Part shown: one piece after another, positions 1 to 64,000 of the stretch
How the letters are laid out: each line of letters starts with the position of its first letter
Numbering within the stretch: the first letter of the stretch is position 1
Source: Candidatus Roizmanbacteria bacterium GW2011_GWC2_34_23
Lineage (GTDB): Bacteria; Patescibacteriota; Microgenomatia; UBA1406; GWC2-37-13
DNA length: 64,000 bases
Assembly: GCA_000990305.1 (NCBI GenBank)
Contig: LBPR01000002.1
Span: 8,688 to 72,687, forward strand
Reading direction: 5' to 3'
Made by a program: the position numbers and the translations under genes
The notes under the pieces: generated by a model
The model's database searches: none
Seen by the model: only the letters and a program-made list of their open reading frames with translations
Told to the model about the DNA's origin: nothing

Positions 1-1809
1 AATTACCTTATCCATTCTCAACATTCTGTTAAATAAAGTTTTGTTATTATAAATTACTTTTAATTTCTGTTCTTCTACTCCAGGTTGCTTTTGAATTAGA
101 AGAGAATAGTTATTAGTGTCAACGTTTGATGGTAAAGTATATTTGACTATAACGGTCGCTTGTCCTTGCGTCGGTACTTCCAAAAAACCTTCAAAGACAG
201 TCTTCCCTAATTCATCATAAGTCTGAACTTTTTTTGTTGACCCCTGAAGACTAATTAGCTTTGAACCTTTAGGCACGTAAAATCTTATCCAGTTACGAAG
301 AGTGGCATTTAAACATAGCCCACCTCGCTCTAAATTACAATCCGAATGAGGATAAGGATTTTTAAAATTAATCGTTACCTCTCTCTGGCTATCTTTTGTT
401 TCCGATGTAATTGTTTCATCAACAAACATATTAGACTTGGCCCCAGCAAAATTGACATTATTTATGTGTAAATAGTCACCTTTATAATCTTTTATTTTTC
501 CGGCAAAATTAATTTGTTCCACTGACTTTTGGATATCACTATCGACAAAATAAAGCAATATATGCTTTTCTTGCAAATTTTGATACATTGTCTGCATTAA
601 AGTACCCCAGTATTTGGATGGAGAGTAACCGATAGCTTTATAAAAAAGAGCGTACATTAAATCTCCTAAAATACCCTTCCTGTTTTCCTTAAAATAACCA
701 ACCGGCCTATCTACAATGTCAAAAAGAGTATAGATCGCCTCTGGACAATCGCATCTTTGATCTTCCTTAGCGGAAAAATTAACTCCCGAAACCTGGGTAT
801 CACCAAAAATAGTCAGCATATCAACTAGGATTTTAGAATCCATGGTAATTATTCCATCATATTGAACTTTGGAGCCACTTTTTTTATAAAGAGATTCAAA
901 TAATTTTACCGATTCGACAAAGTCTGGCGATAAATTGCTGTCACGAATGTTAAAGATACTGACTCCTTTATGATAGGTAATAATTTCTGGGGGCGCTTTG
1001 GGGTGATCTGAGATCGATTCGTCTAGAGAGTAAATGTCATTTGATTGGCCTATCGTCATTTTGCCGTTTTTTATCTTGAAAACGGCATAAAAGGTCAAAA
1101 AGCCTCCGGTCGCTCTTCTTTCTTTGTCATTCTGATAAAGAATCAGGTAGGTTTTTTCTTCCTTACTTCCTAAAATCTCCGGAAGTTTTTTGATTAAAGG
1201 CTTGGCGTCAACAAACAATGAGGTCATACCTTCAAATTGTTCTTTAATGTTGATAATTCTGTCCCTAACTATCATCTTTCCAAACTTTTTCGGGTAGCGG
1301 TTGGGGTTTATTTTAGCTATTTTGGAATTAGCTATGTCAATATTAGAAGAGATTGGATCAACTTTTGCTACTAATTTGTCTAGTGTTAAAACTGCAGTCT
1401 GCAACCTATCTTCCGATGATTTTTCCACAAAGGATGCTTCGCCCTTTTTAAAACCTATCAGGTCCGCATATGGTTCGATTGTCGTAACGGTTTCTTTAGC
1501 TGCTTTAATCAAATAATTACCTGCCGTCAATCCATTTTTTAGGTCGGATACATACGGAATAAAAGAAGCCCAGTAAATTGATTTCGATGCCTTTTCAAGA
1601 TTTTGGTATTTATTAGAAAAATCATCCAATCTCATTCTTAATAACTCAATATCATTTTTGGCTAAAATTGATTTCATCTCTTTAGCCGAAGCAATGACGA
1701 TATTAGCTTTTGCCTTTATGTTAACAATCGGTCTATAAATAAAAAAATAACTTAAAACTAACAATACGATTAAGTAAATTAAACTTTTTTTGCTTTTATT
1801 TCTTCTCAT
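1..1809 (-). CDS. DUF4012-like membrane-anchored protein (3' end runs off window)
   Basis: Not in ORF track. ATG at 1809, N-terminal TM segment, motif TYLILYQNDKERRATGGFL, C-terminal QKQPG; both ends read manually and are in the same frame. Confidence 0.7.
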   Translation of the reverse strand, partial: MRRNKSKKSLIYLIVLLVLSYFFIYRPIVNIKAKANIVIASAKEMKSILAKNDIELLRMRLDDFSNKYQNLEKASKSIYWASFIPYVSDLKNGLTAGNYLIKAAKETVTTIEPYADLIGFKKGEASFVEKSSEDRLQTAVLTLDKLVAKVDPISSNIDIANSKIAKINPNRYPKKFGKMIVRDRIINIKEQFEGMTSLFVDAKPLIKKLPEILGSKEEKTYLILYQNDKERRATGGFLTFYAVFKIKNGKMTIGQSNDIYSLDESISDHPKAPPEIITYHKGVSIFNIRDSNLSPDFVESVKLFESLYKKSGSKVQYDGIITMDSKILVDMLTIFGDTQVSGVNFSAKEDQRCDCPEAIYTLFDIVDRPVGYFKENRKGILGDLMYALFYKAIGYSPSKYWGTLMQTMYQNLQEKHILLYFVDSDIQKSVEQINFAGKIKDYKGDYLHINNVNFAGAKSNMFVDETITSETKDSQREVTINFKNPYPHSDCNLERGGLCLNATLRNWIRFYVPKGSKLISLQGSTKKVQTYDELGKTVFEGFLEVPTQGQATVIVKYTLPSNVDTNNYSLLIQKQPGVEEQKLKVIYNNKTLFNRMLRMDKVI

Positions 1810-1816
1810 ATTTTTA

Positions 1817-2458
1817 TTATACAGCACCTTTCCCACTTACCATCACAACCGGGGTTAAAAAAATAATTTTTAAATCACTCCATAAGGACATATGCCTCAC
1901 ATAATCAGCATCAATCATAATTCTTTTATCAAAATTTATTTCCGATCGACCGGTCACCTGCCAAAGACCTGTAATTCCTGGTTTTACAGAAAGAACATCA
2001 TTAACTAACTTTTTTGTGTGAGGATATTCACTTAATTGATTTTCTAATTCATCTGGATAATATGCCCTTGGTCCAACTATACTCATTTCACCTTTTATCA
2101 CATTTAATAATTGTGGAATTTCATCTATTGAATGACGTCTTATAAATTTTCCAACATTGGTCACTCGAGGATCTTTTTTTAATTTATAACTGCTTCTTTT
2201 ATATTCATAAAATAATTTTTTAAAACGGGGATCAGTTCGAAGTAAATAATGAGCATTATTAATCATCGATCTGAATTTGTACATTTTGAATCTTTTTCCT
2301 TTTTCACCAATTCTTTCCGGGACATCAGCGAGAACCGGCCCTACTGAATCGATTTTTATTAGTATAGATATTAACAACGCTAGCGGTAAAAATAGTATCA
2401 ACAAAAAAATCGCCCCGACTATATCTACGACTCGTTTTAAACCTTTTTGATATTTCAT
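1817..2458 (-). CDS. Bacterial sugar transferase (priming polyprenyl glycosylphosphotransferase)
   Basis: KFRSM, DPRVT, SIDEIPQLLNV, SIVGPR, KPGITGLWQV motifs. Confidence 0.92.
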   Translation of the reverse strand: MKYQKGLKRVVDIVGAIFLLILFLPLALLISILIKIDSVGPVLADVPERIGEKGKRFKMYKFRSMINNAHYLLRTDPRFKKLFYEYKRSSYKLKKDPRVTNVGKFIRRHSIDEIPQLLNVIKGEMSIVGPRAYYPDELENQLSEYPHTKKLVNDVLSVKPGITGLWQVTGRSEINFDKRIMIDADYVRHMSLWSDLKIIFLTPVVMVSGKGAV

Positions 2459-3543
2459 ATAAGACTTTCATGTTCTGTGCCGGGAAAACTTTCAACAATT
2501 TTTTTAACTTTTCCCATCGAATTTTTTTTCGTAATTAATATTGCGTCTTGAGTATTAATAATAATGTGTTCTTTCAAATCAACAGCTACGATAATTTTAT
2601 TTTCATCATAATTATAAATCAGAGAGTCTTGGACGTTATCTAGATATACCCGTCCATTAGTGACGTTTTCTTCTGTTTTTAATTGGAGAGCTTCCTTTAG
2701 CGCCTCCCAGCTTCCAACATCACTCCAACCAATATCTTCAACAATAACGCTGGCGTCGTTTTTATCCAAATTTTCCAAAATTGCATTATCAAAATTAATA
2801 CTCTCTATTTTCCCATAGTTTTGTTTCAAAAAAGATTGATAGTTTGCTTTACCATAATTTTTTAATATTAACTCGGTGTTATTATAAATATTTGGTGCTA
2901 ATCTTTGAAAATATCTGTAAATAAAAGTAGCACTGGAAACAAAGTATCCGAGATTCCAACCGTATTTTTTTGATTGAAAAAATTTTTTTGCAGTTTCTTC
3001 ATTTGGTTTATATTTCAATCCCTCAAATTTATATATGTTTACATTGTCTTCTTTTTTTATTTGTTCCCCAATGTGGATATAGCCTAAATTTGTACTGGCG
3101 AATCTGGGTTTATTGGCGATAAAAACTATTTTATTGGGATTTTTTTTAATTTCTGATCCGGCTAATTTTAATATTTTTTTAAATAGTGTAACTTGTTTAA
3201 CTAAATGATCACTCCATAGAATGGCGACTGGTTCATCCTCCGAACTTAGTTTTGAAAGAATTCCCATAGCCAGTGCGATTGCAGGAGCAACATCCTTCTT
3301 AACTGGCTCAAAAAGAAAATTTGAGTTTGGAATCATCGGAAGTTGTTTTTTAACAATGTCTTCATAAAGCATGTTGGTGGAAATATAAATATCAGAATAA
3401 TTAAAATCAGGGAGTAACCTTTCTACCGCTAACTGTAATGTAGATTTGTTACCTATTATTTTTTCAAATTGTTTTGGGGATTTTCTCCTTGATAATGGCC
3501 AAAGCCTAATACCGGAGCCTCCGGCAAATATAATTGCTTTCAT
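2455..3543 (-). CDS. manC: Mannose-1-phosphate guanylyltransferase
   Basis: AGGSGIRLWPLSR..PKQF, WSDH, GWSDVGSWEAL. Confidence 0.88.
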   Translation of the reverse strand: MKAIIFAGGSGIRLWPLSRRKSPKQFEKIIGNKSTLQLAVERLLPDFNYSDIYISTNMLYEDIVKKQLPMIPNSNFLFEPVKKDVAPAIALAMGILSKLSSEDEPVAILWSDHLVKQVTLFKKILKLAGSEIKKNPNKIVFIANKPRFASTNLGYIHIGEQIKKEDNVNIYKFEGLKYKPNEETAKKFFQSKKYGWNLGYFVSSATFIYRYFQRLAPNIYNNTELILKNYGKANYQSFLKQNYGKIESINFDNAILENLDKNDASVIVEDIGWSDVGSWEALKEALQLKTEENVTNGRVYLDNVQDSLIYNYDENKIIVAVDLKEHIIINTQDAILITKKNSMGKVKKIVESFPGTEHESLI

Positions 3544-3554
3544 AAGATAATATC

Positions 3555-3667
3555 AAATAACAAATGATAAATAATAATTGAATTACAAATAACAAATTTT
3601 AAATGTTTTAAACATTTGTTATTTATTATTTAATATTCAATTGATGTTTGTTATTAGTTATTTGTTA
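3555..3667. repeat. Degenerate heptamer array in two inverted halves (AAATAAC../..GTTATTT)
   Basis: AAAT-type units followed by their complements between manC and the GT4 gene. Confidence 0.6.
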
Positions 3668-3668
3668 T

Positions 3669-4745
3669 TCAGATGGATTCCAAAATCCTTTTCTCAAATA
3701 TTTTTTTACCAAACTTCTCAACATTCTTAATCCCCAGCTCTTTAACCTTAGTTCTCAAATTGTACTTAATTTTATTAAATCTTTCAATCGTTCTCCTTAA
3801 ACTTTGCTCACTTTGGTGATCAAAAAATAGTCCTGTTTTTCCATCAATAACAGTTTCTATTGTCCCACCTTTTTTATAAGCAATAACCGGACAACCAAAA
3901 AACTGCGCCTCCAGAGAAACATAGCCAAAATCCTCTTCCTGGGGCATTATTAAAGCTTGGGCTTTTGAATAAAGGTTCCCCAATTCAATATCCGATAGTT
4001 TTGACAGAAAGGTAATGTTTTTTCCCGCCATTTGTTTTAGCTTCTTCTCTTCACTCCCCTCTCCAACAATAACTAGCGGTTTATTTAATTTATTAAATAC
4101 TTTAATTGCCAAATTAATTTTTTTGTACGGCTCTAGTCTTGAAACAACCAGAAAATATTTAGTATTTAGTATTTTGTATTTAGGATTTATTTGTGATTTG
4201 GAATTTATAATTTTAGATTTTATTTCTTGCCAATAATCAATATCAAACCCCGGATAAATAACTTTTGAACCTCTTTTATAATATCTTAAACAACGATTTC
4301 TGACCGTCTCTGATATTGAAATAATCTTATCTGGTCTTTGAGCTGAAACAAAATCCCACTGCCTTATATTATCCAAGTAACCACGAACTAAGTAACTAAT
4401 TAATTTATTGTTCAAATAGTCTTTCTCATGACTCCATAAATATCTTGTTGGTGTGAGTAAATAACAAATATGCCGTGTTCCTGGTTGAGTGATAATTGCT
4501 TTTGCAAAAGAAGATGTAACTGAAATAACCAAATCATATTCAGAAAAATCAAATGATTCAAAAGCAAAAGGATAAAAAATGAAAGAAAGGATCCGGCTTT
4601 TTTTTATAAAATCTGGAAAAATTTGTAAAAACGAAGTTTTTATTTTTAAATCTTTTGCCCAATCGGCTTTTTCTTTATCAAAATATGAAGTGTAAAAAAC
4701 CGCTTCAGGAAACATTTCATGAAGCGTTAACAAAACTCTCTCCAC
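3669..4745 (-). CDS. Glycosyltransferase family 4, N-terminus apparently damaged
   Basis: VSRLEPYKK, EEDFGYVSLEAQFFGCPVIAY; frame continues upstream to WIDKWGG but the ATG at 4773 is out of frame. Confidence 0.85.
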   Translation of the reverse strand: MERVLLTLHEMFPEAVFYTSYFDKEKADWAKDLKIKTSFLQIFPDFIKKSRILSFIFYPFAFESFDFSEYDLVISVTSSFAKAIITQPGTRHICYLLTPTRYLWSHEKDYLNNKLISYLVRGYLDNIRQWDFVSAQRPDKIISISETVRNRCLRYYKRGSKVIYPGFDIDYWQEIKSKIINSKSQINPKYKILNTKYFLVVSRLEPYKKINLAIKVFNKLNKPLVIVGEGSEEKKLKQMAGKNITFLSKLSDIELGNLYSKAQALIMPQEEDFGYVSLEAQFFGCPVIAYKKGGTIETVIDGKTGLFFDHQSEQSLRRTIERFNKIKYNLRTKVKELGIKNVEKFGKKIFEKRILESI

Positions 4746-4906
4746 TCCTCCCCACTTATCAATCCAGTAGCATAGTTTATATTATAGCAATCTCTCTTGT
4801 GTTATTATTTTATTAATGAAATTCTTAAAACAAAATATTAAAGATATTTAAATAGAATTTGCTCAGCCAAAAAACAACCGCCCATGCAAGAGTGTGTTAA
4901 AAAATT

Positions 4907-5536
4907 ATGGCATTTGATGAAAAAATTATTAAGAAAGTAAAAGAAAAGGCAGCATTTAAATGTTGTCGATGTCAGTCTATTGGAATTGAAGTACATCACA
5001 TAATTCCACAAAAAGAAAAAAGACTAGATACTTTTGACAATGCTGCACCATTATGCCCAAACTGTCACACATGGTTTGGTGATAATCCGTTGAAGCGTAA
5101 AGAAATAACTCAAATGAGAAATTGGTGGTATAAAAAAGCACAAGAGTTATATAGTCCAAGAACAATTGATTATCAAATCTTGAATGATATTAATTCTAAA
5201 ATTGAGGCACTCGTTATTAATCAAGATAAAGGATTGAGTAACTTAAAAAAAACTTTAAAAAGGGTCGCGATTGAAACTATTGAACAAATGACAGCTGGAA
5301 CCGCTAGAATCACCGCATCAGGTATAGCAAATGCTACCGTTGTACCTTATCGAGTCGATAAAGGTGGAATTTCTGAGGTATATGATACAAATTATTTAGG
5401 AATATTTTCTAAAAGGATAAAATGTCCAAAATGCGGAACCTTAGGAAAGGAAAATTTAGCATATTCAACTACTCTTTATCCAAATAGACATAAACATTAT
5501 AAGTGTGAAACGTGCGGGACCGAATTTGAGGCATAG
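4907..5536 (+). CDS. HNH endonuclease with C-terminal zinc ribbon
   Basis: CCRC..EVHHIIP..NAAPLCPNCH; CPKC/CETC at C-terminus. Confidence 0.8.
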   Translation: MAFDEKIIKKVKEKAAFKCCRCQSIGIEVHHIIPQKEKRLDTFDNAAPLCPNCHTWFGDNPLKRKEITQMRNWWYKKAQELYSPRTIDYQILNDINSKIEALVINQDKGLSNLKKTLKRVAIETIEQMTAGTARITASGIANATVVPYRVDKGGISEVYDTNYLGIFSKRIKCPKCGTLGKENLAYSTTLYPNRHKHYKCETCGTEFEA

Positions 5537-5573
5537 TTTTTTGTAGATAGTCAAAAGATGAGGATCAGTTTCA

Positions 5574-6263
5574 CTATCGACTTTGTGGAAAGTTTACCAT
5601 TTGTGGCAGGTTTATTGGTTCTCCCGATCCATTTGAAATACTAACTTGACAATTTGTTAACCTTGTGTCCTTTGCACTTATGCAGACCTTATTGCCGCTG
5701 TTATCGTAATGGCATTCATGCCACATATCACCGACGGAGTCGAAGTCAATATTCGTAGTTTTTCCTGGCAGAAGTGCTTTGTCCAAAGTTCTATCACCAC
5801 TAGATTTTTTGTATATATTTTGATTGTTATCTATAAATATGCAATTGCTTAGGGATAGTTTAGTCAGAAATGGTTTAACTGAGATATTTTTCACTGTTGT
5901 AGTAAAGCTAAAGCCACCGTTCCTTAGGACTGGAGGATTGGTAACGGAAACTAAATACTGACCAGTGACTGTTGACTTCTCATTGCTCATTTTAATTGTT
6001 GGATTAGTAGTTGAGCTATTTTTTACCCAAACTTCAATTTGGTTAAACCCTTCTGGACACTTTTCTTTATTTAAAAAGGCAATGGTACTTTGAGTTTTTA
6101 TTATCCCGTCCTCCACTTTATCTCTAGAACAGATATTCCCCCAATGTCCTGATCTAGGGAATATGTTAAGCATTATGACCAACATTGGAAGATATAGAAT
6201 AATTACTAAGAGCAGTATTCTAGGAAGACTTTTAATAAGCCGTGAAGCGTCTGTTTTTATCAT
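5574..6263 (-). CDS. Hypothetical membrane-anchored, Cys-containing extracellular protein
   Basis: N-terminal TM helix, beta-rich S/T/N-rich remainder. Confidence 0.55.
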   Translation of the reverse strand: MIKTDASRLIKSLPRILLLVIILYLPMLVIMLNIFPRSGHWGNICSRDKVEDGIIKTQSTIAFLNKEKCPEGFNQIEVWVKNSSTTNPTIKMSNEKSTVTGQYLVSVTNPPVLRNGGFSFTTTVKNISVKPFLTKLSLSNCIFIDNNQNIYKKSSGDRTLDKALLPGKTTNIDFDSVGDMWHECHYDNSGNKVCISAKDTRLTNCQVSISNGSGEPINLPQMVNFPQSR

Positions 6264-6414
6264 TTACTTCATTTTCTCACTGGGGTTTGTATAAATCAAG
6301 TAAATTGAAAACGTTATTACAATTCCTGCCAATACTAAGCATAAAATCGAAGCTCTCGGTATTGAAACAAGTGAATATTACTTCTTTAGAATAAAATGCA
6401 AATAAAATAATTGA

Positions 6415-6436
6415 TTCAATGTATTGATACATTGAA
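6415..6436. repeat. 22-bp palindrome TTCAATGTAT-TG-ATACATTGAA
   Basis: Exact reverse complement at 7401-7422; variants at 6984-7001 and 29046-29067. Confidence 0.8.
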
Positions 6437-6442
6437 GTTTTA

Positions 6443-6889
6443 TTAACGATCCATAGGTTGTTGGCGTTTGCGTTGATGTTGGTAATAAATTTTTTTGTCT
6501 TGGGACCAATTAGATCCTTTTTTTAATGTTCCATAAAATACATCTACAAAAATATCTTCAAATAGATGCTTTAATTTCTCATTTTTTAATTTGTTCGATA
6601 AATAATCTTTTATTACAGTTGAACGGTCAAGATAATGTTTAAAGTATGTAACAGTACACGTAGATATTTTTAAAGTATCCTCAATCTCACGAATTGGAAC
6701 TTTTTTAATTAAGAGATAGAAACAAGCAACTCTTTTTGCAATCATTATCTTCTCTGTTGATGTTAAAAGTTCGTTCAAAACCTCATTTACTTCTTTTTTG
6801 TCAGACAAAGTAAGCAGTAGATCGAAAAGTAATTCGTTTATCCGGGACATCATCGTTTGATCAATGTACCTCTTCGATATTTGGGCCAT
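6443..6889 (-). CDS. TrpR-like (YerC/YecD) HTH protein
   Basis: ELLTSTEKIMIAKR..IREIEDTLKISTCTVT matches the Trp-repressor-like family. Confidence 0.75.
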   Translation of the reverse strand: MAQISKRYIDQTMMSRINELLFDLLLTLSDKKEVNEVLNELLTSTEKIMIAKRVACFYLLIKKVPIREIEDTLKISTCTVTYFKHYLDRSTVIKDYLSNKLKNEKLKHLFEDIFVDVFYGTLKKGSNWSQDKKIYYQHQRKRQQPMDR

Positions 6890-7051
6890 AAAAACAGAAT
6901 ATTATCTAAGACAAAGTTTGTCTACCGTTTATAACCTACAAAAGTGTCTTCTTGGACTATTGGAACAACTTTTTTTCTTTGATAGACGTATTGATACATC
7001 TGAGGCTGGTTTTTATTTGTAAAATAACAATAAATGGAGGGTCAATTTTTA

Positions 7052-8140
7052 TTAAGAATGTTTATATATTTTCAAAGTTTTCTCGGTCATTTTTTCAAAA
7101 GAATATTTTTTGATTATATTTTTATAATCAAATTTTGGGTAGTTTTTGATAAAACTGTTTATTTTTTCGACAATATCATCAGTGTCTTTCGGATTGAAAG
7201 ATAAATAATCATTTCCCAACAGTTCTTTAAAAACTTCAATGTTTGACGCAATTATTGGGCAGTTAAAATATGCCGCCTCTATTAATGGTAGGCCAAAACC
7301 CTCAGATAGAGAAGGATGAATTAATGCTTCCGCGTTCTTGTAAAAGAATATCAAATCAGATAGTGTTGGATTTTTTAACATTAAAACATTTTTACTTAAT
7401 TTCAATGTATCAATACATTGAAGTATTTTATTTGAAAAAAAGTCGTCGGGTCCTAAAAGAATCAACGTATATTTTTTATCAATATTTTGAAATGCTTCAA
7501 TTAATTTTTCAACATTCTTATGAGGGTAAAAATTTCCAACATAAATAAAAAAGTTGCTAAATTTCTTACTAAGTTCTTTATTTTCTTTTGATCCCATTAT
7601 TTGATAATTAACACCTTCATAAATCGCCGATATTTTCTTTGATATTTTTTGTCCATATATTTCTACTAATTGTTCTTTAACGGTATTCGTTGGTGTAATA
7701 ATTTTAATCGCCCGATTAATTTGACAACGGAGAATAATCCTAAAAAATAAATGTTTAATATTATAAATTAATTGATTTTTGGTTGAAGCTTTTCCGGTTT
7801 TGAATAATAAAGGCGTAACATCATGAACTGTAGCAATAAATTTTTTCCAATAGAAAATAGGGTAACTAAAATAAGTAAAATGCATTAAGTCTAAATTATC
7901 TTGATAAAGCTTTATTGCAAAACCAATTTGCTCACCCAAAGAATGCCAACGATAATTAATTTTTCTTTTAAAAATATTCTTATTTAGAAACGAAATATTT
8001 TTATAATCGTCAGGCATCAAATATATATATACCAATTTATTTTTGAGATCTTTTTTTTCCAAATAATATATTAAGTTTTTTAAGTAAGTTCCGACTCCTG
8101 TTTGAGAATATAATCTGGCATCAATTCCAATTTTTTTCAT
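7052..8140 (-). CDS. Glycosyltransferase family 4
   Basis: IGIDAR, VGNFYPHKN, PSLSEGFGLPLIEA. Confidence 0.9.
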   Translation of the reverse strand: MKKIGIDARLYSQTGVGTYLKNLIYYLEKKDLKNKLVYIYLMPDDYKNISFLNKNIFKRKINYRWHSLGEQIGFAIKLYQDNLDLMHFTYFSYPIFYWKKFIATVHDVTPLLFKTGKASTKNQLIYNIKHLFFRIILRCQINRAIKIITPTNTVKEQLVEIYGQKISKKISAIYEGVNYQIMGSKENKELSKKFSNFFIYVGNFYPHKNVEKLIEAFQNIDKKYTLILLGPDDFFSNKILQCIDTLKLSKNVLMLKNPTLSDLIFFYKNAEALIHPSLSEGFGLPLIEAAYFNCPIIASNIEVFKELLGNDYLSFNPKDTDDIVEKINSFIKNYPKFDYKNIIKKYSFEKMTEKTLKIYKHS

Positions 8141-9021
8141 TTATTTAATCCTTTTTTAATATCTATCGCTAAATATACTAGTTTATTTGTTAGCCAGTTG
8201 TTATCTTCAGCATAGTGCTTATTATAAAAGATCTTCATTGAGTCATAGAAATAATAGTTTGTTTTTCTTCTGATGTTCAGATCATTTTTCTTTAACCCCG
8301 ATATCGACTTTAAATGAAGAACTTTCCATAACGGATAATAAATGATCTTATAACCTAATTTCTTAATTTGAAAAGCCATCTCAATATCTTCTCCGTAGGC
8401 AAAATAGTCGACATCAAATCCGCCGATTTTATCAATAATTTCCCGTTTAGTAAACAGAAAGGCTCCGGTAAGAACGTCAATTTCGTGAATATTATTTAAA
8501 TTTAAATTTATTAAATGATATCCTCCAAATAATTTATTTAATACCGGTATATTAAAAAATGTTTTTTCTAATCCAGAAAAATAGGTAAACGACCTCCAAA
8601 GTGTTGGAAAACCCCGATGTGAGGCGGGATCAATTTCGCCTGTTGGCAGAATTACTTTTACAGTCAATGCTCCTATATTTTTTTGTATTTCCATTAACTT
8701 AATTAAATCTCGAAAATCTATGTCAGTTATAATTGCATCGGAATTAAGATATAAGACATATTTTCCCCCACTTTTTTTTAACCCAAAATTATTTCCCCTA
8801 CCGAAACCAAGATTTTTTTTACTTAAAAATACATGTAAATTATCCCACTGTTTTTCTAAACCCAAAAGAAATTCAACTGTTCCATCACGAGAATCATTGT
8901 CAACAACAATAATTTCATGTTCTAGGGGATATTTAATTAAATTTTTATGTAGTGAAAAAAGGCATTCCTTAGTTACCTCTTTAGTATTAAAAGAAACAAT
9001 AATAATTGAAAGAGGGATCAT
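8137..9021 (-). CDS. Glycosyltransferase family 2 (rhamnosyltransferase-like)
   Basis: SIIIVSFN, VVDNDSRDGT, LNSD, GGFD..YGED. Confidence 0.9.
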   Translation of the reverse strand: MIPLSIIIVSFNTKEVTKECLFSLHKNLIKYPLEHEIIVVDNDSRDGTVEFLLGLEKQWDNLHVFLSKKNLGFGRGNNFGLKKSGGKYVLYLNSDAIITDIDFRDLIKLMEIQKNIGALTVKVILPTGEIDPASHRGFPTLWRSFTYFSGLEKTFFNIPVLNKLFGGYHLINLNLNNIHEIDVLTGAFLFTKREIIDKIGGFDVDYFAYGEDIEMAFQIKKLGYKIIYYPLWKVLHLKSISGLKKNDLNIRRKTNYYFYDSMKIFYNKHYAEDNNWLTNKLVYLAIDIKKGLNK

Positions 9022-9036
9022 AAATAAAAAAGTAAA

Positions 9037-9492
9037 TTATCGCTTCGGTGATTGCTTCATTCTTCTTGCTTTTCCTCCGGTACCTACTTTTCTTGTTTCT
9101 TTCTTTCTTGGATCTCGCGTTAACAAACCATTGGCTTTCAATAAAGGTCTGTAGGTATCATTGTCAACAGTCAATAGCGCTCTCGCTATCCCATGAACCA
9201 TTGCATCTAATTGGCCAGTTGTCCCACCACCAGATACCAATATTGAAACTGCAAATCTATTCTCATTTTTTGTTAAGGTTAAAGGAAACGATAAAAACAT
9301 CTTTTTATGAGTTTTAAAAGATGTTTCGGCAACGGATTTACCGTTAATAAAAATTTCCCCAGCTTTTATTTTTAGCTTACCCACTGACACTTCGGCACTT
9401 TTTTTTACTAAATACAATCGTACGCGAGCCACTGACTGTTTTCGTCTGCCAACAGCTTCATAGTAACTGATATCTTTAGCTTTTTTTACCAT
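9037..9492 (-). CDS. rpsI: 30S ribosomal protein S9
   Basis: GRRKQSVARV, LLTRDPR..KARRMKQSPKR. Confidence 0.97.
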   Translation of the reverse strand: MVKKAKDISYYEAVGRRKQSVARVRLYLVKKSAEVSVGKLKIKAGEIFINGKSVAETSFKTHKKMFLSFPLTLTKNENRFAVSILVSGGGTTGQLDAMVHGIARALLTVDNDTYRPLLKANGLLTRDPRKKETRKVGTGGKARRMKQSPKR

Positions 9493-9503
9493 ATTTTTTT
9501 ATT

Positions 9504-9531
9504 GTAAGGAACAAAGATTTTTGTTCCTTAC
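9504..9531. repeat. 28-bp REP-like palindrome, family A
   Basis: GTAAGGAACAAAGATTTTTGTTCCTTAC between rplM and rpsI. Confidence 0.85.
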
Positions 9532-9550
9532 CTTATAACGTTTATAACGA

Positions 9551-9982
9551 TTATTTAACAAATTTGCTTGCAAAACTATGTTCTGCATTTGGAAAAACAT
9601 TGACTCGATTCAATCTATCGCTACGAAATTTATTTTTAGCCAACATTCCAGATACGGCTCTTTTAATAACTTCTCGTGAATCTTTTTTTAGTAAATCTGC
9701 AAAATTAATCTTTCTCAAACCACCAGGATAACCTGAATAATTTGTATACTCCTTAGCTAATGCTTTTTTTCCAGTAATCACAACCTTTGAAGCATTGATA
9801 ACAACAACATAATCACCTATGTCCATATTAGGAACGTAGCTTGTTTTATGTTTTCCTTGGACTAATTTAACAATTTGAGGTGTCAATCTTCCTAAAATTT
9901 TGTCCTGCGCATCAATTAAATGCCATTTTCTGTCAATCTGTTTCTCTTTGGTTGGTTTTGTTGATTGGGTTAATTTATTCAT
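9551..9982 (-). CDS. rplM: 50S ribosomal protein L13
   Basis: WHLIDA..LGRL, GDYVVVINA, YSGYPGG; start reassigned to MNKL. Confidence 0.97.
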   Translation of the reverse strand: MNKLTQSTKPTKEKQIDRKWHLIDAQDKILGRLTPQIVKLVQGKHKTSYVPNMDIGDYVVVINASKVVITGKKALAKEYTNYSGYPGGLRKINFADLLKKDSREVIKRAVSGMLAKNKFRSDRLNRVNVFPNAEHSFASKFVK

Positions 9983-10356
9983 ATCTGCTTTTGTTTTATA
10001 ATTGGATAGACCCACTCGATACGGCCTACCTCAGCCCCATCAGATTCTCTCTGACCTAACTTAACAACTCTTACATATCCACCATTTATTTTTGCTATGA
10101 TTGGACTTATATCTTTATATGCCATCTCTATCACTTCTTTATTATCTAGTTTTTGTTTCAAATAATTAACATTTGCTTCGGTCCTTATTTTCATCTTCTC
10201 AATTAATCTTTCAATTACCGGCTTGATTGCTTTAGCTTTTGACAAAGTTGTTGTTAATTTTCCTTTTAAGAAGAAATTAACCGCCAATTTTCTGACTCGT
10301 GCACGATTAGCATCAATACCATTACTAAATTTTATTTTTTTTACTCGATGTCTCAT
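9979..10356 (-). CDS. rplQ: 50S ribosomal protein L17
   Basis: MRHR, TTLSKAK, GGYVRVVKLG. Confidence 0.96.
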   Translation of the reverse strand: MRHRVKKIKFSNGIDANRARVRKLAVNFFLKGKLTTTLSKAKAIKPVIERLIEKMKIRTEANVNYLKQKLDNKEVIEMAYKDISPIIAKINGGYVRVVKLGQRESDGAEVGRIEWVYPIIKQKQI

Positions 10357-10358
10357 AT

Positions 10359-11282
10359 TTAGTTAAGTTGAATCTCCATCTTCTTCAATTCTTCTTCTAT
10401 TAACTCGATTGATTTTTTTCCAACGCCTTTCATTCCGGTCAATTTTTCTTTTCCAGTCTTTACTAAGTCAGCTACTGTCTCAATTTTTTCCCTAAGCAAT
10501 GCATTGATTACTCTAGAAGGTAAATTTAATTCATCGATAATAATATTAAATAATTTTTTATCAATGGCCTCTTTTCTTTCGTCGGCCACACTTATTTGTT
10601 TCTTTAATTCTGGAGCATCGCGACCAGAAAGTAGATAATCAAAATATTCTGTTAATAATTTAGACGCTTCTTTAATGGCTGTTTCTGGCTTAATACTTCC
10701 ATCTGTTTCCAGTTCGATAATCAATCTGTCAGAATTATCTTTTCTGCCGATTCTGGCTTCTTCTACTTTAACGTTTACTTTTTTTATAGGAGAAAAAAAT
10801 GCATCAACAGGAATATAACCGGTCTTTTTTTCTTCCCGATCTTCAACTGTCGAATAACCAACTCCTACCTCAACAATCGCCTCAAAAGAAAATTTAGCTT
10901 TATCATCAGTCATTTCACCAATGTAAAAATCTCCATTGATTGGTTTTATTTCCCCTTCTAAATCTTTTGCAAATATTTTTTTGGCGCCTCGTCCTTCAAA
11001 ACTAACTTTGTAAGGACCTCCTTCTTTTACATCAAATTTAAGCTGTTTTAAATTCAACATTATTTCCAATATTGATTCTTTTACTCCTGGAATAACCGAA
11101 AAAAGATGTGGGGCTCCATCAAATTTAATATTTGTAACGGCTACACCCTTCAAAGAAGAAAGAAGGGTCCTTCTTAAGGCATGACCCATACTCTGACCAA
11201 AACCTTGTGGCAACGGTTCAATAACAAACTTTCCATAATTACCCTCTTCATTTTTTTGGGTAAAAAAAATTGGACTAAACAT
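10359..11282 (-). CDS. rpoA: RNA polymerase alpha subunit
   Basis: EPLPQGFGQSMGHALRRTLLSS; alpha-CTD. Confidence 0.97.
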   Translation of the reverse strand: MFSPIFFTQKNEEGNYGKFVIEPLPQGFGQSMGHALRRTLLSSLKGVAVTNIKFDGAPHLFSVIPGVKESILEIMLNLKQLKFDVKEGGPYKVSFEGRGAKKIFAKDLEGEIKPINGDFYIGEMTDDKAKFSFEAIVEVGVGYSTVEDREEKKTGYIPVDAFFSPIKKVNVKVEEARIGRKDNSDRLIIELETDGSIKPETAIKEASKLLTEYFDYLLSGRDAPELKKQISVADERKEAIDKKLFNIIIDELNLPSRVINALLREKIETVADLVKTGKEKLTGMKGVGKKSIELIEEELKKMEIQLN

Positions 11283-11320
11283 AAATATATATAAAATTTA
11301 TAATCTTTATAACCGTTATA

Positions 11321-11941
11321 TTATCTGGAATAATATTCAATGATTAATCTCAGATTTATCAATTTTTCAATTACTTCCTGGGTTGGCTCTGATATCAGTT
11401 TTCCAATAATAGCTTTTTTTTCTAACCATGATGGTAAAATAATATCTTTATTATTTAAACAACTTTCAATATACGGAATTTTTGTTGTCTTAACATCACC
11501 AAAGCTTATTTCTTCTCCCACTCTGACTAGGTAAGAAGGAATCGATAGTCTTTTTTTATTAACAACAATATGTCCGTGAGTGATTAATTGACGGGCCGCC
11601 GCACGAGTAGGAGTAAAACCTAAATGAAACACTATATTGTCAAGCCTACTTTCCAAAGAATGAGACAAATATGAAGCGGTGTTGCCTTTTTTCAAACTGG
11701 CCTTTTTAAAATAATTTTTTAATTGTTTTTCAGTAATTCCAAACATGTATCTTAATTTTTGTTTTTCCCGGAGTTGAGTACCTCTTTCTGATACTTTCTT
11801 TCTTTTTCGCAGTCCATGTTGACCCGGAGGCACGTTAAGTTTTTTTAGAAGGCGCGCATGAGATTTAGAACCGACTGTCTTTAATTCTAAATCTACTCCC
11901 TCGCGCCGAGAAATTCTATTTTTAGGACCTGTGTATCTCAT
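11321..11941 (-). CDS. rpsD: 30S ribosomal protein S4
   Basis: RYTGPK, PPGQHG, LESRLDN. Confidence 0.97.
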   Translation of the reverse strand: MRYTGPKNRISRREGVDLELKTVGSKSHARLLKKLNVPPGQHGLRKRKKVSERGTQLREKQKLRYMFGITEKQLKNYFKKASLKKGNTASYLSHSLESRLDNIVFHLGFTPTRAAARQLITHGHIVVNKKRLSIPSYLVRVGEEISFGDVKTTKIPYIESCLNNKDIILPSWLEKKAIIGKLISEPTQEVIEKLINLRLIIEYYSR

Positions 11942-11950
11942 ATTTTTTTT

Positions 11951-11978
11951 GTACGGAACAAAAATTTTTGTTCCCTAC
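11951..11978 (-). repeat. 28-bp REP-like palindrome, family A
   Basis: GTAG-GGAACAAAAATTTTTGTTCC-GTAC on minus strand between rpsK and rpsD. Confidence 0.9.
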
Positions 11979-11985
11979 CTTAACT

Positions 11986-12360
11986 TTAAACTCTCCGTAT
12001 CTTCGGTGGTCTCACACCATTGTGGGGAACCGGCGTAATATCTATAATTCTATTAATGTCAATCCTCGATGATTTAACTGCTCTTAGAGATGCTTCCCGT
12101 CCCGGACCAATTCCTTTAACCAAGACATCAGCAACTTGAAACTGATATTTCTCTTCTGCTTTTTTTATGGCACTTTCAGTCGTTACGGTTGCTGCATAAG
12201 GAGTTGATTTTCTCGTGCCGGAAAATCCATGCATTCCAGTTGATCCGACTACTAACGGATTACCTATTTCATCGGTAATCGTAACCAAAGTGTTATTAAA
12301 AGTAGAAGTAATATATATCTTACCTTTAATAACAGTTTTGTTTGTTTGTTTTTTTATCAT
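11986..12360 (-). CDS. rpsK: 30S ribosomal protein S11
   Basis: STFNNT, RKSTPYAA, PHNGVRPPK. Confidence 0.97.
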   Translation of the reverse strand: MIKKQTNKTVIKGKIYITSTFNNTLVTITDEIGNPLVVGSTGMHGFSGTRKSTPYAATVTTESAIKKAEEKYQFQVADVLVKGIGPGREASLRAVKSSRIDINRIIDITPVPHNGVRPPKIRRV

Positions 12361-12373
12361 ATTTATAAATAAT

Positions 12374-12805
12374 TTATTTTGTTTCTTTAGTTTTTACTGG
12401 TTCAGTTGTTTTATTTTGTTCAAGCTTAGCCCACATCTCTTTCTTTAGGGCACCAACCGTCTTTCTTTTTCCTCTTTTAGTTCTAGCATTAGATTTTGTC
12501 CGTTGTCCATCAACAGGTAATCCTCGAACATGTCTTATTCCTCTATAGCTTCCAATCTCTCTTAATCTTTTGATATTATCATTAATTGCTTCCCTCAAAT
12601 AACCTTCTACTTTATAGTTTGTTTCAATTACTTCAAGAATCTTTTTAAACTCTTCTTCCGTTACTTCTTTTACTTTTTTATTGGCGTCTACACCTGTTTG
12701 CGATAAAACAGCTTTAACGTTTGTCCAGCCAATTCCATACAAAGTTGTTAACGCATAATCAATCCGTTTCTCATCCGGTAATGTAACCCCAAGCATTCTC
12801 GCCAT
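12374..12805 (-). CDS. rpsM: 30S ribosomal protein S13
   Basis: YGIG, YRGIRHVRGLPV.GQRTKSNARTKRG. Confidence 0.97.
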   Translation of the reverse strand: MARMLGVTLPDEKRIDYALTTLYGIGWTNVKAVLSQTGVDANKKVKEVTEEEFKKILEVIETNYKVEGYLREAINDNIKRLREIGSYRGIRHVRGLPVDGQRTKSNARTKRGKRKTVGALKKEMWAKLEQNKTTEPVKTKETK

Positions 12806-12810
12806 AATTT

Positions 12811-12924
12811 TTATCCTTGTTTTTGTTTGTGCTTAACGTTTAAGCAAACAACATATAAATTACCTTTTCTTTTAACTATTTTGCACTTTGGACAAATTTT
12901 TTTTACTGATGAGTGAATCTTCAT
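12811..12924 (-). CDS. rpmJ: 50S ribosomal protein L36
   Basis: Manual translation [37 protein letters not shown]. Confidence 0.95.
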
Positions 12925-12926
12925 AA

Positions 12927-13142
12927 TTATTGTCTATAAATAATTCTTCCTCTATTTAAATCGTAATGGGTCATTTCTATTTTAACCTTATCTCCAGGAA
13001 GGATTTTAATATAATTCTTCCTCATCTTTCCTGACAAATAGCACAAAATTACTTTTTCCGAATTTAATAGCTTTACTTTAAACAAGGTGTTGGGAAGATT
13101 TTCAATCACCTCTCCCTCGACCGTAATCACGTCATCCTTCAT
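12927..13142 (-). CDS. infA: Translation initiation factor IF-1
   Basis: [25 protein letters not shown]. Confidence 0.97.
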
Positions 13143-13176
13143 AAAGTCTATATTTTAACATAAAATAATTATATTT

Positions 13177-13929
13177 TCATGTCAAAATTATTGGTCCCTG
13201 ATCGGTAACAGCTATTGTGTGTTCAAAACAGGCTGATATACTTCGATCTTTGGTAATGACTGACCAATTGTCCTTTTCATAGATCATAACATCGGTCCCC
13301 ATTGCATAAATAATTTCTATTGCTATTACTAAACCTTTTTTTATCAGTAAAGATTTATTTATTGGTTTATCTACAAAACCGAATACATATGGATCTTCGT
13401 GTAATTTTTTTCCAATTCCATGACCGGTTAACTCTTTTATAATAAAATATCCATTACCGGTAACTTCTCTTTCAATTACTTTAGAAATTGCCCCGAGTCT
13501 ATTACCTATTTTTGCTTCTTTAATGGCTAAATAAAGAGTATCTTCTCCTATTTTTAAAAATTTATTAACTGCTACATCTTTGCTTTTTCCTCCAACTACT
13601 TTAGTTATTGCATAATCAGTGTGCCAACCTTTATACAACATTCCAATATCTAAAGTTAAGACATCTCCGGAATTTAAAACGCGATTACTAGGTTTTGTAT
13701 GGACTATTTGCTCATTAACAGGAGAACAAATACTAAATAAATATCCGGGAACAGTTTTAAAAGATGATTCTCCTCCTTGTTTCTTTATTAATTCCTCAGC
13801 TCTGTCATCTATTTCTTTAGTAGTAATTCCTGCTCTGATTAATGGTAACAAGTCTTCAACAACATTCTTTAATTTTCTACCGCCTTCTGCCATTATTACA
13901 ATTTCCTGGGTCGACTTTAGATTCACCAT
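13177..13929 (-). CDS. map: Methionine aminopeptidase type I
   Basis: DIG..HTD, LTGHGIG..LHEDP, FEHT. Confidence 0.95.
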   Translation of the reverse strand: MVNLKSTQEIVIMAEGGRKLKNVVEDLLPLIRAGITTKEIDDRAEELIKKQGGESSFKTVPGYLFSICSPVNEQIVHTKPSNRVLNSGDVLTLDIGMLYKGWHTDYAITKVVGGKSKDVAVNKFLKIGEDTLYLAIKEAKIGNRLGAISKVIEREVTGNGYFIIKELTGHGIGKKLHEDPYVFGFVDKPINKSLLIKKGLVIAIEIIYAMGTDVMIYEKDNWSVITKDRSISACFEHTIAVTDQGPIILT

Positions 13930-15033
13930 TTATGAAAAATAAATTGTTCGATATGTTAATTCTAATTTGTCATAAAATTCTTCTTTAGAATAATTATTTT
14001 TAATCACATGGTCTGCATAAGCAATGGTTGGACCCATGTCTCGTTCTTCACCGTAATGTTCAGACCTATTATTTCTTTTTGAAATTCTTTTATATCGAAG
14101 CAGTTTTTCAGAGTATATACAAACGATAACTAAATTAACTTCTGGAAATTGTTTTTTTAAATATAAATATTCTTCCCATGAACGCATTCCTTCAATAATA
14201 ATTATCTGATTATTTATTAAAGCTTCTTTAATCTTATTGGCGTTTAAAACTGCTATGGCTTCCTTTCCATACTTTACTCTTAATTCTTCCCTAACTTTTT
14301 TGTGAACTTGTTCACTGTGAGGTAAGTTATTTTGATTAATATGGTCAATAACAGTTTTACCAAAAGAAATAACAGTTAAGTTTTTACTTTTTAAAAAAGC
14401 AGCTGCATCCGTCTTTCCGCTCCCGGGTAAACCAACAATGGCAATTATGGTTTTTTGTTTTCTTTTCCAATTTGTTACTTGATTTTTAATAAGTTGTTTA
14501 CCTAAACCTTTAAGAATCTCTTCATTGACTTCTTCAATTTTCATCGTTCCATCAATGTCAATCAACTTACCTTCTTTTCTGTAATATCCAATCACCGGTT
14601 CAGTAAATTTATAGAATAAAGTAATTCTTTTTTTTAAGGCTGGCAAAGTTTCGTCACTTCTTGTATTGTCATCCCGATGGAATAATCTCCAAATGGCTTC
14701 TTTCTGGGAAATATCAAGATAGATTATTTTATCGACATTATTTTTAAATTCTTTTATCTGTTCCAGGGTTCTGGGAAATCCGTCCAAGATATATCCCTTT
14801 TTATATTCTGGGCGTGTTAGATAAGAATTAACGATTTCAATTGTTTTTTCGTCGGGAACAAGGAGTCCTGAGTTAACCGTTTCTTTTATATACCGGCCTA
14901 ATTGTGTCTTTTCTTTGGCAATTTCCCTAAAGATATGGCCTGTTGAAAGATATGGTAACTTTAACTGTTTAGATAATAAATTTCCTTGAGTTGATTTACC
15001 AGATCCTTGAATACCAATTAAGACTAATTTCAT
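13930..15033 (-). CDS. adk: Adenylate kinase fused to a second P-loop NMP/dephospho-CoA-kinase-like domain
   Basis: GIQGSGKST..LDGFPR domain, then GLPGSGKT..EGMRS domain; canonical position upstream of map. Confidence 0.85.
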   Translation of the reverse strand: MKLVLIGIQGSGKSTQGNLLSKQLKLPYLSTGHIFREIAKEKTQLGRYIKETVNSGLLVPDEKTIEIVNSYLTRPEYKKGYILDGFPRTLEQIKEFKNNVDKIIYLDISQKEAIWRLFHRDDNTRSDETLPALKKRITLFYKFTEPVIGYYRKEGKLIDIDGTMKIEEVNEEILKGLGKQLIKNQVTNWKRKQKTIIAIVGLPGSGKTDAAAFLKSKNLTVISFGKTVIDHINQNNLPHSEQVHKKVREELRVKYGKEAIAVLNANKIKEALINNQIIIIEGMRSWEEYLYLKKQFPEVNLVIVCIYSEKLLRYKRISKRNNRSEHYGEERDMGPTIAYADHVIKNNYSKEEFYDKLELTYRTIYFS

Positions 15034-15072
15034 ATAATATTTATAAAAGTTATAAATTTTATAACACTTATA

Positions 15073-15246
15073 TTAATCAAGTTTCTTCGTTTCCTTATGT
15101 GCCGTATGCTTTCGACATTTTTGACAAAATTTATTCAGCTTTAGACTACCGGTTGTATTGACTTTATTTTTTTCAACCACGTAATTAACTGATTGACATA
15201 TTTCACAAATCAAACCAACATCAATTCTTGAACCTTTTTTAGCCAT
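15073..15246 (-). CDS. rpmG: 50S ribosomal protein L33 (Zn-ribbon type)
   Basis: Manual translation MAKKGSRIDVGLICEICQSVNYVVEKNKVNTTGSLKLNKFCQKCRKHTAHKETKKLD. Confidence 0.93.
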   Translation of the reverse strand: MAKKGSRIDVGLICEICQSVNYVVEKNKVNTTGSLKLNKFCQKCRKHTAHKETKKLD

Positions 15247-15277
15247 ATTTTTATTTTATTAAATTTGTAACAACTCT

Positions 15278-15305
15278 GTACGGAACAAAAATTTTTGTTC
15301 CCTAC
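15278..15305 (-). repeat. 28-bp REP-like palindrome, family A, overlapping the secY stop
   Basis: GTAG of the repeat contains the secY TAG. Confidence 0.9.
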
Positions 15306-16591
15306 TTCACAAATCTATCATAATTCCTCATTACTAACTGAGATTCAACTTTTTTGAAAGTTTCCAAAATTACGGAAACAACGATTAAAATACCGGTGCC
15401 TCCTATCACTAAATTCGTCATACCTGTTATTTTTGAAACTAATACCGGCATAACGGCAATAATACCTAAAAACACGGCTCCAACCGTTGTAATTCTGTAT
15501 AAAATTCTTTGTAAATATTCTTTCGTAGCAATACCCGGACGGATTCCAGGAATAAACCCTCCTTGTTTTTGAATTTCTTCAGAAATTTTTTGCGGGTTAA
15601 AAACAATAATCGTATAAAAAAAAGTAAAACCAACCACAAGAAAAAAATAGAAAAAATTATAAAAAAATCCTGTTGATGAAAAAACTGTCGAAAGAAAGTT
15701 GCCGATATTAGCTAAGGCAGGATTTTTTACATATTTTAGAAAATTACCAATTAATTGAGGAAAAAGAACAAATGAGACGGCAAATATAATCGGAATGACG
15801 CCTGCCTGATTTAGTTTTAGGGGAAGGAAATTAGTCGCTCCTTGATACATACGATTTCCTTTAATTCTTTTCGCATAAAGTACAGGAATCTTTCTCGTTG
15901 CCTCGTTAATAAAGACAATAGCCGCGATAACAAATAAGGAAAGGGCCAAAAAAATAATCACATTAAAAATAATTTCTTGATTAAATATCGTCGCAGTCCT
16001 TCCAAGTAAAACATGAAGTCGTCCAACGATTCCAACAAAAATTAACAATGATATTCCATTTCCAAGACCAAATTCGGAGATTAACTCACCAAACCAAACT
16101 AAAATAAATGTCCCGGCGACCATAGTGACAATAAATGAAAAGAACTCGAGTGGACTCAAAACTCCAATTACTTTTTGGTTTTTAAGGAGCATGAATATGC
16201 CGATCGCTTGAACTATTGTCAATGGAACTGTCAACATTCTCGTATATTGATTTATTTTAGCTCTCCCATATTCTCCCTCTTTAGATAAATTTTCTAAATG
16301 AGGAATCATCATTGTCAGCATTTGTAAAACGATTGACGCGTTGATATACGGATTCAAACCTAAAGCCATAACAGAAAAATTAATTAAAGTTCCTCCGGAA
16401 AATATATCTAAGAGCGATAGAAATTGATTTTGTGAAAATAGGTCTCGAAGTTTTACCAGGTTAATTGCTGGAACCGGTAAAAATGCAAAAAATCTAAATG
16501 CTAAAAAGATAAATAAAGTGAATAAAAGTTTTTTCTTCAGCTCAGGATCCTTGAGAAGAATATTGATTTTTTCGATTATTTTTTTAATCAT
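15302..16591 (-). CDS. secY: Preprotein translocase SecY
   Basis: [27 protein letters not shown]. Confidence 0.97.
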
Positions 16592-16594
16592 TTT

Positions 16595-17041
16595 TTAGAG
16601 TTCAACCTGACCGCCGAGTTTTTCGACAGCCTCCTTAACTTTTTTAGATACAGGTAGTTTTACAATCAACTTTTTTTTCAACTGACCATTGGCTAAGATT
16701 TTTACCGGTAAATTTTCTTTTCCATTAGTGATTATATTTTCTTTGATTAATGTTTCTCTGTTAACAATTGAGTTATCTTTCAACTTATTCAAGGATACCA
16801 AATCAATTATAAAAGCTTTCTGCTTAATAGAATTGTTCTTTCCTTTACCTCGTAAAAGTGGAAATTTTTTAACAATTCTTCCCTGTCCACCTTCAAAATG
16901 AAGAGGGATGCTTTCTCGAGCTTTTTGATGCCTGGTCGTTCCCCGCCCTGACTTAGAGCCTTTTCCACTACCAAGACCCCGACCAAGTCGTTTTTTCTTT
17001 TTAATATTTACTTTTGGTAAATTGGATAAAAAATTATTCAT
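16595..17041 (-). CDS. rplO: 50S ribosomal protein L15
   Basis: RLGRGLGSGKG, FEGGQ. Confidence 0.96.
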   Translation of the reverse strand: MNNFLSNLPKVNIKKKKRLGRGLGSGKGSKSGRGTTRHQKARESIPLHFEGGQGRIVKKFPLLRGKGKNNSIKQKAFIIDLVSLNKLKDNSIVNRETLIKENIITNGKENLPVKILANGQLKKKLIVKLPVSKKVKEAVEKLGGQVEL

Positions 17042-17048
17042 ATTATAA

Positions 17049-17507
17049 TTAAAATTTCGTGCGTAATAAGTTTAAAGCCTTCATAACTGCATAAGTATTA
17101 ACAATTTGATTTCTGGAACCAATAATCTTTCCAGAGGCATTTTCTACTCCAGCCAAATCCAAGATTACACGAGTAACGCTACCAACTTTTAAACCTGTGC
17201 CTTCTGGAGCCGGTTTTAATAATATTCTAGCTGCTTTAAATTTTACCCTGACTTCATGAGGAATAGTTTTGTTTCTCATTGGCACGTTAATCATGTGTTT
17301 TTTTGCGTAACTAATGGCTTTTTGAATTGCTGGAGGCACTTCTAAAGATCTACCCAATCCAATGCCAACTTTACCTTTTCGGTTTCCCACGACGACTAAC
17401 GCAGAAAAAGTCACGTAATTACCTCCAGTAGTCTTTTTAGAGACTCGTCTGATCTTAACAACTTTTTCCTGAAATTCTTTATCTTCTTGCCTGTATCTAT
17501 TAAACAT
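17049..17507 (-). CDS. rpsE: 30S ribosomal protein S5
   Basis: RVSKKTTGG, ALVVVG, PAPEGTG. Confidence 0.96.
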   Translation of the reverse strand: MFNRYRQEDKEFQEKVVKIRRVSKKTTGGNYVTFSALVVVGNRKGKVGIGLGRSLEVPPAIQKAISYAKKHMINVPMRNKTIPHEVRVKFKAARILLKPAPEGTGLKVGSVTRVILDLAGVENASGKIIGSRNQIVNTYAVMKALNLLRTKF

Positions 17508-17518
17508 TTTTTGAAAAA

Positions 17519-17881
17519 TTAAATTTTTAATCCACCTTCTCTTAGACCTTCGGCTACGGCCTTAACTCGACCATTATACGCATAAGATCCTCGATCAAAT
17601 ACCCCAACTAATATTTTTTTTTCAATAAGTTTTTTCGCTAGCTCAATACCAATCTTTTTTGAATCTTCGCCTTTTTTATTTTTTTTAAAATCAGCTTCTT
17701 TTTTGAGATCTGAATTAGAAAAAGACAAAATCGTTTTTCGGTTCACGTCATCAATTGCTTGGGCATAAATATACTTGCTTGATCGAAAAACTGATATTCT
17801 CGGCCTATCACTCGTACCATGAATATTCGCACTAACTCTTCTTTTTCTCCTTAATTTGCGGTCTAAATTTATATTTGTCAT
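17519..17881 (-). CDS. rplR: 50S ribosomal protein L18
   Basis: RPRISVFRS, FDRGSYAYNGRV. Confidence 0.96.
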   Translation of the reverse strand: MTNINLDRKLRRKRRVSANIHGTSDRPRISVFRSSKYIYAQAIDDVNRKTILSFSNSDLKKEADFKKNKKGEDSKKIGIELAKKLIEKKILVGVFDRGSYAYNGRVKAVAEGLREGGLKI

Positions 17882-17887
17882 ATTTTT

Positions 17888-18442
17888 TTAGGCTGCGGCT
17901 CCGGCGGCTTTAGCTTTTTTACCCGGTTTAATTCTTAATTTTTCTCCCAGATATCTAATTCCTTTTCCTTTATAAACATCGGGTTTTCTAATCATCTTTA
18001 TTTGATAGGCTACTTGGCCGACTAATTGTTTGTCGTATCCTGCAACAGTTACTTTATTATTTCCTTCAACTTGATATTTTATTCCCGGTTGTTTTTTAAA
18101 AGTGACCAAATGTGAATACCCGATTTTAAAAACCAGATCCTCTCCTTGTAATTTTACCGTATAACCAGTTCCAACTACTTCTAATTTCTTCTCCCAAGGT
18201 TTTTCCACTCCTGATATCGCATTGCTTATTAACTGGCGAAACAAACCATGCAATGATCTGACTTTTTTTTCATTATTATTTCTTTTAATAATTAGGTTTT
18301 TTTCTTCTTTTATTAAAGTGATTTCTTTGGGCACATCAAAAGACATTTCTCCTTGAGGTCCCTTGACAGAAAACTTACCACTTTCAATGGTTAAGTTTAC
18401 TGCGCTTGATAGAACAATTGGTTTTTCTCCGATTTTTGACAT
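17888..18442 (-). CDS. rplF: 50S ribosomal protein L6
   Basis: MSKIG, PDVYKGKGIRY; start reassigned. Confidence 0.96.
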   Translation of the reverse strand: MSKIGEKPIVLSSAVNLTIESGKFSVKGPQGEMSFDVPKEITLIKEEKNLIIKRNNNEKKVRSLHGLFRQLISNAISGVEKPWEKKLEVVGTGYTVKLQGEDLVFKIGYSHLVTFKKQPGIKYQVEGNNKVTVAGYDKQLVGQVAYQIKMIRKPDVYKGKGIRYLGEKLRIKPGKKAKAAGAAA

Positions 18443-18446
18443 ATTC

Positions 18447-18833
18447 TTACCAAAAACTAAATAACAATTCTCCACCTAACTTTGCTTTTTTTGCCTCTCG
18501 ATCTGTCATAATACCTTTTGAAGTGGAAAGGACTGAATATCCAAAACCACTAAGTACTGGTTTTAAATTTTTATAAGATATATATAATCTCATTCCCGGT
18601 TTTGAAAATATTTTTACATCTGTTATGGCTGGATTACCTTCTTCATAACTTAAATTAATTATAATATTCTTTTTAATTTTGCCTTTAACTGAATAGCTTT
18701 CAATAAATTTTAAATTCATCAACTTTTTTAAAATGGCTTCTTTATATTTTGAATGGGGCGACTCAATAATCTCTTTTTTCGCCATATATCCGTTTTTAAT
18801 TCTTATAACCAGATCAATGATTGAATTTTCCAT
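18447..18833 (-). CDS. rpsH: 30S ribosomal protein S8
   Basis: IRIKNG, SKPGMRLY, STSKG..GGEL; start reassigned. Confidence 0.96.
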   Translation of the reverse strand: MENSIIDLVIRIKNGYMAKKEIIESPHSKYKEAILKKLMNLKFIESYSVKGKIKKNIIINLSYEEGNPAITDVKIFSKPGMRLYISYKNLKPVLSGFGYSVLSTSKGIMTDREAKKAKLGGELLFSFW

Positions 18834-18837
18834 ATTT

Positions 18838-19122
18838 TTATGTTGCTTCAACAACTTTTTTTGTAACTTTCCCATGGCTTCGGAATGTTCGAGTGATCGA
18901 AAATTCTCCTAACCTGTGACCAACCATGTTTTCAGTTATAGAAACTTCTATAAATTTTCTTCCATTGTGAATGCCAAATTTATGTCCTACAAAGTCTGGT
19001 GGAATCTGACATGCCCGTGACCAGGTTTTGATAGCTGTGTTATCGTTCGTTTCCTTTTGCTTGATGACCTTTTTCATTAATCGGTCGTCAATATAAGGAC
19101 CTTTTTTACTTGATCTACTCAT
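18838..19122 (-). CDS. rpsS: 30S ribosomal protein S19 (relocated)
   Basis: [30 protein letters not shown]. Confidence 0.96.
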
Positions 19123-19304
19123 AGTGAAATTTTTTTAACTCCGGGAATATCTCCCTGTAATGCTTTTTCCCTAAAACAAATTCTACATAATCCAAATCTT
19201 CGCATATATCCTCTCGCTCTTCCACAGATTGCGCAACGGTTATGAAACCGTACCTTAAATTTCTGTTTTTTCAAAAATTTAACCACACTTGACGTTTTTG
19301 CCAT
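19119..19304 (-). CDS. rpsN: 30S ribosomal protein S14 type Z
   Basis: [17 protein letters not shown]. Confidence 0.96.
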
Positions 19305-19306
19305 AA

Positions 19307-19843
19307 TTATTTCGTAAATGGAATTCCTAACATCTCAAATAATTTTTTTCCTTTTTCTTTATTTTTTGCATTGGTAACTACTGTTACTTGTAAACCTCTA
19401 ATCTTATCAATTTTATCAAAATCTATTTCAGGAAATATTATTTGTTCAGGAAAACCAATATTGAGGTTGCCGTTTTGATCAATATTACTATCAGGAATTC
19501 CTCGAAAATCTTTCAATCGAGGAATGACTATTTTAATTAATTTTTCCAAAAATTGATGCATTCTTTTCCCTCTCAAGGTTACTTTAACTCCAATTGCCAA
19601 TCCTTTTCTGATTTTAAACGCGGAAACAGATGTTCTTGCTTTAGTAATTATTGATTTTTGTCCTGCTATTGTTGATATTTGCTCTTGAATTTTTTCAATG
19701 ACATTTTTATTAGTTACCGCTTCCCCTGCTCCAACATTAATGGCGATTTTAATTATTTTAGGCACAGCCATTACATTCTTAACACCCAATTCTTTCGTCA
19801 ACTTGGGAGCAACTTCCTGATTGTAATAATCTTTGAAACTCAT
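19307..19843 (-). CDS. rplE: 50S ribosomal protein L5
   Basis: [21 protein letters not shown]; start reassigned. Confidence 0.96.
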
Positions 19844-19862
19844 ATTTATCTTTACAAATTTT

Positions 19863-19890
19863 GTACGGAACAAAAATTTTTGTTCCCTAC
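19863..19890 (-). repeat. 28-bp REP-like palindrome, family A
   Basis: Identical to the 11951 copy; between rplX and rplE. Confidence 0.9.
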
Positions 19891-19899
19891 ATTATTAAT

Positions 19900-20226
19900 C
19901 TAAATCTTGCTATCACATTTCTTACAAATTCTAAACTTTTTACCTTGCCTGCCGGCAGGCAGGTTTTTCTCTATTTTAAATCCAATTCTTGTTACTTTTG
20001 CGCATTTTGGACAAACAAAGTTTAATTTCGAAACATTCATTGGTCTTGGTATTTCGACGATTCCGCCCTGTGGCATTTTTTCATTTTTCTTAACATGTCT
20101 TTTGTAAAGATTCATTCCAGTAATCAAAACCTTATTAGAATTTTTATAAACTTTTTCTACCACTCCAGTCTTACCTTTATCTTTACCAATTGTTATTTTG
20201 ATTTTATCGCCTTTTTTGATTTTCAT
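19900..20226 (-). CDS. rplX: 50S ribosomal protein L24 (with LPAGRQ insert)
   Basis: MKIKKGD..GKDKGK; start reassigned. Confidence 0.96.
   Translation of the reverse strand: MKIKKGDKIKITIGKDKGKTGVVEKVYKNSNKVLITGMNLYKRHVKKNEKMPQGGIVEIPRPMNVSKLNFVCPKCAKVTRIGFKIEKNLPAGRQGKKFRICKKCDSKI
19944..19963. repeat. CCTGCCTGCCGGCAGGCAGG palindrome, in frame in rplX
   Basis: One mismatch; encodes LPAGRQ. Confidence 0.9.
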
Positions 20227-20239
20227 ATTTTTATTCTCT

Positions 20240-20267
20240 GTACGGAACAAAAATTTTTGTTCCCTAC
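20240..20267 (-). repeat. 28-bp REP-like palindrome, family A
   Basis: Identical copy between rplN and rplX. Confidence 0.9.
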
Positions 20268-20275
20268 CTTTCAAA

Positions 20276-20650
20276 TTAATATATCTCTTCTGCTAAACTT
20301 GCTATCTTAGAAAAACCATTTTCTTTAACTTCCTTTCCTATTGGACCAAAAATTCTTGTTCCTTTAGGATCCTTTACTTCTTTGCTGGCAAGTAGCACAC
20401 AAGCATTTTCATCAAATCTTATATAACTACCGTCTTTTCTTCTTACTTCTTTTCTTGTCCTAACAATAACCGCGCAGTGGACTTCGCCTTGTTTTACTAG
20501 GCCGAAAGGTTGCGCTTCTTTAACGGTAATATTTATCACTTCACCCAAATAGGCAAATTTTCGGTTTCCCATTTTAGCCATACCAATCATAGAAACTTTT
20601 TTGGCTCCACTGTTATCTGCGACGTTTAGAATTGTTCTAAGCTGCAACAT
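20276..20650 (-). CDS. rplN: 50S ribosomal protein L14
   Basis: VADNSGAK, IRFDENA, GTRIFGP. Confidence 0.97.
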   Translation of the reverse strand: MLQLRTILNVADNSGAKKVSMIGMAKMGNRKFAYLGEVINITVKEAQPFGLVKQGEVHCAVIVRTRKEVRRKDGSYIRFDENACVLLASKEVKDPKGTRIFGPIGKEVKENGFSKIASLAEEIY

Positions 20651-20693
20651 ACGCTATATATAATCTTTATAATTTTTATAATCGTTATAATTG

Positions 20694-20924
20694 TTATAAC
20701 TTCTCTATCACAACAAAGTGCTTATCCTTTGAAATTGGTTTCGTTTCTTCAATTTTGACTAAATCACCCAACTGTAAATTTAACTTTTCGTTATGAGCTT
20801 TAAATTTTTTGTGTCTGATAATGACTTTGTGATAAACTGCGTGTCGAAACTTTCTTTCAACTAAAACTACGACTGTTTTTGTCATTTTTATCGAAACTAC
20901 TTTTCCAATCAATATTTTTTTCAT
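20694..20924 (-). CDS. rpsQ: 30S ribosomal protein S17
   Basis: GKVVS.KMTKTVVV, ETKPISK; start reassigned. Confidence 0.96.
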   Translation of the reverse strand: MKKILIGKVVSIKMTKTVVVLVERKFRHAVYHKVIIRHKKFKAHNEKLNLQLGDLVKIEETKPISKDKHFVVIEKL

Positions 20925-20928
20925 ATAA

Positions 20929-21129
20929 TTATTTTGTATCCTTTTTTTCGCCAAGAACCGTTAATAAAACTGCTAACTGCTTTCTTTTTTTTGCCAAACT
21001 ATTAGTATCCTTTGGAGGGTTACTTTTAAAAGACAACTGCATTTTAGCAATTTCTTCTCTCATCTTAATAAGCTCTTTTTCAAGTTCTTTAACGTTCTTT
21101 TCACTATATAACTTAGTATTTTTTCTCAT
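20929..21129 (-). CDS. rpmC: 50S ribosomal protein L29
   Basis: Position between rplP and rpsQ; helical 66 aa ending LAVLLTV. Confidence 0.88.
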   Translation of the reverse strand: MRKNTKLYSEKNVKELEKELIKMREEIAKMQLSFKSNPPKDTNSLAKKRKQLAVLLTVLGEKKDTK

Positions 21130-21536
21130 ATTTCTTTGGATACAATTTTTGTTTTTACCGATATTTTGGATGCAACATCAGTTAACACTTTAATCGATTC
21201 TTCTTTTGATAATCCATCAATTTCAAATAAAATTCTTCCCGGTGTGACACTGGCTACAAAATATGCCACGTCCCCTTTTCCTGAACCCATCGTTACCTCT
21301 GGCGGCTTTTTGGTAAATGGTTTATCCGGAAATATCCTAAACCAATATTTGCCGCTTTTTCTTGTACCGCGGGCAAAAATAACTCGAGCCGATTCAATTT
21401 CCCGGTCTTTTATCCAAGCGCTTTTCATTGCCTTTAGGCCATAAAAACCAAAGTTTAATTTATCACCCTTAACGGCAATTTTCCTGAATGTACCTCTAAA
21501 TTGTTTTCGATATTTTTGTCTTTTTGGCGCTAACAT
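21126..21536 (-). CDS. rplP: 50S ribosomal protein L16
   Basis: MLAPKRQKYRK, IFPDKP..MGSGKG. Confidence 0.97.
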   Translation of the reverse strand: MLAPKRQKYRKQFRGTFRKIAVKGDKLNFGFYGLKAMKSAWIKDREIESARVIFARGTRKSGKYWFRIFPDKPFTKKPPEVTMGSGKGDVAYFVASVTPGRILFEIDGLSKEESIKVLTDVASKISVKTKIVSKEI

Positions 21537-21538
21537 AA

Positions 21539-22180
21539 TTATTTTTTACATATCCATACCTTAACTCCCACATATCCTGATCTTGTTAATGCTGGATATC
21601 TCGCTAAATCAACATCTTCTCTAATTGTTGATGTTGGAACTGATCCTAAGAAATATTTCTCGCGTCTTGATATTTCGGCTCCACCGACTCTTCCACCTAG
21701 TTGGATTTTGACTCCTTTAGCTCCGGCTTCCATCACTTTATTCATAGCATTGTGAACTGTAGAACGATGTGGAAAATTTTTTACTAATTTTTCCGCAACT
21801 AGTTGAGCTACATAATAAGAATTTAAAAATGGTTGTTTTACCGGTTCGATTTTAATATCAATCTTTAATTCCTTGACTTTTTCACCTTTTTTTAAATTAT
21901 CAAGGACAAACTGTTTTATTTCTTCCAACCCTTTTCCACCCCGACCAATTATCATACCAACCTTAACGGCATAAATTATCAAAGTAATCCTATTGATTGC
22001 TCTTTCAATATCTATTTGAGTTACCGAAGAAAAAGCTAACTTATTCATTAAAACTTTTCTTATTTTCAAATCTGATATCAAAGAATCCTTGAAGGCTCTT
22101 TTGTTTGAAAAGAACCATCTTGAATTCCAATTGTATATTATCCCAAGACGTAACCCTCTTGGATGAACTTTTTGTCCCAT
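21539..22180 (-). CDS. rpsC: 30S ribosomal protein S3
   Basis: MGQKVHP.GLRLG, GRVGGAEI. Confidence 0.97.
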   Translation of the reverse strand: MGQKVHPRGLRLGIIYNWNSRWFFSNKRAFKDSLISDLKIRKVLMNKLAFSSVTQIDIERAINRITLIIYAVKVGMIIGRGGKGLEEIKQFVLDNLKKGEKVKELKIDIKIEPVKQPFLNSYYVAQLVAEKLVKNFPHRSTVHNAMNKVMEAGAKGVKIQLGGRVGGAEISRREKYFLGSVPTSTIREDVDLARYPALTRSGYVGVKVWICKK

Positions 22181-22207
22181 ATATCAATAAATTTTAAATA
22201 CTAAATT

Positions 22208-22615
22208 TTAAACTTTTTTTGTCTTTTGTTTAGAATTTTGAATTTGAGATTTGTTTGTAATTTGGTGCTTAGAATTTAGAGTTTTTGATGACTCAAGGAT
22301 TATCTTAACATGGCTCATTCTTCTATTGATTGGCTTAGCATTTCCTCTAGAACCCGGTCTATAGCGCTTTAATTTTTGCCCTTGTTCAACGCTGAGAAGT
22401 TTAAATTTTAGCAGATTATCTTCTACTTTCAATGTCTGTCTAGCGCTACTAATTGCTGACTTAATGGCTTTGTATAAAATCTCTGACGCATCGGTATTTT
22501 CGTACATTAAAAATTCCAGGCTTTCAGCCGGTTTCAATTTTTTAATAGCGGGCAAATAAAAACGCGCTTTCTTCGGTGAAACTGGCAAATTGACAAAATA
22601 CGCTTTTGTTTCCAT
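22208..22615 (-). CDS. rplV: 50S ribosomal protein L22 with repeat-derived C-terminal tail
   Basis: SPKKAR, KRYRPGSRG..SHVKI, then LNSKHQITNKSQIQNSKQ. Confidence 0.95.
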   Translation of the reverse strand: METKAYFVNLPVSPKKARFYLPAIKKLKPAESLEFLMYENTDASEILYKAIKSAISSARQTLKVEDNLLKFKLLSVEQGQKLKRYRPGSRGNAKPINRRMSHVKIILESSKTLNSKHQITNKSQIQNSKQKTKKV

Positions 22616-22617
22616 AA

Positions 22618-23394
22618 TTATTTCCTACGTCTTTTTATAACTAATGATTTACTCCATTTATTTTTATTTCTAGTCCTCGTTCCGCGGGCGGACTTCCCCC
22701 AGGGAGTCTTTGGATGCATTCCTTCTCCTGATCTTCCTTCTCCACCACCATGTGGATGACTTCGTGGGTTTTGGGCCGTTCCTCGTACAGTTGGTCTCAC
22801 TCCCATTAATCTTTTTCTTCCGGCACTCCCAATTATTTCATCTTTAAATTCTATGTTTCCCAGTTGACCAACCGTTGCCCAGCAATCCTTAAAAAATCTC
22901 TGGACTGCGCCTGATGGCAGTTTAAGATGAATATACTTATCTTCTTTAGCGATGACTGATGCGGCCGTTCCGGCGCTTCTTATGATCTGTCCGCCTTTTC
23001 CAATATACAGCTCAACATTATGAATCAAAGTTCCTATTGGAATATTCTTTAGCATTAGGGCGTTTCCTATTCTAATTTCCGCATTTTCACTGGCAATGAT
23101 TTTATCCCCTACTTCAAGTTTATTAGGACAAAGAATATATCTTAATTCATTGTCTTTATATTTAACCAGAGCAATAAAAACATTTCTGTTTGGGTCCCTC
23201 TCAATTCTTATTACTTCCGCCTCAATATCTCGTTTATCTCTTTTGAAATCAATCACACGATAAAATCTCTTCTGTCTTCCGCCTTGATGTCTGACTGAAA
23301 TTTGACCACTATTATCACGACCTGATCTTTTTTTCAAAATCTGCATCAAGCTTTTTATCGCCTTAACTTTTTTTGACAATATTCTTTTATTCAT
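22618..23394 (-). CDS. rplB: 50S ribosomal protein L2
   Basis: RHQGG, DPNR, HPHGGGEG. Confidence 0.97.
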   Translation of the reverse strand: MNKRILSKKVKAIKSLMQILKKRSGRDNSGQISVRHQGGRQKRFYRVIDFKRDKRDIEAEVIRIERDPNRNVFIALVKYKDNELRYILCPNKLEVGDKIIASENAEIRIGNALMLKNIPIGTLIHNVELYIGKGGQIIRSAGTAASVIAKEDKYIHLKLPSGAVQRFFKDCWATVGQLGNIEFKDEIIGSAGRKRLMGVRPTVRGTAQNPRSHPHGGGEGRSGEGMHPKTPWGKSARGTRTRNKNKWSKSLVIKRRRK

Positions 23395-23396
23395 AA

Positions 23397-23684
23397 TTAT
23401 TTCTGAGGAAATAAATTGATCTTACCTTCCTTTAATTTAATAAAAGCAATTTTTCTGTCAGCGGTTTTTTTCAATAATCCTTTTTTTCCAACTTTTTTTT
23501 CTTTGCCTTTTCTTATCATTACTTTTACTTCGCCGGTTTTTACTTTATAAAGTTTTTCTAAAGCTTGTTTTACTTGATGTTTATTAGCTTTTAAATCAAC
23601 TTCAAACATATAAACATTACTTTGAACTAAATTAGTTGCCTTTTCAGTTAGAATTGGTTTGATTAAAATTTTATTTAGTAACAT
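23397..23684 (-). CDS. rplW: 50S ribosomal protein L23
   Basis: PILTEKA, ANKHQVK. Confidence 0.95.
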   Translation of the reverse strand: MLLNKILIKPILTEKATNLVQSNVYMFEVDLKANKHQVKQALEKLYKVKTGEVKVMIRKGKEKKVGKKGLLKKTADRKIAFIKLKEGKINLFPQK

Positions 23685-24366
23685 TTTTTTGTTTATTCTT
23701 AAAAACTTCTAAAGCGTTTTCAACAAAAATTAAACTGCTACTTTTTAATACCATGTAGGTATTTAAAGAGTTGGCATCAACAAAAGTTATATTTGGTATA
23801 TTTCTCATCGCGAGTACTAAATTATTCGTTTCCATTTTTTTCAAAATCATAAGATTGTTTTTACCGAGTAACTTCAATTCTTTCAAAAAATTAACAACTG
23901 CTTTAGTTTTAGGTTTCATTGTCAAAGCTTTTTCATCTAAACCAAAAATTTTATTTTCTTTTAATTTTGATGATAAAACTCCGTATAAGGCTAATTTTCG
24001 TTCTTTTTTATTAAACTTTAAATTGTAATCTTTTTGTTTTGGACCGTGAGCAACTCCACCACCAACAAAAATTGGGGCTTTGATTGCGCCGTGTCGTGCT
24101 TTTCCAGTTCCTTTTTGACGGTATATTTTTCTTGTTGAACCAATTACTTCGCTTCGTGTTTTTACTTTAACGTTTCCTTGTCTTTGATTTACTAAATAGA
24201 CTCTAACCGCTTGAGCTAATAAGCCTGGTTTAACTTTGACGGCAAAAACTTCTTTTGGAAGTTCAACGGTTCTTTGTTCTTTTCCGTCAATATCATAGAT
24301 AGATAAAGATAGGTTTGCTTTTTTTGTTTCTGCGATTTTTGTTTCCGTTTTTTTTGTTGTAACCAT
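23671..24366 (-). CDS. rplD: 50S ribosomal protein L4
   Basis: KTRSEV, RQKGTGKARHG, GGGVAHGP. Confidence 0.97.
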   Translation of the reverse strand: MVTTKKTETKIAETKKANLSLSIYDIDGKEQRTVELPKEVFAVKVKPGLLAQAVRVYLVNQRQGNVKVKTRSEVIGSTRKIYRQKGTGKARHGAIKAPIFVGGGVAHGPKQKDYNLKFNKKERKLALYGVLSSKLKENKIFGLDEKALTMKPKTKAVVNFLKELKLLGKNNLMILKKMETNNLVLAMRNIPNITFVDANSLNTYMVLKSSSLIFVENALEVFKNKQKNVTK

Positions 24367-24374
24367 ATTTTTTG

Positions 24375-24402
24375 GTACGGGTTTGATTAATCAAACCCCT
24401 AC
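24375..24402 (-). repeat. 28-bp REP-like palindrome, family B
   Basis: GTAG-GGGTTTGATTAATCAAACCC-GTAC on minus strand between rplC and rplD. Confidence 0.85.
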
Positions 24403-24403
24403 A

Positions 24404-25096
24404 TTAACTTCTTACTTCTAACAACCCACCTTTAGCGCCAGCGACCAACCCTTTAATTAATATTCCATTTTCTTTTACTTCAATAACTTCAATATTTTTG
24501 ATTGTTACGCGGTCGTTACCCATTCTACCGGCCATTCTTTTTCCTTTAAAAACTCTTCCCGGGGTGGTTGTCATTCCAATTGATCCGGGAGCTCTTTCAT
24601 CTCGGGAGGCTCCGTGAGTGTGTGATCTTCCTTTAAATCCGTGACGTTTGACTCCTCCTTGAAATCCTTTCCCCTTAGATGTACCCGAAACTGTTATTAA
24701 GTCACCGCTTTTGATTAAAAGAGTTGGATTAATGACATCTCCGGAAAAAATTTTGACTTCCCCAATTTGAATACCTTCTTTCTCACCTTCTTTAACTAGG
24801 AGAACTTTTTCTTTATTAGTTTCCTGCCTGCCGGCAGGCAGGTCCAACCTAAACTCCCTTAAAAAACGAAGCGGGGTCTTTATCCCCGCTTTTTCTAATT
24901 CTCCTTTTACAGGCTTTTTAATATTTTTAGTTTGTCCGTATCCGAGTTTAACGGAAAAATAACCCCGTTTGTCCGGGGTAATTATGTCTATAAGATGACA
25001 CGATGAAGTATCAATAAAAGTAGTAGGCATCCTTTCCCCATTTTTATCAAATTGCTGAGATGAAACCGATTTTTTCCCTAATAGAAATACTGGCAT
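24404..25096 (-). CDS. rplC: 50S ribosomal protein L3 (with LPAGRQ insert)
   Basis: SKGKGFQGGVKRHGF, RAPGSIG, GKRMAGRMG. Confidence 0.97.
   Translation of the reverse strand: MPVFLLGKKSVSSQQFDKNGERMPTTFIDTSSCHLIDIITPDKRGYFSVKLGYGQTKNIKKPVKGELEKAGIKTPLRFLREFRLDLPAGRQETNKEKVLLVKEGEKEGIQIGEVKIFSGDVINPTLLIKSGDLITVSGTSKGKGFQGGVKRHGFKGRSHTHGASRDERAPGSIGMTTTPGRVFKGKRMAGRMGNDRVTIKNIEVIEVKENGILIKGLVAGAKGGLLEVRS
24823..24842. repeat. CCTGCCTGCCGGCAGGCAGG palindrome, in frame in rplC
   Basis: Perfect 20-bp palindrome encoding LPAGRQ. Confidence 0.92.
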
Positions 25097-25110
25097 AATA
25101 TATATTGTCC

Positions 25111-25142
25111 AAAAAAAATCCTTCTTTCCCGAACAAAAGGAT
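25111..25142 (-). terminator. Terminator/attenuator-like hairpin plus U-tract upstream of rplC
   Basis: AUCCUUUU..AGAAGGAU followed by a U run on the mRNA. Confidence 0.5.
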
Positions 25143-25160
25143 AGTTAACATGTAAACAGC

Positions 25161-25189
25161 ATTATATAACAACGATTTAAAATGTTCAA
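25161..25189 (-). promoter_or_regulatory. Sigma70-type promoter between rpsJ and rplC
   Basis: TTGAAC-17 nt-TATAAT. Confidence 0.6.
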
Positions 25190-25203
25190 GCAGAATTTTT
25201 TAC

Positions 25204-25512
25204 TTACATTTTTACTTCAACCTCAACACCGGCAGGAAGTTCAAGATGCATTAGAGAGTCAATTGTTTGGTTGGTAGGATTCAAAATATCAATCATTCTT
25301 TTGTGAGTTTTTAAACCAAAATGCTCCCGAGCATCTTTATCAATGAACGACGATTTATTAACTACAAACATTTCGTTTTTTGTAGGTAATGGAATTGGGC
25401 CAACTACATTAGCACCAGTTCTGATTGTTGTATCAACTATTTTTTGACACGTTTCATCAATAAGACGATGGTCATACGACTTAAGCCTAATTCTAATTCT
25501 TCCTTTCGGCAT
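25204..25512 (-). CDS. rpsJ: 30S ribosomal protein S10
   Basis: IRIRLKSYDH, GPIPLPT, LPAGV; start reassigned. Confidence 0.97.
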   Translation of the reverse strand: MPKGRIRIRLKSYDHRLIDETCQKIVDTTIRTGANVVGPIPLPTKNEMFVVNKSSFIDKDAREHFGLKTHKRMIDILNPTNQTIDSLMHLELPAGVEVEVKM

Positions 25513-25530
25513 ATTAAGGTGCAAAAAATT

Positions 25531-25558
25531 GTAGGGAACAAAGATTTTTGTTCCCTAC
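25531..25558. repeat. 28-bp REP-like palindrome, family A
   Basis: GTAGGGAACAAAGATTTTTGTTCCCTAC between tuf and rpsJ. Confidence 0.88.
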
Positions 25559-25575
25559 GTTAATTGTATTTACAA

Positions 25576-26760
25576 TTATTTAATAATCTTCGTTACAACT
25601 CCAGCTCCGACCGTGTGACCACCTTCTCGAACGGCAAACTTCAATCCTTCTTCCATAGCAACTGGATAGATTAATTTACCTTTAATTTTGACATTGTCCC
25701 CTGGCATAACCATTTCAACACCTGCTGGTAACTCAACCTCTCCGGTAATATCTGTGGTTTTGATGTAAAACTGAGGTCGATATCCTTTAAAGAATGGTGT
25801 GTGTCTTCCACCTTCATCTTTAGTCAAGATATAAATTTCTGCATCAAATTCTGTGTGAGGAGTAATTGATCCTGGTTTGGCAATTACTTGTCCACGAATT
25901 ACATCTTCTTTTTCTACTCCTCTAAGTAGCAAACCAACATTGTCTCCCGCTCGAGCTTCGTCAAGTGTTTTTTTGAACATTTCAACACCGGTAATAACCG
26001 TCTTTTTCGTTTCTTTAATTCCAATTATCTCCATCTCTTCATTTACTTTTGCAATTCCTCTTTCAACTCTTCCTGTGACGACTGTTCCTCGTCCGGATAT
26101 TGTAAAGACGTCTTCAACCGGCATCAAGAACGGTTTATCAGTGTCTCTAACTGGATCTGGTATATAATTATCAATTTGTGTCATTAAATCTTCAATTGAC
26201 TTAAGTCCAGCTGGATCGTCGGCTAATGCTTTAATTGCCGAACCACGAATAACTGGAACTTTATCACCAGGGAATCCATATTTAGTCAAAAGTTCTCTCA
26301 CTTCCATTTCAACTAAGTCTAAGATTTCCTTATCTTCAACCATATCAACTTTGTTTAAGAAAACAATTATGGCAGGAACATTTACCTGACGTGCAAGTAA
26401 AATATGTTCTCTTGTTTGAGGCATGGGCCCGTCTGGAGCAGAAACAACCAAGACAGCTCCATCCATCTGAGCGGCACCGGTAATCATGTTCTTAATATAA
26501 TCGGCATGTCCTGGGGCATCAATGTGCGCATAGTGCCTTTTGTCTGTCTCATATTCGCTGTGGTGAAGATTAATAGTGACTCCACGAGCTTTTTCTTCCG
26601 GAGCTTTATCAATCTCTTCATATTTCAAGAATTTTGCTTGTCCTTTTTTTGAAAGAACGTAATGAATTGCTGAAGTTAAAGTTGTCTTTCCATGATCAAC
26701 GTGACCAATCGTACCAATATTTAAATGAGGTTTGTTCCTCTTAAAAACGCCGTCTGCCAT
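25576..26760 (-). CDS. tuf: Elongation factor Tu
   Basis: [21 protein letters not shown]. Confidence 0.99.
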
Positions 26761-26903
26761 ATATTTATATAAAATAAATTAATAATGTATTAGCTACTCT
26801 TACGCTGGTTTGATCCGCAAAGCGGACAAAGCAGCTTAGAGAAGTTTATACTTTAAACATCTAATAATAAAAAAACAAGAAGGCTTTTTAAGCTTTAGAA
26901 TTT

Positions 26904-26932
26904 ATGATACGGATCGAAGGTAAGAAAGTCAA
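26904..26932 (-). promoter_or_regulatory. Sigma70-type promoter for the tuf operon
   Basis: TTGACT-17 nt-TATCAT. Confidence 0.55.
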
Positions 26933-26987
26933 ATGTAATTATAAAGTTTGTCATTAATTTTGCATTGTAACATTTTTTCAGCGCCCC

Positions 26988-27016
26988 TTGACAAGAAGAA
27001 GAAGAAGAAGTAAAAT
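26988..27016 (+). promoter_or_regulatory. Sigma70-type promoter for the orphan ORF at 27028
   Basis: TTGACA-17 nt (GAA repeats)-TAAAAT. Confidence 0.65.
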
Positions 27017-27027
27017 AGGCCCATAAT

Positions 27028-27372
27028 ATGGAACTCGGTAAAGCGATAGAATTTGCTCAAGCTGTTTGGCCTATTGCAAAGGTTGTTGTGCCTGCACTTT
27101 TTGCTTTAGGTTGGGTATCTCCAGCTTTTCCTACGCGGAAACGTAAAGACGGTCGTGGACGTATAGATAATGAAGTCGTTGAAAAATCAACTAGTCTTTT
27201 TGGTAAAATAAATGCCGCAAAGGATTTGGGGCATAAACCAAAATTGTCAGATAAAATTAATTTAACAATATTCAATATTACTCGAGGAGCTTTCATTCAC
27301 AGAGCGATATTTCATTTACGCGTTGATAAAGAAATAGCAAGATTAAGAAGCGAAATCAGAAATTCAAAATAA
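27028..27372 (+). CDS. Hypothetical basic protein with N-terminal hydrophobic segment
   Basis: 114-aa ORF behind a near-consensus promoter. Confidence 0.55.
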   Translation: MELGKAIEFAQAVWPIAKVVVPALFALGWVSPAFPTRKRKDGRGRIDNEVVEKSTSLFGKINAAKDLGHKPKLSDKINLTIFNITRGAFIHRAIFHLRVDKEIARLRSEIRNSK

Positions 27373-27602
27373 ATCTTCAGGATTATTTTATCAACTTCAA
27401 CCCTCTCGCATTCAATTTTGTAATAACTTTTTTGCTTGTTCGTTTTTTGATTCAGTTGGTTACATTTTGTCACCAACTCATTTCTTCCATTTATTTGTAA
27501 ATCTATTATCTTATGAACGATCGTATATAAGATAATATTTTCAAACCGTAACAATTTGTAACGGTTTCATTTCCTTAAAAGTTTTTTGCTACAATGTTTG
27601 AC

Positions 27603-30600
27603 ATGAGTGACTACGTTTTAAATAAAGAACAACTACAGGCAGTGAAATATAACAAAGGTCCCCTTTTGATCATTGCTGGAGCTGGAACGGGGAAAACTTC
27701 TGTGATTGTTGAAAAAATAAAATACCTGGTTAAAAAGAAATTGGCCAAGCCGGAACAAATTCTAGCATTGACCTTCACTGAAAAAGCTGCTGCTGAAATG
27801 GAAGAAAGAGTCGACCGAGCTATGCCATATGGTTATTTTCAAATGAATATCTCGACCTTTCATGCTTTTGCAGATCAGATCTTAAAGGAAAACGGTTTTC
27901 AAATCGGACTATCTCCAAGTTTTCGCTTGATGACGGAAGCCGAAACAATTATTTTTCTAAAACAAAATCTCTTTCTTTTTAATCTAAAATACTTCCGACC
28001 ATTGGGCAATCCTAATAAATTCTTGGAGGCATTACTACAACATTTTTCTCGCCTACGAGACGAAGATATTTCGCCGAAAGAATATGTTGGCTACGCTCAA
28101 GATCAAAGATCAAAGATCAAAGATCAAAAAGAAGATGAAGTATTAATAGAAAAACAAAAATATTTAGAACTAGCAAATGCCTACCAAACCTACCAAAAAT
28201 TGAAAATTAAAGAAGGATTGATGGATTTTGCCGACCTTGTTTTTTATGTTCTACAACTTTTTCAAAAACGTCCAAATATTCTAAAACGCTACCAACATCA
28301 ATATCCTTTTGTTTTAGTTGACGAATTTCAAGATACTAATATTTCTCAATATCAATTAATGAAACTTCTTTCTCCCGTTAAAAAGAACCCCCGACTAACG
28401 GTTGTAGGTGATGACTCACAAGCCATCTATAAATTTCGTGGCGCTTCAGTTTCAAACATTATTAATTTCATGAAGGACTATAAAAAAGTCAAGCAGATAA
28501 CTTTGAAAAAAAATTATCGTTCCAATCAAACTATTCTTGACGTAGCTTACAAACTTATTAAAAATAACGACCCTGACACTTTGGAATTTAAACTTGGCAT
28601 TTCTAAAAACCTAATTGCTACCAAAAAATCCCTAGTCCCTAGTCCCTATTCCCTAACCCCTAGTTTCTATTTAGCCGATTCCGTTGAAGACGAATCTGAT
28701 AACGTTGCCAAACAAATCTTAAAATTATCAAAAACCTATAAATACTCCGACTTTGCTATTTTAGTCCGAGCTAATAATCACTCTGAACCTTTTGTTAAAT
28801 CTCTGGCCCGTGCCGGTATTCCATTTCAATTTTTAGGACCGGGGACACTTTACAAACAATCCGAAGTGAAGGATTTGATTGCTTACCTGAAAGTTCTTTA
28901 TAACTTAGAAGACTCCCCTTCTTTGTTTCGACTACTTTATATGGATATATATAGTATTGATAAAAGAGATATTTCCCTACTTCTATCTTTTTCTAAAAAA
29001 ATTAATCAACCATTTTTTCAATCTATCGAAATATATTTGTCAAACTTCAATGTATCAATACATCAAAATGAATTTGATATTTATAAACCATATTTACCAT
29101 TATTGAAATCTGGGACAAAACAAAAATTGTTAGTAATTTACAAAATGATTGTTAAACATTTGGGTCTTTTGAAAACAAATACGGCTGGACAGATTCTTTA
29201 TTATTTCTTGGAAGAATCCGGTTTATTATTGACATTAACAAATTTTAAAAACGAAACGCAAGAAAAAGTTGCCATAAATATTTCTAATTTTTTTAATAAA
29301 TTAAAAATGTTTGAGTCAGAACATGAGGATGCCTCTGTATTTGCAGTTGTTGATTTTATCAACATGAGTATTGAAATGGGAGAATCGCCAATTGTTGCCA
29401 AGACTGATATAGCGTCAATTAATGCTGTTAATATCCTGACTGTTCACTCAGCTAAGGGCTTGGAATTTCCGGTTGTTTTTTTGGTTAACTTAACCGAAGA
29501 GCGTTTTCCAACCCGTCATAAAAAAGAAACCATTAGTATTCCGGAGGATTTGATCAAGGAAATATTGCCAACTGGTGACTATCATATCGAGGAGGAACGG
29601 CGACTTTTTTACGTCGGACTGACTCGAGCCAAGGACAAAGTATTTTTATCATCTTCAAAATTTTACGGTGAGGGAAAACGACAAAGAAAAATTTCTCGGT
29701 TTGTTATCGAAACTTTGGGTGAAGAACTAATCAACAAAGAAACAAATTTGAAAAAAGAACAAAAATCCCAACTCTCAATCTTCGATTTTAAACAACCCAA
29801 AATAAAAAAAGGGTCGGAAAACCCGACCCCTACAGATCCGTACAGACGCCCAAATTGGGCGTCTCTACAATTATCAAACAATTTCTCTTATTCCCAACTT
29901 AACTCCTACAAAACCTGCCCTCTCCAATATAAATATCAATACGTTTTAAAAATTCCAACAACTTCAACTGCATCTGAATCTTTTGGAACAACGATTCATA
30001 AAACTCTTCAAGATTTCTATAGTAATTTTCTTAAAAATAAAAAGGTGGACAAAAAAAAACTATTAGAACTTTATAAAAAATCCTGGATTCCAATCGGATA
30101 TTCTTCAAAAGCTCATCAAGATCGAATGAAAAAAGAAGGAGAAAAAATATTGAAAAATTATTTTGATAAATTTCATAGTTCAGATTTAAAAATTATTGGC
30201 TTGGAAAAATTATTTAAAATAAAAATCACTGAAGATATATTTTTAACGGGAAAAATTGATCGAATTGATGAATTGAAAAATAAAGAAATTGAAATCATTG
30301 ATTATAAAACCGGAAAAAAACCAAATAATCGAGAATTGACAAAAAGCTTACAGCTAACTATCTACGTCTTAGCAAGTCATGATAAAAATCTCTTTAATAA
30401 AAAACTCGAAGATATAAATTTAACTTTTTATTATCTTCAAACGCCGGAAAAAATTACCATTAAAAAAAATGAGGAGGATTTAATTAAAACAAAAGAAAAT
30501 ATCGTTGAAATGGTAGAAGAGATTAGACAAAATATTTTTCCAGCTAACCCGGGCATCCACTGCGATTTTTGCCCTTATAAAATAATCTGTGAAGCCTGGC

Positions 30601-30605
30601 AGTAA
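27603..30605 (+). CDS. UvrD/PcrA-family helicase fused to a C-terminal PD-(D/E)XK nuclease with Cys (Fe-S-like) motif
   Basis: AGAGTGKT, VDEFQD, TVHSAKGLEF, EERRLFYVGLTRA; GKIDRID..IIDYKTG, C..CDFCPYKIIC. Confidence 0.92.
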   Translation: MSDYVLNKEQLQAVKYNKGPLLIIAGAGTGKTSVIVEKIKYLVKKKLAKPEQILALTFTEKAAAEMEERVDRAMPYGYFQMNISTFHAFADQILKENGFQIGLSPSFRLMTEAETIIFLKQNLFLFNLKYFRPLGNPNKFLEALLQHFSRLRDEDISPKEYVGYAQDQRSKIKDQKEDEVLIEKQKYLELANAYQTYQKLKIKEGLMDFADLVFYVLQLFQKRPNILKRYQHQYPFVLVDEFQDTNISQYQLMKLLSPVKKNPRLTVVGDDSQAIYKFRGASVSNIINFMKDYKKVKQITLKKNYRSNQTILDVAYKLIKNNDPDTLEFKLGISKNLIATKKSLVPSPYSLTPSFYLADSVEDESDNVAKQILKLSKTYKYSDFAILVRANNHSEPFVKSLARAGIPFQFLGPGTLYKQSEVKDLIAYLKVLYNLEDSPSLFRLLYMDIYSIDKRDISLLLSFSKKINQPFFQSIEIYLSNFNVSIHQNEFDIYKPYLPLLKSGTKQKLLVIYKMIVKHLGLLKTNTAGQILYYFLEESGLLLTLTNFKNETQEKVAINISNFFNKLKMFESEHEDASVFAVVDFINMSIEMGESPIVAKTDIASINAVNILTVHSAKGLEFPVVFLVNLTEERFPTRHKKETISIPEDLIKEILPTGDYHIEEERRLFYVGLTRAKDKVFLSSSKFYGEGKRQRKISRFVIETLGEELINKETNLKKEQKSQLSIFDFKQPKIKKGSENPTPTDPYRRPNWASLQLSNNFSYSQLNSYKTCPLQYKYQYVLKIPTTSTASESFGTTIHKTLQDFYSNFLKNKKVDKKKLLELYKKSWIPIGYSSKAHQDRMKKEGEKILKNYFDKFHSSDLKIIGLEKLFKIKITEDIFLTGKIDRIDELKNKEIEIIDYKTGKKPNNRELTKSLQLTIYVLASHDKNLFNKKLEDINLTFYYLQTPEKITIKKNEEDLIKTKENIVEMVEEIRQNIFPANPGIHCDFCPYKIICEAWQ
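29811..29868 (-). repeat. Two tandem GTAG-type REP-like palindromes in frame in the helicase-nuclease linker
   Basis: GTAG-AGACGCCCAATTTGGGCGTCT-GTAC (29840-29868) and GTAG-GGGTCGGGTTTTCCGACCC (29811-29833) on minus strand. Confidence 0.85.
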
Positions 30606-30627
30606 CAAGTTGTTGTATAATACATTC

Positions 30628-32109
30628 ATGACAAAACGACTTATCCAGACAAGATTTTTTCAAAGATTACTCGAAATTATTGTCCCGATTAGTTCCTGGT
30701 TTCTAGTCACTCTTCCCTTATGGCTCTCCCCCTTTCACCCCGCCATCGTTGCTTATTTTATAATTGCTTTTGATCTGTATTTTTTTTCAAAATCATTATC
30801 AACCGCCTACTCATGCGTAGTCTCTTATAATGAAATTCTCTTTCACAGTCAAATAAAATATTTTAAAAAATTACAAAATCAAAAAAATTATAGTCGTTTA
30901 AAACATTTTATTATTATTCCTAATTACAAAGAACCTCTCCATAAATTAGAAGAAACTGTTCAAGAATTAATTAAAAATGATTATCCAATTAAAAAAAACT
31001 TATACTTAATCCTCGCCTTTGAAAAACGCGAAACTGAAGCTTCAAAAAAAAGCCAGTATATTTCAAATAAGTATCAAGGCTTTTTTAAAGAGATTATTTC
31101 CCACTACCATCCATTAAAGCAAGACGAAGAACCGGGAAAAGCCAGTAATCAAACATATGCCGCAAAAATTGTTGATAAGTATGTCATAAATAATAATTTT
31201 GATAGAAAAAATGTTTTAATTACAATCTGTGATGCTGATAGTAAACTGTCAAAAAATTATTTTTCTTATCTAAGTTTTGAATATATTAAAGACAAAGACC
31301 GTTTGTTTCATTTTTATTGGGCTCCGGTTCTTTTATATAATAATTTCTGGCAACTGCCATTTCTTGTCCGCATACAAGCAACCCTATCTTCAATACTCCG
31401 ACTGGCATTTTTATCACAAAAAGAAAACCTTATTCAAGTCTCGACTTACTCGACTAATCTTTGGTTGCTTAAAAAAATAAATTTTTGGGACACCGATATT
31501 ATTCCAGAAGATTGGCATGTGTTTTTTCAAGCTTTCTTTACCTTTGGTGAAAAAGTAAAAACAATCCCACTTTTCACAATTGTCAATGGAGATGCTGTAT
31601 TTTCGGGAGGGACTATGAGAACCTTAGTCAATCGTTATGAACAGGAAAAACGTTGGGCTTGGGGAGTTACCGACGTCGGCTATGTTTTAAAAAGATTTTT
31701 TCTAACTCCTCATATTGGCACTTGGCAAAAACTTAAAAAAATAATATTTATTGCTGAAACTCATCTTTTTTGGCCTGTGTCATTTTTTATTTTGACAATC
31801 AGTGCTTCCATACCGCCTTTAATTAATCCCTCATTTAAAAGAACTGTTCTTGGTTTACTGTTGCCAAAACTTTCAGCTTTGATTTTGACCTTGTCATCGG
31901 GCATGTTAATACTGTATATTTATTTAGATATTAAACTTCGGCAAAAAGTAAATATGAAAACAAGCGCTTCAAGTCTTCCTTTACTCATTGTTCAATGGTA
32001 TTTGTTGCCCGTCGTTTCTTTTTTCTTTTCCTCCCTCCCTGCTCTTGACGCTCACACTAGAATATTATTGGGAAAAAAGTTAAAATATAGAGTGACGGAG
32101 AAAGTATAA
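30628..32109 (+). CDS. Membrane glycosyltransferase family 2 (processive type)
   Basis: IPNYKE, GKASN, CDAD, PEDW, QEKRW motifs, multiple TMs; start reassigned to MTKR. Confidence 0.8.
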   Translation: MTKRLIQTRFFQRLLEIIVPISSWFLVTLPLWLSPFHPAIVAYFIIAFDLYFFSKSLSTAYSCVVSYNEILFHSQIKYFKKLQNQKNYSRLKHFIIIPNYKEPLHKLEETVQELIKNDYPIKKNLYLILAFEKRETEASKKSQYISNKYQGFFKEIISHYHPLKQDEEPGKASNQTYAAKIVDKYVINNNFDRKNVLITICDADSKLSKNYFSYLSFEYIKDKDRLFHFYWAPVLLYNNFWQLPFLVRIQATLSSILRLAFLSQKENLIQVSTYSTNLWLLKKINFWDTDIIPEDWHVFFQAFFTFGEKVKTIPLFTIVNGDAVFSGGTMRTLVNRYEQEKRWAWGVTDVGYVLKRFFLTPHIGTWQKLKKIIFIAETHLFWPVSFFILTISASIPPLINPSFKRTVLGLLLPKLSALILTLSSGMLILYIYLDIKLRQKVNMKTSASSLPLLIVQWYLLPVVSFFFSSLPALDAHTRILLGKKLKYRVTEKV

Positions 32110-32110
32110 A

Positions 32111-32194
32111 AAAATTCTAAATTATAAATATTAAACTGTTTAGAATTTGATATTTATAGTTTATTTGTTATTTGTAATTTAATATTTAGAATTT
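32111..32194. repeat. Degenerate heptamer array
   Basis: AAATTCT/AAATTAT units followed by ATTTNNN complements. Confidence 0.5.
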
Positions 32195-32202
32195 AATCTA
32201 TT

Positions 32203-33522
32203 ATGCTTCAGTATTTATTTACCAAAACCCCCCTTCTCTTTCTTACCCAGTCATTATGGAGAGATGAAGCTTTCTCATATTTTATGGCTAAAAAGAATAT
32301 TGTTGAAATGATCTCTTTGACCGCTAAAGATTTTAATCCCCCTCTTTATTATTTTATCTTACATTACTGGATGAAGATATTCGGAGGTTCGGAAATCGCT
32401 TTAAGAAGCTTGTCTATTATCTTTTTCTGGGCAACTATTTATGTTGCTTTTTTATTTTTAAATAAAATTTTTAAAATGAAAGAAAGAAAAGCATTTTTTT
32501 ATTTAATTTTATTCATCATTAATCCTCTACTGCTATACTATGCATTTGAAGCCCGAATGTACTCGATGTTGGCATTTTTTGCCAGTCTTTCTTATTATGC
32601 TTTTTATCGAAAAAACAATCAACTTTATTTATTCTCAACAATCGCCGGGCTTTTTACTCACTACTTTATGTTATTGGTTGTTTTTAGTCAGCTATTTTTT
32701 TTAATAATTAATAAAATTAATATTGGATATGTTAAAAAAAAGGTTATTTATACATCCTTATTAATTTTTTCTCCTTGGATGCTATTTTTCTTTAGCCAAA
32801 ACAGTTTATCTGGCTCTTTTTGGTTAAACAAACCTCATTTAAAAGATATTTTTGCATTACTAGGGATTATTTATACCGGTAATGAGGCGGCTTTTTATCC
32901 TAGTGGTTTAATAGTAAAAATTCAAAATAATGTAATGTATTTTTCGGTTGTTTTAGCGATAATTATTGTGATTGGAATTTATCAGTATATTAAAAAACTT
33001 TCAAAAAAGGATCAGTTAAATTTTCAATTGCTTTTTATTTGGGGAGTAGGAATTTCTTTAATCGTTGGTTTAATATCATTTATTAAACCTCTATATTTTC
33101 CCCGTTATCTTATTTTTACTACAGTTGGTTTTTTGTTATTGATAATTTTTATTATGGAAAAAATAAATATATATCTGCGTGCCATATTGTTTGCAGTATT
33201 GATAGTTTTGACTTTCAGTTATCAAAAATTACAGTTAGAATACCGGGGAAAAATCGATTTGAGAAAAGCATTAAGAGAGATACAGGTAATTGCTAATAAA
33301 AAAGATCTTATTTATACAAATGATCTGGATTTTTTTACAGTTCAGTATTATTTAAATAAAAATAAAGTTTATATTTATGGAAAGAGCTATAAAGACATAC
33401 CGGCATATAATGGAAAAATTCTTATTCTCGAAGAAAGAATCGCATCCAATCTTCCTTTTTATCCTCAAAAAGCTTTTATTCTAAATCCAAATGGACAATA
33501 TACTATTCAGGCAATGTTTTAG
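32203..33522 (+). CDS. GT-C superfamily (PMT/GT39-like) membrane glycosyltransferase
   Basis: SLWRDEA, NPPLYY, EARMY, many TMs. Confidence 0.8.
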   Translation: MLQYLFTKTPLLFLTQSLWRDEAFSYFMAKKNIVEMISLTAKDFNPPLYYFILHYWMKIFGGSEIALRSLSIIFFWATIYVAFLFLNKIFKMKERKAFFYLILFIINPLLLYYAFEARMYSMLAFFASLSYYAFYRKNNQLYLFSTIAGLFTHYFMLLVVFSQLFFLIINKINIGYVKKKVIYTSLLIFSPWMLFFFSQNSLSGSFWLNKPHLKDIFALLGIIYTGNEAAFYPSGLIVKIQNNVMYFSVVLAIIIVIGIYQYIKKLSKKDQLNFQLLFIWGVGISLIVGLISFIKPLYFPRYLIFTTVGFLLLIIFIMEKINIYLRAILFAVLIVLTFSYQKLQLEYRGKIDLRKALREIQVIANKKDLIYTNDLDFFTVQYYLNKNKVYIYGKSYKDIPAYNGKILILEERIASNLPFYPQKAFILNPNGQYTIQAMF

Positions 33523-33964
33523 AATTTTCCTTGTCTTTTAGAATTTCCTCCGCATGAGTCAAAGGGTTTACCTTTTCATAAACCTTGACGATGTTTCCAT
33601 CTTTGTCAATTAGATAGGTTTTCCTTAAGATTCCCTCATATGTCTTACCCAAAAACTTTTTTGTTCCCCAAGCTTTATATTTCTTAATAACTTTCTTTTC
33701 TACATCAGAAAAAATCGTAAATCGAAGATTGTGTTTTTGTGCAAATTTTTTGTGAGAAAGCACTGTGTCTTTTGAAACTCCCAGAACAACAACTTCATTT
33801 TTCTTGTAAATTTCCTGATTGTCCCGAAAACTGCAAGCCTCAACTGTACACCCTGGAGTGTCATCTTTTGGATAAAAATATAAGATTACAAACTGACCTC
33901 TATAGTCAGATAATTTATGAATATCCCCATTTTGGTCCGGTAATGAAAAATCAAAGGCTTTCAT
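33503..33964 (-). CDS. bcp: Peroxiredoxin Bcp
   Basis: YFYPKDDTPGCTVEACSFRD. Confidence 0.95.
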   Translation of the reverse strand: MKAFDFSLPDQNGDIHKLSDYRGQFVILYFYPKDDTPGCTVEACSFRDNQEIYKKNEVVVLGVSKDTVLSHKKFAQKHNLRFTIFSDVEKKVIKKYKAWGTKKFLGKTYEGILRKTYLIDKDGNIVKVYEKVNPLTHAEEILKDKENSKTLPE

Positions 33965-33984
33965 AGTTTGAATTAAAGTATATT

Positions 33985-35265
33985 TTAAAACGGAAACTTG
34001 GCAAATTGAGCTTTGTTTCCCAGTTCTCTTTCGATTCTCATTAATTGATTGTATTTTGCCGTCCGCTCTCCTCGAGCCGGTGCACCTGTCTTTATCTGTC
34101 CGGTGCCCATAGCAACAACAAAGTCTGCCATAAAAACATCTTCAGTTTCGGCACTTCTGTGAGAGACAATGGCTGTCATTCCGGCTTCGCGAGACATAAG
34201 GATAGCATCAACTGTTTCTGTTAATGTTCCTATCTGATTTAATTTAATTAGTATTGAATTGCAGGTTTTTTCATCAATTCCCTTTTGCAGTCTTTTGATA
34301 TTGGTGACAAACAGATCATCGCCGATCACCTGCATCTTGCCTTCAGTTTTATCATAAAGTTTCTTAAATCCGTCCCAATCATCCTGATCAAAGACATCTT
34401 CCATTGAAACAATTGGATATTTTTTCCAAAGGTTCAGATAAAATTCCACTAATTCATCAGTCGATAAAACCAATCCTTCTTTTTTTAATCCATACTTTCC
34501 ATCTTTGAAGAATTCTGAAGCTGCTCCATCAATTCCAAGAACAATATCAGTTCCAGGAACATATCCGGCTTTTTGAATCGCCTCCATGAGTATTTGAAAA
34601 GGCTCTTCGTTTGACTTAAATTGCGGGGCATAACCGCCTTCATCCCCAACGGCAATTGCATATCCCTTCGATTTCAAAATTGATTTTAAAGATTGATAAA
34701 CTTCTGCTCCCATTCTGATTGATTCCTGGGTATTTTTGGCGCCGACCGGAAAGATCATGTATTCCTGAATGTCACTGGCCCAGTTTCCATGTTTCCCGCC
34801 ATTTAAAACATTCATCATCGTCAAAGGCATTGTATAAATTCCTTTAAAATCAGGGTTGAATTTAGATAGATAAACGTAAAGAGGTTTTTTTTCGCTCACA
34901 GCTTCCGCTCTTGCGGCGCTCAAAGAAACTGAAAGGATAGCATTAGCTCCAAGGTTGGCTTTATTTTCCGTTCCGTCAAGCTGGATCATTGTTTGATCTA
35001 GTTTTTTGTGATCCTCGGCCTCAAGACCCTTAACTGCAGATAAAATTTTTGTGTTTACGCTTTCAACTGCTTTTAAAACTCCTGAGCCATTAAATCTTTT
35101 TTCATCATGATCACGAAGTTCGACTGCTTCATATTTTCCAGTTGAGGCTCCTGATGGAATCGCCGCCCAACCGATTGAACCGTCTTCCAAGGTAGTGACA
35201 CATTCAATTGTTGGAAATCCCCGACTGTCTAAAATTTCCTGAGCCTGAAGAGACTTGATCTTCAT
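33985..35265 (-). CDS. eno: Enolase
   Basis: ILDSRG, PSGASTG, VGDEGG, SHRS, GQIKTGAP. Confidence 0.98.
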   Translation of the reverse strand: MKIKSLQAQEILDSRGFPTIECVTTLEDGSIGWAAIPSGASTGKYEAVELRDHDEKRFNGSGVLKAVESVNTKILSAVKGLEAEDHKKLDQTMIQLDGTENKANLGANAILSVSLSAARAEAVSEKKPLYVYLSKFNPDFKGIYTMPLTMMNVLNGGKHGNWASDIQEYMIFPVGAKNTQESIRMGAEVYQSLKSILKSKGYAIAVGDEGGYAPQFKSNEEPFQILMEAIQKAGYVPGTDIVLGIDGAASEFFKDGKYGLKKEGLVLSTDELVEFYLNLWKKYPIVSMEDVFDQDDWDGFKKLYDKTEGKMQVIGDDLFVTNIKRLQKGIDEKTCNSILIKLNQIGTLTETVDAILMSREAGMTAIVSHRSAETEDVFMADFVVAMGTGQIKTGAPARGERTAKYNQLMRIERELGNKAQFAKFPF

Positions 35266-35289
35266 AATTAATATTCTATCACTTTTCTA

Positions 35290-35553
35290 TCATTTTTTAT
35301 ATATTTCGTGAGTGCCTATATCGAGAAAAAGAATTTTCTCTTTACTTACAATTTTAAAAATTACTCTATATTCTAAATTTACCGAAAACGAATAATATTC
35401 TTTTAACTTTCCCTTCAATTTATGTGTTTTAAGTAAGGGATTAAAAGAATTTAAAATAAAAAATGATTGTTTATCATTAAAAAGCTGGGCAATGTTTTCT
35501 GGGATTTTTCTAAAAGATTTTTCAAACTGTGAAGAATAAAGAATTTTAGTCAT
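35290..35553 (-). CDS. RelE/YafQ-family toxin
   Basis: LKTHKLKG..YSFSV..YRVIF..DIGTH; start reassigned. Confidence 0.85.
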   Translation of the reverse strand: MTKILYSSQFEKSFRKIPENIAQLFNDKQSFFILNSFNPLLKTHKLKGKLKEYYSFSVNLEYRVIFKIVSKEKILFLDIGTHEIYKK

Positions 35554-35884
35554 TTTTATTATTCTGCAAATTTTTCCATAACTCAAAGACTGACCCCTTG
35601 AGTTCTTTTACCTTGCCTTCTTCGAGTTCTTTTTCTCCTTCATTAATTATCTTTAAAACTTCTTTTAATTCCATTTCCTTTTGAATTTTTTTTAATTTGT
35701 TATATTCTTCAATCCCTACGATTACTCCGGTCGGCTTATTATTTTTAACAATAAAATAGGGTTGAGTAGAATCTTTAAGCATTCGAAGGATCTTTCCAGA
35801 TTTTCTCTGCAAATCGGAAGCTGAAATTAATTCCGGAACCAATGAATAGGTAAACTCTTTAATTTTTTTAGTAATTTTTTTCAT
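35546..35884 (-). CDS. Phd/YefM-family antitoxin
   Basis: ISASDLQRK..PYFIVKNNKPTGVIV; overlaps toxin start; TTGACA-17-TATTAT promoter upstream. Confidence 0.85.
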   Translation of the reverse strand: MKKITKKIKEFTYSLVPELISASDLQRKSGKILRMLKDSTQPYFIVKNNKPTGVIVGIEEYNKLKKIQKEMELKEVLKIINEGEKELEEGKVKELKGSVFELWKNLQNNKND

Positions 35885-36042
35885 ATGGTGAAATAATAAC
35901 ATATGTATTATTATATGTCAAATCTTACATAATTTATGAATATTTGGTTGCCCAGTCTCGATTTCTATTGTCCTACTTGCCTGCTACAACCTAATTTGAG
36001 CGGGTCGGTTTAGACCCAGAACGTCCTTATAATTTCGTTAGA

Positions 36043-36423
36043 TTACCATCCTTCTTTAGTGTGGCTAATTTTATTTTGACATCTTCTTCCCCAAGTTGGA
36101 CATGCTTCGCAAAGATAATCACGATTTGCTCTACCTGTTTCCGGATCAAAATCCGGAATGATTATATAATCCCCAGCTAAAAATGCCTGATAACCCTCAA
36201 GCCATCTATGTTCAAATATCCTTCGAGTGTGAGGCTCCTTTGTTAAAAATGGATATAATTTCGTACCATCATCATCCACTGCTTCTTTAAGTTTCGGAAT
36301 TACAATCCTATGGACATCTCCAAGCGTGGGAAGTAAACCTTTGTCCGCCCATGCATCAAAAACACCAAATTCACGCCATGAAAATTGTGGTCGGACATGA
36401 TGATTTAATAATTTTATAGTCAT
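36043..36423 (-). CDS. Hypothetical protein with C-terminal CxxCx6C
   Basis: ORF directly downstream of tRNA-Gln; no family recognised. Confidence 0.5.
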   Translation of the reverse strand: MTIKLLNHHVRPQFSWREFGVFDAWADKGLLPTLGDVHRIVIPKLKEAVDDDGTKLYPFLTKEPHTRRIFEHRWLEGYQAFLAGDYIIIPDFDPETGRANRDYLCEACPTWGRRCQNKISHTKEGW

Positions 36424-36460
36424 TTTCCTCTTCCTCAACTGGTAATTACTGCGCTTTCTG

Positions 36461-36531
36461 TTGGGAGACTTGGATTCGAACCAAGATATTCAGATTCAGA
36501 GTCTGAAATCCTACCATTAGATGATCTCCCA
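36461..36531 (-). tRNA. tRNA-Gln(CUG), CCA not encoded
   Basis: Acceptor TGGGAGA/TCTCCCA, anticodon arm TCAGA-CTCTGAA-TCTGA, T-arm CTTGG-TTCGAAT-CCAAG. Confidence 0.95.
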
Positions 36532-36546
36532 TATATTGAAATTATA

Positions 36547-37323
36547 TCACTTAAACGTTCTAAATTTAATTAATTGTTTAAAAGATAACGCTTCATCTCT
36601 CTTTCTCAATCTTATTGCTGTTTTGCGCTCTTCTGGATGATATCCAAATAAAATAAGTGCTTTTTTTACTTCTAATAGTAAGGAGGTATTGAAATTACGA
36701 AAAGCAAAATTATACGTACAAGTCTTTAAATGTATCGAAAAAGAACCTTCTGCTTCAAATAATCCCTTTAGTGCCGATATCAAAAATATTTTATTATTCC
36801 AAATCCATGTGGGTAATTTCAATTTATACTTCCGCTTTGGACCTAACGGAATAAAGAGTCTTTTTGCTAAATTATTTTGATATATTGTTATATCCATCGC
36901 TTCGCTGTGTTTTCTTTTTCTTATATTCGGTTTTTTATTGAATACCCTGTTAACAATTTTTGCTGCATACTTCCATAAATTTGGCTTATCTGTTCCTAAT
37001 GTAATTCTTAAAACTTCTGTCCTTGACGCCTTAGCTAAGTGACCATCTCCTAATATTAAACCTGTTAAAAAAGCTAAGTCTTCGTCTTGATTTAATAGTT
37101 TCTTGGAATTGGGTATTATTTCTAATTTTTTAGCATTTTCTCTCCAGATTTTAAAATTATCTATCTTTTTTGTTTTTAATGTATCGGAAATTTTTTTTAC
37201 TCCTAAATCGTTATTTTTATTTTTTCCTTTATTCCAAGGAGGAGGTCTATTCTTAAGACTTTTTTTCCATCTAATATAACGTTGATCATTTTTACTAAGT
37301 AGTTGTGAAAATATTCTAATCAT
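36547..37323 (-). CDS. Free-standing two-motif LAGLIDADG homing endonuclease-like protein
   Basis: LAFLTGLILGDG and LKGLFEAEG motifs; N-terminal PWNKG (NUMOD3-like). Confidence 0.85.
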   Translation of the reverse strand: MIRIFSQLLSKNDQRYIRWKKSLKNRPPPWNKGKNKNNDLGVKKISDTLKTKKIDNFKIWRENAKKLEIIPNSKKLLNQDEDLAFLTGLILGDGHLAKASRTEVLRITLGTDKPNLWKYAAKIVNRVFNKKPNIRKRKHSEAMDITIYQNNLAKRLFIPLGPKRKYKLKLPTWIWNNKIFLISALKGLFEAEGSFSIHLKTCTYNFAFRNFNTSLLLEVKKALILFGYHPEERKTAIRLRKRDEALSFKQLIKFRTFK

Positions 37324-37333
37324 TAATTATTTG

Positions 37334-37353
37334 TACCATTAGACGATAGGAAA
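37334..37353 (-). pseudogene. tRNA 5' fragment (acceptor strand plus half D-arm)
   Basis: TTTCCTA-TC-GTCT-AATGGTA parallels tRNA-Gln TGGGAGA-TC-ATCT-AATGGTA. Confidence 0.55.
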
Positions 37354-37409
37354 TGCAACATAAAAACCCCTCAAATTAATTATAGAGATAAGCTTATGTG
37401 AATAGCGGT

Positions 37410-38078
37410 TTAATACTTTATGAAGTAGTTGATCTTTGCTTTGGCTTTAAGATCGGCCACAAAGGTTTGAATTTTTGCCTGAAGTTTTTGCTGTTTAATT
37501 GCCGTTTTTGCTTGATCTCTTGTTAATTCTGGAGCAGGTTGAGTAGAATCCAATGATAGTTGACTTTTTTGACTGGCTATATAATCATCTGCTTCTTTAT
37601 CTGTGATTGAAATATTATTATCAACCATCTTTGTAACCAAAAGCTGCAGTTTGATTTCACCTATCAAGTCGCTTCTTGTCATACCTTGTTGAAGTAACAA
37701 AGCATCAAGTGTTGATCCTTGAGAAGTAACGTTATTCTCAATTTTGAGTAATTCTGCATCAATTTCCTGTTGAGAAATACCCGTCTTTCTTTTTTTTGCT
37801 TCTTGATTAATTAAAGTTTTAAGAATAATAGAATCAAGTACTTTCTGACCTCCCTGTTTTTCCAAGTCCTTGATAACTGATAGACGATTTATAAATTGCC
37901 CGTTGACAGATGCGGCAAATAAATATTTTTTTCCTAAATAAATAAGTCCAACAACAATAAACAAAACAAGAATAATAAGAAAGATTTTTTTCGGAAATTT
38001 AACTACAAACTTTGAAGACTTTTCTTCTTGAACAACCATTCTTTCGACCGATTCTTGTTTCTTCAATTTTTTTGCCAT
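37410..38078 (-). CDS. SurA N-terminal-domain / PrsA-like foldase
   Basis: TM anchor then AASVNG, LINQEAKK, LKAKAKI; start reassigned. Confidence 0.75.
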   Translation of the reverse strand: MAKKLKKQESVERMVVQEEKSSKFVVKFPKKIFLIILVLFIVVGLIYLGKKYLFAASVNGQFINRLSVIKDLEKQGGQKVLDSIILKTLINQEAKKRKTGISQQEIDAELLKIENNVTSQGSTLDALLLQQGMTRSDLIGEIKLQLLVTKMVDNNISITDKEADDYIASQKSQLSLDSTQPAPELTRDQAKTAIKQQKLQAKIQTFVADLKAKAKINYFIKY

Positions 38079-38124
38079 AATTAATGGTACACAATATTTA
38101 TTAAAAATCAACAGTAATTAAAAA

Positions 38125-38162
38125 TTACGGTATTGGGAAACGGAGAGCGAGTTTTTTGACTC
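38125..38162 (-). repeat. Duplicate of glyA 3' terminus
   Basis: 37/38 identical to 39003-39040 (VKKLALRFPIP*). Confidence 0.92.
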
Positions 38163-38287
38163 ATAAAATTAATCTTATCATAGAATGAGTCCTTCGATAA
38201 ATAAATACTAATTTGACAATCTAAAACGACAGTTTTGTAGGTTATAAGCGGTTGACAACATATTATGTTTGTTTTATATATTTTTTA

Positions 38288-38641
38288 ATGATAAAAACAC
38301 TAAAATATCAACTTATTTTTTATAAGACCTCATCAGGAAAGGATATAATAGCTGACTTTATTTTAAATTGTGAAAATAATCTTAAAAACAAGATAAGAAC
38401 AGGGATTAAAATTTTTGAAGATTATGGACTTGAATTACTAAAAACTAAATGGTTAAAAAAAATATATCACAATCCAGGTATTTTTGAACTAAGAATTACT
38501 GGAGGAAAACAAATTAGACTTTTATTTATTCAATATAATTCTCAAGTTTTTTTAATTATCCACGCCTTTGTTAAGAAAACCCAAAAAATACCAGGTAAAG
38601 AATTAAAAATTGCTTTAAAAAGAGCCAAAGAATTTATCTAA
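38288..38641 (+). CDS. HigB/RelE-like (Gp49/DUF891-type) toxin
   Basis: IFELRI, IRLLF, HAFVKKTQKIP; start reassigned. Confidence 0.85.
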   Translation: MIKTLKYQLIFYKTSSGKDIIADFILNCENNLKNKIRTGIKIFEDYGLELLKTKWLKKIYHNPGIFELRITGGKQIRLLFIQYNSQVFLIIHAFVKKTQKIPGKELKIALKRAKEFI

Positions 38642-38679
38642 CCCCTTGACAAATATAACTAATTTGTTATAAATAGATT

Positions 38680-38976
38680 ATGAAAAGAAAAATTGATAGT
38701 CTTACCAAATGGTCTGATTTTGAAAAAAAACTTTTAAAAAATAAACAGTTCAGCCGTATCGTCAAAAAGACCGAACATGAATACCAATTGGCTCGAAGTT
38801 TAATCGAATTTCGCTTAAGGAAAAATATAACTCAAAAAGAATTAGCAAAAAGAGCTCATACCAAGCAACCAGTAATATCACGATTAGAAACCGGAACTGT
38901 TAAACCATCAATCTCTCTTCTTGAGCGGATCGCCCTAGCTCTTGACTCTACTCTTGATATTCGTTTTCTTCCCTAA
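38680..38976 (+). CDS. XRE-family HTH antitoxin (HigA-like)
   Basis: ITQKELAKR..QPVISRLETG..PSISLLERIA. Confidence 0.88.
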   Translation: MKRKIDSLTKWSDFEKKLLKNKQFSRIVKKTEHEYQLARSLIEFRLRKNITQKELAKRAHTKQPVISRLETGTVKPSISLLERIALALDSTLDIRFLP

Positions 38977-39002
38977 ATTATTTTGTAAATTATTTCACTA
39001 TT

Positions 39003-40331
39003 TTACGGTATTGGGAAACGGAGAGCGAGCTTTTTGACTCTTAAATGAATTTCCTTCATTTTTTTGTTGGCTCTCATTTCCTTTTCAAACTTAGCAATGT
39101 AATCTTTGCGCTCAAACTTGTTTTCCGGTAAACGATATGGCTTTAATAAATTAATAACTCCCAATATTACGCTACCGATGAACTTCATTTCTTTTTCCTT
39201 CATTCCACGTGATGTGGAGGCCGGTGTTCCAAGTCTGACCCCTGATGGATAAAATGGTGACGATGTCTCATCCGGAACGGTGTTTTTATTTAACGTCAGC
39301 CCAACTAAATCAAGGGCTTTTTGAGTAAATACTCCCGAACCTGCTCCAAGCGCTGAAGTCAAGTTCACAAGTAGTAAATGGTTTTCACTGCCTCCACCAA
39401 CTAATTTTAAACCGCCATCCATCAATGTTTTCGCTAAAACTTTTGAGTTTTTAACAATTTGAGTCGCATATTTTTTAAAAGATGGTTGGGATGCCTCAAA
39501 CAAAGATAAAGCAATACCAGCGGTTGTATTGTCATGCGGTCCTCCCTGAAGTCCTGGAAACACAGCTTTATTTATTTTATCGGCCAAATCAGGATCTTTC
39601 TTCAGACCTTTGTTGGTGACCATGATCATCGCGCCCCTTGGCCCTCTTAAGGTTTTGTGAGTCGTTGTTGTAACAATATGGACATAAGGAACCGGAGACG
39701 GGTGAACTCCTCCGGTAATAAGACCGGCAACATGAGCAATGTCAGCTGCTAAAAAAGCCCCGACTTCGTCGGCAATTTCCGCAAACTTTTTGTAATTAAA
39801 TTTAAGCGGATAAGCAGTCGCTCCTACCCAAATCAATTTTGGTTTATGTTCTTTTGCCAATCTTCTAATCTCTGCATAATCAAATAAATCTTCATTCTTA
39901 TATACATTATCTTTCCTCAATGAATATTGAAAGGGTTTGTAAAATATTCCCGTTGCCGAAACCATATGACCGTGAGTAAGATGTCCTCCGGCAATCAAAG
40001 CCTGCCCCATGATGGCGTCCCCCGGCTTGCAAGTTGCTAAGTAAACGGCCAGATTAGCCGGCGAACCGGAATATGGCTGGACATTGACAAAAGGGACACC
40101 AAAAAGTTTCTTAGCCCTTTCCTGACATAATATTTCCAGCTCATCAACATTTTCATTGCCGCCATAGTAACGCTTTTTTGGATAACCTTCTGAATATTTA
40201 TTAACAAAGTATGAAGACAAAACTTGCCTTACTTCGCTGGAGGCATAATTTTCGGAGGGGATTAGCTCAATTCCTTCTTTCTGCCTTTTTTCTTCCTTTT
40301 TAACCAGATTGTAAACTTTTGTGTCTTTCAT
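39003..40331 (-). CDS. glyA: Serine hydroxymethyltransferase
   Basis: LIPSENY, NKYSEGYP, TTTTHKTLRGPRG, FPGLQGGP; start reassigned. Confidence 0.98.
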   Translation of the reverse strand: MKDTKVYNLVKKEEKRQKEGIELIPSENYASSEVRQVLSSYFVNKYSEGYPKKRYYGGNENVDELEILCQERAKKLFGVPFVNVQPYSGSPANLAVYLATCKPGDAIMGQALIAGGHLTHGHMVSATGIFYKPFQYSLRKDNVYKNEDLFDYAEIRRLAKEHKPKLIWVGATAYPLKFNYKKFAEIADEVGAFLAADIAHVAGLITGGVHPSPVPYVHIVTTTTHKTLRGPRGAMIMVTNKGLKKDPDLADKINKAVFPGLQGGPHDNTTAGIALSLFEASQPSFKKYATQIVKNSKVLAKTLMDGGLKLVGGGSENHLLLVNLTSALGAGSGVFTQKALDLVGLTLNKNTVPDETSSPFYPSGVRLGTPASTSRGMKEKEMKFIGSVILGVINLLKPYRLPENKFERKDYIAKFEKEMRANKKMKEIHLRVKKLALRFPIP

Positions 40332-40400
40332 TTTAGGTAACATGATAAACAAATGATTTTTTTATTTCAAGGGCAAAGAATTAACTACGTGAAGTATAAT

Positions 40401-40468
40401 ATTGTTACATTGTTTAATTGTTTCATTGTTAAATACAACAATCGAGCAATTTAACAATTGAACAATAG
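40401..40468. repeat. Octamer array (ATTGTTNN)n followed by (AACAATNN)n
   Basis: Same family at 45764-45852, 57500-57530 and inside the CCA gene. Confidence 0.7.
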
Positions 40469-40472
40469 ATTT

Positions 40473-40778
40473 ATGTTAAATCTTTTACTCAGTGCTGACG
40501 CTATCATGATTGTCATATTTATTTTCAAGGCCTCTACCATGCCTCCTCAAATTCCTCTATTTTATTCCCAACTGTGGGGTGAGAGTCAATTAGCTGATTC
40601 ATGGTTGATATTTATTTTGCCAATTTTTATGAATATTTTATATATTATTAACCAATATATTTTTAATAAATTTTATTCAGATAATATCTTTGTAAAAAAT
40701 ATTTTTTATTATCTTAATCTTTTCCTTATTGCCAGCTTTACTTTAATCTTTATTAAAATTATTTTTATAGTTTCATAA
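40473..40778 (+). CDS. Small membrane protein (DUF1648-like)
   Basis: PPQIPLFYS..WG motif, three TMs. Confidence 0.6.
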   Translation: MLNLLLSADAIMIVIFIFKASTMPPQIPLFYSQLWGESQLADSWLIFILPIFMNILYIINQYIFNKFYSDNIFVKNIFYYLNLFLIASFTLIFIKIIFIVS

Positions 40779-40779
40779 A

Positions 40780-41835
40780 ATGAATTTTCTTATTTTTTTA
40801 TCGGCTACTTTTATTTCTTATCTTCTGACTATTCCAACGATTACATTAGCAAAGAAATTCCATTTGGTAACCGATTCAAAAACCAGAAATCATCCTGCCC
40901 ATACTCACGTCGGGATTATTCCCCGAGCCGGGGGTCTGCCGATTTATTTATCAATTCTTTTTACATCTCTGATTTTTTTGCCAATCAGTAAAATCATTTT
41001 TGGTATATTAATTGCCAGTTTCTTTTTGATTATTCTTGGATTATTTGATGATGCCTATGACCTTTCTCCTTATTTAAGATTTGTTGCAAATATTCTTATC
41101 TCTGCGCTCGTTATTGCTTTCGGTTTAGGTATCCCTTATATCTCAAATCCTTTTGGGGGAGTGATCAGGCTTGATTTTTGGCAGATACCTCTTAATTTTT
41201 TTGGGGTTCACTATATTTGGGTAGTAGCCGATTTATTAGCCATTATTTGGCTTACTTGGTCGACTAATATGATTAACTGGAGTAAAGGAATTGATGGGCA
41301 ACTACCGGGATTTGTTGCAATTACGGCAATATTCTTAGGACTACTATCAAACCGATTTACCAGTCATGACATTTCGGCGCAATCGGTAACTATTTTGAGT
41401 TTCATTGTTGCCGGAGCATATTTGGGTTTTTTACCTTTTAATTATTATCCTCAAAAGATTATGCCTGGATATGGGGGAGGAGCTTTGGCGGGATTTTTAT
41501 TAGGCATTTTATCGATTTTATCATTTGGAAAAGTAGGAACCGCAATACTTATTTTGTCCATCCCAACTATCGATGCAATATACACAATGATCCGAAGATT
41601 GAAAAAAGGACAGTCCCCTTTCCGGGCCGACTGGGGGCATTTCCATCATCGCCTCATGGAGATAGGTTGGGGAAAAAGACGGATCGCCATGTTTTACTGG
41701 TTGATCTCTTTGATATTGGGAGTAGCTAGTTTATTTTTAAAAGGAATTGAAAAACTCGTCGCTTTTGTTATGATCGGAGTAATGCTTTTGGCCTTCATAT
41801 TTATAATTGAGAAGATGAAGAAACGGAGAATATGA
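40780..41835 (+). CDS. MraY/WecA/TagO-family polyprenyl-phosphate GlcNAc-1-phosphate transferase
   Basis: PRAGG, GLFDD, NW.KGIDG, ADWGHFHHRL. Confidence 0.9.
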   Translation: MNFLIFLSATFISYLLTIPTITLAKKFHLVTDSKTRNHPAHTHVGIIPRAGGLPIYLSILFTSLIFLPISKIIFGILIASFFLIILGLFDDAYDLSPYLRFVANILISALVIAFGLGIPYISNPFGGVIRLDFWQIPLNFFGVHYIWVVADLLAIIWLTWSTNMINWSKGIDGQLPGFVAITAIFLGLLSNRFTSHDISAQSVTILSFIVAGAYLGFLPFNYYPQKIMPGYGGGALAGFLLGILSILSFGKVGTAILILSIPTIDAIYTMIRRLKKGQSPFRADWGHFHHRLMEIGWGKRRIAMFYWLISLILGVASLFLKGIEKLVAFVMIGVMLLAFIFIIEKMKKRRI

Positions 41836-42983
41836 AATATTACATAAAAACCTTTGGCTGTCAACAAAATCATGCTGATTCCGAGCGCATTGAGGCTGAT
41901 TTTAAATCCCGAGGATATACAAAAGCCCACAGTTATAAAAGCGCAAACTACGTCATCATTAATACCTGCATGATTAGACAGTCTGCTGAAAATAGAGTAT
42001 ATGGGTTAGTAGATAATTTAGGAAAAATTAAACAAGCCAAATTAAAAAAGGGTGAGGTTTTTAAAATAATAATTACCGGATGCATGATCGGTATTGTCTA
42101 TCGTGATAAAACCGGCAAGTATTTGAAACTGCTTAAACAAAGAATGGTCAATGCTGATGAATTTATGCCGATCGAAGAGGTGGGCTTTAACCTCCCACCT
42201 GTTCGCACTGATAAAACTAGTGCTTGGGTTCCCATTTCAAATGGTTGTAATAATTTTTGTACCTTCTGTATAGTTCCTTTTACCCGAGGTCGTGAAATTA
42301 GTCGACCATATGAAAACGTAATCTCTGAATGTCTTGAACTTAAAAAAAGGGGGTACAAAAACGTAATGTTATTGGGACAAAATGTTAACTCTTATGGGGC
42401 TGATTTAATTGTTGGTGAGAAAAAAATTAAAAATTTAAGCCCCATCTATGTCAAACATTTAGGTCGTTATCGAATCCCTACACTGTTTCCTCACCTCCTT
42501 GATGAAGTAGCTCAGATGGGTTTCGAAAAGGTAGAATTTATGTCCAGTAACCCGTGGGATTTTTCCGATGAATTGATCGATGTTATAGCTAAAAATAAAA
42601 ACATCAGCCGGTCACTGCATCTACCAGTTCAATCAGGTGATGATGCCGTCTTAAAAAGAATGAATCGGTGGTACACCAGCGACGAGTACCTCGTCTTAAT
42701 ATCAAAAATCAAAGCTCAAATACCAAATATAAAATTCACAACAGATATAATCGTAGGGTTTTGTGGGGAAACAGATGAAGAATTTCAAAATACGGTCGCT
42801 CTTTGTAAAAAAGTCGGATTTAGCTGGGCTTATGTCTCAATGTACTCTCCCCGATTTAACACTGCCGCTACTAAGGTATTTAAAGATGATGTTCCCCACA
42901 CTGTCAAAAAAAAGCGTTGGCTTATCCTTGAAAACTTAATCAATCAACCACGACTGAAATTAAACCGAAGCTCTTTGAAGTAA
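41832..42983 (+). CDS. miaB: MiaB-like radical SAM methylthiotransferase (no TRAM domain)
   Basis: TFGCQQN, INTC, GCNNFCTFCIVPFTRG, HLPVQSG. Confidence 0.85.
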   Translation: MKYYIKTFGCQQNHADSERIEADFKSRGYTKAHSYKSANYVIINTCMIRQSAENRVYGLVDNLGKIKQAKLKKGEVFKIIITGCMIGIVYRDKTGKYLKLLKQRMVNADEFMPIEEVGFNLPPVRTDKTSAWVPISNGCNNFCTFCIVPFTRGREISRPYENVISECLELKKRGYKNVMLLGQNVNSYGADLIVGEKKIKNLSPIYVKHLGRYRIPTLFPHLLDEVAQMGFEKVEFMSSNPWDFSDELIDVIAKNKNISRSLHLPVQSGDDAVLKRMNRWYTSDEYLVLISKIKAQIPNIKFTTDIIVGFCGETDEEFQNTVALCKKVGFSWAYVSMYSPRFNTAATKVFKDDVPHTVKKKRWLILENLINQPRLKLNRSSLK

Positions 42984-43307
42984 TTTCTCTATATTATTTT
43001 TGAAGGTTGGTAAATCTTCTTTGATTGTATCCCAAACAATATTTAAATCTACACCAAAATACTCATGAATAATAAAATTTCTCATTCCAATCACTTTTTC
43101 CCATTCAACATTTGGATTTGATTCAATAAAATTTTCATCCAAGTTGTTTGCTGCTTCTCCAATGACTTGAAAACTTCGAAGTACTGCGTCATGAGTTTTT
43201 TTATCAAAAATAAAATCTTCCACTGAAGAAGTATCTTTTATGTAGTCTTCTATGTCCTTAACCGCTTCTAAAATATGACTAAGCAATAACGAATTATCTT
43301 TTTTCAT
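42960..43307 (-). CDS. HEPN (DUF86/HepT-like) RNase toxin
   Basis: VIGEAA, MRNFIIHEYF (RX4HXY). Confidence 0.9.
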   Translation of the reverse strand: MKKDNSLLLSHILEAVKDIEDYIKDTSSVEDFIFDKKTHDAVLRSFQVIGEAANNLDENFIESNPNVEWEKVIGMRNFIIHEYFGVDLNIVWDTIKEDLPTFKNNIEKLLQRASV

Positions 43308-43585
43308 ATTTGATAAATGACCTTTTCATCTTTTAGAATTTTATCTTTAAGCATCGGATTGATACTTCCATAAGTTACGACGTCTACTGATTTTTTTAAA
43401 CTATCTTGAAGATCAATCTGCATTCCAGCCATATCAAATAAAGTGGTTCCATTAGCTGGTTCTATAAGAATATCTATATCACTTTTTTCATTATTATCCC
43501 CTCGAGCGTAAGATCCAAAAAGAGCTGCTTTTTTTACCTTGTAACCTTGGAGAATATTAATAATATTATCTATATCTTGCTTCAT
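43304..43585 (-). CDS. Minimal nucleotidyltransferase (MntA-like) antitoxin
   Basis: FGSYARG..SDIDIL (GSX10DXD); start reassigned. Confidence 0.9.
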   Translation of the reverse strand: MKQDIDNIINILQGYKVKKAALFGSYARGDNNEKSDIDILIEPANGTTLFDMAGMQIDLQDSLKKSVDVVTYGSINPMLKDKILKDEKVIYQI

Positions 43586-43634
43586 ATATGACATTATATC
43601 ACGTAATAAAAAATCGTTGTCAATTCAAAAAACA

Positions 43635-43727
43635 GATGTCCCTCACACAGTAAAAAATAAACGCTGCTTAGTTCTGGAAAATTTAATAAATAAACCACAG
43701 TTAAAAAGATCCAAATCTACGAATTAA
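43635..43727 (+). pseudogene. Orphan second C-terminus of miaB
   Basis: DVPHTVKNKRCLVLENLINKPQLKRSKSTN* versus DVPHTVKKKRWLILENLINQPRLK at 42888-42959. Confidence 0.88.
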
Positions 43728-43737
43728 TCTAATAAAG

Positions 43738-43850
43738 CATTTATCATTTTAAATTTTTCATTTATCATTGATTTTTCATTTGATTATTTATTAATTAAAA
43801 AATAAAAAATTAAATTTCATTAAAAAATGAGAAATGAAAATTGAAAATTA
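43738..43850. repeat. Degenerate heptamer array with inverted halves
   Basis: CATTTNT units followed by AAAATNA units. Confidence 0.5.
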
Positions 43851-43911
43851 TTCTAATTATTTATATAAATATCTTAACAGATTAGCATCATTCTTGTGTT
43901 AAAATTAACTA

Positions 43912-44889
43912 ATGAAACTACTTGTGACCGGTGGAGCTGGATTTATTGGAAGCAACTTCATTCTTTATTGGTTAAAAAAATATCCACAGGATAAAATTGT
44001 TAATTTGGACAAATTAACATACGCTGGCAATCTTGAAAATCTAAGATCCATTGAAAAAAACCCTAACTATGAATTTGTGCAAGGTGACATCTGTAACCCT
44101 CAACTAGTTAATTCTCTAACAGAGAAAACCGATGTAATAGTTCACTTCGCTGCTGAATCACACGTTGATCGGTCCATTATGGATCCGGCTCCATTTATCA
44201 AAACAAATATTGAAGGTACTTATGTTTTACTTGAAGCCGCTTTAATAAACAAAGTAAAAAGATTTCATCATGTTTCAACAGATGAAGTTTTCGGAGCTCT
44301 TGAATTAGGATCAAGTGAAAAATTTAATGATTTAACTCCGTATAATCCCCACAGCCCATATTCTGCTTCAAAAGCTTCCTCAGACCATTTGGTCCGTGCT
44401 TATTTTGATACCTATAAACTTCCTATGACGATATCCAACTGTTCAAACAATTTTGGTCCCTACCAATTTCCGGAAAAATTAATTCCTTTGGCGATCACGA
44501 ATTTGATCGAGGGGAAAAAAGTGCCTGTTTATGGCGATGGGCTCTATGTTCGTGACTGGCTTTATGTCGAAGATCATTGCCGGGCGATTGATTTGGTTTT
44601 GCAAAAAGGAAAAATTGGAGAAACTTATTTAATTGGCGGATTAACTGAAGATATTGCCAATATAGATATTATTAAGAACATTTTAAAGATTATGGGAAAA
44701 GATGAAACACAAATCGAATTTGTCAAAGACCGACCCGGTCATGATCGTCGGTATGCTATCGATTGGTCAAAAATTAATAAAGAATTAGGCTGGAAACCCG
44801 AGCATAGTTTTGATGAATATCTAAAGATAACAGTAGATTGGTATATTAGTAACAGAAAATGGTGGGAACGAATTAAAAAAACAGTTTAA
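43912..44889 (+). CDS. rfbB: dTDP-glucose 4,6-dehydratase
   Basis: TGGAGFIGSN, HFAAESHVDRS, STDEV, YSASK, DRPGHDRRY. Confidence 0.96.
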   Translation: MKLLVTGGAGFIGSNFILYWLKKYPQDKIVNLDKLTYAGNLENLRSIEKNPNYEFVQGDICNPQLVNSLTEKTDVIVHFAAESHVDRSIMDPAPFIKTNIEGTYVLLEAALINKVKRFHHVSTDEVFGALELGSSEKFNDLTPYNPHSPYSASKASSDHLVRAYFDTYKLPMTISNCSNNFGPYQFPEKLIPLAITNLIEGKKVPVYGDGLYVRDWLYVEDHCRAIDLVLQKGKIGETYLIGGLTEDIANIDIIKNILKIMGKDETQIEFVKDRPGHDRRYAIDWSKINKELGWKPEHSFDEYLKITVDWYISNRKWWERIKKTV

Positions 44890-45746
44890 TGCTTATGCTA
44901 AAAATCGCTCTTACAGGGGCTGATGGCTTAGTTGGCTCAAGAATTGTTGAACTTCTTAAAGATGATTTTGAATTTATTCCGTTACCCCAAAAGTTGATGG
45001 ACATTACCAATAAGGAACACGTTGATAATGCCTTGAAAAATTTAGATTTTAATATCTTTTTCCATCTAGCCGCTTTCACTAATGTCCCGGGGGCAGAAAC
45101 TAACAAAGAGCTTTGCTTTAAGATCAATCGTGATGGAACTAAAAACGTGTATGAGGCGGTCAAGCAAAAACAAAAAAAGTTTATTTATGTTTCAACTGAC
45201 TTCGTTTTTGATGGTATTAGTCCTCCTTATAATGAAGATTCCCTTCCAAATCCGATAGGAGTTTATGCTTTATCAAAATACGAAGGTGAAAAAATTGTTA
45301 ATCCGCCAGCTGGCGGACAGGCGATGATTGTTAGAATCGCATACCCGTATCGGACCAGTTTTGAATTAAAAAAAGATTTTTTTAGAACTTTTAAATTTTA
45401 TTTAGAAAATAATAAGCCTTTATCGATGATTACCGACTCTCTCATGACGCCGACCTTTATTGATGATATTGCTTATGGGTTGAAGTATTTATTTAATAAT
45501 TATAAACCTGAAATATATCATCTCGTGGGAAGCCAATCAATATCACCTTATGATGCAGCTATGAAAGTGGCAGAAACTTTTAATCTTGATAAATCTTTAA
45601 TTGGAAAAACCACTTATGAAGAATACATTTTAGGCAAAGCCCGATTACCCCAGTTTGCAACTATTAAAAGCAATAAGAATAATTTTTGGAAAATGAAAAC
45701 ATTCGGGGAAGGATTAGATGTAATAAAAAAACAAATATCTAAGTAA
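44889..45746 (+). CDS. rfbD: dTDP-4-dehydrorhamnose reductase-like
   Basis: TGADGLVG, HLAAFTNV, STDFVFDG, YALSK. Confidence 0.88.
   Translation: MLMLKIALTGADGLVGSRIVELLKDDFEFIPLPQKLMDITNKEHVDNALKNLDFNIFFHLAAFTNVPGAETNKELCFKINRDGTKNVYEAVKQKQKKFIYVSTDFVFDGISPPYNEDSLPNPIGVYALSKYEGEKIVNPPAGGQAMIVRIAYPYRTSFELKKDFFRTFKFYLENNKPLSMITDSLMTPTFIDDIAYGLKYLFNNYKPEIYHLVGSQSISPYDAAMKVAETFNLDKSLIGKTTYEEYILGKARLPQFATIKSNKNNFWKMKTFGEGLDVIKKQISK
45302..45317. repeat. TCCGCCAGCTGGCGGA palindrome, in frame in rfbD
   Basis: Perfect 16-bp GC-rich palindrome encoding PPAGG. Confidence 0.75.
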
Positions 45747-45763
45747 CTTTGATATATCTTTTA

Positions 45764-45852
45764 TATTGCTCTATTGTTTAATTGTTACATTGTTAAAAAA
45801 CAACAACCTGCCTGCCGGCAGGCAGGTCGAACAATGAAGCAATGAAACAATG
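45764..45852. repeat. Octamer array with nested CCTGCCTGCCGGCAGGCAGG (45807-45826)
   Basis: Intergenic between rfbD and ugd. Confidence 0.88.
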
Positions 45853-45891
45853 TTGCCTTTATTACAGCATTTTTGTATCATTTAATTTCAT

Positions 45892-47187
45892 ATGACAATC
45901 ACCGTTGTTGGACATGGATACGTTGGTTTGGTAACCGCTTGTGTTTTTGCTGATTTTGGAAATCAAGTCTTCGTAATTGGACACACAAAAGAAAAAATTG
46001 CCTGTTTAAAAAGTGGCGACCCAATTATTTATGAGCCAGGTTTGAAAGAACTGCTACAAAAAAATATTCGGGCAAAAAGAATTTCTTTTACTTTAGATTA
46101 CGAAAAGGCCATTCCTGAATCAGAAATTGTTTTTATTACGGTCGGCACCCCCCCAAAAGAAACAGGTGAGGCTGATTTAACGGCTGTTATTGAAGTAGCC
46201 AGGAATATTGGAAAAAATCTTAAGACTAAATTTACGGTGGTATCCTGTAAAAGCACAGTTCCAATCGGCACCAACCACAAATTAGAAATAATAATAAGTA
46301 AACATAAATCAAAACATGTTGATTTCGCCGTCGCATCTTGTCCCGAATTTTTAAGGGAAGGCACAGGAATTTTTGATACCATTAACGCTGATCGGGTTGT
46401 TATTGGGTCAAATAATAAACGAGCTGTTGAACAGTTGATTACGCTTCATAAACCAATTAACGGTAAAAGGGTTATTACTGACTTGGCCTCGGCTGAGATG
46501 ATTAAATATGCATCTAATGTTTTTTTGGCTAATAAAATATCCTACGCCAATCTCATTTCTTTTTATTGTGAAAAAACAGGTGCAAATGTTAGTGAAGTGC
46601 TTTCCGGAGTTGGAATAGACGAGAGAATCGGTAAAAAATTTCTAAATCCTGGACTTGGGTATGGAGGATCATGTTTACCTAAAGACGTCAAAGCTTTTTT
46701 GGATATTGGAAAAAAATTATTCATAAAAACAGATCTTCTTTCATCCATAGAAAACATAAATTTAAGAGCCCAAGAAAATTTTTTAGAAAAAATACTTAAA
46801 TATGTTTCTGGGAAAAAAGTCGCTGTTTGGGGATTAAGCTTTAAACCTAACACTGATGATATAAGATTTGCCCCCTCTGTTTTTATAATTAAAAAATTAC
46901 TAGAACAAGGTTTTCAAATAAACACTTATGATCAAGAGGCAACCAATAATATTAAAAAGATATTTGCTGATAAAATTTATTACAGCAAAGATCCCTATCA
47001 AGCTGTAAAAAAGGTCGACGCTTTAATAATTATTACCGAATGGAATGAATTTAGACAAATTGATCTAAATAAAGTTAAAAAACTGATGAAAAACCCAACG
47101 ATTTTTGATGGCAGAAATATTTATGATCCATCCGATCTTAAGAAAATGGGGTTTAAATATTACTCGATAGGAAGACCGTATCAGTAA
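45892..47187 (+). CDS. ugd: UDP-glucose 6-dehydrogenase
   Basis: GHGYVG, CPEFLREG, GYGGSCLPKD, FKPNTDD. Confidence 0.93.
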   Translation: MTITVVGHGYVGLVTACVFADFGNQVFVIGHTKEKIACLKSGDPIIYEPGLKELLQKNIRAKRISFTLDYEKAIPESEIVFITVGTPPKETGEADLTAVIEVARNIGKNLKTKFTVVSCKSTVPIGTNHKLEIIISKHKSKHVDFAVASCPEFLREGTGIFDTINADRVVIGSNNKRAVEQLITLHKPINGKRVITDLASAEMIKYASNVFLANKISYANLISFYCEKTGANVSEVLSGVGIDERIGKKFLNPGLGYGGSCLPKDVKAFLDIGKKLFIKTDLLSSIENINLRAQENFLEKILKYVSGKKVAVWGLSFKPNTDDIRFAPSVFIIKKLLEQGFQINTYDQEATNNIKKIFADKIYYSKDPYQAVKKVDALIIITEWNEFRQIDLNKVKKLMKNPTIFDGRNIYDPSDLKKMGFKYYSIGRPYQ

Positions 47188-47285
47188 ATCTTAAATAATA
47201 AATCCCAAATCACAAATAAATCCTAAAAGGTTTTAAATTTAAAATTTAAAAATTATTTGGAACTTGGAATTTAGTATTTAGAATT
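47188..47285. repeat. Degenerate heptamer array with inverted halves
   Basis: AAATCCC/AAATCAC units then GAATTT/GTATTT units; similar to 61081-61178. Confidence 0.6.
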
Positions 47286-47289
47286 TTTT

Positions 47290-48228
47290 ATGAAAATACT
47301 TATTACTGGTGGAGCTGGATTTATCGGCTCTCACCTAACTAAATTTCATCTTGCAAAAAATGATGAAGTTACTGTTGTTGATAATTTTATTACCGGAAAT
47401 AAAAAAAATCTTGAATCTGAAATAAATAATAAGAATTTAAAAATAATTGAAGCTGATATTGTTAACTTTAACTTTTCAACTCTCCTTCCTTTTGATATTA
47501 TTTACGATCTTGCCTCTCCCGCCTCCCCAAAAGATTTTATTAACTTATCAATAGAAATTCTTAAAGCTAACAGTCTTGGGCTAATGAATATTTTGGATTT
47601 TTTTGTAAAAAGTAACAGTAAAACAATGGTCTTCTCTTCGACTTCCGAAGTTTATGGCGATCCGCTGGAGCATCCGCAAAAGGAAAGCTACTTTGGTCAT
47701 GTTAATCCAGTTGGCATACGCTCTTGTTATGACGAAGGCAAAAGATTTGCTGAGGCTTTGATGATGGCTTACTTTAGAAAATACAATAAAGATATTAGAA
47801 TTGCCAGGATTTTTAATACTTATGGACCGTATATGAAACGGGATGACGGACGGGTTGTTTCCAATTTTGTCAACCAGGCAATTAATAATCAGTCATTGAC
47901 TGTGTACGGTAATGGGTTTCAGACTCGCTCTCTTTGTTATGTATCAGATATGGTTGAGGGATTACATTCGATAGCTACTACTCAAAACCGCGCTGGCGAA
48001 ATTATTAATATTGGTAATTCTAACGAAAAAACAATTTTAGAAATTGCTGATATAATAAAAAAATTGAGCCGTTCCCAATCAAAAGTTGTTTTCAAAACCA
48101 TTGATCAAGATGATCCAAAAAGACGTTGCCCTGATATTTCCAAAGCAAAAAATCTTTTGAACTGGAAACCAAAAATAAATTTGGAAGAAGGCTTAATAAA
48201 AACTATTGAATATTTTAAAAATCTATAA
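47290..48228 (+). CDS. UDP-glucuronate decarboxylase-like SDR
   Basis: LASPASP, STSEVYGDP, RSCYDEGKR, RIFNTYGP. Confidence 0.88.
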   Translation: MKILITGGAGFIGSHLTKFHLAKNDEVTVVDNFITGNKKNLESEINNKNLKIIEADIVNFNFSTLLPFDIIYDLASPASPKDFINLSIEILKANSLGLMNILDFFVKSNSKTMVFSSTSEVYGDPLEHPQKESYFGHVNPVGIRSCYDEGKRFAEALMMAYFRKYNKDIRIARIFNTYGPYMKRDDGRVVSNFVNQAINNQSLTVYGNGFQTRSLCYVSDMVEGLHSIATTQNRAGEIINIGNSNEKTILEIADIIKKLSRSQSKVVFKTIDQDDPKRRCPDISKAKNLLNWKPKINLEEGLIKTIEYFKNL

Positions 48229-48232
48229 AAAT

Positions 48233-49375
48233 ATGAAAAAAGCTTTAGTAGTATTACCTACTTACAACGAAGCAGGCACAATAAAAAAACTCATTGAAGA
48301 TATTTTATTACAAAATCAAAAAGTTACTAATTGGGAAATTGAAGTCTTAATTAATGATAGTTCGTCAACCGATGATACTGCTAAATTAGTTAAAGAACTG
48401 CAGAAAAAATATTTCAAAAAGATCTATCTTTTGGAAACAAAAAAAGAAGGACTAGGCAAGGCTTACCATCAAGCATTTATTTATGCCATTGAATATATCC
48501 AGCCATTTGTTATTATCCAAATGGATGCTGATTTTTCTCACAATCCAAATGACACACCTTTGTTCCTAAATGAAATTGCCAAAGGTGCTGATATGGTCGT
48601 TGGAGCACGTTATATTAAGGGAGGTTCTATTCCAAAAAACTGGGGAATTCACAGAAAAATATTGTCTGTTTTTGCTAATTTGACTATTCGTTTTGGATTT
48701 ATGAAACTAAATGTTCATGAATGGACAAATGGTTACCGGGCAATAAAAATTTGGCTGATTAAGGACGCTCTTGATCATATAAAAAATTACTCTGGATATG
48801 TTTTTCAAATTGCCATGTTGGATTATGCCATCAAAAAAGGAGCAAAGTTGGCGGAGATACCGAATAACTTTATTGATAGAAAATATGGCAAATCTAAAAT
48901 ATTTGTCTCTCAATATATTTTGCAAATATTGGCTTATATTTTTTCACATTCATCATTTATAAAATTTATCATTGTTGGTTTTATCGGCTTTGCCGTTGAT
49001 TTCTCTTTTGCCTATTTGTTTATTAATAAATTTCATTTTAACAAACCATCCGCGAATATGTTTAGCGCCGAAATAGCTATCATATCTAATTTTTTAATGA
49101 ATAATTTCTGGAGTTTCAAGGACAAAAAAATTCAGGGAGGGGTTTTTTCTTATTTATTTAAATTTATTACTTTTAACTTTGTTTCTTCCGGTTCGATTAT
49201 TATTCAAGGAGTCGGACTAAGTTTGGCTTTAAGATTTATTGCAGATAAAACTATTCATCTTTTTGGAGTTGCCAACATAAGCTCATGGATTGTATATAAA
49301 ATATTAATCATCGCTTTTATCATCATCCCCTATTCTTATATTCTTTATAATAAAGTTATTTGGAAAAAAAAGTAA
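48233..49375 (+). CDS. Polyprenol-phosphate mannosyltransferase-like GT2 fused to a GtrA-like domain
   Basis: LPTYNE, QMDADFSH, then KFIIVG..NFLMNNFWSF; start reassigned. Confidence 0.85.
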   Translation: MKKALVVLPTYNEAGTIKKLIEDILLQNQKVTNWEIEVLINDSSSTDDTAKLVKELQKKYFKKIYLLETKKEGLGKAYHQAFIYAIEYIQPFVIIQMDADFSHNPNDTPLFLNEIAKGADMVVGARYIKGGSIPKNWGIHRKILSVFANLTIRFGFMKLNVHEWTNGYRAIKIWLIKDALDHIKNYSGYVFQIAMLDYAIKKGAKLAEIPNNFIDRKYGKSKIFVSQYILQILAYIFSHSSFIKFIIVGFIGFAVDFSFAYLFINKFHFNKPSANMFSAEIAIISNFLMNNFWSFKDKKIQGGVFSYLFKFITFNFVSSGSIIIQGVGLSLALRFIADKTIHLFGVANISSWIVYKILIIAFIIIPYSYILYNKVIWKKK

Positions 49376-49382
49376 CAATTAT

Positions 49383-49495
49383 ATAAGTTACGAAGTGCGG
49401 ATTTTTTCTCGATCACTTGTGCCCCAAAATATCTTCTATACCACCTAACTTATTTCACATTGAGCGAGAACTAAAAGACGCATTTCGTAACTTAT
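49383..49495. mobile_element. 113-bp element with 17-bp terminal inverted repeats (MITE-like)
   Basis: ATAAGTTACGAAGTGCG / CGCATTTCGTAACTTAT (16/17) plus inner inverted repeat. Confidence 0.45.
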
Positions 49496-49501
49496 TGGTA
49501 A

Positions 49502-50395
49502 TTATTCCTTAGCCGAATATTCAGAAGACACCCAACCTTCAGCAAACTCACCCGAAACTAATCCATCCCTATTATCATTGTATTTAATTTTAAACCAACC
49601 GGTTTTTTCGTCCAGAAATTCATATTTTTCTCCTGGTTTAACTTTGGCCGATTCGCTGGCATCAATTGCACCATCTACTCTGACTCTTAGCCAACCTTGA
49701 GGATTTTCTCGTATTGTGACATAGGTTTTATTGTCAGCACTGGCACTGCTGCTAGCCGTTTTTGTTTTATCATCTGATTCTTTAGCAAATGATGAGCTTT
49801 GGTCAATCGCTAATTTAAAGGAGGCATTAACCCGAAAACCTGGATCAACATTAATCTTTTGTGTTCTACGGAAAAATCCCGGCATAAAAACTGACAGTTC
49901 ATGATCTCCCCTTGTAACGTTTTCCATTAAGGCCGGAGCCACACCTTTTTCATCGCTGTCTAAAGTAACGATTGCTCCTTGAGGCTCTGTTTCTACATAA
50001 ATTTCTCCGAATTGAGCATTTGACGGTTTTTTAGTCATCTTGACTGTTGTAAATATCTCACCGGCTGACGCAATATCCGACGAACCTAATTCACGATTAA
50101 CATAAGTAAGCGAGTTTTTATAAATATTTATTTTACCGTTCCAAGATGCCGTATCAGTAGCATTTGTTTCCGGAATTAACTTTAATAAATATTCTCCTAC
50201 CTTATATTTATCTTCAAAAGGTGTTTTACCAGCGAATGTACTGTTAATAAAAATACTGGCTGTAGGTGAGGAAATTATTTTGATTTTTCCATATTCATTT
50301 TGTTTATCTAAAATAAAAAACCGCACTACTACAAACGCCACAAATAAAAGAACTAAAATTAAAAGCAGTGATAATTTATTCTTTACATTCGTCAT
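49502..50395 (-). CDS. PEGA-domain plus SH3-like membrane-anchored protein
   Basis: TM, ISSPTASIFIN..GKTP, TEPQGAIV, C-terminal WLRVR..GWFKI..GWVS. Confidence 0.75.
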   Translation of the reverse strand: MTNVKNKLSLLLILVLLFVAFVVVRFFILDKQNEYGKIKIISSPTASIFINSTFAGKTPFEDKYKVGEYLLKLIPETNATDTASWNGKINIYKNSLTYVNRELGSSDIASAGEIFTTVKMTKKPSNAQFGEIYVETEPQGAIVTLDSDEKGVAPALMENVTRGDHELSVFMPGFFRRTQKINVDPGFRVNASFKLAIDQSSSFAKESDDKTKTASSSASADNKTYVTIRENPQGWLRVRVDGAIDASESAKVKPGEKYEFLDEKTGWFKIKYNDNRDGLVSGEFAEGWVSSEYSAKE

Positions 50396-50426
50396 GATTA
50401 CATTCTAGGCGAGTTTAATAAACATT

Positions 50427-51296
50427 TCAACCTAACTTAATTAGAATTACACCTAATAACATAATTAAACATCCTAACCAAACCCCACTTTTCGGCTTAT
50501 CTCCAAGAAATAACCAACCTATAACCAACACAAAAATCACCTCCAATTTTTTTATTCCGGAAACTAATGCTATTGCTCCGGTTGTAATTCCATACAACCA
50601 AAATAAATTTAGGAGTACATAAACGATACCATTTAAAAAAAGGATCCAAAAATTTACCTTTAAATCTTTAATCCAATTTATGTTTCTTTTTGACATATAA
50701 ACTCCGATCAATACTGCGGTCATGACATTTTCTACTAAAAGTAAAAATGACTGATTAACCGGTTTAATATTAATTAATCCGGTCTTATCGAAGATAGTCG
50801 TTACGGTCATTATAAAAGTGGCAAATAGATACATAAAAGCATTTTTGTTAGTAAACAATAATTTAAAAGGTCTTAAAAAATCCTCTTTTGCCTCCTCAAT
50901 TTTTAGCGTATATCCTCCGATTACTATTAAAATTAATCCAATAATCGGAATTAATTCAATGGATTCAGAAAAAAATATTAAGGCGAAAATATATTGAAAA
51001 AATACAGCAAAAAAAACAAGGGGAACGATTTCTGACATCAAGCTACCTTTCAGTGATTTTAACGCAAGTGTTTTTGCATAAGCAAAACCAATAACCGAAG
51101 CGGTTACGGCAAACCAAAATAACAAATTAACATTTGGCCAACCGTCTTTAAAAGCAGGATAAATAAGAAAAGGAATAGAAAAGGCAAACAAAGACCAAGA
51201 AACAAGAGAAGCATTAATATTTTTCAAAGCTCTCTTATTAAGAATTATTGAGACTGCTGAGACCAATGCTGATAATAATGCGTACCAAAACCACAT
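50427..51296 (-). CDS. EamA/DMT-family transporter
   Basis: About ten TMs in two repeats. Confidence 0.8.
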   Translation of the reverse strand: MWFWYALLSALVSAVSIILNKRALKNINASLVSWSLFAFSIPFLIYPAFKDGWPNVNLLFWFAVTASVIGFAYAKTLALKSLKGSLMSEIVPLVFFAVFFQYIFALIFFSESIELIPIIGLILIVIGGYTLKIEEAKEDFLRPFKLLFTNKNAFMYLFATFIMTVTTIFDKTGLINIKPVNQSFLLLVENVMTAVLIGVYMSKRNINWIKDLKVNFWILFLNGIVYVLLNLFWLYGITTGAIALVSGIKKLEVIFVLVIGWLFLGDKPKSGVWLGCLIMLLGVILIKLG

Positions 51297-51318
51297 ATTT
51301 TTATGTACAGTTAATTAA

Positions 51319-52002
51319 TTAACTAGTCATTATAATTTTTTGATCAAATTCTTCTAAAGATTTTATTTGATAATCAGGCTTAATATTTTTTGGAAGTACA
51401 GAATGTTTTGAAGGAACCAATAAAATTTTTAAGCCTGCTTCATATGCTGCCACAACTCCATTTTCTGTATCTTCAATAACTAGGCACTCATTTTTACTGA
51501 ATTGTCCAAAATTATCATTTAGATATTTGAATGCCATTTCATAGCATTCTGAGTTTGGCTTGCTTTGCTGAACTTGATCCCCTGAAATAATGAAGTCGAT
51601 ATACTGTCTCAAATTAAACTGATTTAGAATTAAGTCAATATATTTCTTAGACCCTGATGAAACTATGGCAACAATTTCATTCATTTCTTTTAATTTTTTT
51701 ACTAAATAAATTGCGCCAGGATATATAGTCATTTCTTTTTTTACTAAATTAAGAAAAATGTTTTCTCTTATTTTTATCAATTCTGTTGCCGGAAGTTCTT
51801 TTTCAGAAATATTAGAACAATCTCTTTTTATTATTAAAATATCTGATACTCTTCTACCAATGAAATCAATGTCTTTAACTTTTTTTTGAATTGAATTGTA
51901 GTCGTAACCAAATTTTTCAAAAGCCAACTGATTTGCTTTTAAATGCAGTGGCAAAGAATCAACAAGAGTGTCATCTAAATCAAAAAAAATCGCCTTGATC
52001 AT
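51319..52002 (-). CDS. HAD-family phosphatase
   Basis: FDLDDTLVDS, SKP, IEDTENG. Confidence 0.9.
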   Translation of the reverse strand: MIKAIFFDLDDTLVDSLPLHLKANQLAFEKFGYDYNSIQKKVKDIDFIGRRVSDILIIKRDCSNISEKELPATELIKIRENIFLNLVKKEMTIYPGAIYLVKKLKEMNEIVAIVSSGSKKYIDLILNQFNLRQYIDFIISGDQVQQSKPNSECYEMAFKYLNDNFGQFSKNECLVIEDTENGVVAAYEAGLKILLVPSKHSVLPKNIKPDYQIKSLEEFDQKIIMTS

Positions 52003-52099
52003 TAATTAATAATATCAAATTTGGTCATTTATCTGCTATCATATAAAATGCCACTTCGCTATTAAAAATGGCATTCTGATAGCTTCGAGGCATAAACCA

Positions 52100-53797
52100 A
52101 TGATTAAAGACGAAATATTAAAAAACTTGGCTGAAGCTTTAGAGAAAATCAACGTCAAAGATGTCGTGCTTACTTTAGAAAAACCGGCTAATACTGATTT
52201 TGGTGATTATTCATCCTCCTTGCCTCTGAAACTAACCAAACAACTAAAGAAAAATCCTATGACAATTTCCGAGGAAATAGTTAAGAACTTTCCAAAGAAC
52301 GATTCTATAAAAAAGATTGAAATTGTTAAGCCGGGTTTTATTAACTTTTGGATTGCTGACGTACAGTTGATTAATCGATTGACAGAAGTTGTTGAAAAAA
52401 ATTTTATTTATCCAGAATATTATTTTGGAAAAAATAAAAAATTAATGATTGAGTTTGCCCACCCCAACACGCATAAGCTTTTTCATATTGGCCACTTAAG
52501 AAATATTTCAACGGGCGAAACATTGGTAAGAATACTTGAAGCAGTTGGCAATAAAGTAATTAGATCAAATTATGAGGGGGACGTCGGGCTTCATATTGCT
52601 AAATGCTTGTATGGTATAAAAAATTCAGAATTCATAATTCAGAATTCAGAATCTTTACAAAAGAAAATCGAATTTATAGGAAAGATGTATAGTACGGGAA
52701 CTAAAGCTTATGAAGATGATCCAAAAGCTAAAGAAGAAATATTAAAAATCAATAAGATGATTTACGAAAAAGACCCTAAGATTATGCCACTTTGGACTGA
52801 AACTCGTGCATGGAGTCTTGAATATTTTGAAGAAAATTACAAAAGATTTTACAGCCATTTTGATCGATATTATTTTGAAAGTGAATTTTACAAACGTGGT
52901 GTAGAAATTGTTAAACAATCTTTGAAAAAAGGTATTTTCGAAAAAAGCCAGGGGGCGATCATTTTTAATGGCAAAAAATATGGGCTGGACACTCGAGTTT
53001 TTATCAACTCACTTGGCTTTCCTACTTATGAAGGAAAAGAATTGGCACTGGCCGAAAAAGAATTTTCTGATTTTGGAGAACTAGATAAAATCATCCATAC
53101 TGTGACACCTGAACAGACTAGTTTTTTTAAGGTCACTTTTAAAGTTGAGGAATTAATTGACGAAAAAAAATATAAAAATAAACAGTACCACCTTGCTTAT
53201 GAATGGGTAAAATTAAAGGCCGGAAAAATGTCCTCTCGGGAAGGTAATGTCATTGAAGCCAATTGGTTGATCGATGAAGTTAAGAAAAAAATTTCTGAAA
53301 AATTTAATTGTGATGAAGAAACAACGGAAATTCTTGCTGTTGCTTCTGTTAAATATTCTTTCTTAAAAAATGGCACCCAAACGATTATCCATTTTGATAT
53401 TGACGAATCAATCGCCGTCGATGGCAACTCCGCTCCTTACTTGATTTACACTTATGTTCGATGTCAATCAGTTTTAAATAAAGTAAAACATAACTCACAA
53501 AACTCTCTAAACTCGTTAAACTCTTTAATAATTAATACCGATGAATCAAACGTTTTACGACTAATTAACCAATTCCCCGAAATTGTTGAACAAGCGGCTA
53601 TTCAACTTGCTCCTAATTTAATCGCCAACTATCTCTATGATCTAGCCCAAAAATATAATTATTTTTATCAGAAAAATAAGATCCTGGAATCAGAAGAAAC
53701 AACCAAACAATTTAGACTGATGTTAACCCAAGCAACGGGAAAAGTGATTAAAGAAGGACTATATTTGCTGGGAATTAAGACTGTTGAAAAGATGTGA
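52100..53797 (+). CDS. argS: Arginine--tRNA ligase
   Basis: FGDYS, PGFINF, HPN..FHIGHLRN, KMSSREG, YTYVRC. Confidence 0.97.
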   Translation: MIKDEILKNLAEALEKINVKDVVLTLEKPANTDFGDYSSSLPLKLTKQLKKNPMTISEEIVKNFPKNDSIKKIEIVKPGFINFWIADVQLINRLTEVVEKNFIYPEYYFGKNKKLMIEFAHPNTHKLFHIGHLRNISTGETLVRILEAVGNKVIRSNYEGDVGLHIAKCLYGIKNSEFIIQNSESLQKKIEFIGKMYSTGTKAYEDDPKAKEEILKINKMIYEKDPKIMPLWTETRAWSLEYFEENYKRFYSHFDRYYFESEFYKRGVEIVKQSLKKGIFEKSQGAIIFNGKKYGLDTRVFINSLGFPTYEGKELALAEKEFSDFGELDKIIHTVTPEQTSFFKVTFKVEELIDEKKYKNKQYHLAYEWVKLKAGKMSSREGNVIEANWLIDEVKKKISEKFNCDEETTEILAVASVKYSFLKNGTQTIIHFDIDESIAVDGNSAPYLIYTYVRCQSVLNKVKHNSQNSLNSLNSLIINTDESNVLRLINQFPEIVEQAAIQLAPNLIANYLYDLAQKYNYFYQKNKILESEETTKQFRLMLTQATGKVIKEGLYLLGIKTVEKM

Positions 53798-53810
53798 TTG
53801 AACTATTTAC

Positions 53811-53880
53811 TATTACGAGTTTAGAGAGTTTGCGAGTTTATGTTTTAAACTCGTCAACTCGTTAACCCGTTAAATAAATT
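53811..53880. repeat. About 70-bp (GAGTT)n/(AACTC)n inverted array
   Basis: Near-identical to 56423-56494; inverted copy at 61684-61758. Confidence 0.85.
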
Positions 53881-53889
53881 AATAAATCA

Positions 53890-55179
53890 ATGTCATTTTT
53901 TATTTGTTCTGAATGTGGCTTTGGTTCCGGTTCTTGGATTGGCAAGTGTCCCGACTGTGGGAAATGGAATACACTGAAAGAAAAGCCCGAATTTGCCAAA
54001 AATTCTTCAAGTAAGAAGGGCGAAACCGTTAAAAAAATTACCATCACTTCCCTATCAAAAGTAAAAAGCTCAACTAAGTCAAGGCTCTCAACCGGCATAT
54101 TTGAATTTGATCGGGTATTGGGTGGTGGAGTCGTTCCAGGTGAGGTAATTTTGCTTACTGGTCAACCAGGAATTGGAAAATCAACACTCGTTCTTCAAGC
54201 TTTTCAAAAACTTAAAGTGCTTTATATCTCCGGCGAAGAATCGGCTGAACAGGTAAAAAATCGGGCCGAAAGACTTTCTGTTGACCTTGATAATCTTTCA
54301 TTTTCTGCAGATCTACAGATAGAAAGTATCATTCAAAGCTTAGAAGAATTAAAAGATGAAATTGAAATTATTATTATTGATTCTGTCCAAACCATCTATT
54401 CAAAAGATATTGGAGGACCGGTCGCCGGTGTCAGTCAGCTAAAAGAAGTGACTAAAAAAATTATTAATTTTGCCAAACAATCTAAATTGTCCGTTTTGTT
54501 AATCGGTCATATTAACAAAGAAGGCGATGTGGCCGGACCAAAAACGTTGGAACATTTTGTCGACTGTGTACTAGAACTCGAAGGTGAAAAAGTTTCTAAC
54601 TTTAGGTTACTCCGTGCTTCAAAAAACAGATTTGGTTCGACTGACGAAATTGGAATTTTTGAAATGAAACAAAAGGGACTTAGTGAAGTTAAGAACCCAT
54701 TAGTTTTCTTAGAAACTGATAAAAAATTGGAGCCGGGAAAAGCCATTGTTGGCGTAGCGGAGGGAAAACGACCTTTCTTTTTTGAAATTCAAACATTGGT
54801 TGTTCCCACCAGTTTTATGAATCCGCGTCGGGTCGTTAAAGGCTTGGACTATAACAAAGTTCTATTATTATTGGCAGTTATTAGAAAAAATTTAAATCTC
54901 CCTCTTGACCGTTTTGATGTTTTTGTTAACGTCGTCGGCGGCGTCTCGATCAAATCAACCGGAGCTGATCTTGGCTTTATTGCTTCATTAATTTCATCAT
55001 TCAAAAATATTGCCCTACCAGCCAATTCTCTCTTTGTTGGCGAAGTTGGGTTACTTGGTGAAATTCGACCAACCCACATGGAAGAAAAAATTATCGAAGA
55101 GTCAAAGCGTCTAGGATTTAAAAAAATTTATTCTTCAAAGTTAATAAATAATGTAAAAGAATTTGCAAAGAAATTATAG
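53890..55179 (+). CDS. radA: DNA repair protein RadA/Sms
   Basis: C4 zinc finger, GQPGIGKST, KNRFG. Confidence 0.96.
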   Translation: MSFFICSECGFGSGSWIGKCPDCGKWNTLKEKPEFAKNSSSKKGETVKKITITSLSKVKSSTKSRLSTGIFEFDRVLGGGVVPGEVILLTGQPGIGKSTLVLQAFQKLKVLYISGEESAEQVKNRAERLSVDLDNLSFSADLQIESIIQSLEELKDEIEIIIIDSVQTIYSKDIGGPVAGVSQLKEVTKKIINFAKQSKLSVLLIGHINKEGDVAGPKTLEHFVDCVLELEGEKVSNFRLLRASKNRFGSTDEIGIFEMKQKGLSEVKNPLVFLETDKKLEPGKAIVGVAEGKRPFFFEIQTLVVPTSFMNPRRVVKGLDYNKVLLLLAVIRKNLNLPLDRFDVFVNVVGGVSIKSTGADLGFIASLISSFKNIALPANSLFVGEVGLLGEIRPTHMEEKIIEESKRLGFKKIYSSKLINNVKEFAKKL

Positions 55180-55180
55180 T

Positions 55181-55207
55181 CTGGATTCCCGCCTCCGCGG
55201 GAATGAC
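55181..55207. repeat. dRS3-like ATTCCC-N8-GGGAAT hairpin between convergent genes
   Basis: CTGGATTCCCGCCTCCGCGGGAATGAC. Confidence 0.7.
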
Positions 55208-55208
55208 A

Positions 55209-55835
55209 TCATGGCGCCTTCTTAAAGAAAGTTTTTTCCACAATAGTTTTTTTTCCGTTGGCTCCAATAAGATTTATTATTAATTTGTTTTCTCCTTCAT
55301 TGAGCGAATATTCATAGGTGAATACCCCTTCTTTATTTTGATAAATTCTTTCCCCAGAAATTGTGACACTCGTATCTTTCTCAGTTTTTCCAGTAATTTT
55401 TATATTTTTTTCCACAGAAAAATTTGTTTTTGTTGGGGATAATAAAGTAAAACTTGGCGGAGAAAAGTAGGTTTTTAACTGAAAAACAAAATATAAAATA
55501 AAAAACAAAGTTAAAATTATTAAACCAAACTTTAATAACTTTTTTGTTCCCGAAGTTAAATAAGCGCTCGTTACTTTTCTTTTAAATCTTATTTCTTCCT
55601 TTTTTTCATAATCACGTCTAAAAAATGCCAGAACTTTTTTATGATCAAGATTCAAGACACGGGAATAGTTCTTGAGAATCCCTGTTATATAAATTTTAGA
55701 AGAAAAATAATTCCAATTTTCATCTTCAATTGCTTTTAAGTATTTTTCCCTTACCTTTATTTGCTTTTCAATATCAATTAGAAGTAAACCTTTTTTTTCC
55801 CTTTCATTTTTAAGAATTGTACCAACGGATAACAT
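55209..55835 (-). CDS. RodZ-like HTH membrane protein
   Basis: VGTILKNER..YLKAIE..YITGILKNY, TM, C-terminal beta domain; start reassigned. Confidence 0.75.
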   Translation of the reverse strand: MLSVGTILKNEREKKGLLLIDIEKQIKVREKYLKAIEDENWNYFSSKIYITGILKNYSRVLNLDHKKVLAFFRRDYEKKEEIRFKRKVTSAYLTSGTKKLLKFGLIILTLFFILYFVFQLKTYFSPPSFTLLSPTKTNFSVEKNIKITGKTEKDTSVTISGERIYQNKEGVFTYEYSLNEGENKLIINLIGANGKKTIVEKTFFKKAP

Positions 55836-55842
55836 AGCTTTA

Positions 55843-56403
55843 TTATACTCTTCCAGTATACTCTCCTGTCTCCGGATTAATACTGATTGTTTCCCCAACT
55901 TTGACAAATATTGGAACCATAACTGTGGCACCAGTTTCGACTTTAACGGGTTTTTTAGCCCCGGAAACCGTATCGCCTTTAGCCGCGTCATCTGCCTCAA
56001 CTATTTTTAGTCTAACACTCATCGGTGGACGAATTGTTAATGGTTTATCGTTATACATATAGACGAACATCTTCTCTCCCTCTTTAAAAAATCTGGAAAT
56101 ATCTCCAACAACAGAAATTGGGAGAGCCGACTGATTAAACGTTCTCTCATCCATAAAATATAGATTTTCCTGATCTTTATAAATATATTGCATATCAACT
56201 GAAGTGACGTCCAATACTTCTACTTGCTCATTGGATTTATAAGCATATTCAACGTTTTTAGCAGTAATAAGATTTTTTAATCTCGCTTTCATTAAGGCTG
56301 ATCCTTTTCCTGGTGAATAGAAGTCAGCTTTTTGAACTTGACAAATTGCACCTTGAAAAGTAACAAACTCCCCTTTTTTTAGATTACCGGCATTTATTCG
56401 CAT
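55843..56403 (-). CDS. efp: Elongation factor P
   Basis: SPGKGSA, KGDT, VPIFV. Confidence 0.96.
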   Translation of the reverse strand: MRINAGNLKKGEFVTFQGAICQVQKADFYSPGKGSALMKARLKNLITAKNVEYAYKSNEQVEVLDVTSVDMQYIYKDQENLYFMDERTFNQSALPISVVGDISRFFKEGEKMFVYMYNDKPLTIRPPMSVRLKIVEADDAAKGDTVSGAKKPVKVETGATVMVPIFVKVGETISINPETGEYTGRV

Positions 56404-56422
56404 ATTTAATTTTTATATTATT

Positions 56423-56494
56423 TATTACGAGTTTAGAGAGTTTAGCGAGTTTGTATTTTAAACTCGTCAACTCGTTAAGCTCGCTAAATAAATT
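56423..56494. repeat. (GAGTT)n/(AACTC)n inverted array
   Basis: Copy of 53811-53880. Confidence 0.85.
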
Positions 56495-57473
56495 AATCTA
56501 TAATATTTATAAGTTTTAGTTTATCAATAGAAGTCACATTTGCAAATATCATTACCAATCTTTCGAACCCAATTCCCGCTCCTGTGCAAAAAGGCAAACC
56601 ATATTTTAATGCTTTAATGAAGCTTTTGTCAATCGTATGATCAATCATTTTATTTTTTTTTCGCTTTTCTGATTCAGAAATAAATCTCTTTTCCTGCTCA
56701 TTATAATCATTCAATTCTGTACAAAAACCTCCGATCTCAAGACCATTTATATAGAACTCACATCTTTGAGCGGTTCGACCATCTTCGTTCAATTTAGCCA
56801 AAGAAGCCATTTGTTTTGGATAATTATAAAGTAAGGTCGGGTAACCACTAATTCCTAACTTTGGCTCTATTTCGGTTGCTAATATCTGGGAAAACAGATC
56901 TTCATAGGTGGTTTTTTCGATGTTGTATCCTTTTTCTTTTGCTTTGTTAAAAAACAATTTCTCGTCAAATAATTCTTCTTCATTTATTTTTGTAAATTTT
57001 AAGAATGCTTGAGCCACCGACATTTTTTCCCATTTTTTAAATGATATTTTTAATTTTTTATTTTCTATTTTGATATATTGAAGTAATTTCAGCACTTCAT
57101 CGGCCATTTCTAAATAATCTATACCTAATTTATAAAATTCTAGCATGGTGAATTCTGGACTGTGCCAATCAGAATTTGGCTCGCTATTTCTATAAGCCCG
57201 ACCGAGATAATAACAATTACCAACTCCAGTGACCAACAATCTTTTCAAGAATATTTCTGGCGAAGGTGTCAAATAAAGTTTTTCCTTTTTATCAAGATAA
57301 TTAAACTTGGTTTCAAAAATTTCAAGATAAGATTCAGGAATAAGTGCCGGAGACAAAACCGGTAGATCAACTTTAAGATAATTATTTTTATTCATAAATT
57401 CATGGACAGTTCGCTCGACCTGGAGATAGATTTTGTAGTTGTTTAAGTTCTTAATAGTTGTTTGTATTTTCAT
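56493..57473 (-). CDS. epmA: EF-P lysine aminoacylase (EpmA/GenX-like)
   Basis: LTPSPE, YRNSE..HSPEFTMLEFY, GAGIGFERL; no anticodon domain; adjacent to efp. Confidence 0.88.
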   Translation of the reverse strand: MKIQTTIKNLNNYKIYLQVERTVHEFMNKNNYLKVDLPVLSPALIPESYLEIFETKFNYLDKKEKLYLTPSPEIFLKRLLVTGVGNCYYLGRAYRNSEPNSDWHSPEFTMLEFYKLGIDYLEMADEVLKLLQYIKIENKKLKISFKKWEKMSVAQAFLKFTKINEEELFDEKLFFNKAKEKGYNIEKTTYEDLFSQILATEIEPKLGISGYPTLLYNYPKQMASLAKLNEDGRTAQRCEFYINGLEIGGFCTELNDYNEQEKRFISESEKRKKNKMIDHTIDKSFIKALKYGLPFCTGAGIGFERLVMIFANVTSIDKLKLINIID

Positions 57474-57538
57474 GTTGAAATTATACATTAGAAAAATATA
57501 TTGTTTCATTGTTCCATGGTTTCATTGTTTTCAATTTT

Positions 57539-57564
57539 GTAGGGGCTTGATTTATCAAGCCCTA
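57539..57564 (+). repeat. GTAG-type REP-like palindrome (family B variant)
   Basis: GTAG-GGGCTTGAT-TT-ATCAAGCCC. Confidence 0.8.
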
Positions 57565-57606
57565 AACATAAATCAAAAGCCTTGTGTCAGGTGATATAAT
57601 TTTTAA

Positions 57607-57835
57607 ATGGCAAGAGGGCAGTTTGAATCCAGGAGCAGTGAAATTAGAGAAGTAAAAGCTGAAGAAAATATTACTTCAAAGAGGGGTATTGCTAAGCATA
57701 TGCACAACATATTAAGAGTGATACTTAAAGATGGGTAATTATTTTAAAAAGGGAATTAAAATTGATTTGACACCTAAAGCTAAGAAAAATAGAGAAAAAG
57801 CAGCCGATGATTTGAAAAAAAAATATGATCTATAA
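57607..57835 (+). pseudogene. Probable degraded orphan ORF
   Basis: TGATATAAT-6 nt-ATG, 43 codons then stops, Lys-rich open continuation to about 57835. Confidence 0.3.
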
Positions 57836-57863
57836 TAATTTCAGTAATTTTTTCAAAACAAAA

Positions 57864-57901
57864 TCAAATCTCTTCCTCCAACTCCTTTAATAGTTCTTTT
57901 G
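57864..57901 (-). pseudogene. Orphan second 3' terminus of dnaJ
   Basis: 32/38 nt to 58287-58324; KELLKELEEEI* versus [11 protein letters not shown]. Confidence 0.88.
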
Positions 57902-57911
57902 ATGAATATTT

Positions 57912-58037
57912 TGGAACGATGAATCGTTCCACTACAGTTAATGATAATTCCTAATCTAAAAAAATAGTAGAGGTGCAATTTATTGCACAAAAAATCAGCA
58001 TTATTTAAAAATTCGTAGTGATTTGATTTATCAAACC
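57912..58037. repeat. Cluster of three GTAG-type REP-like palindromes
   Basis: 57912-57935 (minus, GTAG-TGGAACGAT-TC-ATCGTTCCA), 57967-57988, 58015-58037. Confidence 0.7.
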
Positions 58038-58066
58038 TTAATAATTTATATTTAAAGCATTATGCC

Positions 58067-58095
58067 TTGACAAGAAGAATAACTGAGTGTAGAAT
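58067..58095 (+). promoter_or_regulatory. Sigma70-type promoter
   Basis: TTGACA-17 nt-TAGAAT. Confidence 0.65.
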
Positions 58096-58106
58096 CTTAA
58101 AAACTT

Positions 58107-58286
58107 ATGACGACGCTAGGCTCTTTACCAAAAAAAATAAAAAATCCAGAAGGATTTGTTACACTTCCTGGTTCTGTATTTACTGCATTAGCTTTTGTTA
58201 ATAGTGGAAGAGTAAAGATCACTGAAGAATTAGCTAAAATATTAAAAAAAATGAAAGAGGGACGTATAAAAAATGAAAAAGAGTAA
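58107..58286 (+). CDS. Small hypothetical protein (59 aa), stop abuts the dnaJ stop
   Basis: MTTLGSLPKKIKNPEGFVTLPGSVFTALAFVNSGRVKITEELAKILKKMKEGRIKNEKE, own promoter. Confidence 0.55.
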   Translation: MTTLGSLPKKIKNPEGFVTLPGSVFTALAFVNSGRVKITEELAKILKKMKEGRIKNEKE

Positions 58287-59144
58287 TCAAATCTCTTCTT
58301 CCAACTCCCTCAACAACTCTTTTGCCCTTGAAGAAACTCGGGACGGGGTATTGATTTTGTAGACGACGTACTGATCGCCTTTGCGGTTTGATTGCGGATA
58401 AGGAACTCCTTGATCGTGAAGTTTGACAGTTGTCCCCGACTGCGTCCCCGATCTTATTTTTAACTTAATCGTCCCATTAACAGTTGGAACTTCGACCACT
58501 CCGCCAAGAACTGCTAAAGAATAAGAAATTTCTTTTTCAAAATATATATCCTGACCTTTTCTGGTGAAATAAGGATGCGATTTAACTTTCACCTGCAAAT
58601 CAAAATCGGAAAATCTGATTGTCATATTGTCATCAACTCCTGCTGGGATCTGAAAAGATTTTTCTTCACCTTTGACAATCATAGTTTTCTTAACACCGTT
58701 AACGGCTTCTTCAAAAGTCAAAGTGATTTCATAAACATCACGTCTTTGCTGGCGTCTTCCCCCCCGGGAAAACGGTGATTGAAAGCCGAAAAATTGTTCA
58801 AAAATTTCAAAAGGATCGGAAAATCCCCCAAAATCAACATTCTCAAATCCCTGAGTTGAAAAGCCTCCAAAGCCTCCAAATGGATTTGACTGATCTGATT
58901 GTCCAGCACTCGAGTGACCTGGACCTCCTCGATTGAAAGCGCTTTCTCCATACTGGTCATACATTTCTCGCTTTTTTGAATCAGAAAGAACTTCGTAGGC
59001 TTTTGTAACATCTTTAAATTTACCAGAAGCTTCTGTTGTTTTATTTCTGTCCGGATGCCACTTAAGAGCCTGACGACGATAGGCCGTTTTTATTTCCGCA
59101 TCAGATGCACCCTTTGAAACACCGAGAGTTTCGTAATAATCCAT
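58287..59144 (-). CDS. dnaJ: DnaJ chaperone (class B, no zinc finger)
   Basis: J domain with HPD, G/F-rich region, C-terminal domain. Confidence 0.93.
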
Positions 59145-59145
59145 A

Positions 59146-61056
59146 TCAGTTCACCACTTCTCCTTCTTCCACCTTTCCTTTGTCCGCCGTAGCTTTAGCG
59201 GAGGCGGATTCCTTAGCGTCTTCACTTTTTGAATCTGCTTTCGCTTCACCAGGTTTTGCCTCTTGTTTGGCGTAAGCCGCTTGTCCAATTTTTGAAAGTT
59301 CGTCAGAAAGATCTTTTGTTTTTGCTTCTATTTCATCTTTTGTTCCTTTTTCGATCTTTTCTTTAAGTTCTTTGATCTTTTTCTCAACATTTTCTTTGAT
59401 GGTTTTATCGACCTTATCTCCACCATCACGTAAAGATTTTTCTGATACATAGATCATGTTATCAGCTTTATTTCTTACCTCGATCTTTTCTTTTTCCTCT
59501 TTATCCTTGTCAGCGTTCTTCTCCGCTTCTTCTCTCATCTTTTCAATCTCATCTTTAGTTAGTCCGGTTGATCCGGTGATTTTGATAGCTTGGGATTTTC
59601 CGGTTGCCTTATCTTTGGCCGTAACCGTCAAAATTCCATTGGCATCCAACTCAAAAGTGACTTCAATCTGAGGAACACCTCGAGGAGCCGGTGGAATGCC
59701 ATCAAGGGTAAATCTTCCCAAAGATTTATTATCACGAGCTAACGGTCTTTCACCCTGCATAATGTGGATCTCTACTTGTGTCTGATTATCTCCGGCAGTT
59801 GAAAATACTTCCGCTTTAGAATTTGGGACCGTTGTATTCTTCTGGATTAATGGTGTCATCACACCGCCCAATGTTTCAAGTCCAAGCGTCAGTGGAGTGA
59901 CATCAAGCAACACAACGTCCTTGGTTTCTCCAGTTAAAACACCTCCCTGAATTGCCGCTCCAAGAGCAACCACTTCATCAGGATTAACGGAACGGTTTGG
60001 TTCCTTGCCAAAAAACTCTTTTACCTTTTCAATTACTTTTGGCATTCTCGTCATACCTCCAACTAAAACTACTTCATTAATCTTGGAAACGTCAACTTTT
60101 GCATCTTTCAAACAGGCTTTAACTGGTCCAAAAGTTTTTTCAATTAACTCACCGATTAATGACTCGAGTTTATCTCTTCCAATCTTCATCACTAAATGTG
60201 ATGGCTGACCATCTTTAACAGTGACAAACGGCAAGTTAACCTCCGCTTCTTTCGAAGTAGATAGTTCAATCTTGGCTTTCTCAGCTGCATCACGTAAACG
60301 CTGAAGAGCTTGCGGATCTTTTCTTAGATCAACACCGTTATCTTTCTTAAATTCATCAGCAATGTAGTCCAAGATGACTTTATCAAAATCGTCTCCACCC
60401 AAATGAGTATCACCGTTGGTTGCTTTGACATGAAAAACGCCTTCGCCCAACTCAAGGACGGTTATATCAAAAGTTCCTCCACCCAGATCATAAACAGCAA
60501 TTGTGTGGCTGTGCTTTTTATCCAAGCCGTAAGCCAAAGCAGCCGCAGTTGGTTCATTAATAATTCTGACGACTTCCAGTCCAGCAATTTCACCGGCCTG
60601 TTTGGTTGCCTGGCGTTGAGCGTCGTCAAAATAAGCAGGGACAGTAATAACGGCTTTTTCAACTTTTTCGCCTAAATGAGCTTCTGCATCAACCTTAATT
60701 TTTTGCAAAATCATTGCCGAAATCTCTTGAGGAGTATATGTTTTTCCTTCTATTTCAACGTCGGCCATTTCATCTCGACCTTGAACAATTTTATACGGCA
60801 GCCATTTGACATCAATCTTGACTGACTCGTCACTAAATCTTCTACCCATCAATCTCTTAATTGAGAAAACTGTATTTTTTGGATTAACGACCATCTGACG
60901 TTTTGCCACGTCCCCAACAATCCTTTTTACCGGATCAACCACCGATGGAATCGTGTTTCTTCCTTCTTGAGAAAAGATAACTTTTGGTTTTCCTCCCTCC
61001 ATTACCGCCACACACGAATTTGTCGTACCTAAATCAATCCCTATTATTTTAGCCAT
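59146..61056 (-). CDS. dnaK: Chaperone DnaK
   Basis: [28 protein letters not shown]. Confidence 0.99.
59183..59208. repeat. TCCGCCGTAGCTTTAGCGGAGGCGGA hairpin, in frame in the dnaK tail
   Basis: Encodes SASAKATAD; related split copy at about 62524-62573. Confidence 0.7.
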
Positions 61057-61080
61057 ATTGATTAAAAATAAATTTTTAAT

Positions 61081-61178
61081 AAATTACAAATCCTAAATCT
61101 CAAGTTCCAAATAAGTTTAAAATTTTAAATTTAAAACGTTTATTATTTATTTGTGATTTGTTATTTAGAATTTATAAT
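61081..61178. repeat. Degenerate heptamer array with inverted halves
   Basis: AAATTAC AAATCCT AAATCTC AAGTTCC.. then complements. Confidence 0.65.
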
Positions 61179-61651
61179 TTTTTTTGATACTTTGACTTGC
61201 GCAACTCTAATTATTTTATCTTCAAATTTATAACCTTTTCTTAAAATTTCTACAACTTTATTTTCTTCTTTTCCTGGAATAATATCAATTGCTCCATTTC
61301 AACCAACCCTGCTTCCTTCAAAATTTGGATAAAATGATCCTTTGAGATCTTCAATCCTTCGTCTTTCACAAACAATTCTGCCTTTTCTAAATTATCTATA
61401 AACGGCAATATTTTTATCAATAGATTTTTATTGGCCATCTTCATCAGCTCAAATCTTTCTTCACCGACTCTTTTTTCTAAATTCTGGTAATCAGCTATTG
61501 CTCTTAAATATTTATTTTTAAATTCATCTACCTGTTGTTTTAATGCAACAATTTCCAATTGTATTTTTTCAAGCTCGAGTTTCTTTGTTAAATCATCTGG
61601 GCTTTGTTTTTCTTCTTTTTTTTGATTTGTTTTTGTTTGCTTTTTGTCCAT
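61161..61651 (-). pseudogene. grpE: GrpE, frameshifted by an apparent internal deletion (or assembly error)
   Basis: KYLRAIADYQN..ILPFIDNLE in one frame; AIDIIPG..LRKGY..IRVAQVKV in another frame from about 61292. Confidence 0.85.
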
Positions 61652-61683
61652 AATTATTAAATTATAACTCTCAATTAATTATT

Positions 61684-61758
61684 AATTTATTTAGCGAGTT
61701 TAACGAGTTAACGAGTTTAATTAATGAAACTCGCCAAACTCTCTAAACTCGTAAAATA
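61684..61758. repeat. (GAGTT)n/(AACTC)n inverted array
   Basis: Reverse-oriented copy between hrcA and grpE. Confidence 0.8.
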
Positions 61759-61776
61759 AAAAATAATAAATAAATT

Positions 61777-62517
61777 TTAAAGTTCCTGTTCTTTTACAAT
61801 TTCTCCCAATAATCCGGAAAAATATCTTACCTGAGGAATAACAGCCTCATAAGACATTCTTTTTGGACCAATTACGCCAATAATTCCTTTAATTTTTGTC
61901 CCTTCAAATTCACCAAATACACTTGCGCAACAGTCAAAAGCCGGATCATGAAAATCCTCTTCTCCAAGCATATAATAAATTTCATCTTCAAGTGAAAACA
62001 TGTCATTTAATATTTTTTCCCAAAAGGTTACTTCGTCAAGCCTGCCAAATAAAGATCGCGATAGATTAATGTCCAAAAATTCCGGCTCATTCAGTAAATT
62101 CGCCATACCTGAATAATACACATCTCCTAAGTTGGTTGTTACAAGTGATAATAAACTTGTTTTCTGTGATAAAACTTTGGTCGCTTGAGACAAAAGTCGA
62201 TGAGCTTCTTTTCTTTCGTCCCAAACACTATTTTTGTATGAGACTTCGTCAATGGTTGACATCTCTTTTTGCTTCATCAGATGCTTTATGTAAAAACGGA
62301 AGCCTTTTGCCGATGGAACCCGGCCAGAAGAAAAATGATTCTTTTTCAAGTAACCTTTTTTGGCCAGCTCAACCATCTCATTTCTGATTGTTGCCGGCGA
62401 AACTCCCAATTTGTATTTCTTTTCCAAAATCTCACTTCCCACGGCCGCACCGGTTTCCGTATATTCGTGAATAATTACTTTTAAAATGTCGATCTGTCTT
62501 TGTGTTAAGTCTTCCAC
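61777..62517 (-). CDS. hrcA: Heat-inducible repressor HrcA (short form)
   Basis: SPATIRNEM, SSGRVPS.KGFRFY, IGVIGPKRM.Y. Confidence 0.93.
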   Translation of the reverse strand: MEDLTQRQIDILKVIIHEYTETGAAVGSEILEKKYKLGVSPATIRNEMVELAKKGYLKKNHFSSGRVPSAKGFRFYIKHLMKQKEMSTIDEVSYKNSVWDERKEAHRLLSQATKVLSQKTSLLSLVTTNLGDVYYSGMANLLNEPEFLDINLSRSLFGRLDEVTFWEKILNDMFSLEDEIYYMLGEEDFHDPAFDCCASVFGEFEGTKIKGIIGVIGPKRMSYEAVIPQVRYFSGLLGEIVKEQEL

Positions 62518-62576
62518 ATCGTCTCGCTGTAGCTCAATTTAACTTATTTAACATTTTATTGAGCGGAGGCGGATAT

Positions 62577-62611
62577 TTAGCAAATATACATAACGTCTGC
62601 TAAAATGTCAA
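62577..62611 (-). promoter_or_regulatory. CIRCE-like operator overlapping the sigma70 promoter of the hrcA operon
   Basis: TTAGCA-N15-TGCTAA (27 bp, 62577-62603); TTGACA-17 nt-TATATT on minus strand. Confidence 0.75.
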
Positions 62612-62655
62612 TAGGTATTTATAACCGTTATAAATGTTATAATTTTTATAAACTT

Positions 62656-63531
62656 ATGATGAAACTTGGCGCACATCAATCAATTTCCGGTGGATATTCA
62701 GAAGCTTTAAAACGAATAAGTAATATTGGCGGAAATTGCCTACAAATTTTTTCTTCCTCCCCCCGTGGTTGGAACTTTGCAAACCCAAATGATGATGAAA
62801 TAAAAAAATTCTCAATTCTGAATTCTGAATTCTCAATTTCTCCTATATATTTTCATGCAACGTACTTAATTAATTTAGCTGACGACGGTCGCATCGGACA
62901 CATGTCAAAAATGTCGTTAATTAACGAATTAAATCTTGCGCCAAAACTTGGCATTAAAGGCTCAATAATTCACCTTGGATCTTTCAAAGAAAAAAAACAA
63001 TTGCCAATAGAAAATTATCTTATCGACGATCGTCCACAAGATAATAAATACAAGGTTTTAATAAATAATATTAAAGAAATACTTGACAAAACTCCGAAAG
63101 ATTCTCTGTTTATTATAGAAAATGCCGGGAACAGAAAGATTGGACAAACTCTTGAAGAAATATCACAAATCGTCAAAGATGTTAACAACAAACGAATTCG
63201 TCTTTGCTTAGATACCTGTCATTTGTTTTCCAATGGATATAAATTTGATACAAACAAAGAGCTCGATTTTTTTCTCGCTAAACTCGTTAAACTCGAAATA
63301 AATAATTTAGTTGAATTATGGCATGTTAACGATAGCCGCGACGAATTTGACTCAGGCCACGACCGCCATGATAATATTGGACAAGGAAAAATGAACATTG
63401 ATGAGTTTAAAACTTTATTAAATCACCCACAAACAAAAAACTTTCCTTTTATAATCGAAACTCCAGGATTTGATGGCAACGGTCCTGATAAAAAAAATCT
63501 CGATATTTTAAAATCCTTAGTTGGTATATAA
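62656..63531 (+). CDS. nfo: Endonuclease IV
   Basis: LGAHQSI, HATYLINL, IENAG, CLDTCH, HVNDS..DRHDNIG, ETP; start reassigned. Confidence 0.93.
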   Translation: MMKLGAHQSISGGYSEALKRISNIGGNCLQIFSSSPRGWNFANPNDDEIKKFSILNSEFSISPIYFHATYLINLADDGRIGHMSKMSLINELNLAPKLGIKGSIIHLGSFKEKKQLPIENYLIDDRPQDNKYKVLINNIKEILDKTPKDSLFIIENAGNRKIGQTLEEISQIVKDVNNKRIRLCLDTCHLFSNGYKFDTNKELDFFLAKLVKLEINNLVELWHVNDSRDEFDSGHDRHDNIGQGKMNIDEFKTLLNHPQTKNFPFIIETPGFDGNGPDKKNLDILKSLVGI

Positions 63532-63538
63532 TTTCTAC

Positions 63539-64000
63539 ATGATCAAACTGCCAAAAGAAGTTGTTGAACTGATGAAAAAATTTAAAGAAAGTAAGTTCCA
63601 AATTTATGTTGTTGGCGGGGCCGTTCGTGATACTCTTTTAAACAAGCCTGTTGATAATTGGGACTTTACAACAAATGCCACTCCGGAACAAATTCTTAAA
63701 ATGTTCCCTGACGCTTTTTATAACAATGTCTACGGAACTGTAACCGTGCCAATCAAAAATGAACAATCAAACAACCTGCCTGCCGGCAGGCAAGGTGAAA
63801 CAATGAAACAATTGCTTTTTGAAATCACTCCATTCCGCAAAGAATCTGGTTATTCTGATTTACGTCATCCGGAAAAAATAGAATGGGCAAAAACCATAGA
63901 AGAAGATTTATCACGTCGTGACTTTACAATTAACTCTATGGCTTTTGATGGATCAATAATTATTGATCCCTACAAAGGAATGGATGATTTAAAAAATAAA
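63539..64000 (+). CDS. CCA-adding/poly(A) polymerase class II nucleotidyltransferase (runs off window)
   Basis: Manual translation VGGAVRD..NWDFTT..EITPFR..EDLSRRDFTINSMA. Confidence 0.9.
   Translation, partial: MIKLPKEVVELMKKFKESKFQIYVVGGAVRDTLLNKPVDNWDFTTNATPEQILKMFPDAFYNNVYGTVTVPIKNEQSNNLPAGRQGETMKQLLFEITPFRKESGYSDLRHPEKIEWAKTIEEDLSRRDFTINSMAFDGSIIIDPYKGMDDLKNK
63775..63794. repeat. CCTGCCTGCCGGCAGGCAAG palindrome, in frame in the CCA enzyme
   Basis: Encodes LPAGRQ inside an AACAAT octamer array. Confidence 0.9.

What the first reader, a model, noticed from the sequence alone, without database searches (positions are those of the whole stretch)
19944..63794. A 20-bp GC-rich palindrome translated as LPAGRQ inside L24, L3 and the CCA enzyme
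CCTGCCTGCCGGCAGGCAGG occurs four times in this AT-rich window: 19944, 24823, 45807 (intergenic) and 63775. It has no stop in any frame, and all three coding copies read LPAGRQ in unrelated essential proteins. This is analogous to Rickettsia palindromic elements but far shorter. It suggests a mobile micro-element that adds peptide loops to core proteins. No mobilising enzyme is visible in the window.
Basis: partly seen in the sequence, partly recalled or inferred. Interest (0 to 1): 0.75.

Follow-up and report, generated by a model that had tools for sequence, protein, structure and literature searches.

The report
Tiny mobile palindrome lengthening essential proteins
A 20-base DNA palindrome, present 26 times in this small bacterial genome and unchanged in many phyla, has inserted into essential genes, where it survives only in forms that keep the reading frame (often as a 21-base variant), and it is likely spread by a miniature nuclease gene that elsewhere sits beside it in tRNA genes.

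Summary
Confirmed. The palindrome (P) occurs 4 times in the window (2 exact, 2 as a 21-nt variant with one extra A) and 26 times in the 708-kb genome; shuffles give 0. It is an insertion: most orthologues of L24, L3 and the CCA enzyme lack it. Empty sites show a precise 20-bp insert with no target duplication. In genes the net gain is 21 nt. The 21-nt variant lies in ORFs in 23 of 33 cases, against 16 of 54 for P. P occurs in 114 of 401 genomes of the phylum and in other phyla. Its partner is a 79-aa Slx1-like GIY-YIG subfamily lodged in tRNA genes: 52 of 78 loci chosen by protein similarity have P within 100 bp upstream (controls 0 of 66). That gene was not found in this genome (80% complete), and catalysis is inferred. 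It works like SRM/Ssn and REP/RAYT pairs and cyanobacterial SDRs, but fails the SRM and REP membership tests. I found no published description; this scan has reported the same element several times on other DNA.

The parts
19943..19963 (.). 21-nt variant of the palindrome (one extra A) in rplX (uL24, 19900-20226, minus strand); net +7 aa in a beta-hairpin turn
24823..24842 (.). exact 20-bp palindrome CCTGCCTGCCGGCAGGCAGG in rplC (uL3, 24404-25096, minus strand); net +21 nt against orthologues, so one extra base lies beside it
45807..45826 (.). exact 20-bp palindrome, intergenic, inserted in an AT-rich repeat; the empty site occurs exactly twice elsewhere in the genome
63775..63795 (.). 21-nt variant in the tRNA nucleotidyltransferase gene; a same-genus orthologue has the empty site
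63750..63815 (+). older AT-rich repeat insert (about 10 codons; limits approximate) in the CCA gene, into which the 21-nt copy landed; present without P in G048, absent in 3 other orthologues, replaced by a different insert in a fourth
63539..64000 (+). 5' part of the CCA-adding enzyme gene (PolyA_pol head and HD domains; runs past the window end to G000 C2:73626)

Best explanation
P is a non-autonomous 20-bp hairpin element that inserts precisely with no target duplication, and it is likely the recognition sequence of, and likely copied to new sites by, a 79-aa Slx1-like GIY-YIG nuclease whose gene lodges in tRNA genes. SHOWN: a precise 20-bp insert; preference for purine|pyrimidine steps, above all A|T; purging from coding DNA unless the net gain is a multiple of 3 (21-nt variant, P plus one neighbouring base, or P inside a larger repeat insert); tight cis-linkage to one GIY-YIG subfamily in the layout tRNA 5' fragment split by P, nuclease gene, intact tRNA. 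INFERRED: the nuclease nicks single-stranded or cruciform DNA at P and at a target, and host repair or ligation joins the 20-mer in. The copies here are likely left over from a past visit of the cassette, or the gene is in the unassembled 20%. The peptide is a tolerated loop, not a selected function.
For: Precise insertion: for 20 of 26 copies the plain join of the two 11-nt flanks occurs elsewhere in the genome with at most 2 mismatches (10 exact). In cassettes, 34 of 48 upstream copies have the empty site elsewhere in the locus, mostly in the intact tRNA. Mobility: 0-45 copies across 43 congeners; insertions of P or other palindromes into the same loops in other genomes. Junctions: R|Y 70 vs 36.9 expected, Y|R 14 vs 36.8, n=169. 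Frame: 21-nt variant coding in 23 of 33 vs 16 of 54 for P, p=4e-4 with kin not independent; absent from 81 cassette loci. Linkage: 52 of 78 similarity-picked loci vs 0 of 66 control windows; 17 of the top 18 profile hits in 401 genomes vs 0 of the next 12; 0 of 8 for a control tRNA-lodged GIY-YIG group; 2 of 3 motif-bearing vs 0 of 90 other genus GIY-YIGs. P sits at positions 10-29 of 12 tRNA isotypes, which points to repeated placement rather than one inherited event. Catalytic Tyr, Gly, Arg, His and Glu are invariant; the fold is nearest UPF0213, HIGLE and Slx1.
Against: The cognate gene was not found in G000, nor among the fetched hits of other P-rich congeners such as G023 with 45 copies. 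41 of 60 phylum genomes with at least 3 solo copies lack a profile hit. The genome-level association (19 of 37 vs 41 of 364) is not distinguishable from the small control group (2 of 8 with at least 3 copies, 6 of 8 with any; p=0.25). P-linked nucleases do not resolve as one clade in a quick 84-column tree (4 changes). GIY-YIG domains are known to cut but not to join DNA (recalled). Hairpin targeting is weak: 35 of 169 sites vs 8.8 in mononucleotide shuffles, but only 79 of 152 non-G000 sites fold better than neighbouring windows. How L3 and L1 passed from +20 to +21 without a lethal intermediate is unexplained.
Confidence: 0.58

Rival explanations
1. P spreads by host recombination or gene conversion through repeated AT-rich tracts, REP-like hairpins and tRNA fragments, as proposed for SDRs. 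The nuclease travels with P as its operator or self-protection mark but does not move it.
For: Most intergenic copies sit in multi-copy repeat families, often at the same position in the family. The CCA and PPAT-like copies lie inside repeat inserts. Most P-rich genomes lack the nuclease hit.
Against: The L24, L1 and L3 sites are unique sequence with no homology to recombine on. The junction bias, the many different tRNA positions and nested P-in-P copies need a first, homology-free insertion step.
Confidence: 0.24
2. P is a REP-like element moved by a resident Y1 (HUH) tyrosine transposase; the GIY-YIG link reflects shared landing sites.
For: G000 encodes 6 Y1_Tnp proteins, one 385 bp from the L1 copy. 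Insertion without duplication fits HUH chemistry (recalled). Variants weakly hint at an offset 6-bp hairpin plus 4-nt tail (5 vs 3 compensatory sites; commonest change at position 8).
Against: No GTAG or CGTC tag beside any of 26 copies. No Y1_Tnp among 150 of 204 ORFs neighbouring P in 70 loci from other genomes. Other tRNA-lodged GIY-YIGs with the same kind of landing site lack P.
Confidence: 0.12
3. LPAGRQ is a selected functional peptide tag, or an ancestral segment.
For: The Cys-free LPAGRQ frame is favoured: 25 vs 11 vs 3, p=7e-5 against junction-weighted expectation.
Against: Orthologues lack it. The DNA is near-invariant, with no synonymous spread. 18 of 26 copies are outside long ORFs. 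Both orientations and other frames occur.
Confidence: 0.03
4. Assembly or library artefact.
For: Most carriers are metagenome-assembled genomes.
Against: Present in cultured isolates such as Winogradskyella echinorum and Longitalea luteola. Shared at the same L1 site by two species. Decayed copies exist. Bridged by contigs from separate studies.
Confidence: 0.01

Closest known systems
Ssn nucleases with NTS/SRM hairpin repeats (Chenal et al. 2025, PMC11893778; read: abstract, sections 7, 8, 10, 12 and search passages; supplements not read)
   Same: A small single-domain GIY-YIG gene flanked by a short hairpin repeat that also occurs as dispersed copies; 71% flanking there, 67% here.
   Different: Different repeat (no SRM match) and a different branch of GIY-YIG, closer to Slx1/UPF0213. 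The cassette lives in tRNA genes ('tRNA' occurs 0 times in that paper's main text). P is a perfect palindrome and is often intragenic; NTS is intragenic in 2%. Mobility of SRMs was only hypothesised.
Small dispersed repeats (SDR) of Nostoc (Elhai et al. 2008; paper not held; seen only as a passage in PMC5861425 and a mention in PMC3116915, the rest recalled)
   Same: 21-27 nt elements that insert singly into tandem repeats and other small targets (recalled); SDR5 into HIP1 (passage).
   Different: SDRs were reported only in Nostocaceae (passage) and have no known partner enzyme (recalled). P is near-invariant across phyla and has a linked nuclease.
REP/REPIN with RAYT; GTAG and CGTC REPs (PMC3733652, PMC3116915; passages read)
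   Same: A 20-40 bp palindrome linked to a mobilising gene, with some intragenic copies.
   Different: No GTAG or CGTC tag or tail; mostly single copies, not doublets; the partner is a GIY-YIG, not a Y1 transposase.
Rickettsia palindromic elements (passages in the review PMC10969869)
   Same: In-frame palindromic inserts in unrelated housekeeping genes.
   Different: RPEs are about 150 bp and reported from Rickettsia; P is 20-21 bp and cross-phylum.

Membership tests
Ssn/SRM | repeat matches the degenerate SRM motif | tested here: not met
   0 of 26 G000 copies overlap an SRM match and 0 of 80 cassette loci have one in the stretch tested; 7 of 21 Ssn-like genus genes do have one upstream
Ssn/SRM | nuclease belongs to cd10448 | tested here: inconclusive
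   CDD not available; P-linked proteins lie outside the well-supported 21-row branch that looks Ssn-like by its flanking repeats and fold nearest UPF0213 and Slx1
Ssn/SRM | single-domain GIY-YIG gene with its own adjacent hairpin repeat | tested here: met
Ssn/SRM | site-specific ssDNA cleavage near the repeat | not testable with these tools
   needs biochemistry
REP/REPIN-RAYT | GTAG or CGTC terminal tag | tested here: not met
   0 of 26 within 6 nt
REP/REPIN-RAYT | copies flank a Y1 transposase gene | tested here: not met
   no Y1_Tnp among 150 of 204 neighbouring ORFs; in G000 one copy is 385 bp from a Y1 gene but lies inside rplA
SDR-type very small mobile repeats | about 21-27 nt, inserted singly into repeats (criteria recalled) | tested here: met
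   20-21 nt; empty sites in repeat families
SDR-type very small mobile repeats | sequence identity to SDR1-8 | not tested
   paper not held
MITE | 70-300 bp with terminal inverted repeats (size from PMC3733652 passage) and target-site duplication (recalled) | tested here: not met
   20 bp, no duplication at empty sites
RPE | about 150 bp, Rickettsia | tested here: not met

The most novel reading that the evidence does not exclude
Slx1-like mini GIY-YIG nucleases lodged in tRNA genes act as transposases for 14-21 bp hairpins, each subfamily with its own hairpin. P is then among the smallest mobile elements with an identified enzyme. A recurrent +1 slip (the 21-nt form) turns it into a cross-phylum generator of new loops in ribosomal and other core proteins.
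Probability: 0.35. Interest if true: 0.85.

Novelty: new variant of a known kind. Interest (0 to 1): 0.62.

Why it matters
It names a testable enzyme for a long-open question: how repeats of about 20 bp with no terminal repeats and no target duplication move. A 79-aa nuclease that places a fixed 20-mer would be new chemistry for GIY-YIG proteins and a possible tool. In practice, P is in 28% of the phylum genomes sampled and puts the same peptide into unrelated markers (uL3, uL24, uL1, LepA), including the same site in distant species. Such inserts are therefore unsafe as shared-ancestry signatures, and P can hide tRNA fragments from annotation. Cultured Bacteroidota carry P, so experiments are feasible.

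Tried and rejected
Pfam scan of 150 of 204 ORFs next to P in 70 loci from other genomes: no recurring family. The greedy ORF choice missed the small GIY-YIGs, which a dedicated profile then found in 8 of 188 loci. The 30 best PF01541 loci of the genus had no P; they belong to other subfamilies. Four-helix-bundle genes (6 in G000) were considered because P lands in AT-rich repeats; no link to P was seen. Genome-level co-occurrence is not claimed as specific, because the control gave p=0.25. The offset-hairpin register is only a hint, since 16 of 20 positions pass that test by construction. The careful tree did not finish, so the quick tree was used. No RNA holder was listed. A second read-laying did not return the putative empty-allele contig, so the position of the extra base in L3 is unresolved. 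The viral collection gave only 1 cassette, already known. Programmed -1 frameshifting or RNA-level bypass of a 20-nt insert was considered: all 8 in-gene copies in G000 are already in frame, so it is not needed; frameshifted genes were not searched for systematically. Literature searches without a description: LPAGRQ; the DNA string (13); palindromic + Patescibacteria terms; GIY-YIG with REP/RAYT, tRNA or SLX1 terms; RPE terms (35); SDR terms. The library lacks most subscription papers, and the supplements of PMC11893778 and PMC3733652, which list repeats, were not read.
Full report
OBSERVATION. The pattern matches four places in the window and none in 100 shuffles. The window lies in a 708-kb, 33.7% GC, 80% complete genome. 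I infer a Patescibacteria-type organism from its size, from relatives of 0.4-2 Mb and from groundwater holders. The genome holds 21 exact and 5 one-mismatch copies and nothing at 2-3 mismatches. P is its most repeated GC-rich palindrome. Eight copies lie in identified genes: uL24, uL3, CCA enzyme, uL1, a cytidylyltransferase/DUF359 protein, a tetrapyrrole-methylase (RsmI-like) protein, a LepA-like GTPase and an O-antigen ligase. Five read LPAGRQ (one LPAGKQ) and three read (P/L)ACRQAG. Eighteen are outside long ORFs, although ORFs of 200 aa or more cover 75% of the genome, so coding insertions are purged.

IT IS AN INSERTION. Of 29 L3 orthologues, 27 have nothing at the site, one distant congener has P there and one has another 7-aa insert; a further one has a 27-bp palindrome a few codons on. 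Of 29 L24 orthologues, 26 lack an insert, one has a decayed copy, one an 18-bp relative and one is frameshifted. In the L24 model the insert lies between strands 81-85 and 97-101. For the CCA, RsmI-like and L1 genes, congeners supply empty sites and the net gain is 21 nt each; one congener shares the L1 copy. A contig in a public run differs from the L3 region by 13 substitutions and 21 gap positions, consistent with an empty allele. Copy number runs from 0 to 45 over 43 congeners.

ANATOMY. For 20 of 26 copies the joined flanks occur elsewhere in the genome (10 exact, 5 with one mismatch, 5 with two), with no base gained or lost. Two more fit with one extra base, three have no match and one has only a weak match. 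So the unit is 20 bp with no target duplication. Many targets are AT-rich repeat families or other hairpins, and P also nests in itself. Junctions favour purine|pyrimidine steps: A|T 47 vs 13 expected, n=169. P folds into an 8-bp stem with a 4-nt loop. Hairpin targeting is suggested but weak.

THE FRAME PROBLEM. Twenty bases break a frame. Three G000 'mismatch' copies are really a 21-nt form with one extra A, and all three are in genes. Across my loci the 21-nt form is coding in 23 of 33 cases, against 16 of 54 for P. The filter is strict and drops L24 itself; p=4e-4, with kin not independent. The form is absent from 81 cassette loci but has some non-coding copies. It is best read as a recurrent slip, or a minor circulating form, that selection lets through. 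In L3 and L1 an exact P is accompanied by one extra base nearby; elsewhere P sits inside a larger repeat insert. Frames among 39 coding copies: LPAGRQ 25, ACRQAG 11, CLPAG 3. The favoured frame is the only one without Cys (inference). How an essential gene goes from +20 to +21 is unexplained.

DISTRIBUTION. P is in 114 of 401 genomes of the phylum. There are 40 stretches in viral contigs.

THE PARTNER. I first saw P in tRNA-like flanks and before small GIY-YIG ORFs. Earlier scan notes then pointed to the same link, and I tested it. Seven of 188 P loci have P 20-43 bp upstream of a GIY-YIG gene. Loci picked only by similarity to those proteins have P within 100 bp upstream in 52 of 78 cases (38 exact); control windows, 0 of 66. 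After removing duplicates, 53 of 74 have P nearby. P splits a 5' tRNA fragment at positions 10-29 of 12 isotypes, and the empty site lies elsewhere in the locus, mostly in the intact tRNA, in 34 of 48. An independent profile search of 401 genomes gave P-like sequence upstream of 17 of the top 18 hits and 0 of the next 12; 30 of 39 hits came with loci. A control group of tRNA-lodged GIY-YIGs had 0 of 8. Other genus GIY-YIGs had 0 of 90 within the cut-off; one Ssn-like gene had a decayed copy just beyond it. The protein keeps the catalytic residues and folds like UPF0213, HIGLE and Slx1. Against a resident role: G000 has only a distant GIY-YIG and a broken gene of another subgroup; 41 of 60 genomes with at least 3 solo copies lack a hit; and the genome-level enrichment (odds ratio 8) is not separable from the small control.

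MECHANISM. Shown: precise insertion, junction bias, frame selection and cis-linkage. Inferred (0.58): P is the nuclease's cognate hairpin; nicking of single-stranded or cruciform DNA plus host repair places new copies, most often in the dispensable tRNA fragment beside the gene and at lower rates anywhere; solo copies outlast the cassette. Rivals are recombinational spread (0.24), a Y1 transposase (0.12), a selected peptide (0.03) and artefact (0.01).

COMPARISON. It works like the SRM/Ssn pair (PMC11893778) and REP/RAYT (PMC3733652, PMC3116915), and inserts like SDRs (passage in PMC5861425; the rest recalled). It is not an SRM and has no REP tag, and is far shorter than RPEs (PMC10969869). 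Ten searches found no description. The scan itself has reported this element and cassette on other DNA many times; those notes are leads, not support. The short notes I saw do not mention the 21-nt frame-saving variant or the junction bias.

VERDICT. Real, mobile and apparently unpublished; a new variant of nuclease-linked hairpin repeats, with the catalytic step untested. Interest 0.62.

Noticed in passing
window 45302-45317: A second GC-rich perfect palindrome (16 bp, 5 copies in the genome) sits in frame inside the ORF 44889-45746; likely another micro-element family.
   Followed up: no
L279, L350, L297, L373, L383 vs L348, L576, L579, L569 (genus GIY-YIG loci): Other tRNA-lodged GIY-YIG subgroups carry their own hairpins in the upstream tRNA fragment: a CCCGA...TCGGG type in 5 of 5 of one group and a CCCGCC...GGCGGG-like type in another. 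This suggests subfamily-hairpin pairing; some may be altered anticodon arms.
   Followed up: partly
G000 intergenic regions, e.g. window 45770-45855: Several families of AT-rich, short-period inverted repeat tracts are dispersed in the genome and also inserted in frame into genes (CCA, PPAT-like, LepA-like, ligase). Their mobiliser is unknown; 6 four-helix-bundle genes are present.
   Followed up: partly
L033 (G001 uL24), L022 (G023 uL3), G000 C9:14304 and C24:7254: Related 18-bp and 27-bp palindromes; the first two are inserted into the same protein loops as P.
   Followed up: no
L258:1456-1547: A complete tRNA-Met(CAT) in a viral contig with P inserted in the variable loop, still called as a tRNA.
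   Followed up: no
L167:1561-2532: A P-linked GIY-YIG domain embedded in frame in a type I restriction specificity subunit gene.
   Followed up: no
L086; L309:546-585; L124, L148, L411: Tandem duplication of the whole cassette, a head-to-tail P-P doublet, and P nested in P at the same loop position.
   Followed up: partly
G267 and others: A variant with A at position 8 accounts for 18 of 34 single-substitution sites and appears to be a second circulating form.
   Followed up: partly
G000 C8:27814-28021: A frameshifted GIY-YIG pseudogene of a different subgroup, preceded by REP-like repeats.
   Followed up: no

Follow-up and report, generated by a model that had tools for sequence, protein, structure and literature searches.

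Small gene cassettes between two versions of a host gene's 3' end in the genome of an ultrasmall groundwater bacterium

Insertion with long target duplication is said to go back to Nobusato et al. (2000), the source cited for it. As surveyed by Furuta, Abe and Kobayashi in 2010 (PMC2853133), it is a small insert without mobile-element genes, flanked by a direct repeat of more than 30 bp and variable length that often lies over a start or stop codon and leaves the gene intact. The survey's definition concerns restriction-modification genes, whose flanking repeats are near-identical (44/46 to 47/47 in some table rows); it places the majority of cases in naturally competent species, and ascribes them to double-strand breaks by a mechanism that was then still hypothetical. 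Homology-facilitated illegitimate recombination (HFIR) is described as a RecA-dependent process of competent bacteria with one homologous anchor and one variable joint of little or no homology; reported joints have 3–10 bp of microhomology, and laboratory rates lie 10^2–10^6 below homologous recombination (PMC3240628). HFIR has been proposed for the orphan 3' ends of Vibrio T6SS effector-immunity arrays and Rhs loci (PMC5361080). Here we analyze a 64,000-nucleotide window, to which all positions refer, and the genome (G000) of its ultrasmall groundwater host, together with relatives labelled Roizmanbacteria and Patescibacteria.

The layout found in G000 resembles insertion with long target duplication in that inserts are shorter than 20 kb, the repeat exceeds 30 bp at 9/10 sites and the empty allele has one copy. 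The original prediction of an undescribed mobility route was therefore overstated, the layout being already known (PMC2853133). In contrast to the surveyed cases, the G000 cargoes are toxin-antitoxin, regulatory or orphan genes, with restriction-modification Pfam families in none of the cargoes scanned, and the repeats are diverged alleles, almost all at 3' ends, one cassette having been traced across species. As in HFIR, a homologous anchor lies on one side (glyA in G008 and G002; the dnaJ allele break) and a variable joint on the other; however, the laboratory products described are insertion-deletions of ~1 kb (PMC3240628), whereas the surviving products in G000 retain nearly all of the resident DNA and have a gene tail left over. 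In the Vibrio T6SS and Rhs loci, new modules likewise push a gene's 3' end downstream and events stack, but there a functional toxin domain is swapped within one locus family (PMC5361080), whereas G000 swaps interchangeable housekeeping tails at many unrelated loci with unrelated cargo. Prophage e14 at icd also provides a new 3' end, the old one persisting as the diverged pseudogene icdC, but it is a 15-kb element with a fixed att site (PMC13626634), whereas the G000 sites have variable joints and no integrase. The minimal mobile elements of Neisseria share variable small content between conserved genes and homologous exchange, but are described as needing two conserved flanking genes (PMC3787668), whereas both arms in G000 can come from one gene end. 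What this analysis adds is evidence on donor and recipient, reuse of a cassette across species, and a strong bias to 3' ends.

Cassettes at glyA, miaB and dnaJ

The three loci for which a common layout had been predicted are all present as described, and the layouts are real and more than chance (Table 1). Logan contigs from another sample and other studies bridge all three junctions with 0–2 differences, the bridging being by assembled contigs rather than raw reads.

Table 1 Features of the glyA, miaB and dnaJ loci
Feature	Position	Strand	Basis
surA-like gene, ancestral downstream neighbor of glyA	37410..38111	-	PF13624
glyA tail remnant (resident-type end)	38125..38167	-	repeat; following flank matches cargo-free relatives
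HigB-like Gp49 toxin, cargo	38252..38641	+	PF05973, E 3e-13
HigA-like HTH_3 (XRE) antitoxin, cargo	38680..38976	+	PF01381, E 2e-13
glyA, serine hydroxymethyltransferase, intact	39003..40352	-	PF00464, E 8e-145
intact radical SAM gene of miaB type, its final 96 nt duplicated	41832..42983	+	PF04055 + PF00919
HEPN (HepT-like) toxin, cargo, 24-nt overlap with miaB stop	42960..43307	-	PF01934, E 2e-29
MNT antitoxin, cargo	43304..43594	-	PF18765, E 2e-18
miaB tail remnant (resident-type end, ...QLKRSKSTN, stop)	43635..43727	+	matches intact tail of cargo-free G016
rfbB-like dTDP-sugar dehydratase, common neighbor downstream of miaB	43912..44889	+	PF16363
epmA-like class II aaRS paralogue, usual downstream neighbor of dnaJ	56493..57509	-	PF00152
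dnaJ tail remnant	57864..57901	-	repeat; related junction in G005
GTAG-type REP-like hairpin, 10 nt inside dnaJ junction	57912..57935	-	sequence/folding
59-aa orphan cargo ORF	58107..58286	+	no Pfam match
dnaJ, intact	58287..59144	-	PF00226 + PF01556

At glyA, the last 43 nt (39003–39045) recur with 95% identity beside the surA-like gene, which lies directly 3' of glyA in G009, G001, G006, G019, G004, G054, G046 and G048. The flank that follows the remnant beats the flank that follows the intact end in 8/8 cargo-free relatives. The same cargo is present at glyA in G008 and G002, where it continues a donor-type glyA end, and it has three different right ends in G000, G008 and G002. Mapped on donor-type G008, a proxy donor 85% identical, the G000 joint has microhomology at 6/7 bases (2 nt perfect) and lies where the gene after glyA in the donor has a start codon. 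The first 7 nt of the remnant are the junction (donor-type TTTATGA versus TTTAAGA in glyA), and the in-frame stop of the remnant is a donor-side junction letter and not decay. The HigB-like toxin (PF05973 match at E 3e-13) probably starts at ATG 38288, and the TTG at 38252 would belong to a -35-like TTGACA; its G002 homologue begins MIKT.

The two miaB copies end in different C-termini: the remnant reads DVPHTVKNKRCLVLENLINKPQLKRSKSTN and the intact end DVPHTVKKKRWLILENLINQPRLKLNRSSLK, each followed by a stop (75% identity over 64 aligned nt). The intact C-terminus, LKLNRSSLK, is absent from all the relatives' loci read, and the tail of cargo-free G016 scores 138 with the remnant versus 45 with the intact tail. 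Upstream of MNT lie TTGACA (43623–43618) and TATAAT (43598–43593) at a spacing of 19 nt. MNT-HEPN occurs near miaB with two different inner joints, and the rfbB-like gene follows miaB in many relatives.

The dnaJ gene is near-identical to that of G048 except for its last ~57 nt, where it departs from the allele shared with G048/G009; the divergent tract extends past the remnant start by ~18 nt on the upstream side. Its last 38 nt recur with 84% identity, and the epmA-like gene follows dnaJ in most relatives. The 59-aa ORF has a promoter-like TTGACA-17-TAGAAT at 58067–58095. In G005, the same hairpin precedes an ORF that we take to be RAYT-like, with a similar junction after it. The hairpin corrects the original prediction in one respect, namely that no terminal repeats were visible.

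Ten sites and the two copies of the gene end

A masked genome-wide DNA search for a stop-anchored copy downstream of each of 597 gene tails returned eight sites. Two more were added outside this count: miaB, whose copy is not stop-anchored, and thiN, which a spurious ORF had masked and other searches recovered. G000 thus has ten sites among ~600 genes (0.7 Mb) at which a cassette stands between a host gene and a second version of its end. Controls gave 0/588 for anchored copies upstream, 0/597 for mid-gene pieces and 2/597 for tails against another gene's downstream DNA, both of the latter perfect 25-nt matches that we read as self-hits. Two relatives have six and zero tail-copy sites, one of the six probably transposon-made; G000, an 80%-complete MAG, has more remnants than its relatives.

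The stranded copies are ~25–130 bases long (31–121 aligned nt at nine sites, 25 nt at the remaining one) and begin 27–131 nt ahead of the stop, with all three codon phases represented. Cargo spans range from 286 to 2037 nt; toxin-antitoxin modules account for 4/10 cassettes, and the cargo of one gene of unknown function (C8) is a Y1_Tnp gene, an exception to the transposase-free inserts. Cargo-free relatives have a single copy of the gene end. Across G000 and G009, there are 16 tail copies versus at most one head copy, gene heads and tails being equally conserved; this speaks against HFIR, which predicts head remnants too.

The copies are 71–96% identical and differ mainly at third codon positions (72/113 differences), with 71.5 synonymous differences per 127 sites versus 41.5 non-synonymous per 464 over the ten sites pooled. 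This pN/pS of 0.16 indicates two alleles, as had been proposed, rather than a decayed duplication. Comparison with cargo-free relatives, which carry the remnant's tail or flank, shows that the remnant is the resident gene end at six sites: glyA, miaB, thiN (tail and flank match 2/2 relatives), guaA (flank matches 2/2), and purM and the C8 gene (both by comparison with G022). At glyA, dnaJ, acs, purC, guaA and vanW, the identity of the tails by itself does not tell which copy is resident and which is the donor's; at vanW, the intact copy is matched better in 5/8 cargo-free relatives. Tracts in which the copies hardly differ (acs, 48 nt; purC of G009, 73 nt at 95%) require later conversion or a close donor.

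The gene content of the glyA-surA, miaB-rfbB, dnaJ-epmA and guaA-aminotransferase intervals is variable, and the same cargoes also occur without a remnant in other species. AbiE at guaA has three inner joints (G000, G018 and G002), and the guaA cassettes are found in both orders. The acs cassette has a single junction and two different neighbors. At purC, cargo identity is 94.6% between G009 and G048 and 90.6% between G000 and G002, versus 79.8% and 79.0% for core genes, which are themselves interspecies mosaics. Carriers of the purC cassette are scattered across the core-gene tree; all five have a common junction region with differing remnant ends or neighbors, and G001 has two remnants stacked. 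Such comparisons show that the purC cassette has been shared horizontally between species. The purC and purM remnants restore the 18-nt convergent overlap of G022 and G056.

Founding and spread of the cassettes

We consider it probable, with modest confidence, that the cassettes entered on DNA of related species, through homology inside the gene and an illegitimate far joint, with the resident end left behind. The three outcomes originally named as refuting a tail swap did not materialize. HFIR, one of the options originally put forward, is the best-supported founding mechanism; we infer its part here, as we do uptake by transformation, the linearity of the substrate, the enzymes involved and the succession of steps. 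In an HFIR-like founding event, the donor piece would comprise the 3' part of a gene plus cargo. With the illegitimate joint inside the resident tail, the donor tail would complete the gene and the resident tail would stay before its old neighbor; intergenic joints would leave no remnant, matching the remnant-free cargoes of other species. The unit of gene, cargo and remnant would then match the same gene end at either flank, and an ordinary double crossover could place the cargo behind any relative's allele, regardless of the next gene. The remnant start would move with the cargo, and the remnant end and neighbor would be supplied by each recipient. The purC and acs cassettes hold their junction as the downstream neighbor changes. 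Microhomology at inner junctions, originally proposed as a check, is shown at a single junction, that of glyA, through a proxy donor; the G002 guaA joint has a 1-nt overlap only, and the other joints lack a close donor for comparison.

A circle could produce much of the same pattern. Recombination between tail and remnant would excise the cargo with one tail, and the circle would integrate elsewhere by a single crossover in a gene end, rebuilding the layout, the first circle having arisen from a broken donor fragment. The left crossovers that can be placed lie near the stop, ~27 nt from it at purC (G000/G002) and ~57 nt at dnaJ, and this fits a circle too; at purC, the donor-type sequence that is shared starts within the duplicated stretch. 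At dnaJ, however, the divergent tract extends upstream of the remnant start, which a single crossover in the repeat cannot produce if G048 is a fair recipient proxy. Recircularized DNA is reported to give 109–950-bp duplications by single crossover in E. coli (PMC3240628), and recombinase-free excision between short direct repeats has been reported (PMC5426353), but the same cargoes occur without a remnant, and no excised-circle or empty-site joint at these repeats was seen among the matches listed in the contigs of four runs. We regard the circle as a doubtful though serious alternative. Cutting of donor single strands beside REP-like hairpins by REP-associated (Y1/HUH) transposases acting in trans, leading to the illegitimate joint, is improbable. 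In its favor, a Y1_Tnp gene makes up one cargo, the distance from hairpin to junction is 10 nt at dnaJ and 0–20 nt at purM, and remnant-bearing G000, G009 and G002 have 6, 5 and 9 Y1_Tnp matches versus 2 and 2 in G022 and G008 (five related genomes, which make no test), but of 16 junctions folded only dnaJ and two purM sites reach -9 kcal/mol or below, most lacking a strong hairpin, and at glyA the joint coincides with a start codon in the donor.

The inserts might also be decayed integrase islands, in which the two copies are attL and attR: an element would have substituted its own gene end, in the manner of e14 at icd, and its integrase would have disappeared afterwards. The 3' end of guaA is an island target, which counts for this reading, as do serine recombinase genes elsewhere in 4/5 genomes and a geometry and 3' polarity like those described for icd/icdC (PMC13626634). 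Against it stand the number of distinct target genes, ten within 0.7 Mb, and cargo spans of 0.3–2.0 kb without an integrase-like ORF by Pfam. As predicted, no integrase was found by Pfam in or beside the inserts: 80%-complete G000 has one PF00589 and one PF07508 gene, neither near a site, and the tyrosine recombinases of the 5/5 relatives tested, including remnant-free G022, are 313-aa and 289-aa genes only. Moreover, independent insertions have no fixed crossover core in common, and the different inner junctions of one cargo, three each at glyA and guaA, argue against att sites and largely refute this quite improbable reading. A true target-site duplication, made by a transposase or DNA break with both copies from the recipient, is very improbable and, for the ten sites as a group, refuted by the divergence of the copies, their strong synonymous bias and the different miaB C-termini. 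One G009 site does fit it: a 438-aa HTH_29 ORF, which has repeated ends and resembles an IS transposase, is flanked there by copies of a 46-nt repeat at 100% identity. A chimeric assembly of two strains would suit an incomplete MAG richer in remnants than its relatives, but is refuted by the independent contigs across all three junctions and by related junctions in other species' assemblies, and is scarcely credible.

Allele replacement, rather than target duplication, is what the side-by-side donor-type, recipient-type and carrier alleles point to. It is conceivable, if short of probable, that any passenger gene with a stranded tail becomes a self-targeting mobile cassette, both of whose homology arms match one conserved gene end, so that transformation alone spreads it across ~20% divergence regardless of synteny. 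Such cassettes would stack and reorder like an integrase-free integron, their transfer could rank among the main sources of toxin-antitoxin and defense genes in Patescibacteria, and the 3' bias would come from the recombination process. For toxin-antitoxin modules and other small genes, the finding suggests a way of moving between streamlined genomes poor in mobile elements, and a tail copy within 3 kb offers a simple genome-wide signature of recent acquisition.

MutS_V was found in none of four near-complete relatives. Of the competence genes, dprA was not found in 80%-complete G000 but is present in 4/5 genomes, including 4/4 near-complete relatives; comEC is likewise present in 4/5, and G000 has intact comEC-type, MBL and comEA-like ORFs. 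Natural competence has been shown in Saccharibacteria (PMC10633639), and since these are transformable, the mechanism is directly testable.

Layout and assembly of the glyA, miaB and dnaJ sites

The tail-copy layout is a real, recurrent recombination signature. As originally described, the glyA, miaB and dnaJ sites share an intact gene followed by small cargo genes and a remnant, that is, a stranded second copy of the 3' end of the gene. The window belongs to an 80%-complete genome of 708 kb (G000; other G numbers denote related genomes), for which the specifically labelled nearest relatives by glyA are Candidatus Roizmanbacteria, Microgenomates or Patescibacteria.

Tail-copy sites of the studied genome (window positions)
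Host gene	Remnant position	Remnant	Cargo
glyA	38125-38167	43 nt, 95% identity	Gp49/HigB + HTH_3
miaB	43635-43727	75% over 64 aligned nt, beyond that different C-terminus	MNT + HEPN
dnaJ	57864-57901	38 nt, 84% identity	59-aa orphan
acs			TrpR-like
purC			322 aa, SQS_PSY-like (below cut-off)
purM			three ORFs, without Pfam match or outside the Pfam scan
thiN			86-aa orphan
VanW-domain gene			AbiEii pair
guaA			Phd-PIN + AbiE pair
125-aa unknown gene (contig C8)			Y1_Tnp

Chimeric assembly was checked with Logan contigs (contigs, not reads) from a further sample in the possible source study (X4) and from other studies (X6 and X7). Contigs from X4 (38048-38555) and X6 (37878-38503) cross the glyA junction and contigs from X4 (43427-43981) and X7 (42970-44092) the miaB junction, all with 0 differences; the complete dnaJ cassette is spanned by contigs from X4 (57789-58560, 0 differences) and X6 (57504-58360, 2 differences). 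With all three junctions crossed by independent contigs, the layouts are not an artefact of assembly. A low-depth X7 contig that carries the dnaJ cargo behind another dnaJ allele (10 differences) is suggestive only.

Several other features lie around these sites. The interval between the dnaJ remnant and an epmA-like gene (57510-57861) consists of ~350 nt of apparently decayed DNA together with a second GTAG-type REP-like hairpin (57539-57562); it is covered at high depth in other runs, as would be expected of a widespread repeat. A LAGLIDADG-domain ORF (PF14528; 36547-37323) adjoins tRNA-Gln (36460-36531), and degenerate short tandem repeat families occupy spacers at 40399-40439, 45763-45803, 57498-57532, 53829-53873 and 56427-56478. 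Relatives differ in miaB (41832-42983) by an internal insertion of ~20-40 aa, G000 having the short form.

Frequency, spread and 3' polarity of the tail copies

Scanning the last 120 nt of every gene against the 3 kb downstream yielded ten tail-copy sites in G000. In the masked scan, stop-anchored copies were found at 8/597 genes (the miaB copy is not stop-anchored, and thiN was masked), compared with 0/588 for tails against upstream DNA and 0/597 for mid-gene pieces; a further control gave 2/597, both read as self-hits and dropped. The translated scan gave 7/597, against 0/588 and 0/597 in the controls. Whole-genome scans covered three genomes of the genus. Matches were found at 7/784 genes of G009 (915 kb), six of them stop-anchored, and at none of the 851 genes of G022 (1,007 kb), so the remnant load is lineage-dependent. 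One of the anchored G009 sites (G009:C1:23842-25328) is a perfect 46-nt gene-end duplication flanking a 438-aa transposase-like ORF with repeated ends. Candidates that matched paralogues and repeats were dropped before counting, as were a match inside surA (L113), a low-complexity match (L426) and, from a distant genome, a perfect 120-nt repeat (L440).

Among loci of the genus that extend 600 nt or more downstream, mostly 1.5-kb flanks and with a few genomes counted twice, remnants were present at glyA in 1/24, miaB in 1/30, dnaJ in 2/29, purC in 3/17, acs in 2/23, guaA in 2/22 (the G000 remnant itself lying beyond the flank), thiN in 1/17 and the VanW gene in 1/27. One Gottesmanbacteria record (L393:4314-5100), among 72 loci scored, also has a 27-nt copy of the glyA tail behind a small cargo of two genes.

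G000 and G009 together contain 16 tail copies versus at most one head copy. This 3' bias is unexplained, though it is not a detection effect, as heads and tails score alike (355 and 344 orthologue pairs), and a strict replication-strand bias is rejected by the opposite orientations of glyA/miaB and purC/purM within a few kb. Carrying a silent tail may cost the cell less than carrying a head fragment that is translated and has a foreign promoter. Head-type remnants were rejected as a class: 14 translated head-upstream matches in G000, mostly paralogue starts, compare with 15 head-downstream matches, and a candidate on contig C1 is a repeated upstream element. Upstream of a HicAB pair, a promoter with its gene start recurs as a 205-nt copy of 91% identity (G000:C16:15742-15946 vs 16559-16763); this is ambiguous between a head-type remnant and a truncated paralogue, a full-length paralogue lying upstream in G009.

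Allele divergence, inner joints and proposed remnant reuse

Comparison among relatives gives good evidence that alleles were replaced and that the cassette was reused horizontally. Pooling the ten sites gives a pS of 0.56 and a pN of 0.09, with third positions accounting for 72/113 differences; thus, both copies diverged as coding sequence, and the view of them as two alleles holds. All three codon phases occur among the remnant starts, which lie 27-131 nt ahead of the stop. The expectation that cargo-free relatives carry the tail or the flank of the remnant was borne out at six sites. The miaB remnant scores 138 against the intact tail of cargo-free G016, and the G000 intact tail 45. At glyA, the post-stop flank of 8/8 cargo-free relatives is closer to the DNA behind the remnant than to that behind the intact copy, with the same behaviour at thiN (2/2) and guaA (2/2); the remnant and flank of the C8 gene match G022, as does the last codon of the purM remnant. 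At the VanW gene, the intact copy is the better match in 5/8 relatives, and the comparison did not settle this gene, dnaJ, acs or the purC tail letters. The purC and purM remnants overlap each other by 18 nt, the same overlap as between the intact convergent genes of G022 and G056. Evidence of another kind comes from dnaJ, where G000 and G048 are 97-100% identical between 180 and 60 nt ahead of the stop and 68% identical over the last 60 nt.

The inner joints vary. HigBA lies behind glyA in G000, G008 and G002; neither of the latter two has a remnant, the cargo flank continuing into another gene's start codon in G008 and joining the surA spacer in G002. In G000, the sequence keeps to the G008-type flank as far as TTTATGA and from there goes on as glyA tail, which itself reads TTTAAGA at this point. 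The guaA AbiE pair has three different joints (G000, G002, G018), and G046 carries MNT-HEPN near miaB with another joint and no remnant. As joints differ for the same cargo, a fixed att site is excluded. Microhomology first noted at the G002 guaA joint fails, with an overlap of only 1 nt.

The purC cargo occurs in five species, with identities of 94.6% between G009 and G048 (core genes 79.8%) and 90.6% between G000 and G002 (core genes 79.0%); that of G001 is more distant (~75%). Its carriers are scattered on a concatenated core tree that is itself blurred by mosaicism. They have the cargo-remnant junction region in common, apart from a short deletion in the G009 and G048 copies, and the remnant ends in NLSSYL* in G000 (followed by the purM remnant), NLKKYF* in G009, ILEKYF* in G002 and NLNSY* in G001, where a Fic gene and another remnant follow, on a contig separate from purC; ~20 nt are left in G048. 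The acs cassette has an identical junction in G000 and G002 and different neighbours, each matching another cargo-free relative. In G018, guaA is followed by AbiE, the remnant and then the sequence found immediately behind intact guaA in G000, indicating a reversed cassette order. The G005 dnaJ locus has a related REP-like junction and a putative RAYT-like gene that is absent in G000. On either side of the TrpR-like acs cargo (G000:C3:28140-28977) lies a palindromic motif in direct repeat, possibly its operator.

Mechanism and precedents

We somewhat favor founding akin to homology-facilitated illegitimate recombination (HFIR; features as given in PMC3240628), followed by remnant-driven spread. 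Founding would combine a homologous anchor within the gene with an illegitimate joint within the resident tail, and spread would proceed by double crossover using the remnant; in a compact genome, the tail may make up most of the space where a joint spares both genes. Spread through a circle and a single crossover would explain the short left arms equally well, and we regard it as a less likely route, though a credible one. Assistance by a Y1 transposase is improbable in general and may apply to single sites. The same holds, at slightly longer odds still, for decayed integrase islands, against which stand the different joints for one cargo and the lack of a recombinase near the sites. The originally noted lack of integrases at the sites holds: the one tyrosine recombinase of G000 (313 aa, common to 5/5 relatives tested) and its one serine-recombinase-domain gene, at a contig end, lie away from every site. 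HFIR-like founding with double-crossover spread leaves unexplained the last 48 nt of acs, identical between the two copies, and the lack of remnants in G022.

The signature is a variant of a known layout, to which evidence for allele replacement and cassette reuse is added here. The layout of 'insertion with long target duplication' (PMC2853133) matches ours, but its restriction-modification cargo and near-identical repeats have no counterpart here. Related precedents are displaced 3' ends in T6SS arrays (PMC5361080), icd/icdC (PMC13626634), minimal mobile elements (PMC3787668) and competence (PMC10633639, PMC12455944). In the literature searched, titles and abstract openings gave no prior description of remnant-driven spread or of the layout in Patescibacteria.

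Competence-type genes, the lack of MutS_V matches in relatives and core mosaicism fit HFIR-like founding and double-crossover spread as context. None of four near-complete relatives yielded a MutS_V match; G000 has two, both in one 1,176-aa ORF (G000:C15:1702-5229). dprA was not found in the 80%-complete G000 and is present in 4/4 near-complete relatives, and the comEC-type, MBL and comEA-like ORFs of G000 are intact. Core genes in the window (39003-40352, 41832-42983, 58287-59144) are mosaics of 60-200-nt patches with 95-100% identity to different species on a background near 80%.
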